This document shows positions 1-64,000 of a DNA stretch of 64,000 bases, piece by piece. Positions within the stretch are counted from its first letter, which is position 1. Every line of letters begins with the position of its first letter. The position numbers and the translations under genes were made by a program. The notes below the pieces were generated by a model, which had not been told where the DNA came from, did not search any database, and saw only the letters and a program-made list of their open reading frames with translations. Location: NCBI GenBank assembly GCA_002269645.1, contig NIVC01002882.1, positions 1 to 64,000 on the forward strand, read 5' to 3'. Origin of the DNA: Macrostomum lignano. Lineage: Eukaryota.

Positions 1-1059
1 TGTTGATGCAGATGCTCTTTCCAGAGTACCAATTGCAGATGCAACTATGCAAGATCAAATTGGAAAGTGAGATGAATTTAGAATGGTGAACTTTTAATAG
101 CATAGATTCAGGAAGCTGACTTCTATCCAAGCCTGCAGAAAGTCAGCCCAACTATTTTATATACAAATAGAATATATTTTGCAGAGCAGAAAAAAGTGAA
201 GCATGGAATGGGGATACAAAGAACCTTATAATAGGCCAGCACAATATGAGTCTTTGTCCCCCTAGGCCTTAGGCCCCAGACATACAGATCTCATAGAGGT
301 TAAGCCAACCAATTGGGGCTTGGCCTATGCCATATAGAGATAGATGACGCATCCCTGCTAAGACAGTGCATCAGATGCTGGGAGACTGTCTGGGGCAAAG
401 TGCACTCTCTGCCACATATATATTATATACTATTATAGGCCCCCTATACTATGTAAAAAAACTATAACTATAAAAGGCTAAAAGGCTAAAAGGCAAACAA
501 TAGGCCTACTGCAAAAGAGAAGAGAAAAACTGAAAAACTAATAATATGAAAATATGAAGCTCGGCAAAAATAAAGAAAACATAGGGCCTAATCTATAAAA
601 ATTAGGCCTAGGCCCTATTTATAAAAAAACTTTCTGGGCAAAATTCAAAAATGATCACAGTATGGCTAATTGTATGCAAAATGTATGACAAATGGTAAAA
701 ATGAAGGATACTAAATAAAAATTATAACTTTTAAGTTATTTTGATTAAAAAATGATTATTCTTTGAAAGTAAGGTGTCTTTTTATTTTACTTAGGCCCTA
801 GCCTAGGCCCTACTTAGGCAAGTTAGATTAGGCCTATGCCACCTATCTAATAGGCCTAAAATATTAAAAATTACTAAAAACTAATTAACTTAAATATTAC
901 TGGAGGGATATCGGACATGGAATGGAATAGAGTCCCTAATTTAATTACTGAAACAGGGTCTAGACTCTAGAGGTAGAGCAAAAAATCAAGACAAAATAAA
1001 AACGTCCTTTACAGCTTTACTGCTTCATTCATTTATTTAGGAACACTAATAGGCCTAGC

Positions 1060-1209
1060 CAGGCGCGTAGCCAGGATTCACATCAGGGGGAGGGGGACAG
1101 AGACATAAATCCATCTCTGATGGAAGCGATCGAAGCAAAATACAAAGGCAGTAAACCCCGATTCAGGGCATGTCCCCCGGTGCCGTGTCCCCCCTTCGCT
1201 ACGCCCCTG
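1060..1209. mobile_element. Small GC-rich MITE-like element (hAT-like termini)
   Basis: Imperfect terminal inverted repeats CAGGCGCGTAGC ... GCTACGCCCCTG around ~150 bp in an AT-rich background; no clear TSD. Confidence 0.45.
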
Positions 1210-2489
1210 CTAATAATAGCATAGTGGTGCATTGCCTAGGCATGATTGATGAGTACGCCAGTTACTAAAAATAGGCTAGCCCTAGGCCTACGCCGCCTGC
1301 GGCCTGCTTGCTTGGGCATGACTGACTTTGTTAATGATGAGATCGATGGCTGGCGCAGGCGCAGGCATGTTGATTGACACGACACGTTCTAACTGACTCA
1401 AAAGTTCGTGACTTCTAGAAATATCATTAAATTTCACTATTTTAAATCACTAAAATACAGTAGTAAAATATTAAAATAAGGTTTAATCAATAATCTGTCT
1501 GTAAAATAGGTTCTTTTTGCTAGATTTTTTATTTTTTTGTTTGATGTAATGAGTTGCAACGAGATAATTAAATGCACAAACTTAAAAACACATTTTCTTC
1601 GAAAACCGGAAGAAAAACATAAATAAATAAACATGATCTAAAAATGTTACATTTAGTAAATTTTATTTTTAGGGAACTTTGCCCTTCTATTTGTAATGTT
1701 TATTTTAAATGGGTCATGGATTGTAAGGCAAGGCAGGCGGAAGCGTATTTAAAGTGCTCCAAGACCTGCTATTAAGACTTACGACTTAGGATTAGGAATT
1801 AGGATCTACAAGCGAATTTACTAACAAAATGACAGAAGGGTGCTACTAAGCTGTCGTAGCGTAAGTCTGATCATGCGTCGAAACTTTTGCACTGCAGAGA
1901 TAGGAGCTAAGAATAATCTTATCTTACGATGGCTTTATAGAATGGGCCCATTGAGAGTAACTGTCAACCTAAATAATTTTTGCTTGACCCCTCAGTTATT
2001 AAAATGACCTTTCCTGAGGATGTTCCATCATTGGACAAAATTAATGTTGATAGTTAATTTTATTTTTTTACCTTTATTAAGCAAGTAGCATTGCCAAACT
2101 CTTAGATAAACTATAAGTTGGCATTTTCCTAAAATTTCTTAAAATTAATTTTTTGTCATTCATAATTTTCTCTTAATTTTCTAATTTTCATAATTTTCAT
2201 ATTATATATATCTTATTCTAAATTTTAATCAGTAAAATTATTTATGTAAATTTGTTATTTAGGAATAATCACACATGTGTCAATCATTGATAAAAGAAAT
2301 AGACCTTTGGCTTTTGGTATAGAGAAATGTGCATATATGCCTAAAATATATATATATATATATTATTTATTTATATATATTTATAAGTTAATTTATATAT
2401 GATAATATTATTTTAGGATCTTGCAGGCTTACATAAATATAAATATTTTTATTTCAAGCTCCACATTGCTATTTTTAACTTATTTTTGG

Positions 2490-2681
2490 CAGTAGCGCAA
2501 CCAGAAATTTTTCAAGGGGGGGGCGGATTCTGAGGGTAAAGTCCCGGAGGGGGGGGGCGGCGGAGGGGTGGCTCTGTTTTGGCGAAAATTCGCTTGGTCC
2601 CCCCTTTGATTTTTTTTCGGTCCCCCGCCTAAGGGGGGGGGCGACCGCCCCCCCCCCCGCCCCCCCTTGGTTGCGCCACTG
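2490..2681. mobile_element. hAT-type MITE
   Basis: 13-bp TIRs CAGTAGCGCAACC / GGTTGCGCCACTG (1 mismatch); perfect 8-bp TSD ATTTTTGG at 2482-2489 and 2682-2689. Confidence 0.8.
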
Positions 2682-4289
2682 ATTTTTGGTAAAGTTCTAT
2701 AATGAAATAGATTATTTATATATTATACTTATAACTATATCTATACAAGGCCAACTCCTCTATTGGAGGAGAAAGGGGAAGAACTCCCATCACTGGAATT
2801 CCATTCCCTGAAATCCATCAGCTGAATCCTATGACCAGAATCCCATCATCCAAATCCTCTCCAAAATCCATCAAAATCCTTTTCATAAAGTAGAAATCCT
2901 TAAAAATCCCTTCTATGAAACAGATATTTATCAAAAGTCTTTCTGTGAAACAAAACTCTATCAACATCATCTCTTTCAAGTTGTAATCCATCAATTTAAT
3001 CAATAGACTATTGAATTGAAGTGTATAAAAAGGTGCTTTCTAATTGTCTAGCCTAAATGTATTTGAAAAACAGTATTCAGTGGTTTGGGTTAGGGTTAGA
3101 GCTGCACAGAGCTACCTGTTGAAAGGCACTGATAATAAAAAAACTGAACCAATTGAACCAATTGACTGTGCAATCGATTTCAGTAAGTATCAGTCCCAGT
3201 TAAAGTTACCAAAATGATTGTGAAATCTAAAGCAACCCTCCAATACACAGTGGCATTTAGAAGTTGAAGCCTCCAAATTTATCCATTGTGTCTCACAAAA
3301 ATAATTCTAATCTCTGCAGAAAGTTAAAAGTATGGAAATCGTTTTTTGGAAGCTGTGCTTTTAGTTTTCATAGGGCCTACTTAAAGCAAACAACTTATAT
3401 CCCCAAACTTAGCATTGAAAGATCTTTCCAGCAATATAAGTCTCTTCTCTCAAAGTTAAAAACTAGAAGAACAGTTTGTGTTTGAAACTGCCCAGTTTAA
3501 AACATTGAATTTTTTGTGTACATTCACTGCCTGCTACAGTGAGAGGCTTGCAAGTTTATGCATTGAATTTCACTGTCTGCCAGTTGGCAAGGGTCCAAGT
3601 GTACACACGCAGCCACTTAGAATGCTCCATCCCCCCACTAGAAAGAAAATACACTGCCGAGATAGGAAAAATTATGAAACAATCACTCAAAATTGATGCA
3701 AATTTTCAGTTCAGAGCAGAAAAAGTGGCCAAAAAAGGTTAAGAAAACAGTTTTCTGCTCTTTTAACTGACTTAATTTTTTAAATTTCAACATTAAAACA
3801 GCCTATTTGTTGCATAGGAAAATTCTGCATTGATATATATATATATATAAGTCCCGACATTTGAGTTGGCAGCCATCTAAGAGGAGATGCACATTAAACC
3901 TAGCCAGTCAATCGATCAATCCACTCAGCTTTAGATATAAGAGATAACTAAAAATCTAAAAAGTTTCTATCTATGCAATACTTTTATAGGATAATGCAAC
4001 TTTGCATAAAGCATTTTAACAATATCATAATTAGCATAACATACTTCACAAACAAAAAAATTAATGACAATATTTTTGTTTGAAAAAAATCTTTATGTAT
4101 ATTATTTTATCAAACATTCCTTTCTATGATATTTTTGTTAGTCTATATCTCATCTAAGTTAAATACAAATATTTTACAGGAACTATATTCTAATGGTGCA
4201 GTCAATATTACTGAAATTCTAAAGAAGCAATCTTTGTTAGCATGAAATAAGAGTTTTAATTGTATTGTCTTTCAATTAGAGTGCTAAGC

Positions 4290-5411
4290 ATGGCTGCTGC
4301 ATTAGAAGATTTGACACTTGGAGGATTTTTATCCAACCTCCGCCTGCGTCACTTAGAAACTGTTGTGCTCAAGCTGGACTCAGCTACAAACGGCATGATC
4401 AACAGGTCCAATTATGACTATCAGGTCTATTTTGAGCTGAACCAATCCGAGGCTACAGCAAAAGTCAAGACTGGGACTGACCGGCCAATTCTCTGGTAGG
4501 AACATTAGTTATTGAAATTCTTTAAACTTCAAGCTGCAGTTTCTGTTTCCTTGTTTTATTAATTTTCCTCCTATTTTTCTGTATTTTATTCAGCTCCGAG
4601 CTGCTCAACGTAAACTCAGACTCCAGCGATGGCACAGTTCGATGGGATCTTACTCCCTCTCTAGTCAACAACCTTTTTGGCTCCCCAATAGCAGCATCTG
4701 CTCGTCGCCTAACGCAATTTTCGATCACCTTCTATCGCGTCCCTAGTAACCAGCCTAGCAACCAGAGAATGGAAAAATGGTCCGGTGAAATTCAGAAGCG
4801 CCCCCTGCTTCACATCGGCGATCTGCAGTTCGGCCGCGACCTGCGGCGTCCTCCAACTTTGCCTTCGCTTCTTCTTGTTGGCGGCGATTCTGACAGGCAT
4901 AGCGGCTACAAAGACTTGCATCGTCGTAGTGCCAATAGTCTTTGTCGCTACGATTGCGTTGCCACGGACGACTCGCTGCCAGCTCAAATGTCCGCTGCCG
5001 GCTGTCGGCTGGCTCTCCGGCTAAAGGGCATCTACTTTCTCGTAAATGTTTCAAAATGTCCAGCTAAAGAGAGTCGTTGCTATCTGGGCGTCGAACTCGC
5101 GACCTCGCGTATTGGTCGAGTATCGTCGTATAATATGCTAACGCTGCGACACATGCTTGCTTTGGATATGAAATCTATTGATGTCGAGGTGAAGCTGGCC
5201 AGGTTGAAAGGTCGGTTGGAGTCCAGACTGGCGGCCCAGTCAGGGTCGCTGCCCGACCAGTCGACTGAGTCTTTGCTCACTCGCCGAGTCCTCGAGAACC
5301 GGCTGAAATGCCTGGCGACTGGCAGGCAGCGTCTGGCTGAACTGCGCCAAGCCAATGCTGAGCTGGTGGACTGCCTGGCTTCTGGTGGGTGTCTGTCTGT
5401 CTGTCTTAGTG

Positions 5412-5510
<99 letters not shown>

Positions 5511-5585
5511 GTATCTGTCCATCTGTCTGTCTGTCTGTGTATCTGTCTGTGTGTCTGTCTGTGTGTCTGTGTGTCTGTCTGTCTA

Positions 5586-5634
<49 letters not shown>

Positions 5635-5673
5635 GTGTCTGTCTATCTGTCTGTCTGTCTGTGTGTCTGTCTA

Positions 5674-5716
<43 letters not shown>

Positions 5717-6947
5717 GAATGTTTGACAGCACAGATGTTTTACAATATCAGCCAGCAGTTATCATTTCGTCCTCCACCCCGTCCAGTGCGCCAGGCCATG
5801 CAGGCGGTGCAGGACAGTGTACACAGGACCAGAGCCAGTCTAGTGAAGTGTCGCTCCCAGCTTCAGTCCACTCGATTGCAGCTGACAGGTCAGAGGAGCC
5901 TGTGGCTGAAGGAGCTCGCCAGTCTATTCTCTTTGGGCAGCTGGGGAGACAGCATTGCCGGGGTCAGCTTAAAACCGCCGCGCAGCGGCCACTGGAGCCG
6001 GCTGACAAAACACGAACAGAAATTCTGCGCCGCGGCGTTTGGTCTGACGGCTCAGCTGGTGGCGTTGACTGGCGCTGTGATGGACTGTCCACTGGTGAGG
6101 GGTTTTGACGTTTTTTGAGGGGAAGAGGAGGGGAAGAGGAGGAGAAGAGGAGGAAGGGAAGAGAAGGAGGGGAAGAAGAGGAAGGGAAGAGAAGGAGGGG
6201 AAGAGGAGGAGGGAAGGAAGAGGAGGAGAAGAGGAGGAGGGGAAGAGGAGGGGAAGAGGAGGGGAAGAGGAGGAGGGAACGAAGGGGAAGAGGAGGGAAG
6301 GAGGGGAAGGAGGGGGAAGAGGAGGGAAGAGGAGGGAAGAGGAGGGGAAGAGGAGGAGAAGAGGAGGAGGGAAGGAAGGGGAAGAGGAGGGAAGGAGGGG
6401 GAAAAAGGGGGAAGGAGGGGGAAGAGGAGGAGATTGATAAGAAGGCAGATTGGAGCTCGGCCAATCCATCTGTAATGTTGCCATGATTCCCCCCGATCTT
6501 GCACAGCGGTACTCCATAACCCTGCGCGGCTCAAAGTCTCGCATCCGGGACAATCTGATTTGCAAATTTCCCGACCCGCCGGAGTTCCCGCTGTACCACC
6601 GGGGGAGCCAGGACGGCGGCTACTTCAATCGCGCCGTCCTGCTGCTCAACTTCAACGTCTATGGCCTGTCTTGCAACAGCGGCGTCTCCACGCCAGTTGA
6701 TCTGCGCGCCACGGCGCTGAAAAATCTGTGCCAACTGTTCGACTTTCTGCTGGACCCGGCCCGCGCCCCGGCGCCGACTCCACCGGAACGGATCCCGAGT
6801 TCGAATCTGCTGGCGCCTCCGCCGTGGCCGGTTCCTTTTGAACCGGTGTGCCGGTCGGTTGAGGCTGACATGCTGAATGATGCTGCTGAGCGGGATGAAG
6901 ATGAGCAAATCAGTGAGCAGCCCGGTGGCCTGGCTCAGTCTGCCTGA
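4290..6947 (+). CDS. UVRAG: UV radiation resistance-associated protein (UVRAG/Vps38-like), ~600 aa; exons 4290-4495, 4594-5384, 5730-6094, 6507-6947
   Basis: N-terminal RLRHL, coiled-coil middle, and C-terminal CPL|[17 protein letters not shown]...EFPLY...[13 protein letters not shown] matching the UVRAG segment RYPIIHKGSRSTIKDNI...EFPLY...FDYGVYLLNKNI (recalled). All three introns are GT-AG with compatible phases; 1803 nt total. Confidence 0.9.
5388..5716 (+). repeat. (CTGT)n microsatellite in UVRAG intron 2
   Basis: Direct inspection; intron 5385-5729 is 345 nt and stop-free, so the ORF track reads through it. Confidence 0.95.
6117..6432 (+). repeat. GA-rich purine low-complexity tract in UVRAG intron 3
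   Basis: GAGGAGGGGAA-type degenerate repeats. Confidence 0.9.
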
Positions 6948-6959
6948 GTGAGTCGTGAC

Positions 6960-7152
6960 CCACCCCTGTCAGTACCTTATCTCTCGCCCTCCTGTCTTGT
7001 CTCACCCTTCTCTGTCTTATCTCACCCTCCTCTGTCTTATCTCACCCTCCTCTGTCTTATCTCACCCTTCTCTGTCTTATCTCACTCTCCTCTGTCTTAT
7101 CTCACCCTTCTCTGTCTTATCTCACCCTTCGGGGTCTTATCTCACCCTCCTC
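6960..7152 (+). repeat. 20-bp minisatellite (CTCACCCTCCTCTGTCTTAT)
   Basis: About 9 tandem copies just after the UVRAG stop. Confidence 0.9.
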
Positions 7153-7811
7153 AAACAGAGAATTTAGTGCCAAGCAAGAAGACGGTTGTTGTTTAAAAAT
7201 TGCCATTTTTATCTCCTAAAGATTGCATTCTGTCAAGTTCCAATTTCAAACAGTCTACATATACAAGTGTGTTTGACGATGTAAAACATGTTTTTATTGC
7301 TTCCAATGCGCAAACTAGAATACTTGTATTTTGTGTAAGTAGTATTGCAGGCTAGTTTCGTTATTTATACTCAATTTGTGCATTTCAATATTATTAAATA
7401 ATTTTTTTATTAATAGAAGTGATCATTATGAATTCTTAGTTTGTGTATCATCAATATATATATATGTATTATTGTGTGCTCGATGTACGAGCATACATTA
7501 CCTAAAAGAAGACAAAACAGTATTAATAAAATGTGCATAATTCAATACAATGATTTGTTGTATGCTATATCCGGCTTTAGTTGTTAAAGGTCTTAACTTT
7601 TCTTCGGTCATTTTATTTTAATAAAATTCCTTTTAACTGGGGGTGGATGGTTCGGGTTATCGAAAACAATGATATGAAAATGCATTTGAGCTGCATTGAT
7701 AATAGACAATAATTAATACGGAATTAGCCTTTAATTTATGAATACTGAGGCTTCAAACAAATAATGGTGGTACTTAAAAGGACGCGGTAAATATCTAAAG
7801 GCTCACAGTAT

Positions 7812-8165
7812 TTTGAATTTTGAAGGCTCATTACTCATTTTGAAGGCTCATTACTCAATTTGAAGGCTCATTACTTAATTTGAAGGGTCATTACTCATTT
7901 TGAAGGCTCATTACTCAATTTGAAGGCTCATCACTCATTTTGAAGGCTCATTACTCAATTTGAAGGGTCATTACTCATTTTGAAGGCTTATTACTCAATT
8001 TGAAGGCTCATCACTCATTTTGAAGGCTCATTACTCAATTTGAAGGGTCATTACTCAATTTGAAGGGTCATTACTCAATTTGAAGGGTCATTACTCAATT
8101 TGAAGGCTCATTACTCATTTTGAAGGGTCATCACTCATGTTGAAAGCTCATTACTCATTTCAAAG
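7812..8165 (+). repeat. 20-bp minisatellite (TGAAGGCTCATTACTCAATT)
   Basis: About 17 tandem copies. Confidence 0.92.
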
Positions 8166-8287
8166 GCTCGTTTTAGTTCTAATGAAATCAACCATACACA
8201 CAAACAACTCATTTTTAGTATATTGGATTTTTAGGAGGCGGGAGAGTAAAATTTTTATATTGTCACGTCTTGAATTAGTTGGTTTGC

Positions 8288-11200
8288 TCAGGCGAACTTC
8301 AGGTAAGCGCCAGCATCCGCGTTGGTGGCCACCAGAGCCCCAACGGCGCCCAAGTGTCCGGCGTTTCTAAGAAACCGATGCTGAAACCCGGCGCCCATCT
8401 GCATCAGCAAACATTTGGCGTTCTCGAACTCGCGACGAGCCAACGGGTTTAAAAAGAAATTGCCGCCAAAGTAGACTTTGGGCACCTTGGTCAGGGTGCT
8501 GATGGATATCAGACTGCCGAGGAGGTTCGCGCAGAACAGCGACACCAGACTGCGAGCCACATCCTCTTTTCGGGCGTCGTCCCGTGACAGGCGGTCCTCA
8601 GCCGCCTTGCCGAAGTGCATCATCGGAATGTCGCCGTTGAACTGGCCGTAGGGACTGGCCGGGTCGCTGGCGATGACCTTCAGGTGTTATTCGATTGGTT
8701 CGGGGCTGTTGTTTTGCTTGGGGATTGCTGCTTTGAGAGCCAAGGGCTTGGGACTCTGCAGTGGGATCGGGACTCTTATTGTGGGATCGGGACTCTTATT
8801 GTGGGATCAGGACTCTTATTGTGGGATTGGGACTCTTATTCTGGGATCGGGATTCCTTAATTGGGATCGGGACTCCTTTGGGATCGGGACTCTTATTGTG
8901 GGATCGGGACTCTTATTGTGGGATTGGGGCTCTTATTGTGGGATTGGGACTCTTATTGTGGGATTGGGACTCTTATTCTGGGATCGGGATTCCTTTGGGA
9001 TCGGGACTCCTTTGGGATCGGGACTCTTATTGTGGGATCGGGACTCTTATTGTGGGATCGGGGCTCTATTGTGGGATTGGGACTCTTATTCTGGGATCGG
9101 GATTCCTTTGGGATCGGGACTCCTTTGGGATCGGGACTTCTTTGGGATCGGGGCTCTTATTGTGGGATTGGGACTCTTATTCTGGGATCGGGATTCCTTT
9201 GGGATCGGGACTCTATTGTGGGATCAGGACTCTTATTGTGGGATCACGACTCTTATTCTGGGATCGGGACTCCTTTGGGATCGGGACTCCTTTGGGATCG
9301 GGACTCCTTTGGGATCAGGACTCTTATTGTGGGATTGGGGCTCTTATTGTGGGATTGGGACTCTTATTGTGGGAGTGGGGCTCTTATTGTGGGATCAGGA
9401 CTCTTATTGTGGGATTGGGACTCTTATTCTGGGATCGGGATTCCTTTGGGATCGGGACTCCTTTGGGATCGGGACTCCTTTGGGATCGGGACTCCTTTGG
9501 GATCGGGACTCCTTTGGGATCGGGACTCTTATTGTGGGATCAGGACTCTTATTGTGGGATCACGACTCTTATTCTGGGATCGGGACTCCTTTGGGATCGG
9601 GACTCCTTTGGGATCGGGACTCCTTTGGGATCGGGACTCCTTTGGGATCGGGACTCCTTTGGGATCGGGACTCCTTTGGGATCGGGACTCCTTTGGGATC
9701 GGGACTCCTTTGGGATCGGGACTCCTTTGGGATCGGGACTCCTTTGGGATCGGGACTCCTTTGGGATCGGGACTCCTTTGGGATCGGGACTCCTTTGGGA
9801 TCGGGACTCCTTTGGGATCGGGACTCCTTTGGGATCGGGACTCCTTTGGGATCGGGACTCCTTTGGGATCGGGACTCCTTTGGGATCGGGACTCCTTTGG
9901 GATCGGGACTCCTTTGGGATCGGGACTCCTTTGGGATCGGGACTCCTTTGGGATCGGGACTCCTTTGGGATCGGGACTCCTTTGGGATCGGGACTCCTTT
10001 GGGATCGGGACTCCTTTGGGATCGGGACTCCTTTGGGATCGGGACTCCTTTGGGATCGGGACTCTATTGTGGGATTGGGGCTCTTATTGTGGGATTGGGA
10101 CTCTTATTGTGTGATTGGGGCTCTTATTGTGGGATCAGGACTCTTATTGTGGGATTGGGACTCTTATTGTGGGATTGGGACTCTTATTGTGGGATTGGGA
10201 CTCTTATTGTGGGATTGGGACTCTTACTGTGGGATCAGGACTCTTATTGTGGGATCGGGGCTCTTATTGTGGGATCGGGGCTCTTATTGTGGGATTGGGA
10301 CTCTTATTCTGGGATCGGGACTCTTATTGTGGGATTGGGACTCTTATTGTGGGATTGGGACTCTTACTGTGGGATCAGGACTCTTATTGTGGGATCGGGG
10401 CTCTTATTCTGGGATCGGGGCTCTTATTGTGGGATTGGGACTCTTATTCTGGGATCGGGATTCCTTTGGGATCGGGACTCCTTTGGGATCGGGACTCCTT
10501 TGGGATCGGGACTCCTTTGGGATCGGGACTCTTATTGTGGGATCGGGGCTCTTATTGTGGGATTGGGACTCTTATTCTGGGATCGGGATTCCTTTGGGAG
10601 CGGGACTCTATTGTGGGATCAGGACTCTTATTGTGGGATTACGACTCTTATTGTGGGATTGGGACTCTTATTGTGGGATCAGGACTCTTATTGTGGGATC
10701 AGGACTCTTATTGTGGGATCAGGACTCTTATTGTGGGATCAGGACTCTTATTGTGGGATCAGGACTCTTATTGTGGGATCAGGACTCTTTTGCGGGATCA
10801 GGACTCTTATTGTGGGATCAGGACGATCATATTGTGGGATCAGGACTCTTATTTTGGGATCGGGACTCTTATTGTGGCATCAGAACTCTTATTGTGGGAT
10901 CAGGACTCTAATTGTGCGATCAGGACTCTTATTGTGGGATCAGGACGATCATATTGTGGGATCAGAAAGTCTTAAAACCCGGCAACAACCTCGCGAACAA
11001 GCAGGTCCACATTGGCCCTGTCTCCCTTCTCAGCCAGCGCCATCAGCTCATCATAGCTGGAGGTGCCAATCATCAGGCGGGCCATGCCTTGCAGACTTTT
11101 GCCGCCGAATAAGCAGAAATGAAAGCTGGACATTTTGCCCTCGGCGTCCAGGACGCTGATCATGCTGCCGGAGCCCAGGCAGACCAGAATCGCTGGGAAC

Positions 11201-14148
11201 TGCGCCGCAGTGTCAGCGCCTGTGGTGGAGTCAAAAGCGATACTAAGCAGAAATAGGTATTTTATTTCATTCATTCGACATTCCATTTAGCATATGTTAT
11301 CCTTTTGGGAGATCCCATTTAGCACCTGTGATCCTTTTGGGAGATCCCATTTAGCACCTGTGATCCTTTTGGGAGATCCCTTAACTTAACTTAACTTAGC
11401 TGCAGGGCTGTCCCGGAGGGGACACAGCGGGAAGGCGCGGGCGCCCATTCCGCTAGTCCCTGAACGGCCGACGCGTCGCTATGGATGGAGGGTTGGCGCC
11501 GTTTGGGAGATCCCATTTAGCACCTGTGATCCTTCTGGGAGATCCCATTTAGCACCTGTGATCCTTTTGGGAAATCCCATTTAGCACCTATGATCCTTTT
11601 GGGAGATCCCATTTAGCACATGTGCTTCATTTAAGATCCCATTTAGCACCTGTGATCCTTTGAGATCCCATTTAACACCTGTGATCATTCGAGATCCCAT
11701 TTAGCACATGTGCATCATTTGAGATCCCAGTTAGCTCATGCGATCATTTGAGATCCCATTTAGCACTAGTGAGCCCTTTGGGAGATTCCATTTAGCTCGT
11801 GTGATTCTTTGAGATCCCATTTAGCTCCTGTGAGTCCTTTGGGAGATCCCATTTAGCTCCTGTGATCCTTTGAGATCCCATTTAGCTTCTGTGATTCTTT
11901 GAGATCCCATTTAGCTCCTGTGAGTCCTTTGGGAGATCCCATTTAGCTCCTGTGATCCTTTGAGATTCCATTTAGCTTCTGTGATTCTTTGAGATCCCAT
12001 TTAGCTCCTGTGAGTCCTTTGGGAGATCCCATTTAGCTCCTGTGATCCTTTGAGATCCCATTTAGCTTCTGTGATTCTTTGAGATCCCATTTAGCTCCTG
12101 TGAGTCCTTTGGGAGATCCCATTTAGCTTCTGTGATCCTTTGAGATCCTATTTAGCTTCTGTGATTCTTTGAGATCCCATTTAGCTCCTGTGATCCTTTG
12201 AGATCCCATTTAGCTCCTGTGAGTCCTTTGGGAGATCCCATTTAGCACATGTGCACCATTTGAGATCCCATTTAGCACATGTGCACCATTTGAGATCCCA
12301 TTTAGCACATGTGCATCATTTGAGATCCCATTTAGCTTCTGTGATCCTTTGAGATCCCATTTAGCACATGTGCACCATTTGAGATCCCATTTAGCACATG
12401 TGCACCATTTGAGATCCCATTTAGCACATGTGCACCATTTGAGATCCCATTTAGCACATGTGCACCATTTGAGATCCCATTTAGCACATGTGCACCATTT
12501 GAGATCCCATTTAGCACATGTGCACCATTTGAGATCCCATTTAGCACATGTGCACCATTTGAGATCCCATTTAGCACCTGTGAGTCCTTTGAGATCCTAT
12601 TAAGCACCTGTGCATACTTTGAGATTATTCGTGCCTCAATGTCACTAACCGTCGATCTTGAACTTTTCCATGATGTTGGCCATTAGCGGGCTGTCCAGTT
12701 TCAGTTGGAACAGGGGATCCGGCTCCATCGCAGGCAGGAACGCCTGCTCATCCGTCAGGTTCGTCACCATCCAGTGACAGCCGCGCACCTGCGTGAGCAG
12801 TTCAATCACGTGCTCGCAGTTGGCATTGAAAGTCTCCTTCATCAGGTCCTGATAGGCGAAGTTGACTCCGGTCATCTTCACCAGGCTGCCGCCCAGGTGC
12901 TGCCGCTCCCGCTGCTGACAGTCCGGCTGCTTGGCGATCCACCTTGATAGTAGAGCATATTTTTTCTTATTATCTAAACTTTTTACTTCAAGTAATAGAA
13001 TGAAGAAATTTTCTTGGAATCAGGATTGCCTAACATATAAATAAGTAAAATAAATTTGAACCATTAGGCGCGCATTGATGGAACCAGTTCCTGGCAATAA
13101 GCGCGCATTGATGGAACCAGTTCCTGGCAATAAGTGCGCATTGATGGAACCAGTTCCTAGCATTAAGCGCGCATTGATGGAACCAGTTCCTGACATTAAG
13201 CGCGCATTGATGGAACCAGTTCTTGGCATTAAGCGCGCATTGATGGAACCAGTTCTTGGCATTAAGCGCGCATTGATGGAACCAGTTCCTAGCATTAAGC
13301 GCGCATTGATGGAACCAGTTCCTGGCATTAAGCGCGCATTGATGGAACCAGTTCCTGGCATTAAGCGTGCATTGATGGAACCAGTTCCTAGCATTAAGCG
13401 CGCATTGATGGAACCAGTTCCTGGCATTAAGCGCGCATTGATGGAACCAGTTCCTAGCATTAGGTGCGCATTGATAGAACCAGTTCCTGGCATTAAGCGC
13501 GCATTGATAGAACCAGTTCCTGGCATTAAGCGCGCATTGATAGAACCAGTTCCTGGCATTAAGCGCGCATTGATGGAACCAGTTCCTAGCATTAAGCGCG
13601 CATTGATGGAACCAGTTCCTGGCATTAAGCGCGCATTGATGGAACCAGTTCCTAGCATTAGGTGCGCATTGATAGAACCAGTTCCTGGCATTAAGCGCGC
13701 ATTGATAGAACCAGTTCCTGGCATTAAGCGCGCATTGATGGAACCAGTTCCTAGCATTAGGTGCGCATTGATGGAACCAGTTCCTAGCATTAAGCGCACA
13801 TTGATAAAACCAGTTCCTAGCATTAAGCGCACAGTGCTAGAATCAAATTTCTGGCGTAAGCGCACAGAAAAAGGTCTAAAGCCGTATTAGCACAAGTGGG
13901 TACTTAAAAGCCTATTAAAGGTATTTTTCAGACCTCATAGCGGCTTGGAAGTCGCTCTTGGCCACCGTGACAAAATTCAGCACCGCCGCGGAGTTCGACG
14001 AGTCCGTCGAGTCCGACGTGACGTACAAAATCTTTGACAACGTGGCGCCATTATCGAAGCTCAGCCGGCAAGGCAGGCCTTCCAGCAAGCTTTTAGGAAC
14101 TTTGACGCTGTCTTTGAACACGAATTTAGGAGCCGACGACATTTCCAT
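8288..14148 (-). CDS. Divergent type II (eukaryotic) pantothenate kinase-like protein, ~375 aa; exons 14148-13934, 12942-12650, 11219-10990, 8677-8288
   Basis: Colinear PanK motifs: LSFDNGATLSKILYV (DIGGTLVKLVY), MTG, IELLTQVRG, ILVCLGSG, ALAEKGDRANVDLLVRE, HFGK, KEDVARS, VYFGGNF, GHLGAVGAL. Splice phases compatible; the exon 3 donor and exon 4 acceptor were chosen by homology and are the least certain. Confidence 0.8.
8760..10965 (+). repeat. Composite 20/17-bp minisatellite (GGGATCGGGACTCTTATTGT / GGGATCGGGACTCCTTT) in PanK-like intron 3
   Basis: More than 100 units; homogeneous 17-mer block at ~9580-10060. Confidence 0.95.
11297..12620 (+). repeat. ~30-33-bp minisatellite (GAGATCCCATTTAGCACATGTGCACCATTT and variants) in PanK-like intron 2
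   Basis: About 40 tandem units. Confidence 0.93.
11381..11501 (-). mobile_element. 5'-truncated LINE (RTE-like) 3' end inserted in a minisatellite
   Basis: Ends in a (TTAAG)n tail; flanked by TTTGGGAGATCCC on both sides; AGCGGAATGGGCG...GCCCTGCAG is shared with the LINE 3' end at ~57995-58065. Confidence 0.65.
13068..13830 (+). repeat. 33-bp minisatellite (GCGCGCATTGATGGAACCAGTTCCTGGCATTAA) in PanK-like intron 1
   Basis: About 23 tandem copies, no unique spacers. Confidence 0.95.
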
Positions 14149-14644
14149 TGGCGATCAATAAAGTTCAAGAAAGGTCTTAGGTACTATTATATACGCTCAT
14201 GTGACGCACCCTGCAGGGCTCTTGAACAAGAGAAAAAAATTGTGTTAGACAACTCCTATATACTGCTGCGAGGTTTGGAGAGAGAGGCAGCAAGAGGAGA
14301 GAGGTACGAGCGTACGCTGTGTTCTGCATTCTCTTACCGCACGGGCGAGGCTAAAATCAGTGTACAGATATGTCAGAGGGGCAGAGGTGTGTCCCTTGAA
14401 CTCAGAATCGAGGAGCATCAAATAGAATACAGATAAATTGCTGTCATACGCTTTTATAAACACGACAGCTGACAAAACAACTAAAGGGCAAGGGGGTTTA
14501 TGTGAAGCAACAGTAGTGAAGTAATTATAGGACACTCCAACATTAAAATCCTTCATTACCTAGGACATGAACTAGAGGACATTAACTGTATAAGTTTAAT
14601 TATAACCCAACATTGTTACAAGTTACGATTCGAACTGAATACCT

Positions 14645-16917
14645 CAGTCAGTCAAGGACATGCCCATTCCGCCGACTTCTGAGCACCCACACGCTCACGC
14701 GGCCCTGACTGTCTCAACGACTGGCATGTACACTCTTTACCTTGCAGGTTGGCCCTCCCCCATACTGTTGCCCTCAGATTTTGCAGTCATGTGTCCGAAA
14801 TTTATTTACTAGTAGATTTTGCAGTCATGTGTCCGAAATTTATTTACTAGTAGATTTTGCAGTCATGTGTCCGAAATTTATTTACTAGTAGATTTTGAAG
14901 TCATGTGTCCGAAATTTGGTTACTAGTAGATTTTGTAGAGTCATGTGTCCGAAATTTATTTACTAGTAGATTTTGCGGAGTCATGTGTCCGAAATTTGGT
15001 TACTAGTAGATTTTGTAGAGTCATGTGTCCGAAATTTGGTTACTAGTAGATTTTGTAGAGTCATGTGTCCGAAATTTGGTTACTAGTAGATTTTGCAGAG
15101 TCATGTGTCCGAAATTTATTTACTAGTAGATTTTGTAGAGTCATGTGTCCGAAATTTATTTACTAGTAGATTTTGTAGAGTCATGTGTCCGAAATTTGGT
15201 TACTAGTAGATTTTGCAGTCATGTGTCCGAAATTTATTTACTAGTAGATTTTGTAGAGTCATGTGTCCGAAATTTATTTACTAGTAGATTTTGTAGAGTC
15301 ATGTGTCCGAAATTTGGTTACTAGTAGATTTTGCAGTCATGTGTCCGAAATTTATTTACTAGTAGATTTTGTAGAGTCATGTGTCCGAAATTTATTTACT
15401 AGTAGATTTTGTAGAGTCATGTGTCCGAAATTTATTTACTAGTAGATTTTGTAGAGTCATGTGTCCGAAATTTGGTTACTAGTAGATTTTGCAGTCATGT
15501 GTCCGAAATTTATTTACTAGTAGATTTTGTAGAGTCATGTGTCCGAAATTTGGTTGCTAGTAGATTTTGCAGTCATGTGTCCGAAATTTATTTACTAGTA
15601 GATTTTGCAGAGTCATGTGTCCGAAATTTATTTACTAGCAGAAACTGGCCCAAACCGTAGTCCAGACTGAAATTGACGCTCTGGCTGGCTCAGAGTCGAC
15701 TCAGCCCGGAGCGTCACGGACAGCAGAGCCCGTCGGAAATAGGTGTGCACGTCGGATTCCTACACGATCAAATTGCTCTGGTCGGGTTTGAGAATCTGCA
15801 GGGATTTCATGCCAGCAAGGACTGACCGATAATCGTTTTTGCTTTTATTCTTGATAGCCAGCGGCAGCAGATTCAAAATGATTCGGACCAGGCTGGCTTG
15901 ATTTGGCCAGTTGCCAAATGATGACGTCACTTTGTACTTTCTCTGCCGACAGAGCTTTCTGCGATGGCAGGATTGCCGCCAACTGTCCGAAGGACTCCAG
16001 GTCAAGTAGGCGCGAATTTTTGCCTGCTGACTGCCATCAGTCGCCGCGCTGAGGTTCAGGCACAGCGTCAGGTCTCGGAGCTTCCACGGCAGCGGCTGCG
16101 GCCATGGGAGGCAGTTGTGCCGCGCCGCGGCCTCCCTGGCCATCTCGGTGTAGAGGCAGACGGCCTCGCTGTAGCTGAAGGAGTCCGCGCCGCCCGATTG
16201 CATATTGAAGAACATAGCCGGCTCCTGCGGCTGTTCGTGGTCAACGCATTTGTCAGAAAAGTCGCTGGGTACAGATACGAACAGAGAACAGAGAAGCGCA
16301 GTCTGTTGTTGATGTTTCGCATCTGCCTGACCTCCTGGTCGGTCAGTGCTACCTTGAAGCATTTCAGGTGCTCCGGATGGTGCAGAGTTTCAATCTGCAC
16401 TGGCGAGTCCAGAGACTGCCTCGAGCCGGCACTGAATATGCCATAGTTCCTGTAGAATGTCTGCTCTTTCCTCTGGCCGACGAGATCCGCTAGGACACCG
16501 TACGGCATGGACTGAATGATAACCAACGGAACCAAAAAACTCAGGCGGGTCGACTCACTTGCTGACCAGTTGAAGGTTGACAATCGCATTCGTCACCTGA
16601 TCTAACTCGGTCTCATTTAGCAGATAAATTGACGAGCCAGCAGCTAGCATTGTGTTGCAAAAGTACAAATTCGGAAACTCGAAAGCCACATCGTCGGCTC
16701 TAAGTTCAGATTTAACGCCAGGGTGTCTCAGCCGATGAACGAAGGTCCTCGACGTGTTGATCATCAGGATGAGGAAGCCGACGAAACAAGCCAGCCAAAG
16801 GACTCTGAGTATCACATCGCGCCAGCTTGAAGTCACTCGGCTGATTCCGTGAGCTGTGCTCTCGGAGACTAATTATCTGACTAAATTCGAAATAGACGGC
16901 CTGTTGCCCTATTTCAT
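14645..16917 (-). pseudogene. DEG/ENaC (amiloride-sensitive/ASIC-like) channel pseudogene
   Basis: ESTAHG pre-TM1 motif, TM1 (RVLWLACFVGFLILMI), FPNLYFCN, Cys-rich thumb (YSEAVC...C...CRQRKYKVTSSFGNWP), YFRRALLSVTL, TM2 relic EVGGMGMSL at ~14678-14652. In-frame stops at 16911-16909, 16875-16873 and 15762-15760; frameshifts; apparent internal deletions. Confidence 0.75.
14776..15630 (+). repeat. 38/40-bp minisatellite (AGTCATGTGTCCGAAATTTATTTACTAGTAGATTTTG[C/TAG])
   Basis: About 22 tandem copies, lying between the last ENaC-like segments. Confidence 0.95.
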
Positions 16918-17204
16918 GGTGTGCAATTCCATCAAGACAACACTACAGGACTTGCCCGCTTCAGCAGCTTTATAGACTGGTACAGCTGCTCCGTCACACG
17001 CTATTATGCAAAATGACTCTTCTGAATTAATGCGATGCATTCCCCTTTGAATTACATTTGCTACCTGCCGGTCTGGCTGTTGACAGAGTCCACACGTTTA
17101 TTATTTCTGCCATAAAACGATGTTTCAGACAGACAGACAGACAGACAGAATTCAAAGGGTTTCTGCTATTGCTTCAGTCAATAAGAATTTACTGTAAAAG
17201 AACT

Positions 17205-17315
17205 ACCTATCTATAGATCTATCTAGCTGTGTATCTATCTACGAGCTCGTATTTAATCTATCTGTTTATCTATCTATCTATCTATCTTTCTGTCTATTTA
17301 TCTATCTATGTATCC

Positions 17316-17346
<31 letters not shown>

Positions 17347-17347
17347 C

Positions 17348-17387
<40 letters not shown>

Positions 17388-17392
17388 GTCTG

Positions 17393-17466
<74 letters not shown>

Positions 17467-17525
17467 AATCCATCTATATCTATCTATCTATCTATCTTTC
17501 TGTCTATTTATCTATCTATGTATCC

Positions 17526-17591
<66 letters not shown>

Positions 17592-17648
17592 GTATCTATC
17601 TATCTATCTGTCTATCTATCTATCTATCTATCTATGTATCTATCTATG

Positions 17649-17685
<37 letters not shown>

Positions 17686-17686
17686 G

Positions 17687-17738
<52 letters not shown>

Positions 17739-17755
17739 CCTATCTATCTATCTAC

Positions 17756-17825
<70 letters not shown>

Positions 17826-17924
17826 GTCTATTTATCTATCTATCTACCTATCTATCTATCTACCTATCTATCTATCTATCTATCTGTCTATTTATCTATC
17901 TATCTATCTATCCATCTATCTACC

Positions 17925-17955
<31 letters not shown>

Positions 17956-17995
17956 CTGTCTATTTATCTATCTATCTATCTATCCATCTATCTAC

Positions 17996-18041
<46 letters not shown>

Positions 18042-18047
18042 GTCTAT

Positions 18048-18082
<35 letters not shown>

Positions 18083-18083
18083 C

Positions 18084-18122
<39 letters not shown>

Positions 18123-18139
18123 CCTATCTATCTATCTAC

Positions 18140-18201
<62 letters not shown>

Positions 18202-18284
18202 GTCTATTTATCTATCTATCTACCTATCTATCTATCTATCTATCTGTCTATTTATCTATCTATCTATCTATCCATCTATCTACC

Positions 18285-18315
<31 letters not shown>

Positions 18316-18355
18316 CTGTCTATTTATCTATCTATCTATCTATCCATCTATCTAC

Positions 18356-18397
<42 letters not shown>

Positions 18398-18440
18398 GTC
18401 TATTTATCTATCTATCTATCTATCTATCCATCTATCTACC

Positions 18441-18496
<56 letters not shown>

Positions 18497-18510
18497 CATC
18501 TATCTATCCC
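17205..18510 (+). repeat. (TATC)n microsatellite, ~1.3 kb
   Basis: Direct inspection. Confidence 0.97.
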
Positions 18511-19009
18511 AGACTGCATTTGAAACGCCAGACATTTTCAAGGCATGAAGTACAAGAAGCGAGAGATTCAGAAAATTATTTTTGCCTGACAATACAAAAA
18601 AGATTATGCAAGTTGTCTAAAGCTTTTTAAAATTTTTGTCAAGTCTATTTCAATAAGATGTTGATATGTTTATAGGATAGCACATTAAGAATAAAAAATG
18701 TGTCAATAAAAGCAGAAAGAATCACAAGATGCACAGAGTAATTTCGGTGTAATCACAGACTGCAAAAACTGCATTTAGGAAAGTTATCTAAAAATGTGTA
18801 TACTTATCAGTACGCTCGTATACTGAAAATACATCTTGAGTGGATAACAAAAATAAATATTCTATTAATATAAAAACGTGAGCATTACCGGAATAAAATA
18901 CATGCAGACAGAACTCAGTCATCTGCATTCGGACAAACCTGTATAGAACAATCTAAATATACTAAATTAAAATCTATTAGGACTTAAATTGATAATTAAG
19001 GATTGCTTC

Positions 19010-20000
19010 AATAATCCTACTGGCTCATGAGGATATAATTCCCCCAATAATCCTACTGGCTCATGTGGATATAATTCCCCCAATAATCCTACTGGCTCAT
19101 GGGGATATAATCCCCCCAATAATCCTACTGGCTGATGTGGATATAATTCCCCCAATAATCCTACTGGCTCATGTGGATATAATTCCCCCAATAATCCTAC
19201 TGGCTCATGGAGATAAAATTCCCCCAATAATCCTACTGGCTCATGAGGATATAATTCCCCCAATAATCCTACTGGCTCATGAGGATATAATTCCCCCAAT
19301 AATCCTACTGGCTCATGGGGATATAATTCCCCCAATAATCCTACTGGCTAATAGGGATACAATCCCCCCAATAATCCTACTGGCTCATGTGGATATAATT
19401 CCCCCAAATCCTACTGGCTCATGGGGATATAATTCCCCCAATAATCCTACTGGCTAATAGGGATACAATCCCCCCAATAATCCTACTGGCTCATGTGGAT
19501 ATAATTCCCCCAATAATCCTACTGGCTCATGAGGATATAATTCCCCCAATAATCCTACTGGCTCATGGGGATATAATTCCCCCAATAATCCTACTGGCTA
19601 ATAGGGATACAATCCCCCCAATAATCATACTGGCTCATGTGGATATAATCCCCCCAATAATCCTACTGGCTGATGTGGATATAATTCCCCCAATAATCCT
19701 ACTGGCTCATGTGGATATAATTCCCCCAATAATCCTACTGGCTCATGTGGATACAAAATTCCCCCAATAATCCTACTGGCTCATGGAGATAAAATTCCCC
19801 CAATAATCCTACTGGCTCATGAGGATAAAATTCCCCCAATAATCCTACTGGCTCATGAGGATATAATTCCCCCAATAATCCTACTGGCTCATGAGGATAT
19901 AATTCCCCCAATAATCCTACTGGCTCATGGGGATATAATTCCCCCAATAATCCTACTGGCTCATGGGGATACAAAATTCCCCCAATAATCCTACTGGCTT
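19010..20000 (+). repeat. 33-bp minisatellite (AATAATCCTACTGGCTCATGTGGATATAATTCCCC-like)
   Basis: About 30 tandem copies. Confidence 0.95.
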
Positions 20001-20107
20001 ATAGGTATATAATTCCCCGAAAGGTACAAATTATTTTAGTAACACTTTGCCTAAAGGCATTCCATATTTCAGTCAGAGGTTTAACAGACATAAATTTTCA
20101 AACTTGG

Positions 20108-21183
20108 TCACACAAACCCGGACTCAAGCAGTTCCACCCCGTCGGCGGTGACCTTGTCCCTCCGACCGGAGCCTCCGGAGACGCGACACCAGCTCTCGCA
20201 CTGCAGATGCGACACCCGGCCATCGCCGCCCAGCACCAGGTGAATATTATAGAACCCGCCGTACATGCCCGGTATAGGAAAATTCCAGCAATCGTTTAAG
20301 CCGGATGTCAGGTGAGATTCGAGCAGGACTCGAACTGGGAGCATACTGAGGTGACCTTTATCGGACAGACCCATAGATGCTTCTTTGATTAGGCCGTGGA
20401 AATGGCTCTCCATGGCGTCTAGCTGAGAGTCGTCGAGCTGTTCAGCTGGCAGGTGAAAACTTGGCGTCAGGGCTGCCAGGAGGTCCTGAAGGAAGGTAAT
20501 TCGAGGGAATTATGGGAAATATAAGTAGGCGAATATTGAGGGACAATACAGATGGGAGAATTATCCCATAAACTGAGTTTTCTATAAGCTAATGAAAGAA
20601 ATATTCCAAACCTGGGGATCCTATAAGCTAATGGGAGAAATATCCCAAAACTGAGGATCCCATATGCTAATGGGAGAAATATCCCAAAACTGAGGATCCC
20701 ATATGCTAATGGGAGAAATATCCCAAAACTGAGGATCCCATATGCAAATGGGAGAGTTATCTAAAAATATGCGAATAACCAAAGAATTACCCCTGCACTT
20801 TGGCCTCTCACCTGTCCGCATCCTGGCACACTTTTAGCCAAATCCAGCGGAGTCCTGCCCAGCCAGTCCTTAACGCACCGAGCCGCACCGGCTTCAACCA
20901 GACGCTCGGCCACCCAGGCCGGGGCACCGGCACTGGCCGCATAGTGCAGCGGCGTCCACCCCGACGGTTCCACCTCGGGCGAGTCGCGCAATTCGCAGCT
21001 GTTCACCAGCGACGATTTAAAAGTGCCGGCATCGAAGGCGACGTCCCAGGATTTGCTTTTGAATGGCTGGAACAGCCGCAAGATGCAATCGGCGTAGGTG
21101 TCTTTCAGTGTCGACTTCAGGGTGATTCCCGACCAGTCCGGCATGATGGGGCCGCTGGAAGCTGCGAAATCTACTGAGCTCAT
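20108..21183 (-). CDS. Ankyrin-repeat protein of bacterial-like type, 249 aa; exons 21183-20812, 20485-20108
   Basis: GWTPLHYAASAGAPAWVAERLVEAGA...GRTPLDLA ankyrin motif; phase-0 intron (CAG|GTGAGA...TTCCTTCAG|GAC); C-terminal WNFPIPGMYGGF...ESWCRVSGGSGRRDKVTADGVELLESGFV. Confidence 0.85.
20585..20760 (+). repeat. 39-bp minisatellite in the ankyrin gene intron
   Basis: GCTAATGGGAGAAATATCCCAAAACTGAGGATCCCATAT, about 4 copies. Confidence 0.85.
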
Positions 21184-21224
21184 AGCATCTCGTAGGCCTT
21201 AGCTGGTGTAAAGAATGAATCTCA

Positions 21225-22160
21225 GTAGATGTAGGGGCGAATCTCATAGGATACAGGGGCGAATCTCATAGGATACAGGGGCGAATCTATTAGGGTACAG
21301 GGGCGAATCTCATAGAGTACAGGGGCGAATCTCAGAGGGTACAGGGGCGAATCTCATAGTCGATACAGGGGGAAATCTCATAGGGTACAGGGGCGAATCT
21401 CATAGGGTACAGGGGCGAATCTCATAGGGTACAGGGGCGAATCTCATAGGGTACAGGGGCGAATCTTAGAGGGTACAGGGGCTAATCTCATAGTAGATAC
21501 AGGGGGAAATCTCATACGGTACAGGGGCGAATCTCATAGTAGATACAGGGCGAATCTCCTAGCAGATAGTGACAAATCTCATTTAAGAAACATAGACGCA
21601 TGTCATACTGGATATAGGGACGAATCTCAGCAGATACAGAGGCGAATCTCATAGCAGATTCAGGGGCGAATCTCAGTGGATACAGGGACAAATCTCATAG
21701 TGGATACAGAGACGAATCTCATAGTGGCTACAGGGACGAATCTCATAGTCGATACAGAGACGAATCTCATAGTGGATACAGAGACGAATCTCATAGTGGC
21801 TACAGGGACGAATCTCATAGTGGATACAGAGACGAATCTCATAGTGGATACAGAGACGAATCTCATAGTGGATACAGGGACGAATCTCATAGTGGATACA
21901 GAGACGAATCTCATAGTGGCTACAGGGACGAATCTCATAGTGGATACAGAGACGAATCTCATAGTGGATACAGGGACGAATTTCATAGTGGATACAGGGA
22001 CGAATCTCAGAGGGTACAGGGGCGAATCTCAGAGGGTACAGGGGCGAATCTCATAGTCGATACAGGGGAAATCTCATACGGTACAGGGGCGAATCTCATA
22101 GTAGATACAGAGACGAATCTCATAGCAGATGCAGGGACGAATCTCATAGCAGATGCAGGG
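21225..22160 (+). repeat. 21/24-bp minisatellite (GGGTACAGGGGCGAATCTCATA / GTGGATACAGAGACGAATCTCATA)
   Basis: Two related unit types in alternating blocks. Confidence 0.92.
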
Positions 22161-22927
22161 GCGACCTGCCAAATGGGGATGAAATAATCTTGAAAAACAG
22201 GATCCTAAAAGAAATTTACTAAATGAAAGATTTTTAACTGTCGCTTCGAGATATCAGATTTTTATTATAATTTTATCAGATTAATTATAGCAGGTTGTTC
22301 ATTGGAATCGAAAGTGTTCATCTAAAACAATAATAATTATTTAATAAACTACTAACAATAGCATTATTCGTGTGCAGTTTTCACTATACTACTTATAATA
22401 ATGAACGATTTATATATTGACTTTATTAAAAATAGACTGAACCACAACAAAAGGAATGCTAATCACAACAAATAAATATTTTGACAGCAACTCTCTAGAG
22501 TATACTACTCATATCATCGCAACAACAGTAATAGCGTTGGGGTTTGAAACGTAATGAAAAAGTCTGCATTCTGAATCAGAATATGGCAATCATCAAAAAC
22601 CTGCTTATTGCAATAATTGTAATAATAATTATCACTAAAGATTCTCTGCTGGCAAATCACTAGTTACTGAGGACAAAAACTGGAATATGAAGAAAAACAT
22701 TATTGATAAACTAATTAATTCATAATTTGTGTCTTCTGCTGCTGAATAATCCATTGGACAGTAAGTTCGTTTGAATGACAGCATAACTGAATATATACGT
22801 GTGTGTAGCATTCTAAATGAATATTAATCAGAAAAGTTAATGTAGCAATCCCAGGTTAAATGACAATGGCAGGTTCTGCTTTAACCTTGTTTATTTTTCT
22901 GAGTTGCTACGTGCTGTTGCTTTTGTG

Positions 22928-23417
22928 AAACTGAAGATCTGGGAGGCTGGCCCAGCAACTGAAGATCTGGGAGGCTGGCCCAGCAACTGAGGATCCGGGA
23001 GGCTGCCCCAGCAACTGAGGATCCGGGAGGCTGGCTCAGCAACTGAGGATCCGGGAGGCTGGCCCAGCAACTGAGGATCTGGGAGGCTGGCCCAGCAACT
23101 GAGGATGTGGGAGGCTGGCCCAGCAACTGAAGATCTGGGAGGCTGGCCCAGCAATTCTGAGGATGTGGGAGGCTGGCCCAGCAATTCTGAGGATGTGGGA
23201 GGCTGGCCCAGCAATTCTGAGGATGTGGGAGGCTGGCCCAGCAATTCTGAGGATGTGGGAGGCTGGCCCAGCAATTCTGAGGATGTGGGAGGCTGGCCCG
23301 GTAACTGAGGATCTCGGAGGCTGGCAAAGTAACTGAGGATCTGGGAGGCTGGCAAAGCAACTGAGCATCTGGGAGGCTGGCCCAGCAACTGGGGATCTGT
23401 GAGGCTGGGCCAGCAAC
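22928..23417 (+). repeat. 28/30-bp minisatellite (CTGGGAGGCTGGCCCAGCAACTGAGGAT), locus 1
   Basis: About 17 copies; same unit as 52498-52883. Confidence 0.93.
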
Positions 23418-23904
23418 AAAGAGGAGAATATTAATTAGAATTAATCGCAAACCAGCAGCAAAGCTCAGGATTTAAATCAGGTAACAAAAACAGGACAAAA
23501 ATACAAATTAAATAAACAATAGATTGAACAGCAGTGATCTGGAAAACAATAAAAACCTTAAATTGTGCATGCCGGAATAGACACACAGAACCCACAAATA
23601 GACTATTTAATTGAGAAAAGTCTACCAATCTATAAATAAATAAATAAATTCGCGCGCAGAGTGAGTGAATCAAGCGAACCAAATTCAGGAAAAAAGAACT
23701 GATCTGCAATTCTGCTGCTACATCAGCTATATCATATAGATTATCATTACTAATGCAAATAGAATTACTTCAAAACAATATTATGCGAGTGGGACGATAA
23801 AATGGTTTGGTTTTTTGTAGTTTTTCTGTTGTCGGCTTCATTCAATAATTTTCACACCCAGACAACTCAAACATCCGGAGACGCTCTCTTAATAGCTCGA
23901 ATCC

Positions 23905-29206
<5,302 letters not shown>

Positions 29207-31139
29207 TGCTAATGCTTTTTTAGTTTCTGTTCAAGTTTAATTTAAATACAAAACTGTTGTCAAATTTATCATGCAAAATAATATAATTAAAAAAGTTGAA
29301 AAATGCAAACAAGTCTACTACAAGTACTATCAAATAACAATGAGAAAGTATTCAAAGAGAAATTGCACATACCATAATAAACATTTACGAGTACTTATTG
29401 GAGCATTTCATTGGCATGCCTTATTAACTTCTTTTATATGAGCTATTTCATTGATCTAGGCAAGGATCTTAGCCTATGGTAGCAAAATGTGTTTTTGCAA
29501 TGATTTACAACTTAAGGACAAAGAATATTATTATTGTGCATATACTCGTACATTATGCCCTATGCAATATACAGTACATCAGTTGCATGATCTTAAGTAC
29601 ATGTATTGCATATATGTGTAAGGTATATATATGCTTGTACTCAGCAACATCAAAAAGTCGCCATCACAGAAGGTTCTTTCTGTGGTCGCCACTTTTGAAA
29701 GTGCAGGTAAAGCCTCTCATCTTACTGAGTGACATAACTCAGCTACGCCATGGCGGACTTGAGTTTAGGAATGAAGTGGGGGAATGGTTTGCAAGGGTTG
29801 AACGGATTAAAGCTACACCAATCAGTTTTCTTGTAACTTTTAGTTCAGAATAGTTCAAGAGAAACTGCTCACTGGCACATAGAGTGGCAGCTTTACAATG
29901 TTGCTGAGTATAAATATAGATTGTATTTTCTTACTTATGACACAGAAAATAAAGTTGTCAACAATGGTGGTGCTGGGGGGCAAAGAGGGCTGCTGCCCCT
30001 TGGTGACTACCATCCTACCCTCTAAGGGATGACCACTCCCATCCTTCTATGAAGTGACCCACTATAATTTTAGTACGAGCTTGCTATGCTTTTTTGTAAG
30101 ATTTTAGCATAATGCACTGCTCTAATTCTTAAAATTAGAGGGGGTGACCACCCAACCACTGCCCCCCCATAATTGGAAGTGATGCCACTAGTTGTCAATT
30201 CAAAGTTTATTTAGAAAAAATAAATAATAATATGATCCTAGTCATAACTAAAAAATTCTAGGAACCATTACAAAAAGTTTTTCTTCTACATTTCTAAATA
30301 TAACAAGTATATAAATAAAAAGCTAAGTATATTTATAGTAAACGATTAATTTAATTGTTTTAAGGAGACGGATCATCATTTTTAAGTCTATGGCTACTAT
30401 TATTTTACTTTTCTAATATCCTAGTCACAACATCTTAAATGTAATAGATGTCTTCCAATTTTTCAATGAATGAAATTGAAAAATTTAGTTTTATCTTGGC
30501 TTTATCTTTATTGTATTCAATAAAAGAGATTTCTATTGTTCTTTTGTTAAAGTTTTAAGGCAAAGGCTAAAAGTATTAAAAAAGTAATAGTTAGTCGAAG
30601 TTATATATTTTTGCATAAGTTTTGAGAAAAATGTTGCTTATTTAAACAAAAATGCCATAAAACCCTTATTTGGCAATTAGGAATACTATATTTCAATAAT
30701 TATAGGTATATTAAATAGAAGAAAGATTAAGCATGACTTCTATAGTCTGGATCATGCTTGGTGCACACCTGAACAAAAATTGAATAATGATAAATGCATA
30801 CCAAAAAAATTGTGCATAGGCCTACCCATATTCTTAATTATAGGAGTACAAGCTGTTGAAACCCGCGGATTTTGAACCCGGGGAATTCCAATCCCCGGAA
30901 CTACTTTTGCATGTATTCTGAAATCTAAGGCCATACACAAACAAATTAATGTTAGTAGGATAGAGGTAGACATAAAATGGAGCACATTTGTATAAAATTA
31001 GGGTTTGAGGCAAACGTTGATATTGTTTGCTGGGGTACTCCACAGAATGCCAGGCAATGTCTGTCTGACTCTAAAACATGTATTGGCAAACTCTGGCCTC
31101 TCTCTGACTCTCCCTACGTCCGTTAGATCCTTTAAAATT

Positions 31140-32660
<1,521 letters not shown>

Positions 32661-33434
32661 GGCCCGCACATAAGCTGGATTTTTTATCTGGCTTTTGAAG
32701 TAAAAGTCTGCCGATCCCTGCTTGGAAAGCCAGTTTGTGGGACGTACTACTCTCATCGTTATTCTCATGCTTTGATCACGTCATCTTTCTTGCCAATTTG
32801 CAGCCCTAAAAGGAATTTGTGTATCTTCAGCTCCACTGCAGTCTGCATCAGTCTAACAACCAAGGAAATACGCATTTCTTAGGCCATTTAAATTTCAAAG
32901 TACTTTTAAGAGAAACTTAAAATTTCCATGGTGTGCCTAATTTAGTAGGGTTGTATTTCATTGCATCGCATCGCCTATTCATAAATATTTTGCTTTTACA
33001 AACCATGCTGGATTGCCTCGATTTGCCAATTGCCATCCACTGTTAAACTGCTGCAGAGTTTGCCTATACAGAGGGGAGGGCAGTGGTTAGAATTTCTCAC
33101 TAAACTGTTATGGCTAAACGTAGCCTCTCTACTTGTGAGAAGGCTATAAATAAAGTTATTCCAAAACACTGTACATTTGCTATGTACATTCAGTCCTATC
33201 GCCTGACCCTTCGTCTGGCTCTGGGGGAATGAGTGAGTGAGTGGCAGAAACAATAGAAAAAGCAGACAAACTTCATATGCTTACAGTTTCTTTTTCGGTT
33301 GAGTTACAGAGTTGAAACTTTACATTTAGACAGAGAATGAGTCAATGAAGAATTGTGTCAAGTTTGAAGTCAATTGCTTTATGTGGAGCAAACTTATGGC
33401 AGCTGAAAGTTAGTCAATTTTGAAACCCTTTTAC

Positions 33435-33883
33435 ATATCTGGGCCCAGATCGGGAAAGAGAGGCAGGCAGGCGGAGGTTGGGGTGGTTGCTACGCTGAAA
33501 AAAACAGCCTAACTTTAAAAGTGCACAGCACCGCTCAGGATTAACTTTGAGACTCGAAATTTTACACGATTGTGCCAAAATAGTTGAAAATTGTCTGTGT
33601 CAAATTTGAAGAGAATCGGTAGAAGTGGAGCGGCGCTATGGAGGATTTAGTGAAAAAATCGCGCATTTTGAGCAGTTTTTTGTACTTTTAGGTAGGAAGA
33701 CTTGAGTCTAGGAAATTAAAAGGTAGCCTAAGACATTCTCCGTAGTGAGTTTAGGGTGGGTGTAAAGTTTGGTGTAATTTGGTTGAGTGGTTTGGGAGTC
33801 CATAGCGATCAAAATTGTCCACACACAGACACACACACACACACACACAGACACACAGAGTTTTGATTTTTATAGTTAGAGAT
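33435..33883 (+). mobile_element. Possible non-autonomous Helitron/DINE-1-like element
   Basis: Palindrome ATCTGGGCCCAGAT near the left end; (CA)n near the right end followed by TTTTGATTTTTATAGTTAGAGAT, a layout typical of DINE-1/Lep1-like elements (recalled). Confidence 0.4.
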
Positions 33884-36119
33884 TTATTTATTGTAACAAT
33901 AAATGGCCTTTTTTGTGTTGTGATAGTTAATGACCTTTTTGTGCTGTGTAAAGCATATTTTTAGCAAATAATTTGCTTTTTAATCTTTTTTGCCTATACT
34001 GGGCTATCTTTGGTAGAAAATTGATAGGTATAAACATTTGTTTAATTGCTATATTATAAGCTTAAAAACTGGAAAGCTTGAAATTTATGCTTAAAAATAA
34101 ACTTTTTGGAATGATTATTTTTCTAGTTATAAGTAACACTACCTTTTTTATGTGAATTTTATGAAGTGCATGCTAGGTATACACGAATACCATTTTCTTA
34201 GGAGTCCTTCACACCAACTGTGCATGCTAATGTTTGGCATGCAAGGCTAATGTATGCCTACATTTTTAGGTGTATATTACATGATTTGGAGTGTGGCATG
34301 TCATTTGAAGGAGCTATTTGAATAAATCATAAGGGCCAAGCCTAAAGACAAGACATGCTTAAATTGTTTAATCTTTTATAAAATATAGAATAGACAAAAA
34401 GACTTTAGGCTCTAGGGCTTTTTTTAAATGTTACCAAATAAAATCCTAGAAAACACAAATAATGCCTAGAAAATTAGAATCTTAATAAAATTAAAAAACG
34501 AACAAGTTTGCATGTTCCATGACACAATATACTTGTGCAATATAGTAGTATAATTTAAAAGGAGTTTTAGTATATTGGATTGACACAATATTTGACTGTC
34601 TTTACGGACACTACTGGCGACGTTCGAGCTACCTACGTACATGTATCGAATCATGTTGCATTTAAAGCCCATTGTTCAGAGACAACCGTCGTGCCCCCAG
34701 GCATATGAGTGCTGAGTGGTAGATTACTAGGAACACGGCCGCCATGTCCCTATACAAAGAGCTAGGGACACGGTGGCCATGCCGCGAGTCCACATAGCTA
34801 AAGACACGGCCGCTGTGGCTCTAGGCACAGAGTAGCGTGGTAGCTAGGGACACGGCAGCCATGTCCTTAGACATAGAGTTAGAGGCACTGCCGCCGTGTC
34901 CCTAGTCATGGTGATTTAATTATACTATAAACAAAAAAAATTAAAGATTTACTACAATGATAAAAGCATGACAAAGATAAAGGCTTGATAAGCATTCCAT
35001 ACACCAGGTTCATGTTTCCCAGCGGCAGCATGCACTTAACATGATCCAGGATTCTAGAGACCAGAGTAGGCCTATGGCTACTACAGGTCTATACAGTATA
35101 CTATTATTGGCTAATATCTATGCCATGCCTATCACAGTGAATTAACGAGATAAAAAGCTAAAAGCATGCTTATTGGGCTAAAAATTAAAAAGGTAAGCTT
35201 CCAGTTCCATTGCAGTAGCAGTAGGCTACTATGATTCCTGTCTACTAGTACTACTACTCTCTACTAACAAAAAAACTTAAGCATGATATCCATTTATACA
35301 TGTTAAGCATGTTAAGCGCCGGCAAGCAGCATATTTTTATATCGACGAATATGCATATTTTATCTGTCTATTTACAGTTTAGTAAAATTTTTGTAGTGTC
35401 GCTAGGCCCTAGCAATCTAGCATTATTACTTTGAGTTTGGGGGGGGGTGGGCAGTGATTTTTGTACAACTAATTTCGCATTTGAATATCTGCGTAGTTAT
35501 TATTTAAAACAAACTACAACATTAATCTAAAATAAATACTTTTAATTTATAACTAGAGGGATCAATTTGCCGTTAATTAACACTGCTTCTTGTTAATTTT
35601 GGCGAAAAGCATGAGAAATATTTTCAAAACTTAATCGTTTTAAACAGGTGGGTTGTGTAACTATTCATCAAACTAATTTACTTTAAAAAGCATAAATAAT
35701 GCGAATACTAATGCTAAAACTAATACAAATTGAAAAAAATAATCATTAACGTATTTCTACGTTACATCTGTGTGTTTTTGATTTGTATACATGCGCGTAC
35801 ATGTATTGTCATTCATAAAGCTTACGCGTATTTCATAGGTAGATAAAAACATGTCAATGACGACTTACGGTGACTTACGCTTTTCATAACTTTGTTGTCG
35901 AGGTCGTCGAGAGATATTTCATGTACCATTAATGTTACATATGTGGCTTAAAACTTTCTGGAGGTAATGTACACACATACATAAAAATATCCGCTCTGTA
36001 CTGCTGCTCTACCGTCTGTCTCGAAGCGGCCACCAACAACAGCCAGCAACAGCTAGGCCCTGCAGCGGGGGTAGCCGGTATGGGGAGATCTGGGGAGGCT
36101 TCATTTAAGCAGGCGCGAG

Positions 36120-37090
36120 CAACCAGCGGATCGAGGAGGCCTACATGTATATGCGGCTGTCGATCTACAGTATCTGCAGCGTGAGAATTTTGCTGTTGAT
36201 GACGCCCTTCAGGCCGTCTCTATCGCTCGGCCCGATGCGAGAGGTCGCGTGGCCTGCACTGGTCGGCCATCAACACTCTGACTGGAAAGCGGCGCATTCC
36301 GCTAAACCAGGCAGGCCGCGACTCTGCGGACGAGCGCAGGAACGAGCTGCGTCAGTTCTTCGCCGCCATTGTCAACGCGTCGCCACCCAGCCAGCTGCCA
36401 GACAGTCTGACTCTGCCGCCGGAGATGTTGTTGCCGGCAGAGGAGAGTTTCATCAGTCTAGCACCAGTCAGCACAGCCGACGCTGTGACGTCTCGCTTAA
36501 ACATTCACCGGGCGGGAAAGCGCGCGCTGGGTTCGGACGAGGTGCTCATTGAGCGCTGCGCGTTTACCGTGTGGCCATGCAGTGAGGTCGCCGGAGTGAT
36601 GAATCAACTGTCCTGGGTGCCAAGAGACAATTTGACAAGCTAGTTGCTGTTGCAGCGAGTGTCGGCCTGGTGGTCAACACGCAGAAAACCATTATGCTTT
36701 GCGTGCCGGACGACATCGAGGCTGCGATTTTGTGACGAGGAGCTGATGGACAGGCGACGGAGCTCCCGCGTTGTTGAGGATTTGCGGCGTCGATCGCAGC
36801 GGGCTTGCCTAGGCTGCCTTTCGTTCTGTGAGGGCAGTCCTGCAGTCCGAGGCCCTACTCTATTCACTCGAGAATTGCTGTGCCGTCGGCGACTACAACT
36901 GGCAGACCACATTATCTGCACCGAGACGTCCTGCCCACAGCCGGTGCAGGAGGTGCTACTGCTGACGCTGCAGAGGCACCCTTCCGGTGGGTCAGACCCG
37001 CACTCGGCGTTTCGTCGACTGTCTGTTGGCTGACGCCGGCGCCCCGGATTCGGCCGGCGGCTTGGCGTTCGTTTGTGACCTGGCCCTGAG
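36120..37090 (+). mobile_element. Degenerate RTE-clade non-LTR retrotransposon fragment
   Basis: KLVAVAASVGLVVNTQKT (RT C-terminal part), RRRLQLADHIICTETSCPQPVQEVLLL, RRFVDCLLAD; frameshifts and deletions. Confidence 0.7.
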
Positions 37091-37905
37091 GCGCGCTATG
37101 ACGCCGTATTTTGTTTTTGTTGCTGTTGATACACATGTGTACATGTGCATACATGTATGTACACCGAACTGAGGTAAAATTCGATTCCACATTTATAAAG
37201 GCTGATATTCATAAAGCACGATCGTCGGAATGCATACAAGCATATACATGATCGGACAATTTTAACGAGACATTCAAATTCCCTTCTGATGACTGGGTAA
37301 AAGATTGACATAAAAATGCGACGCATACTGGTAAGATACTGCTAAAGATACACGTTTATGCAGCCTGCTACAAGACATTGCCAATTTTATGTAGAAGCTA
37401 GCTAGCTCTGGCTGTAATGAGCCTGTGTTTTTCCCATGTGCAGAGCTGGGCTACTGCGGAGGGGGTCTGTGAATGCGCGGGCCGATGCTGTACGTTGTAC
37501 GAGCTACTTGCCCCACCTGCACCTCCACCTGCATCCTCCACGTGGCATTCAATGGCTGCTCAAAAAACTCCGCTCCAATAGTCGCATGCTCCAATTTGGG
37601 GAGGGAGAGGGATAGAGAAACGCATTCCAGCCTCCCAATGCGGAACAAACAAACTCTTCCCCTCCCTTTCTCGGCCTCACCCATTCAATTCCTTGTCGTA
37701 TAGCTCCCATGCAGAGCTAAAATTTACAAGACTTCCTCCCAAACTGGCCTTCAGAGCAGAGCGTTCGTTATTTCCATCTTTGCTTTCCCTATCACTGCAC
37801 TGTAAAGTGCCATCGATTTTTACCTGTAGCACATCTTGTTGGCTCTCAAATCTTCTGTAGTGTCACCAGATTAGTTGTCAATTATTCCCTTAGGAAACTT
37901 CAAGC

Positions 37906-41303
<3,398 letters not shown>

Positions 41304-43065
41304 TTTGTCGGGTTGCTGTAATTAAATGCCAAAATGTACTTTAACAAAATAAACCTGATGAAAGCGGTAGCTGGGTCAACAAGCGTCCAAGAGTCACTTG
41401 CGTCGCCCCAGAGTCGTTGCAGGTAACATCAGTAGAGTAGGAAGCAAGCGACGAGATGTCACGGCACAAGTCGCTAAAAAGTCGCCAATGAGTTTCCCGA
41501 GAGTGACACTGTGCAGCGTTTTATTGTCTGCAACTTTGAGGGCGACACAAGTAACTCATTGGCGCGACGGTATAGCGACTCTGGGGCCGTAGAGTATCGA
41601 GAGCGAGCGCGCCAGAGTCGCTGTTGAGTCACTGAGTTGTGTTTTGAAGCGCATTTTCGTCGCTTGATGAACTAAAGTCATCTCCACGAAAGTTAAGCGC
41701 CAACACAACTATTTTTGAGCAAACTACTCTCTCGCGACTCTTTTGCTATTCTACAATTAACTCACGCGACGCACTTGTGACGCAGCAGTCGCCTCTCCGT
41801 CGCATTAGACGCGTTTGAGTCGTTAAAAAGTCACAGAAGAGTCGCCCCAGAGTCGCTAGGGTCACTGGAGAGTAGTTTGCAGCGGATCTTTTGCTATTCT
41901 TTTCACGGTTTTCATTTTAACGGGAAGCTCGTGAAGCAAATATTCGCTGCAAAATGCATTAGCAATGTAGAAAGCTTGTGATAGAAAGTACCCAAGGACA
42001 ACTAAAGCAACGTATATACAGGACGCGACACTCACGTTTAAAAAAAGTTTTGAAAGCCACTTTAGATAAATATTTTGCTGGATACTACCGTTTTGCTATT
42101 AACACTTAATTATCTTATTTATCCTTCGAAGAGTTATAAATGGAGTTTAAGGCACGTAAATAATTTTAGATGGTAAGGCATACCTGGTACCTTGTTGAAA
42201 AAAAATGGGTTGCCTTAAGAAAAGTGAAATAAAAAATTAAGTTAAGCCAAAGCCGCGAATGCTATTTTATCTTATAGGGGGATAAATTTCGAAGGTCCCA
42301 GGGGAAAAAAGACATTTCCACGTGCATCCATTCAAATGTGACATTGTTTGGAAAAGTGGCCTTCAAAACATTTACCATAGATTTAGTGTTGCGTCCTTCT
42401 ACTTTAGTAGTCTGCTATACTGCTACTATGCTACTAGTAGTACGTGGGACATACTACATTCCCCCATTTAAGCTGTTTTCAGTGTGGTGAAAAATACACA
42501 TTTTCTGCTCTTATGTGTCGACTTCAGTTTTCTGTGCTGTCGATATTCAATCGTGATTTACCTTACGAGTTCCTACGGTCATTTTTTTATTAAATACTAA
42601 CCAAAATTATTATTTATCAAACTGTGGTTCATACAAGAAGTGCTTATTTTAGCGAATAAGCTGCTTTAGGGCAAAGAAATCTCAAAGTAATGTTAGTTTA
42701 ACGATGTACGGACTAAGATGTCAATTTGCAGTCTCAAAAATCAATAACGAGTATAGCGACTTTGGTAAAATTTAATTTAACGAAAAAACATTTCCTGTCG
42801 CTAAAATATCTAATAAAGCAATTCTACGCTCGCATTATTGAATTGAAATAGTGCAGTTTCAATAAAAAAAGAAACTGATTTTGAATCTACGGATTCAGGT
42901 TTAACGATTTAAACAAAAAATTCTAATCCGTTAAAAAGAATTTGAAATGAAATTTAAAACAGCATGCAGATCTTTAGAAGTTTTTTAGTTATGAAAATAC
43001 AGCTGACGTACAAGTACTTACACATTGAATTAAAAATGTGTTATTGTCTTCAGAAAAAACAATTT

Positions 43066-43815
43066 TCATCGGACACAAGCGACAAATCCAGCAACAACCA
43101 GCGCCGCTCCAAGACCGAAAGTTGAGGACCCGAGCACGACGGCTCCAACGAAGGTCACCCCTCCAGCAGCCAGAGCAATGCCAACTCTATCGCAGCCCTG
43201 CGACACCGTCTGGTCCTCGCAGTCCCTTAGTGAAATAGTAAAATAAATAATTGTGATATTAAAAAAGAGTGATAAAAGGTTAAACGCATCCAACACGGCA
43301 ACAAATTGGCTTCGTACCTCCCATCCGTGTGCTTACAACACTGTCGTTTGCCGCAGAGGGGCTGTCTGGAGAGAGTGTTTAGAAACGAACAACGACAATA
43401 TCATAGAGCATCAGATACTGCTTTTTCAATCATTTATCTAGGAATTCTCTGAGAGGTATCATTTCTACCATACTACATCGGAAGTAATTAATTTTTACTA
43501 TTGTGCTAAGAAAGTGCCAAATCAAATGATCAACTCATGTATGCCCCCTCTGAGACAAGGACCGACCCACTGTAGTATAACATGACGTAAAAACTCCAAG
43601 TTCGTGCAATTTTTGAAGGCTAATGCACCGTGGAGACGGAAAATGTTTTTTCATCACAAAATCAAAGATTGCATTTGATTCTGGGGCAGCCAGCAATGAA
43701 ACAGCTACGAGTTAATTATGTGACTAATAGCCAATAAGTTTGAATTCGAAAAATTGAAATTCACTTACGCCATCTGGCAATCTTTACAATTTTCCACTTC
43801 ACAGCACTGACTCAT
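43066..43815 (-). CDS. Cys/His-motif microprotein copy A (84 aa, hydrophobic tail); exons 43815-43769, 43365-43318, 43225-43066
   Basis: MSQCCEVENCKDCQMAQPLCGKRQCCKHTDGRDCEDQTVSQGCDRVGIALAAGGVTFVGAVVLGSSTFGLGAALVVAGFVACVR; donors GTAAGT and GTACGA, both introns phase 2; same structure in four paralogues. Confidence 0.8.
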
Positions 43816-44426
43816 GATGATCGTTTAATCAGTTAAACAAACCGAGATAACTCAGGCTTGTACTTCGAATTCATTTCTATATCTCCGTCTCAATTAGAGC
43901 TACTGTTTTTCTAGGGTCAAAACACGGTTGTACCTGGTGAGTCACTAGCTACGAGCGTACGTTCGAATTGCCTAGAACAATACTTCACCATAAAAACTAA
44001 AAATAATTTGCTGCAGATTTTTTCGGTTTCAAAAGTTCTTTTAACTTAACAAAACATTCCTGTGACAGGCTTGCGGTATATTGATTGTTTGAGTCATATA
44101 TGACACTATAAGAGTCCCGTAAGACACGAAGTAGAGATACTTCTAAGCCAATCTTATTCTTCATCTAAAATTGATTCTACTCAATTCCAGGCTCAATACC
44201 TACACAGTATTCTGACTGATTTTGTCACTTATAAACGGTACTCTATGGTTGCATCAGTGTTAAATTTAAATCGGTGTTAAACATTAAGAGTGAGAGATCA
44301 AGGAAAGCCAATGAGAAGGAGGATAGGAGAGAGAGCCTGCGCTAGTGAGAGGGGCCATGGCCGCACCGCCACAATAACCGCGCTGTTTCAAAAACTAAAG
44401 ATAGTACGAGATGAGACAGTTGAACT

Positions 44427-45932
44427 AGAGACAGGGGCGCCCACCAAGAGACAGGGGCGTCCACCAAGAGACAGGGGCGCCCACCAAGAGACAGGGACGC
44501 CCACCAAGAGACAGGGGCGCCCACCAAGAGACAGGGGCGCCCACCAAGAGACAGGGGCGTCTACCAAGAGACAGGGGCGTCTACCAAGAGACAGGGGCGC
44601 CCACCAAGAGACAGGGGCGCCCACCAAGAGACAGGGGCGCCCACCAAGAGACAGGGGCGTCCACCAAGAGACAGGGGCACCCACCAAGAGACAGGGGCGC
44701 CCACCAAGAGACAGGGGCGCCCACCAAGAGACAGGGGCGCCCACCAAGAGACAGGGGGCGCCCACCAAGAGACAGGGGCGCCCACCAAGAGACAGGGACG
44801 CCCACCAAGAGACAGGGGCGCCCATCAAAAGACAGGGGCGCCCACCAAGAGACAGGGGCGCCCACCAAGAGACAGGGGCGCCCACCAAGAGACAGGGACG
44901 CCCACCAAAGGACAGGGGTGCCTATCAAAAGACAGGGGCGCCCACCAAGAGACAGGGGCGCCCACCAAGAGACAGGGGCGCCCACCAAGAGACAGGGGCG
45001 CCCACCAAGAAACAGGGGCGCCCACCAAGAGACAGGGGCACCCACCAAGAGACAGGGGCGCCCACCAAGAGACAGGGGCGCCCACCAAGAGACAGGGGCG
45101 CGCACCAAGAGACAGGGGCGCCCACCAAGAGACAGGGGCGTCCACCAAGAGACAGGGTCGCCCACCAAGAGACAGGGGCGTCCACCAAGAGACAGGGTCG
45201 CCCACCAAGAGACAGGGGCGCCCACCAAGAGACAGGGGCGCCCACCAAGAGACAGGGGCGCCCACCAAGAGATAGGGGCGCTCAGCAAGAGACAGGGGGC
45301 GCCCACCAAGAGACAGGGGCGCCTACCAAGAGACAGGGGCGCCCACCAAGAGACAGGGGCGCCCACCAAGAGACAGGGGCGCCCACCAAGAGACAGGGGC
45401 ACCCACCAAGAGACAGGGGCGCCCACCAAGAGACAGGGGCACCCACCAAGAGACAAAGGCGCCCACCAAGAGACAGGGGCGCCCACCAAGAGACAGGGGC
45501 GCCCACCAAGAGACAGGGGCGCCCACCAAGAGACAGGGGCGCCCACCAAGAGACAGGGGCGCCCACCAAGAGACAGGGGCGCTCAGCAAGAGACAGGGGC
45601 ACCCACCAAGAGACAGGGGCGCCCACCAAGAGACAGGGGCGCCCACCAAGAGACAGGGGCGCCCACCAAGAGACAGGGGCGCCCACCAAGAGATAGGGGC
45701 GCTCAGCAAGAGACAGGGGGCGCCCACCAAGAGACAGGGGCGCCTACCAAGAGACAGGGGCGCCCACCAAGAGACAGGGGCGCCCACCAAGAGACAGGGG
45801 CGCCTACCAAAAGACAGGGGCGTTCAGCAAGAGACAGGGGGCGCCCACCAAGAGACAGGGGCGCCCACCAAGAGACAGGGGCGCCCACCAAGAGACAGGG
45901 CGCCCACCAAGAGACAGGGGCATCAACCAAGA
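44427..45932 (+). repeat. 20-bp minisatellite (CCACCAAGAGACAGGGGCGC)
   Basis: About 75 tandem copies. Confidence 0.96.
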
Positions 45933-46479
45933 GACTAAAGACACTTAATTATTGAAAAAGAAGGCTCATTTAAGATAATGAATTAGTAAAAGTTTAAGTC
46001 GTTAAGCGAAAATTTGAAGTTGACCTGACGAATGCATTGACGTTAAGTCGACTGCTGAATTGTTTCTAAGACCAACTGACATGTGAGCCGCATCTGAGTA
46101 GACGGAGAAAGTGATATTTTTAGCAGACAATTTGCTCATCTACATCAAACAGCATATGCCGACACTGTTGCTATAGTGATCAAAGATTTCTGCCGATTCA
46201 AAAACCATGCATGCAGCACGGTTGATGAACTCAGAAATACTCACATGACTTAGTTTATATGTAGCTTTAACACAATCAGCAAGCCGCTTAGCTTCAAATA
46301 GAACCGGCAAGCAAAAGCAAAATCGGCAAGTTAAAAGACAGTAAAATCAGTTGAAATTCCTTGAGTCCCAGTTGGAAGCAATGAACCAGCAACTTTTCTC
46401 TACCTATTTTGGCTATATATTGTTCGACAAAAAGTATCGCAGGGCTGTACAGACTCCGATCCGACCTTCCTACTCAAGG

Positions 46480-47223
46480 ATGACGCAGATCTCCAGATTA
46501 CTCAATGCGCTGCTGATTCTGCAGACCCTTCAGTCGGTGACGGCTCCGTGCCCTGCTCCGTTTCAACTCGAATCCGGCAGGTGCGTGTTTGTTAAAATGG
46601 CCCACAATTACACCTGGTGCGAGGCCAATCAACGATGCCAGGAGATGGGAGGCGAGCTGTTGAACCAGTACGAATCGCTGAAGTTGCTGCACCAAATGCC
46701 CAGCGTGAGCTGCACTCACTGCAAGCTGTGGTTCGGACTGAGCGACCTGGCTGATGAGAGAGACACCAAAAGGGGAGGCTGGCAGCGAGTCAATGACAAT
46801 GGAAAACTGCCTTACGACGCCTCACTGTGGTACACTGGCATGCCTAGCAGCGTTGGCAACCAAGACTGCATCGCCAGCTCCTCGTACACAGTGAAATTCA
46901 TTGATAACGACTGCTCGAACTTGCGCGGATTCGTCTGCGAGTACGTGGACCCGGAGGCGTCACCAGCGGTGGATTTCTGCAAGGCCAAATGGAAGCAGAC
47001 TGAGTTTAGGCGGACCAGCTACAACCCGAGCGGCAAGTACTGCTTCAAGGATGTCCCGGTGGACACCCTGGCGCAGTGCATAATGGCCGCGACTGCTGAT
47101 CGAAGCGCGAGGCGCGTGTTGTACAACACCAAGACGAACAAGTGCCGTCTGCTGCTGTTCACGGATGCTCAGGTGGAGCAGTGGATCGAGACTGGAGCCA
47201 ACTGGGTCAAATACAGCCTTTGA
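46480..47223 (+). CDS. Secreted C-type lectin domain protein with C-terminal PAN/apple-like module, 247 aa, intronless
   Basis: Signal peptide MTQISRLLNALLILQTLQSVTA; CPAPF...GRCVFV, TWCEANQRCQEMGGEL, LWFGLSD, NQDC, C...RGFVCE; then C...TLAQC...VLYNTKTNKCRL. Confidence 0.88.
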   Translation: MTQISRLLNALLILQTLQSVTAPCPAPFQLESGRCVFVKMAHNYTWCEANQRCQEMGGELLNQYESLKLLHQMPSVSCTHCKLWFGLSDLADERDTKRGGWQRVNDNGKLPYDASLWYTGMPSSVGNQDCIASSSYTVKFIDNDCSNLRGFVCEYVDPEASPAVDFCKAKWKQTEFRRTSYNPSGKYCFKDVPVDTLAQCIMAATADRSARRVLYNTKTNKCRLLLFTDAQVEQWIETGANWVKYSL

Positions 47224-48677
47224 TGGATGATGAGATTAACTGTTTAATAACATTTCCGAAAAATAATGTTGGATTTTTCAAAGTACTCTTATTCTTGAAG
47301 AAAAACCTACTTTGCTATTGAAGTCTACGGTACAATGTGGTGGGACTTTAAAATAACAAATGAAAATATTTTGATGAAAACACATCTTTTCTAGAACTTT
47401 ACGTAAATAAATACATAAACCCTATTATAACGTTTGTAACGGGTACTACAGTACATTAATCTTAAAATGCACCAATGAGAGGTTCACAACAAAAATTTTG
47501 TAGCTTACAGGTAAGAATATGTTTTGCTTTGATTTGCTCTTTCTTATATCGCAATAAAGTTAGAATTTGTTTCAAAAATATTGTCTTCAACGACTTTAAT
47601 GTCCTTGTTACTCTACTAAAACATCGAGCAGTAGTGTAGTTAGCGATTTATAACCAAGTAGCTAATAATACAGCAGTAAAAAATGCTAATTCGCATCATT
47701 GTGTACAAATTACTCGTGGAGTATTTGCTCTCCAAAAACGAGCTGGGCGTAATACGCGCTTATGGAAATGCAATTGAGCACAAGCTGAAAGAAGAGCCAA
47801 ACTATTACACTCACATTGTACTCACAGGAAACAACACTTTCTTCATTGTGTCCAATATTTTTAGAGGCGGCGTCTGCTTTATTTTTAGATAAGGAAAAAC
47901 CAGGTTAAAATTCATCGTGTTTGTATTTCCCAGCGATAATGCCGTCTCTCTCATAGTCTTTCGTGAAGCTTGAAAACAAGCTTGCAAAGGAAACGAAGAA
48001 GTTCAACTCTAATTATTTAATTACCATAGATCAGGGGGTCAGAGAAGGGGGAGGAGTAGAAGGGATAGAGAAGAGGGAAGAGAGATATGAGACAGGTGAG
48101 AGAATAAAGAAGAAGAGAGAAGAGAGGAGACGAGAGGAGGAATCGAAACCGAAAAAGGGGAGAGGAGAGGAGAGGAGAGAAGAGGGCTGAGAAGAGACAA
48201 AAACCTTGAGCGAGTGCTATTAAGACTTAAAAAATTCTTTTGAGTGGTTTTGCCCGAATCGCAGACAAGTGCCTTTTTAAAGACCCATCGCCACTGTGTT
48301 GTAACTGACAAACGTACCATCAACTCATTTTAGTGACCCCAAGAGAGACACTCACTGCTGTTACAAACGCTGTTGTATTCTGCGGTTTGTATCTGTTGCT
48401 TGTGTCAACAACAACAATAACAACAACAACAGCAACAAAATACGCTGTCATGATTTCTAGAAAGCTGCGTCACTGGGCGCACTTCTGGGCCAGGTCGCCA
48501 ATCAGAAGCTGTTCTGGGGTGTCAGTGACTTAGGCTTTTCTGTTAACTCGAAACGAGAGTTTGGCTCCTTCAGAGATTCCCTTTTATAGAAAAAGGTCAG
48601 ACCCAGTATTGTACGATGAATAGACTCGTTCATGATCCGAAACAAAACGGTGACCTCTACCCTCTTGGATTTCACCT

Positions 48678-48719
48678 CAAGGACTACTTAAGAACACTTA
48701 AGTTCTTAAGTAGTCCTTG
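48678..48719. mobile_element. 42-bp minimal hAT-like insertion (perfect hairpin)
   Basis: 18-bp perfect TIRs CAAGGACTACTTAAGAAC / GTTCTTAAGTAGTCCTTG, 6-nt spacer, 8-bp TSD TTTCACCT at 48670-48677 and 48720-48727. Confidence 0.75.
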
Positions 48720-48769
48720 TTTCACCTAAGGCGGGTTACTCACCCCACTGCTCTGGAACCTCGTGATAG

Positions 48770-49000
48770 ACGAACTCCTGACGGCTGACGTCCCCAGCAG
48801 CATCGTAAAAAGCCGATTTTGCTGGTTACGCTGATGATGTTGCAGCTATTGTCAGTGGCCCCAACACAAGCACTCTCCGGAACCTGATGCAGCAGTTCGC
48901 CGATAAGGCGCAAACCTAGGCCACCCGGCATGGCCTAACTATCAGCACCCGATAAGACTGTGGCCATTATCTTCACCAGGAAGCGGAAGTGGAGCATGCG
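48770..49000 (+). mobile_element. Non-LTR retrotransposon RT fragment (YADD region)
   Basis: AGYADDVAAIVSGPNTSTLRNLMQQFADKAQT*ATRHGLTIS..KTVAIIFTRKR; stop and frameshift. Confidence 0.75.
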
Positions 49001-49115
49001 GGGGCCGTCGTCTGCGATGGAGCATGCGGGGGCCGTCGTCTGCGATGGAGCATGCGGGGGCCGTCGTCTGCGATGGAGCATGCGGGGGCCGTCGTCTGCG
49101 ATGGAGCATGCGGGG
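48990..49115 (+). repeat. 28-bp tandem repeat (GGAGCATGCGGGGGCCGTCGTCTGCGAT) x4.5
   Basis: Period 28 from 48991. Confidence 0.9.
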
Positions 49116-49269
49116 TTTGGTCTGAGGACGTCCGCCCGGATGTCTGCGTGTGTCGGGCATTATGAGGTGTTCGAGATCCTCCTCGGCTTTGCCGCATTCT
49201 GGGCAGGTCGCAGATAGCTCCAGTCCGATGCGGTGGCGATATTTGTGGAGGCGGGGCCGGTAGCAGCGA

Positions 49270-49635
49270 TCGGTAAAGCGCGTCCAAGGCTCGCTCTCGC
49301 GTTTCGGTCAGCGGCACAGCCTCCATGCCGTACAGCAGGATCGGCTCTACGGCCGCGCGGAACAGGCGCATCTTCAGGTCGTCTCTGGCAGCTGGATTGA
49401 AGGCGTTCCTGAGGAGGTGCGCGGCACGCCAGGCCTGGTTCCTCCTGTCGGAGACAATCGCATCGGGGCTCATCACCAGGGCGCCGAGGTACCGGAAGTC
49501 CTCGCACACGGCGATGCGGTCTCCATTGGGCAGCGTGAGAGTTAGGGCGGTATTCGTGCCCACGCACAGCGCCTCCGTCTTTCGAGCATTCAACAGCAGC
49601 CCAACACGGGCACCCTCGTCGCAGAGCCTTGTGAG
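49270..49635 (-). mobile_element. RTE-clade LINE fragment (C-terminal RT/thumb region)
   Basis: GLLLNARKTEAL...EDFRYLGA...DRRNQAWRAAH...LKMRLFRAAVEPILLYGMEAVPLT. Confidence 0.85.
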
Positions 49636-49944
49636 ATCGCGCTGCTATTCGTAGTACGTAAATAAGTAACTCAAAAGGATGTTCGATCATGCATAATGAC
49701 TGCCTGTCTCATTTGTATATTATAAATTGTGTGCCAAAATTTCTAAAAATTATTGCTACGATTTTGAACGACCCATGTTTAAATCTGAAAATGACGCTGG
49801 ACTCAAAAATTGAACAAGGTACAGCTCCTAGTTAAGGAATATACGCTCGTATACGTATCAAGACACAGCGAAAGATGCTAGCATATTGTTAAGAATCTGT
49901 CTTAAGAAGCTTGAAATTTTTTATCATCCATCGTATAAGATCGA

Positions 49945-50417
49945 ATGGCAAACCAGTGCTGTCAGAAGTCAAATCGCAAAGCATGTGCGAATGTGTAAGT
50001 GATTTGATTTTATTGCCGGTAGCTACAGTGCTACATACTGCTTTTCGATATCTCAATTAGAGGCAATGCATGATACTGATCTTATCAATCCACTTCTTTC
50101 CTATTGAAGGTACTCGTATTGTGACTTTTCTTAAATTTTTTCTGTCCTTTCTTTCCTTTCTGCCAGAAGGAAAACCAATCCTAATGTGTGCTGCCAGCAT
50201 CCGAATTGCGAGTAAGTCGATCATCTGTTTTAACAGCCGGAGTGCATTAATTACTAATAAATATCTAGGAGAGGTCAAGTGCGTTTCTACAAGTACATTT
50301 TTATTCGAAAGATCTCGTTTGATGCGGTAAAATATTGGTGTCCAAAATTTATCACAGCTTGCTGTGTTGGTACGTACAGTGTTTCAATTCTTTTTCAGAG
50401 GCTGCGGTAACCGTTAA
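49945..50417 (+). CDS. Cys/His-motif microprotein copy B (37 aa, no tail; possibly pseudogene); exons 49945-49994, 50167-50211, 50399-50417
   Basis: MANQCCQKSNRKACANVRKTNPNVCCQHPNCEGCGNR*; two phase-2 GTAAGT donors; third Cys is CGC (Arg); exon 3 acceptor chosen by the G-C motif and is uncertain. Confidence 0.55.
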
Positions 50418-51239
50418 TCCAATTGGCAACGCTCCTGGCTGCTGGCTGCTTTGTTTTAAATAAACACTTTGTTTACCAGTCGAGAGCAAACAGTTTTCAT
50501 TAAAGACTTTTGTTCAATTTCTGACAGCTGATCTACAGTAACCACCAATGCACGAGAGCCCCCATCCCTGCACCCAAAAGTAATGCCTGAGTAATATAAA
50601 AGCGGAAACTCTGTCTTATTCCCTATATTGAGCTTAAATTGAAGCTGAGATTTCAACCATTTTAAATATTTTTATTTGCTTCTGTGATTTAGTCTGCGCA
50701 AACTTTTTATTCAAATATTTCCGTGAGCCGATTTCTTAGAATTCATAAAATACATGGATGGATTACCTACTCCCCACCCAGAATCTCAGTAAAACTGATG
50801 GATTTACGATCTTATCCAATGCCTTTCGATGTCTTTCGTCTTTGCCAAGTGCTTGCTGGCTCAAGCCTTTGTCTAAAATTTGAGAAGACGTCAGTTATAA
50901 ATTAAGATCAGTATAAGTACCTGATGTGAGCGCAAGAGAGACGAAAGCTGCAATAGACCAAATTGAAATGTCGCCTAAGTATGGCAATGATTCCAAGTGC
51001 ATTATTGCGAGCTCGAATGACCAAAAAAGCAATTTAGTCAGCTCACTATTTTGTATTGCTGCAAAATGATGAATTTGGCATGTAGCTGGTAGATGCTACC
51101 AGCAAAAAGTCAAAAAGTAAGGTACTGCCTTGTAGGGGCTATGTACCTGTACGAACTATCGTATACGAGTACATTTACCGTTCGACAATGTACTCGTAGC
51201 TAAACTTTATTTTCAGTGTGAGTGTTTCAATTAAGTATC

Positions 51240-51745
51240 AGTAGTGTGACTCTCCCAAAGTCAGTATGACTCTCCCAGTGTCAGTATGACTCTCCCAGTG
51301 TCAGTATGACTCTCCCAGTGTCAGTATGACTCTCCCAGTGTCAGTGTGGCTTTCCCAGTGTCAATGTGACTCTCCCAGTGTCATTGTGACTCTTCCAGTG
51401 TCAGTGTGACTCAGTGTGACTCAGTGTGACTCTCCCAGTGTCTGTTTGACTCAGTGTGACTCTCCCAGTGTCAGTGTGACTCTCCCAGTGTCAGTATGAC
51501 TCTCCCAGTGTCAGTGTGGCTCTCCCAGTGTCAATGTGACTCTCCCAGTATCATTGTGACTCTTCCAGTGTCAGTGTGACTCAGTGTGACTCTCCCAGTG
51601 TCATTGTGACTCTCCCAGTGTCTGTGTGACTCTCCCAGTGTCTGTGTGACTCTCCCAGTGTCAGTGTGACTCAGTGTGACTCAGTGTGACTCTCCCAGTG
51701 TCTGTTTGACTCAGTGTGACTCTCCCAGTGTCAGTGTGACTCTAC
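51240..51745 (+). repeat. 20-bp minisatellite with 10-bp subunits (CAGTGTGACTCTCCCAGTGT)
   Basis: Direct inspection. Confidence 0.92.
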
Positions 51746-52227
51746 CTCTTCTCTGAAGTCCATTAACAACTGCAGAATAGAGCAACTGATGCAACTGAGT
51801 CTGTGTGTAAGTGCCCACCTCATACTCGAACTAGCACGAGTGTTAAACCTAGATGAATTCTATTTCCACGACCTTGTTACTAAGTTATAATTTGACAAAA
51901 CGTGTGCTCTAAATTAAGATTTGCACAGAATAAACTCAGCTTTGATGGAGAAGAAGCAAAGTGGCCGTCGGTTACGTGTCGATTATTTATGGCACAAGTA
52001 ACAGCTGGAGCCAACTCATTGCTGCAAGATAATGAGCATCGAATGAAATTATCTTAGACAAAAATGAGACTCGACAACAGAACGCTGAGGTACTACCGTA
52101 TGGGGTCCATCTAAGGCTATATTTATTGCTGTTACAGTAAATACAGTACCGCTACAGTGCAGTAAAATTCGAAATTTTGCCTTTGACGACTAAATTACGC
52201 GAGGTTCACGGATCATTTGCATCCACA

Positions 52228-53721
52228 ATGGGTCTGTGTTGTTCGGTGGAGGACTGCCCTCGTTGTAAAAGTGTGTAAGTTTTTCGAATTGCGAGACGCT
52301 CAAGGTCTATTTTCTATTCCGTGATAAAACTTGCGGAGATCATCAGTAGCTTAACTCCGCGCGCTACGATAGACAAAGGAATTCTACGAGTAGCCCGAGT
52401 TTATCTTCACTCCCCGTAATATCAGGCAGGCTCACAGGCAGAGCTGCATTATACGCTTGTAATAATACACTGAACCAGACAGATACTCCAGAGTCTGTCT
52501 GGGAGGCTGGCCCAGCAACTGAGGATCTTGGAGGCTGGCCCAGCAACTGAGGATCTGGGAGGCTGGCCCAGCAACTGAGGATCTGGGAGGCTGGCCCAGC
52601 AACTGAGGATCTGGGAGGCTGGCCCAGCAACTGAGGATCTGGGAGGCTGGCTTAGCAACAGAGGATCTGGGAGGCTGGCCCAGCAACTGAGGAACTGGGA
52701 GGCTGGCCCAGTAACTGACACTCTGGGAGGCTGGCCCAGCAACTGAGGATCTGGGAGGCTGGCCCAGCAACTGAGGATCTGGGAGGCTGGCCCAGCAACT
52801 GAGGAACTGGGAGGCTGGCCCAGTAACTGAGGATCTGGGAGGCTGGCCCAGCAACTGAGGATCTGGGAGGCTGGCCCAGCAATCAGAGTCTGGAGTATTT
52901 CATTGTTTTGTTGTATTATTATATATTTGAATCAATGTCAAAGCTCTGTGGCATGCGGTCATTTAAGCATTAATTACCAATAAAATATCCCACAAAGTAT
53001 TGCATTTTCCCTATTGTTAATTCGTTAATTAAGCCGTCTCTCCAGTAGCCCATCTGACTCCCACAGTAGCCCAACTGACTCCCTTCCACAGTAGCCAATC
53101 TGACTCTCAGTATTAGTCGGACTTGCCATTTAGCATTCCGACCGCATAACTATGATTCCTCAAATTCATTTCGCAATCGTAAAGTTGCTTCTATATGAAC
53201 AGAATAATGTTCAGGTGAACTGGTAAAGTTATCAATATGAAATATACATTTAAGCGGTGCGAGAAAAGTTTTAGAGAAATCAATATTTCATTTATAGATA
53301 TATGTACTGGTCCTAAAAAACCTCCCTTCCCTATAGTTGGTACTGGATCCTCTCGTGTTCCATTGACCCTGCCATACTCGTATGCCTCTGAAAACCGGTT
53401 ATTTAAAATTATGACAATTTTAGAAGAGACGAACGCGAACGCCGCGACGGCTAACGTGATGGATGCTGCAAACACCCAAACAAAAAGTACGCTGTTTTGT
53501 TTATCTGCGCAGAATCGCCAGCCCGAAACTCTTTCCCCTACATGCACAATGCTACTCATTTCAGTGGCTGCGAACCCGCTACATACAGTGTTGAACCTAA
53601 AATACTGGCGCCCAATGCCGGCGATGCTGCCATCGATGCTGGAGTTCCAATCAGGGAGCCAACTCTAGCGAGCAACGGTGAAGCGGATGACACAGTTTAC
53701 TTCAACAGCGATATAATCTAG
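52228..53721 (+). pseudogene. Cys/His-motif microprotein copy C (acidic tail) with in-frame stop; exons 52228-52274, 53424-53486, 53565-53721
   Basis: MGLCCSVEDCPRCKSVRDERERRDG*RDGCCKHPNKNGCEPATYSVEPKILAPNAGDAAIDAGVP...; TAA at 53452-53454 inside a duplicated RDG; phase-2 introns. Confidence 0.7.
52498..52883 (+). repeat. 28-bp minisatellite (CTGGGAGGCTGGCCCAGCAACTGAGGAT), locus 2
   Basis: About 14 copies; flanked by direct repeat CAGAGTCTG. Confidence 0.93.
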
Positions 53722-54606
53722 CAGTGTCATTTTTGATGTCGCAAGGCTAGCAACAGCTGACTAACAACAGCGGTGTTTTAGTTGTCCCTACATGATACCG
53801 TAGTAACACATCTAACTTTTAGTAAGCTGTTTTGTCATCAGATCCATGAGTCGGCAGGTGCATGTGCAAGCTTAATTTCTTTAGCACTTATTTAGAAAAA
53901 CAAACCGTCTGAGTTCTCGCAGTCTCAGGGTATCTAAGTAATCTCGGCTTCAGTAACTACTCGATAATTAACTGCATCCTGGTGATGCCATCTGGTTACA
54001 CATTTAGTTGTAGCGTAGCATTGGTAATGCTGCATCTAAAAGCTTTGATCTTCTCTTGGCAGTTCTCCTCCTCCGTGTACCCCGCCAGCGCTTCCTCACA
54101 GACTCGCTAACACTTCCCCGATTCTTTGGGAAAAAAGATTTGAAATTAAACTTAATACTCTCACTCACTACCTCATCAGAAGCACCGCACACACATCGGA
54201 TTAATAATTTCACCCAGAATATAGCAACTCTGCCAGAACATTGACAAACACAATCTGCTGATGACTGATCTACTGAGCAGGATAGGTAAGTCTCGATAGT
54301 CACATACGCTCGTATTTTGTCTGAAGCGTAGAAAAATATAGAGAGGTGCTGCAATTTTCGGCAGATTACCTTCAAACAGCATGAGCCGACACTGCTAGTT
54401 AAGTGATCAGTGATCAATTCTGTCAATTGCAAAACCTGCAGAGTTGATGAACTAAGCTGCTTGAGTCTTTTACAAACTATACTCAGATGGCTCACTTCAG
54501 CTTCAACTCGAGCAGAAAAGCGCCAGCTTCAAATGGAACCGGCAAACAAAAGCAAAATCGTCACAGGGCTGTACAGACTCCAATCTAACATTCCTGCTCA
54601 AGACTG

Positions 54607-55020
54607 ATGCAGATCTCCAGACTACTCAAGGCACTGCTGATTCTGCAGACCCTTCAGTCAGTGACGGCTTCATGCCCTGCTTCGTTTCAACTCGAATCCA
54701 GCAGGTGCGTGTTTGTTAAAATGGCCCACAATTACACCTGGTGCGAGGCCAATCAACGATGCCAGGAGATGGGAGGCGAGCTGTTGAACCAGTACGAATC
54801 GTTGAAGGTGCTGGATCATATGCCCAGCGTGAGCTGCACTCACTGCAGGCTGTGGTTCGGACTGAGCGACCTGGCCGATGAGACAGACACCAAAAGGGGG
54901 GGGGGGGCTGGCAGCGGATCAATGACAATGGAAAGCTGCCTTACTACGCCTCACTGTGGTACGTTAATGCAAGTGAAATTCATCGATAAACCGAACTTGC
55001 GCGGATTCGTCTGCGAGTCG
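54607..55020 (+). pseudogene. Truncated, frameshifted duplicate of the C-type lectin at 46480
   Basis: Near-identical N-terminal half; frameshift at the G12 run 54896-54907; internal deletion; C-terminal module missing; upstream ~54260-54600 also matches ~46060-46470. Confidence 0.8.
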
Positions 55021-55069
55021 AACGGAATCGTCATCAACAATGCCAGTTGTCAGTTAGTTCTTTAAGGCA

Positions 55070-55315
55070 GCAGAGTCACAGGGCGCGTCTTCGGGCCCTG
55101 TGCGAACGTAGGTCGAGAGCGGGGCGTCTGCGTCAGCCAGCAGGCAGTCGATGAGACACAAAGTATCCTCGCCAGTAGGGTGCCTGCAGCGTCAGCAGTA
55201 GCACCTCCTGTACCAGCTGTGGGCAGTACGACTCGGTGCACGGGATGATGTGCCCTGACAGCTGGAGTCGCCGACGGCCGCAACAATTCGCTCTGGAACG
55301 GACGAGGCGTGTGGT
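55070..55315 (-). mobile_element. RTE-clade LINE fragment
   Basis: RRRLQLSGHIIPCTESYCPQLVQEVLLLTLQAP, homologous to 36880-36990. Confidence 0.75.
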
Positions 55316-55569
55316 TCTACGACAACTGCCTGCGCGACAACTGCCTGCGGCGACAGCTGACTGCAAGCTGAGCTTGTTCAGCAACTCAGAGCGCAACATC
55401 ATAGTTATTATTTGTAATTAGAAAAAATATAAAATACCAAACAGAGAAATAGGAAACAGGCTTTAGTGTATTGAATTCAAAATTATATGTTTTATATTTT
55501 TTTATTTAGCTACACGATTTTAAGTCGACAGAAACTATTTGCTACGACTACAGTACATTGGTTCAATGA

Positions 55570-56900
55570 CAATGATTTTAACATGACGCTTCTATGATTG
55601 TTTACATGACGCTTTTATGATTTTAACATGACGCTTCTATGATTGTTTACATGACGCTTCTATGATTGTTTACATGACGCTTCTATGATTGTTTACATGA
55701 CGCTTCTATGATTGTTTACATGACGCTTTTATGATTTTAACATGACGCTTCTATGATTGTTTACATGACGCTTTTATGATTTTAACATGACGCTTCTATG
55801 ATTGTTTACATGACGCTTCTATGATTGTTTACATGACGCTTCTATGATTGTTTACATGACGCTTCTATGATTGTTTACATGACGCTTTTATGATTTTAAC
55901 ATGACGCTTCTATGATTGTTTACATGACGCTTTTATGATTTTAACATGACGCTTCTATGATTGTTTACATGACGCTTCTATGATTGTTTACATGACGCTT
56001 CTATGATTGTTTACATGACGCTTCTATGATTGTTTACATGACGCTTCTATGATTGTTTACACTACGCTTCTATGATTGTTTACATGACGCTTTTATGATT
56101 TTAACATGACGCTTCTATGATTTTTTACATGACGCTTTTATGATTTTAACAAGACGCTTCTATGATTGTTTACATGACGCTTTTATGATTTTAACAGGAC
56201 GCTTCTATGATTGTTTACATGACGCTTTTATGATTGTTTACATGACGCTTCTATGATTGTTTACATGACGCTTCTATGATTGTTTACATGACGCTTTTAT
56301 GATTTTAACATGACGCTTCTATGATTGTTTACATCACACTTTTATGATTTTAACATGACGCTTCTATGATTGTTTACATGACGCTTCTATGATTTTTTAC
56401 ATGACGCTTCTATGATTGTTTACATGACGCTTTTATGATTTTAACATGACGCTTCTATGACTGTTTACATGACGCTTCTATGATTGTTTACATGACGCTT
56501 CTATGATTGTTTACATGACGCTTCTATGATTGTTTACATGACGCTTCTATGGTTGTTTACATGACGCTTCTATGATTGTTTACATGACGCTTCTATGATT
56601 GTTTACATGACGCTTCTATGATTGTTTACATGACGCTTCTATGATTGTTTACATGACGCTTTTATGATTTTAACATGACGCTTCTATGATTTTTTACATG
56701 ACGCTTTTATGATTTTAACAAGACGCTTCTATGATTGTTTACATGACGCTTTTATGATTTTAACATGACGCTTCTATGATTGTTTACATGACGCTTCTAT
56801 GATTGTTTACATGACGCTTCTATGATTGTTTACATGACGCTTCTATGATTGTTTACATGACGCTTCTATGATTGTTTGCAGGACGCTTTTATGATTTAAG
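55570..56900 (+). repeat. 22/23-bp satellite (CATGACGCTTCTATGATTGTTTA / CATGACGCTTTTATGATTTTAA)
   Basis: About 58 copies of two variant units. Confidence 0.96.
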
Positions 56901-56927
56901 CAACAGGGAACACACGCACAAATAAAG

Positions 56928-57252
56928 TTGTCGTCGCAGGCAGTTGTCGTCTCAGGCAGTTGTCGTCGCAGGCAGTTGTCGTCGCAGGCAGTTGTCGTCG
57001 CAGGCAGTTGTTGTCGCAGGCAGTTGTCGTCGCAGGCAGTTGTCGTCGCAGGCAGTTGTCGTCGCAGGCAGTTGTCGTCGCAGACAGTTGTCGTCGCAGG
57101 CAGTTGTCGTCGCAGGCAGTTGTCGTCGCAGGCAGTTGTCGTCGCAGGCAGTTGTCGTCGCAGACAGTTGTCGTCGCAGGCAGTTGTCGTCGCAGGCAGT
57201 TGTCGTCGCAGGCAGTTGTCGTCGCAGGCAGTTGTCGTCGCAGGCAGTTGTC
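56928..57252 (+). repeat. 16-bp minisatellite (CGCAGGCAGTTGTCGT)
   Basis: About 20 copies; reverse complement occurs 2-3 times at 55320-55355. Confidence 0.93.
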
Positions 57253-57365
57253 GTGCTATCCAGGCGTGCGGGGCGTACAGTTTCGCGTTGGAAACTGGCT
57301 CGGCCAGCGTGCGCCGCGTCAACTTGCTGTTTAAGCGAGTCTGTCAGCATCCAAGTCTCGAAATT
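57253..57365 (-). mobile_element. RTE-clade LINE fragment
   Basis: LTDSLKQQVDAAH...VSNAKLY segment of the RTE C-terminal domain. Confidence 0.6.
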
Positions 57366-57599
57366 CTAAAATAGGACGGTCTTGACCACCACCTGGAACA
57401 ACTCCGCCCTCTGACGGTCAGATCTTAGACTACAAGACAGCCCTCACAGAACGAGAGGCAGTCTTAATAACCCAACGGCAACGCCAAAGATTCTCGCGGG
57501 TGTTAGGAATCAGACCGACAATGTAGACGAACGATCCTGTCATCGCAGAAGTGGCGTTGCCTTGCGCATTTTAGCAAGCAGGCAAGATATTCTTCGTGC

Positions 57600-57860
57600 T
57601 GACCATCAAGCAAATTTAGCTTGTCTAAGACAGCAGCGCTAGGCAAGCACGCTGAGCCGCCTCTCTGCTTTGCGTCGACTCATGCATCACCGCTCCAGAA
57701 AGCCATATTAGTTGGTAAGAGAACAGTCCTGTTTTGCGAGTACGACAACGAAGATGCTCAGCATTTCGTCTGTCAATGCCCGTTCTTCACCAGGGAGCGG
57801 CTGAACCACCTCGGTCCAAACCCATCTATCGATGATGTTTGTAGACCCTAGAACATCTCA
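57600..57860 (+). mobile_element. Degenerate LINE ORF2 3' end with Cys/His knuckle
   Basis: LGKH...LFCEYDNEDAQHFVCQCPFFTRERLNHLG resembles the C-x-C...E...H...CP...R end of I/R1-group ORF2. Confidence 0.6.
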
Positions 57861-57889
57861 CGGCTCGTCCGGTTCCTTCGGGCAACTAG

Positions 57890-58070
57890 ACGAGCCTCTT
57901 TCTTCCCGAATGAAGAAAACGCTGCAGGACGTACTGGCGGACCGCCCTGACTGGCCCCGCACCATTGCCGAAGCGGGCGGGACACCAGGGTTTAAGTAGC
58001 GGAATGGGCGACTCTCGCCTCCCCTCTGCGTCTTCGGACTGCCCTGCAGTTAAGTCCAGTAAGTAAGTCA
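57890..58070 (+). mobile_element. RTE-like LINE 3' end with (GTAA)n tail
   Basis: KTLQDVLADRPDWP; 3' UTR matches the 11381-11501 insert. Confidence 0.6.
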
Positions 58071-58139
58071 GAGCAGTCCTCAAGCATTCAGTCAAGCATC
58101 AAATCTCCCTGAAACAGCCCAGAGGATGTCTCGAATAGG

Positions 58140-58440
58140 TCTCATATGTCGTTCAGTGTTGCCAGGACAGTTTTCGTGTCACTGTTCATTGGTGTGACAG
58201 GTGCTCTAGAACGTTTTACGCACGGAGCTCCTTCGGGAGCACTGCCCTGACGACGGAGTCGAATTCCTGGGTGAAATTTATAAAAATAACAATCGTAGGA
58301 TCGACTGGTCCGCGGCTCCTCGATGACTGGATAAAGAGCCAGGATCTGTGCCATTGTGCCGCGATGGTGCCGGAACCCGTTTTGTTGAGGGCACTTGTGC
58401 GGATCCAGCAGGGGCTGCAACCGCGATGGTTGCGAAACAG
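58140..58440 (-). mobile_element. Degenerate LINE RT fragment (domains 2-3)
   Basis: QPLLDPH..PQQNGFRHHRGTMAQILAL...IEE; frameshifted FTQEFDSV (KAFDSV-like). Confidence 0.7.
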
Positions 58441-59220
58441 TGCAGAAACGAAGACAGATGACTCGTGTCTCTATATAAGTAAAGTAACACTGTTCGTTTC
58501 TTGACTTGTGCTCATAGATTGCAGCTACTTTATACAGATACTACTGCTTGAATTTCTAAAGTAGTGTATAAATATATAGCTCGTACGCTCGAAAAGCGAT
58601 AAAAAGCGATAAAGATTGAAATTAGCAGCTACAGTGGCTAAGAGCAGTGGGTTAGAAAACTACCAACCCAAGGAGTTGTGGACGATAGGTGGTACAATAA
58701 AAGGACGACGCAAATGCGCAATACGAGCTAGTACTTGCCGCGTTCTATTTAGCCCTCGCGTTTAGGCTATATTTAGATCTGGGGAAGTACCTGATTTGGA
58801 TTCTCCAGCAGTAACTCGTACTAAACTGCTCTTTACGCAATTGAGAAGGATATAAATCTTCTACGTGATTTTGTAGACCTTAAAAGATGTGTGCTGTAAA
58901 TGCCTCAACAATATGACTGCTGATTGTACGCTCGTATGTCACATTTAGTTAAGAAAGTTATCTTTCCAGCAATTAATTTTTGTCATATTAACCATGCGTA
59001 TGATGTCATGGAGCTTGATCAAGAGCAAAAATTATCAATAACCTTTTACGTGCTAATTCTTCTCTACTTAACGGTTCCGAGGATAGATAAAAATGGGATG
59101 CTTTTCCCTTGATTTCCCCCAATTTTCGGTAACGATACATTACTTACAAGAGGTCACTAAAAACCAGGCGGCATTGATAAAAGTGGTAGCAAGACTGAGA
59201 GTCAGGAGGAGGACAAAGAC

Positions 59221-59425
59221 AGGTGTTGTAAAGATCCAGCCAAATGTGAGCTGTGCATGTAAGACTTTGTTTGTCTGTTTTACTATCTGATTTAACATTA
59301 CGAGCGTATTTTGATTTTGACCTTGTATTCAGCGTGATCATGGTGACTTTGCTTAAGTAATTCTCTAGAATTCTAATATCACCGTGTCGACGAGTTTTCA
59401 CCTTGAGAGGCTGGTTTCTTAGAAA
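59221..59425 (+). pseudogene. Probable relic of the Cys/His microprotein family
   Basis: RCCKDPAKCELC followed by a phase-2 AT|GTAAGA donor at 59258/59259; possible decayed exon 2 ending GGCCGCAG|GTAAGA; no in-frame ATG found. Confidence 0.35.
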
Positions 59426-60805
59426 CGGCCGCAGGTAAGATTTAGATGAAAAGCCGTAAATTAGCCGTGTGGTCACTCTTTCAAACGCCATTCGCTGGAT
59501 TTACAAGCTAGGACCATGATTTCCAATTTTCATACCTGTCTTTATTATTCTTGGCTCATTATTCAATATCAAAGTTTTGTTTAAACTATGCTAAATGGAT
59601 CCCAATTGATTTGATCGGTGATTTCATCACAAGAAATTTTTTAAACATGTTTATTCAGTTATTCAGCGACTTTCCCTGGCTACTCAACGGGCAAGGTTTT
59701 AAATACAAGCATGCAAGGGGTTTGGACTAAATTACATTATTAATAAACTAAGCTTAAACTCAACTTATAGATAAAAGTCAGTCCGAGTCCGAGATTTGTC
59801 GTTTGCCGTTCGATTATTCACCAAATTTACAAAAACTGGAGTTATTTTGATGCCATATGATTATTATTCAGGATTGCAAATTTCAAGACTTTGGCGCACA
59901 CTTCTAATCCAGTGTAAATTCCCGGATAGCGTGCACTGCAGCGCTTGCAGTCTATAAAAGTACATTCGCAGTTCTGGACGCGTAAATGCAATACGAATTA
60001 TTCTAGCTCTGTAAAGAATTTTTACGCCTTCACGGTGGGGTTGTTGCAAAGTCTAGTAAGCTCATGTGCTGCTGTCCAGAGGGACTAATAGGAACTGCCA
60101 CTTGGCGGGTTGCCAGGAACTCAAAAAGGTCAAAAACTTGTTCGCTGGTATCCTCATGCTGTTGAAAATCAAAGACGTCCCACAGACTTCTACAGAACAA
60201 CACCTATTGCTGTTCTCAATTGCAACATCTTTAGTGAACTACTTATTCAAAATTATCAATCTGAATGTATTACTCAATTCAATCCAACTCAATTTAAGAT
60301 GGCTTTCGCTGAATTCCTAAATTCGACTTAGCTTGTACAAGATTCTACTTCAGTTCTCTCGCCCTCTCTTGGATTTTGGTCTCTTTTTCTTGTGTGTTGT
60401 ACCTTGTTTTTTTCACTGAGTTTTCTATTCTCAAATCATTCTTTTCTTCCAACTATATACTTAGCTACCATGCAAGTCCTAAATTAGATTTTATGCAGGT
60501 AATGTATATTTTCAACAAACTTTGGGCAAAAAATCTGTATTTGAGTCACTGGCGTCATGCATGCAATTATCTCGTTGATGGAAAGCAGTTTTGATGCACG
60601 AAGTACATCTACTCCGCTGAAGAGTATCCAAATTCGAACTCAAGCATGGCCCTTCGCTTACTGAGCTCGTCTATAAGATTGATGAGGTACTACCTGTCAT
60701 GAATATGCATTAAGGGAGCTATCAACTATTTACGAGTAGATCTAAGGCCTTTTTCAACACTGCATTGTCCTGTATTCTATTGAAATTCATGCAGAGTCAA
60801 CCACC

Positions 60806-61952
60806 ATGAATCAGTGTTGTCATAAACCTTTTTGTTGGAACTGCTTTCAAATGTAAGTGAAGTAAATTGATAATGCTGCCATTATTTTGATACTTCTGGT
60901 TGATCTAACTACGAGCCTCTACGTAGCCTCTCAGCCTTCGACTAACGTGCCTGAGAGCTCAGAAATCAATTTTTGAGAGCTCTGGACTCCCACAACTACC
61001 AGATAGTCAGTGATAGTCAGTATCCTCACAGGTAGTTTATGTAGCATTTTCTGCTCATGTTAATCCTATGAGCTTTTAACTGATCATAGTTAGAAAATTC
61101 AAGCTTGAAAATCGACAAAAACTTTAGTCTATGGGCTCATAGACTCATGCCCATCAAGCCAGCCATCAATCAGATCATCTAAGTATGACTGAATTTTAAC
61201 TTCGATCCTGATGTTGATGCTGATGATAAGATCGAGCTGATGCGTTAGGGGAAGAGCTGATGGAGAGCTGGATGAAAGATTCCCTGTCCAGTAGCCTTGT
61301 GAGTGTCTATCTGGTTATATATGGTCATCTATGGTCATCTATGGTCATCTATGGTCATCTATGGTCATCTATGGTCATCTATGGTCATCTATGGTCATCT
61401 ATGGTCATCTATGGTCATCTATGGTCATCTATTGTCATCTAAGAGTAAGAGTCATTTAAGAGTAGAGTCAGAAGCTTGTAAGTTAGCTCATAAATCATGA
61501 TGGCCCGTCAAAAATGATGCGATTAAAAAGCACTTGCACTTGAGTTTCGAGACGGAGTAGGGCAAAATATATGAAAAAACGATTGATAATTAAAAAAAGA
61601 TCCCAATAAAAAGAGTCGCTTAATTTTCTTAATCCATTAATTTGAAATTTTCCGCTGTTTTAGGAGTCCGTCAGGCGGATGCTGCGCTCATCCAAGCGGC
61701 AGGTGTGTCTTTATGTACTATTAAACACGCTTGACTACGTAAGCAGTTGCAATTTTTACGCAATTTTCCTCTCTACATTTTGTTTCTTTTAGAGGTTGTC
61801 GCGCTAAGAGTGTAGCAACAAGCATTGTTGCTGCTGGTGGCGGTGGAGCTGCCGCTTGTGCTGCCGCTGGTGCAGTGGCTGTTGCTGCCACGCCAGTGAT
61901 AGTCGGTGGAGCTGTGGTGGCTGGAATTGCCTGCCTAATTAAGTTTATTTAA
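60806..61952 (+). CDS. Cys/His-motif microprotein copy D (81 aa, hydrophobic tail); exons 60806-60852, 61664-61702, 61793-61952
   Basis: MNQCCHKPFCWNCFQMSPSGGCCAHPSGRGCRAKSVATSIVAAGGGGAAACAAAGAVAVAATPVIVGGAVVAGIACLIKFI; CCACCATG start; phase-2 introns; exon 1 (47 nt) and exon 3 (160 nt) have the same lengths as in copy A. Confidence 0.8.
61318..61440 (+). repeat. (ATGGTCATCT)n 10-bp repeat in intron 1 of copy D
   Basis: About 12 copies. Confidence 0.92.
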
Positions 61953-62123
61953 CTAGGCCAATGTAAAGCCGACTGATTTAAACAGTACTAAAAAGTTCAT
62001 TATCGTAAACTGTGCCTAAACTCTACACGGTACTCTAAAATCTACATTTTTAATATCAACAGTGAGCAAAAGCAGTTTGAAATATTTTTGTATCATAATA
62101 ATAACAATACAAGTAATAGGGTT

Positions 62124-62280
62124 GCAGCCTAGTGGTTGGACTCGGGACTTGAAGGTCGAAAGTTCGATTCCCGAACCCACCTGGAACAATTTGTGTCCTT
62201 GAGCAAGGTACTCAACTATACATTGCTTCAGTTCACCCAGCATTAGCTTGGGTAATTGAGGGTGTGTGTGGCGACCCCCA
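62124..62280 (+). mobile_element. tRNA-derived CORE-like SINE, third copy
   Basis: CAGCCTAGTGGTT (box A), AGTTCGATTCC (box B), TGTGTCCTTGAGCAAGGTACTC...CATTGCTTCAGTTCACCCAGC. Confidence 0.8.
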
Positions 62281-62833
62281 CCAGTCAATGACTGAATCAT
62301 GGATTGAACAGACGTACGCAATTAGCTGCGCAATGTAATCAATTATTATAGTAACTACGAATATAAACATTTTGTATTAATCATTAATATGTACCATTTT
62401 TTATTCAGAATACCTTCAGCAGAATTTTGGAAGCAACGGAATTTGTTATTGACTTTGCTATCCATTGTTTTGTAATTTCTTACACACGCTGAGTATTATC
62501 TACAATTTACAAGCTGACACCGCAAAATGCTTTTTTTGTCGAAAAATCTACAAGACTGCCGCCACACTGTAATGGGTTGGATGCTTCAGATGGTTCAGAC
62601 AAAGACTGACAGTGTTACTTTTTCAATATCAAAAAGTCTTCTAACATGCATTTTGTGTAAGACCGATGGATGCGGTACAACCTGCATGTACTGCCGTGTT
62701 TTCACCAATATTGACTTCATTTAAAGAATCCTGGACCCAGCTTTGCGATGCTATTCGACCAAAGTGTTGGTGATTTGATTTCTCTACAGCGGGCAAAGGC
62801 TTCTGACAAATCACAAATAAATTCTTCAAGACC

Positions 62834-63441
62834 ATGGGCCCAGTTTCTGCACAATGCTGTCAGAAGAAAGATTGTGTCGACTGCAAGCGTATGTAAGTAA
62901 TTTTATTCAGAACTGTTAATTGGGTTTTTAGGTGCGCGGCAAGGAAGCCTCTATGTTTGTTGCTCTCCTCAAAGAGGAATTTAAGAAGACACTCAAAAGA
63001 TTCCCGTACGCTCGTAGACTTTTGAGACTAAACTTGTACACATTTAAGGCTTCGCTCCGACAAGTTGTCTTTGGTCAAGGACCTGGATCCTTTCGTGTTC
63101 CATTGACCCTGTCATGCCTCTGTAAAGCAGTTCTTTAACGTTTTGACAATTTTAGAAGAGACAACTGCAATCCGCGAGACGGATGCTGCGTACACCCGAT
63201 GGGCACGTAAGTCGCATTGTTTATCTGCGCAGAATCGCCAGCACGAAGCTCTTTCCCCTACATGCACACTGCTACTCATTTCAGAGGCTGCGAACCCGCT
63301 ACAGACGATGTTGAATGTACAATGCTGTCGGCCATTGCTGGCGATGCTACCATAGATCCTGGAGTTCCAATCGAAGAGCCAAATCTAGCGAGCAGCCGTG
63401 GAGCGGATAATGCAGCTGACATCAGCATCGATTTTATCTAG
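62834..63441 (+). CDS. Cys/His-motif microprotein copy E (88 aa, acidic tail); exons 62834-62892, 63156-63206, 63285-63441
   Basis: MGPVSAQCCQKKDCVDCKRIRDNCNPRDGCCVHPMGTGCEPATDDVECTMLSAIAGDATIDPGVPIEEPNLASSRGADNAADISIDFI; two GTAAGT phase-2 donors; intact frame. Confidence 0.8.
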
Positions 63442-64000
63442 CTGTGATCTTCGGGTCATTCTCAATGTCAGCAAAAGCTGACTGCTGACATATTTATACT
63501 TTTATATAAACTATCAATTCCTAAACAATATCTACATTTTGTTTTATTCAGAACAAATATTTTTAATAGCAAACGCTCAAAAACTAAGGTACTGGAAAAT
63601 AGGTAAGGCTAACAAAATTAGAACCCACGCATGTGCTATTTTTGGCCACATGGAAGTTTCCTGTTCTTAGCTTATACACTTTCTATCTTATGTGTACACG
63701 CACTGTAAGTGACATTGTCACACAACCGGTGAGAGACATTACTGCTCATTCCGCTGACTCCCCTGAGCAGGCACACAAGCGCGCGGATACGTACGCAGTC
63801 ATACGTACAGGCAAACACACACACAGGAGTGCACAGCGGCCCAGTGCACCAGTAAACCCAAACCTTGACTTGAATTTGGCCCAAAATTTCTTGAATTTGA
63901 CTTGACTTACACGTCACTGGCAGAGTACAAGTGCCTTGTTTGATAAAAAACATTTTCTTTTTACATTTTTTTGAAAAAGTAATCAAAGTCCTCCTATCGA

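What the first reader, a model, noticed from the sequence alone, without database searches (positions are those of the whole stretch)
43066..63441. Hidden family of 3-exon Cys/His microproteins (CC-x4-C-x2-C ... CC-x-H-x5-C), five copies plus a relic
Seen in sequence: five loci (43815-, 49945+, 52228+, 60806+, 62834+) share one gene plan. It is a 47-59 nt first exon (M-x-x-CC-x4-C-x2-C) and a 39-63 nt second exon (CC-x-H). Both introns are phase 2 with canonical GT-AG, and the third exon opens with x-C. In four copies exon 3 is 157-160 nt. CC-x-H-x5-C is invariant in all five while the spacers differ freely, which argues for selection on the Cys/His ligands. None of the genes appears as a whole in the ORF track because the exons are too short. 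Inference: there is no signal peptide, so the module is probably a cytosolic Zn/metal-binding knuckle (C-x4-C...C-x2-H spacing recalls CCCH-type fingers) or a palmitoylation-rich head. I do not recognise it as a named family (not metallothionein, CYSTM or macin as I know them). Its position beside a duplicated C-type lectin and its birth-and-death pattern suggest an immune/defence or stress locus.
Basis: partly seen in the sequence, partly recalled or inferred. Interest (0 to 1): 0.88.

Follow-up and report, generated by a model that had tools for sequence, protein, structure and literature searches.

The report
Flatworm Cys/His-headed membrane microprotein gene cluster
A cluster of tiny three-exon genes in the flatworm Macrostomum lignano encodes 66-88 residue proteins that share a seven-cysteine, one-histidine head joined to different tails (membrane anchors or an acidic tail); the family is real, found only in this species, mostly unannotated and of unknown function.

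Summary
The window is Macrostomum lignano contig NIVC01002882.1:1-64000. All five loci have the stated plan: exon 1 of 47-59 nt, exon 2 of 39-63 nt, two phase-2 GT-AG introns, and exon 3 opening x-C. Composition-preserving shuffles give no such model.

The spliced g5 model (62834-63441) is identical over 88 of 88 residues to GenBank PAA54599.1, from an RNA-seq-based annotation. An intact g3 counterpart on a duplicated contig is also annotated.

- g3 carries an in-frame TAA in exon 2.
- g2 has lost one Cys and is truncated, whereas its counterpart on the duplicated contig is an intact 66-aa tail-anchored protein.
- The exon-3 tails of g1 and g4 are Gly/Ala-rich transmembrane hairpins.

The family is therefore one Cys7-His head joined, through same-phase introns, to three tail types. 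A shared motif, GGTACWRCY, lies 119-160 nt upstream of all five start codons.

Pfam, PDB sequences, a head profile against 1.84 billion proteins and a word-indexed search found nothing outside M. lignano.

My best reading is a membrane-tethered head that faces the cytosol and binds metal (two Zn-type sites), possibly also acylated. The metal binding is inferred, not shown. The immune-locus idea has no support. Interest is moderate.

The parts
43769..43815 (-). g1 exon 1 (MSQCCEVENCKDCQMA, 47 nt, phase-2 donor GTAAGT)
43318..43365 (-). g1 exon 2 (QPLCGKRQCCKHTDGR, 48 nt, a symmetric 2-2 exon)
43066..43225 (-). g1 exon 3 (DC...; Gly/Ala-rich hydrophobic hairpin, residues about 45-84; stop TGA). 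The full product is 84 aa. It is in no protein database searched.
49945..50417 (+). g2, a defective copy. Exons are 49945-49994, 50167-50211 and 50399-50417. One Cys of the head is lost (CCQKSNRKAC). A TAA at 50415-50417 sits where the counterpart on the duplicated contig has GGA and then continues into a transmembrane helix.
52228..53721 (+). g3, acidic-tail type, with a nonsense codon. Exons are 52228-52274, 53424-53486 and 53565-53721. The in-frame TAA is at 53452-53454. The counterpart on contig NIVC01000551.1 has Tyr there and is annotated as PAA81081.1 (88 aa). Intron 1 holds a 28-nt minisatellite (52498-52882).
60806..60852 (+). g4 exon 1 (MNQCCHKPFCWNCFQM, 47 nt)
61664..61702 (+). g4 exon 2 (SPSGGCCAHPSGR, 39 nt)
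61793..61952 (+). g4 exon 3 (GC...; Ala/Gly-rich hydrophobic hairpin with a central Pro). The product is 81 aa and is not annotated at NCBI. It is intact in two other duplicated loci: one has an identical protein, the other a protein differing at 18 residues and by in-frame indels only.
62834..63441 (+). g5. Exons are 62834-62892, 63156-63206 and 63285-63441. The product is 88 aa with an acidic, non-membrane tail, and is identical to PAA54599.1 (BOX15_Mlig034504g1).
43926..43934 (-). Upstream motif GGTACAACC, 119 nt before the g1 ATG
49818..49826 (+). Upstream motif GGTACAGCT, 127 nt before the g2 ATG
52089..52097 (+). Upstream motif GGTACTACC, 139 nt before the g3 ATG
60686..60694 (+). Upstream motif GGTACTACC, 120 nt before the g4 ATG
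62674..62682 (+). Upstream motif GGTACAACC, 160 nt before the g5 ATG
46351..47223 (+). Context: intact single-exon C-type lectin (Pfam PF00059, E = 1.6e-7). It heads the first copy of the duplicated block lectin / membrane-tail gene / acidic-tail gene.
54499..55065 (+). Context: second lectin copy, 91% identical to the first over about 400 nt, but out of frame in the middle. It heads the second copy of the block.

Best explanation
This is a gene family, seen so far only in Macrostomum lignano, that encodes 66-88 residue proteins built from two modules.

Module 1 is the head. It is encoded by exons 1 and 2 plus the first codons of exon 3, and reads M-x(2-6)-CC-x4-C-x2-C-x(8-15)-CC-x-H-x5-C. That gives seven Cys and one His at fixed spacing.

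Module 2 is all of exon 3, and it differs between members:
- a Gly/Ala-rich two-helix membrane hairpin (g1, g4);
- a single C-terminal transmembrane helix (the intact counterpart of g2);
- a soluble acidic tail (g3, g5).

All introns are phase 2, so heads and tails could be recombined by exon shuffling without breaking the frame.

The proteins have no signal peptide. The hydrophobic segment sits at the extreme C-terminus of a protein under 90 residues, so it should be inserted after translation (tail-anchor or hairpin mode), leaving the head in the cytosol.

In the reducing cytosol, eight ligands at fixed spacing are best explained as two tetrahedral metal sites: a Cys4 site from exon 1 and a Cys3His site from exons 2 and 3. 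I therefore read the proteins as membrane-tethered metal-binding modules, most likely binding Zn. The N-terminal CC may also be S-acylated.

The cluster arose by tandem duplication of a lectin / membrane-tail gene / acidic-tail gene block. It is turning over: two of the five window copies are dead.

Shown: the gene structures, the RNA-based annotation of g5 and of the g3 counterpart, the conservation pattern, the hydrophobic tails, and the restriction to M. lignano in the databases searched.

Inferred: the topology, the metal binding and the biological role.
For: - Gene plan at all five loci, far above chance.
- g5 is identical to PAA54599.1. The intact g3 counterpart is PAA81081.1, with exactly the predicted exon span. 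That annotation was built from mapped RNA-seq with StringTie, TACO and TransDecoder (PMC5730564).
- g4 keeps an open three-exon frame in a duplicated locus despite about 12% exon divergence and three in-frame indels.
- The only invariant head columns are Met1, the Cys and the His. Synonymous divergence between g1, g2 and g4 is saturated.
- dN/dS is 0.3-0.8, and exons diverge about as fast as introns, so constraint falls mainly on the ligands and the frame.
- Hydropathy: spans with 17-residue Kyte-Doolittle means of 1.6 or more cover residues 45-84 (g1), 45-81 (g4) and 41-65 (g2 counterpart). There are none in g3 or g5.
- The motif GGTACWRCY has 7 hits in 64 kb. Five lie 119-160 nt upstream of the five ATGs, in the gene orientation.
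- The duplicated block is colinear.
Against: - No metal-binding or localisation data exist.
- AlphaFold2 on a 5-row alignment gave mean pLDDT 42, which is uninformative.
- Two adjacent Cys rarely bind the same Zn in classical fingers.
- No Pfam zinc-finger or metallothionein model matches, even at E up to 10.
- No metal-response element (TGCRCNC) lies within 600 nt upstream of any copy.
- g1, g4 and the g2 counterpart are absent from the RNA-based NCBI annotation, so their expression is unproven.
- dN/dS near 0.5-0.8 from few sites does not exclude relaxed constraint.
Confidence: 0.5

Rival explanations
1. The head is mainly a lipidation platform. The CC pairs are S-palmitoylated, and Gly2 of g3 is N-myristoylated. 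This would drive tight membrane or microdomain association rather than metal binding.
For: - N-terminal MxxCC resembles known acylated N-termini such as GAP-43 and the Src-family MGC motifs (from my own knowledge, not tested here).
- g3 and its counterpart start MGLCCS, which fits the PROSITE-type myristoylation pattern G-{EDRKHPFYW}-x2-[STAGCN]-{P} by inspection of the sequences.
- The two members that lack a transmembrane tail are the only ones with Gly2.
Against: - Acylation needs neither an invariant His nor fixed CC-x-H-x5-C and C-x2-C spacing across saturated divergence.
- g5 has Pro after Gly2, which the myristoylation pattern excludes.
- The membrane-tail members already have an anchor.
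Confidence: 0.22
2. The head carries a redox-active or Fe-S centre. An example would be a 3Cys-1His cluster on a membrane-anchored protein, as in mitoNEET-type proteins. It would act in redox sensing or cluster transfer at an organelle surface.
For: - The second half-site is 3 Cys + 1 His and the first is 4 Cys.
- The transmembrane tails are moderately hydrophobic and Gly/Ala-rich, with a basic residue near the C-terminus. This is reminiscent of outer-mitochondrial-membrane tail anchors (my own knowledge).
Against: - No match to the CDGSH model or any other Fe-S Pfam model.
- The spacing is unlike CDGSH.
- This reading is speculative.
Confidence: 0.08
3. The genes encode secreted, disulfide-rich defence or toxin-like peptides of an immune locus next to C-type lectins.
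For: - They lie next to a C-type lectin.
- Spacer residues evolve fast while Cys are conserved. In the related g6 gene, exon 1 diverges faster than the flanking non-coding DNA: 15/47 against 25/245 differences, p = 3e-4.
- The cluster shows gene birth and death.
Against: - There is no signal peptide; the N-terminus is polar and Cys-rich.
- The hydrophobic segments are C-terminal, which does not support secretion of the head.
- An invariant His is unusual for disulfide knots.
- No infection-related expression data were found.
Confidence: 0.07
4. The loci are decaying or non-functional ORFs, for example remnants carried by a repeat or annotation noise, and have no protein-level function.
For: - Two of the five window copies are broken.
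- Exons diverge about as fast as introns.
- The membrane-tail members are not annotated.
- TE fragments lie nearby.
Against: - Frame, splice sites and all eight ligand positions are kept in paralogs with saturated synonymous divergence, and in three duplicated loci. Indels fall only in multiples of three.
- Two members are in an RNA-seq-based annotation.
- No DNA-level repeat relationship exists between g1, g2 and g4, and no TE ORF is attached.
- There is a shared upstream motif.
Confidence: 0.08

Closest known systems
CYSTM (cysteine-rich transmembrane module) proteins, Pfam PF12734
   Same: They are small eukaryotic Cys-rich tail-anchored membrane proteins with a cytosolic N-terminus, and are linked to metal and stress tolerance (PMC10217909, abstract seen).
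   Different: - In CYSTM the Cys lie in and next to the C-terminal transmembrane helix. Here they form an N-terminal soluble head, 10-20 residues before the hydrophobic tail.
- No Pfam match at E up to 10.
- Two members here have no transmembrane segment at all.
LITAF/SIMPLE-like domain (zinc-binding monotopic membrane proteins)
   Same: It combines Cys-rich zinc ligands with a hydrophobic in-plane or hairpin membrane anchor in a small domain (PMC5095921, abstract seen).
   Different: - LITAF places CxxC and HxCxxC knuckles on both sides of the hydrophobic segment. Here all ligands precede it.
- No Pfam match.
- The ligand spacing is different.
Metallothioneins
   Same: They are short, Cys-dense, lack a signal peptide, contain CC and CxxC motifs, evolve fast at non-Cys positions, and occur in tandemly duplicated clusters.
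   Different: - Cys density is lower here: 7-10 Cys in a 35-45 residue head and about 10% of the whole protein.
- The pattern here is a fixed eight-ligand one with an invariant His.
- These proteins carry membrane or acidic tails.
- No Pfam metallothionein match, and no MRE upstream.
Schistosome micro-exon genes (MEGs)
   Same: They are flatworm lineage-specific families of small proteins built from very short exons, including symmetric exons that can be skipped in frame.
   Different: - MEGs encode secreted proteins with signal peptides and have many micro-exons of 36 nt or less (my own knowledge).
- Here there are three exons, only exon 2 is symmetric (39-63 nt), and there is no signal peptide.

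Membership tests
CYSTM (PF12734) | Match to the CYSTM profile | tested here: not met
   hmmscan against Pfam-A at E up to 10 gave no family for g1, g2, g4, g5, or the g2, g3 and g4 counterparts.
CYSTM (PF12734) | Cys cluster located within or next to the C-terminal transmembrane helix | tested here: not met
   The conserved Cys lie in residues 4-34 (up to 39 in g5). The hydrophobic spans start at residue 39-45.
LITAF-like zinc ribbon (PF10601) | CxxC ... hydrophobic segment ... HxCxxC arrangement, and a profile match | tested here: not met
   No Pfam hit. All ligands are N-terminal to the hydrophobic segment.
CCCH zinc finger (PF00642 and relatives) | C-x(7-8)-C-x(4-5)-C-x3-H spacing and a profile match | tested here: not met
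   The observed spacing is CC-x4-C-x2-C ... CC-x-H-x5-C. No Pfam hit.
Metallothionein families (Pfam) | Profile match and Cys content of about 30% | tested here: not met
   No Pfam hit. There are 7-10 Cys in 66-88 residues.
Metallothionein families (Pfam) | Metal-responsive promoter (MRE, TGCRCNC) | tested here: not met
   No MRE-like site lies within 600 nt upstream of any of the five genes. The window average is 0.69 per kb. Whether flatworms use MTF-1 and MREs at all is unknown.
Schistosome micro-exon genes | Signal peptide plus a series of symmetric micro-exons of 36 nt or less | tested here: not met
   There are three exons of 47-59, 39-63 and 157-160 nt. The N-terminus is polar and Cys-rich, with no hydrophobic leader.
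Tail-anchored / hairpin membrane proteins (a topological class, not a homology family) | No signal peptide; a single hydrophobic segment or hairpin at the extreme C-terminus, with only a few residues after it | tested here: met
   For g1, g4, the g4 counterpart and the g2 counterpart, the spans with 17-residue Kyte-Doolittle means of 1.6 or more end 0-1 residues from the C-terminus. g3 and g5 do not qualify.
Tail-anchored / hairpin membrane proteins (a topological class, not a homology family) | Post-translational insertion with the N-terminus in the cytosol | not testable with these tools
   This needs a localisation or protease-protection experiment.

The most novel reading that the evidence does not exclude
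A previously unrecognised class of membrane-tethered two-metal Cys7-His microproteins. One metal-binding head has been combined, through phase-2 exon shuffling, with a hairpin anchor, a tail anchor or a soluble acidic tail, under a shared promoter element. It would act as a flatworm-specific metal or redox buffer or sensor at membrane surfaces, in effect a membrane-anchored metallothionein-like system.
Probability: 0.25. Interest if true: 0.6.

Novelty: new variant of a known kind. Interest (0 to 1): 0.45.

Why it matters
M. lignano is a transgenic model for regeneration and stem-cell work, and a large share of its genes are orphans. This case shows three things:
- Multi-exon microprotein genes with membrane anchors can escape even an RNA-seq-based annotation. 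Three intact membrane-tail genes (g1, g4 and the g2 counterpart) are in no protein database I searched.
- A conserved ligand pattern together with intron phase can tie together proteins whose tails are unrelated.
- The family gives a compact system for studying how small Cys-rich modules are shuffled onto different membrane anchors. It has a defined head, three tail types and a shared upstream motif.

If the head binds metal, it would be a new kind of membrane-tethered metal site. That would also bear on the use of this species in marine toxicology.

Tried and rejected
- Pfam on seven family proteins at E up to 10: no match.
- Word-indexed search of 5.8 billion proteins:
  - g1: no match, not even itself.
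  - g5: only four M. lignano proteins.
  - 9-row head alignment: only P0003.
- Head profile against 1.84 billion representative proteins: only the M. lignano g3- and g5-type proteins. Two further hits are spurious: an F-type-lectin-like repeat protein carrying SGCCAHTNG, and a repeat-translation artefact.
- PDB sequence search with the head profile at E up to 10: no match.
- AlphaFold2 of g1 with a 5-row alignment: mean pLDDT 42, so I did not pass it to fold search.
- Exact look-up of g1, g4, the g2 and g4 counterparts, g6 and several window ORFs: absent.
- Literature:
  - The four Mlig gene IDs appear in no full text.
  - They appear in no held supplement of PMC5816591, PMC5730564, PMC12896417 or PMC5946080.
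- Metal-response elements upstream: none.
- Search for a sixth relic in the window by regex, tblastn and blastn: none found. The weak CC-containing hits near 46218, 58154 and 60208 are not gene-like.
- Transposon origin: rejected. There is no DNA similarity among g1, g2 and g4, no attached TE ORF, and positions are conserved on the duplicated contigs.
- tRNA scan of the window: none.


Full report
**What the window is.** The sequence is eukaryotic, with GT-AG introns, many minisatellites, and V-ATPase and lectin exons. An exact-sequence look-up of my spliced g5 model returned GenBank PAA54599.1, [quoted passage not shown]. The encoding contig is NIVC01002882.1 of assembly GCA_002269645.1, and the gene lies at record positions 62834-63441. 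Window coordinates therefore equal record coordinates 1-64000.

**Checking the observation.** I read all five loci and rebuilt the models by script.

| Gene | Strand | Exon 1 | Exon 2 | Exon 3 | Exon lengths (nt) |
|---|---|---|---|---|---|
| g1 | - | 43769-43815 | 43318-43365 | 43066-43225 | 47 / 48 / 160 |
| g2 | + | 49945-49994 | 50167-50211 | 50399-50417 | 50 / 45 / 19 |
| g3 | + | 52228-52274 | 53424-53486 | 53565-53721 | 47 / 63 / 157 |
| g4 | + | 60806-60852 | 61664-61702 | 61793-61952 | 47 / 39 / 160 |
| g5 | + | 62834-62892 | 63156-63206 | 63285-63441 | 59 / 51 / 157 |

- Every intron is GT-AG and phase 2.
- Every exon 2 has a length divisible by three, so it is a symmetric 2-2 exon.
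- Every exon 3 opens with a split codon followed by x-C.
- A six-frame scan finds CC-x-H next to a donor, and M..CC heads, only at these loci in the whole 64 kb.
- A regex gene-finder gives 5 exon-1 matches and 4 open models in the real window. In 200 composition-preserving block shuffles the means were 0.095 and 0.

The description is accurate and far above chance.

**External confirmation of splicing.**
- The g5 protein built from the predicted junctions is identical over all 88 residues to PAA54599.1.
- A near-identical copy, PAA75085.1 (89 aa), lies on contig NIVC01000905.1.
- On contig NIVC01000551.1 the g3 counterpart is annotated as an 88-residue gene, PAA81081.1. Its span equals my three-exon prediction exactly: L003 414-2010.
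- The Mlig_3_7 annotation was derived from STAR-mapped RNA-seq assembled with StringTie and TACO, cut by trans-splicing and poly(A) evidence, and then passed through TransDecoder (PMC5730564). These junctions therefore rest on RNA evidence.
- g1, g4 and the g2 counterpart are in no protein collection I could query. They are also not among the called genes at the loci I could list: L001-L004, which cover g4, its counterparts and the g2 counterpart. The gene calls around g1 itself could not be listed.

1. Window g3 has an in-frame TAA at 53452-53454 in exon 2. The counterpart on the duplicated contig has a Tyr codon there. No AG lies between this stop and the CC codons, so alternative splicing cannot rescue it.
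2. Window g2 has lost one Cys: it reads CCQKSNRKAC, where the counterpart reads CCRRPNCPNC. It stops six codons into exon 3, where the counterpart has GGA. That counterpart (L004 7350-7399 / 7587-7631 / 8011-8116) encodes an intact 66-residue protein ending in a single transmembrane helix...GSNSTIGMVGIFFLATGAVILIGAFGSKR.
3. The tails.
   - g1 ends in VGIALAAGGVTFVGAVVLGSSTFGLGAALVVAGFVACVR.
   - g4 ends in SIVAAGGGGAAACAAAGAVAVAATPVIVGGAVVAGIACLIKFI.
   - Both are hydrophobic spans of about 38 residues, broken by SS or by TP. I read each as a two-helix hairpin.
   - Spans with 17-residue Kyte-Doolittle means of 1.6 or more cover residues 45-84 (g1), 45-81 (g4) and 41-65 (g2 counterpart). g3 and g5 have none, and carry net charges of -7 and -8.

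**Family architecture.** The head alignment has only Met1, Cys and His as invariant columns. The pattern is CC-x4-C-x2-C, then 8-15 variable residues, then CC-x-H-x5-C, usually with H-P and G-C. The head is joined to three unrelated tail types, always across a phase-2 intron. This is the signature expected if tails were exchanged by exon shuffling. The block lectin / membrane-tail gene / acidic-tail gene occurs twice, colinearly. The two lectin copies are 91% identical, and the 3' halves of g3 and g5 are 77% identical. g1 lies inverted, upstream of the first block.

Two UniProt gene models from another assembly, A0A1I8J7M6 and A0A1I8G0Q4, join g4 exon 3 in frame to g5 exons. This shows that the phases are compatible, and it hints that g4 exon 3 is transcribed. 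I could not establish what evidence those models rest on.

**Selection.**
- Between paralogs g1, g2 and g4, synonymous divergence is saturated, yet the eight ligand positions, the frame and the splice sites are all kept.
- Window g4 and its counterpart on NIVC01000551.1 differ at about 12% of exon positions and by three indels, all multiples of three.
- dN/dS is 0.28-0.80, from few sites.
- Exons diverge about as fast as non-coding flanks. The exception is g5 exon 3, which differs at 1 of 157 sites against 10% in flanking DNA.
- Constraint therefore falls on the ligands, the frame and, in g5, the acidic tail. Spacer residues are nearly free.

**Shared upstream element.** GGTACWRCY occurs 7 times in the window, against 2.5 expected. 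Five of those hits lie 119-160 nt upstream of the five start codons, in the gene orientation. The motif was defined after seeing the data. Even so, placing 5 of 7 hits into five 50-nt windows by chance is of order 1e-12 (my estimate). The rest of the flanking DNA of g1, g2 and g4 shows no detectable similarity. I read this as a retained cis-regulatory element, implying co-regulation.

**Relatives elsewhere.** Pfam gave nothing at E up to 10, and PDB sequences gave nothing. A head profile against 1.84 billion representative proteins returned only the M. lignano g3- and g5-type proteins plus two spurious hits. The word-indexed searches added nothing. Within the reach of these tools the family is restricted to M. 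lignano. Multi-exon microproteins are poorly represented in predicted proteomes, so absence elsewhere is weak evidence.

**How it most likely works.**
- Topology: there is no signal peptide, and the only hydrophobic segment lies at the extreme C-terminus of a protein under 90 residues. From established knowledge of tail-anchored proteins, such a segment is still inside the ribosome at termination and is inserted post-translationally, leaving the N-terminus in the cytosol.
- Metal binding: in the cytosol, seven Cys and one His at fixed spacing are best explained as two four-ligand metal sites. One is a Cys4 site encoded by exon 1. The other is a Cys3His site encoded by exon 2 plus the first Cys of exon 3.
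- I therefore propose membrane-tethered metal-binding modules, most likely binding Zn. The Gly/Ala-rich hairpins may also oligomerise through small-xxx-small packing.
- S-acylation of the N-terminal CC, and myristoylation of the MGLCCS start of g3, may add to this or may be the main function; that is the chief rival reading.
- Everything beyond sequence anatomy here is inference. AlphaFold2 gave pLDDT 42 and does not help.
- The immune-locus suggestion has no support beyond adjacency to a lectin (Pfam PF00059).

**Comparison with known families.** Functionally, the nearest analogues are CYSTM tail-anchored Cys-rich proteins and the zinc-binding monotopic LITAF domain (PMC10217909 and PMC5095921), and more loosely the metallothioneins. 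Membership in each was tested and not met, on profile matches and on ligand placement and spacing.

**Verdict.** This is a real, compact, lineage-restricted family. It is partly annotated as "hypothetical protein". Its membrane-anchored members and its modular logic had not been recognised. It is a new variant of the general kind "small Cys-rich membrane-associated proteins". Interest is moderate.

Noticed in passing
L001 17488-17651 (record NIVC01002882.1, about 70321-70484, 6.9 kb past the window end); also L002 17468 and L003 16434: A sixth relative (g6) has the same 47-nt phase-2 first exon (MASNCCPLGIFCPFCW) but only one further exon (IAWSQGRCCCRH, then stop), giving a 28-residue product. 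Between duplicated loci, exon 1 differs at 15/47 sites against 25/245 in flanking non-coding DNA (Fisher p = 3e-4), while the Cys are kept. Exon 2 shows a single, synonymous change. A degenerate copy lies near record 67.3-67.5 kb.
   Followed up: partly
L004 2634 and L004 4664 (NIVC01000551.1): The duplicated locus carries extra partial copies: an isolated exon-2-like piece (KESHPDRCCQHPNCG) and an exon-1-like piece (MDQCCSVQGCPRCKSV, with its minisatellite intron) that lacks exons 2 and 3. This is further evidence of gene birth and death.
   Followed up: partly
window 14305, 18811, 43950, 49842, 54305, 58927, 59299, 63007: The near-palindromic 10-mer TACGCTCGTA occurs 8 times exactly (12 with up to one mismatch, against 1.9 expected). 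The copies are scattered over the whole window, so it is not specific to this family. It may be a genome-wide regulatory or repeat-derived motif.
   Followed up: partly
window 54607-55065: The second C-type lectin copy reads out of frame in its middle relative to the intact copy at 46351-47223 (GGAGSGSMTMESCL... in place of GGWQRVNDNGKLPY...). The copy on the duplicated contig has the same shifted reading. It is either a shared pseudogene or a diverged variant.
   Followed up: no
window 23905-27784, minus strand: These are exons of a V-type ATPase catalytic subunit A-like gene, judged from the ORF translations. The intervening sequence is filled by kilobase-scale short tandem repeats, which read through as (SIYL)n or (SVCL)n ORFs.
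   Followed up: no
window 52498-52882 and 22881-23450: The 28-nt minisatellite inside g3 intron 1 (unit TCTGGGAGGCTGGCCCAGCAACTGAGGA) appears again about 30 kb away, judged from near-identical ORF translations. Other large arrays lie at 44427-45935 (20-mer, 75 copies) and 55572-56896 (23-mer, 58 copies).
   Followed up: no
window about 62120-62300; L004 about 7760-7840: A SINE-like element with a tRNA-like T-arm (…GTTCGATTCCCGAACC…) lies just downstream of g4. A related piece sits in intron 2 of the g2 counterpart. ARAGORN calls no tRNA gene anywhere in the window.
   Followed up: partly
window 48973-49690, minus strand; L002 1-2403: A reverse-transcriptase-like ORF fragment lies between the first lectin and g2. 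On one duplicated contig, a full retrotransposon polyprotein (RVT_1, RNase H, integrase) lies 8 kb upstream of g4.
   Followed up: no
UniProt A0A1I8J7M6 and A0A1I8G0Q4 (P0004, P0005): These gene models from another M. lignano assembly fuse g4 exon 3 to g5 exons in frame. One uses an acceptor immediately upstream of the g5 ATG. This could reflect co-transcription of g4 and g5 with a trans-splice acceptor, or an ab initio prediction artefact.
   Followed up: no
window 51121-51129: A sixth GGTACWRCY hit (GGTACTGCC) lies between g2 and g3, just upstream of a 20-nt minisatellite (51243-51743). No head exon follows it. It may be the trace of a lost copy, or chance.
   Followed up: partly
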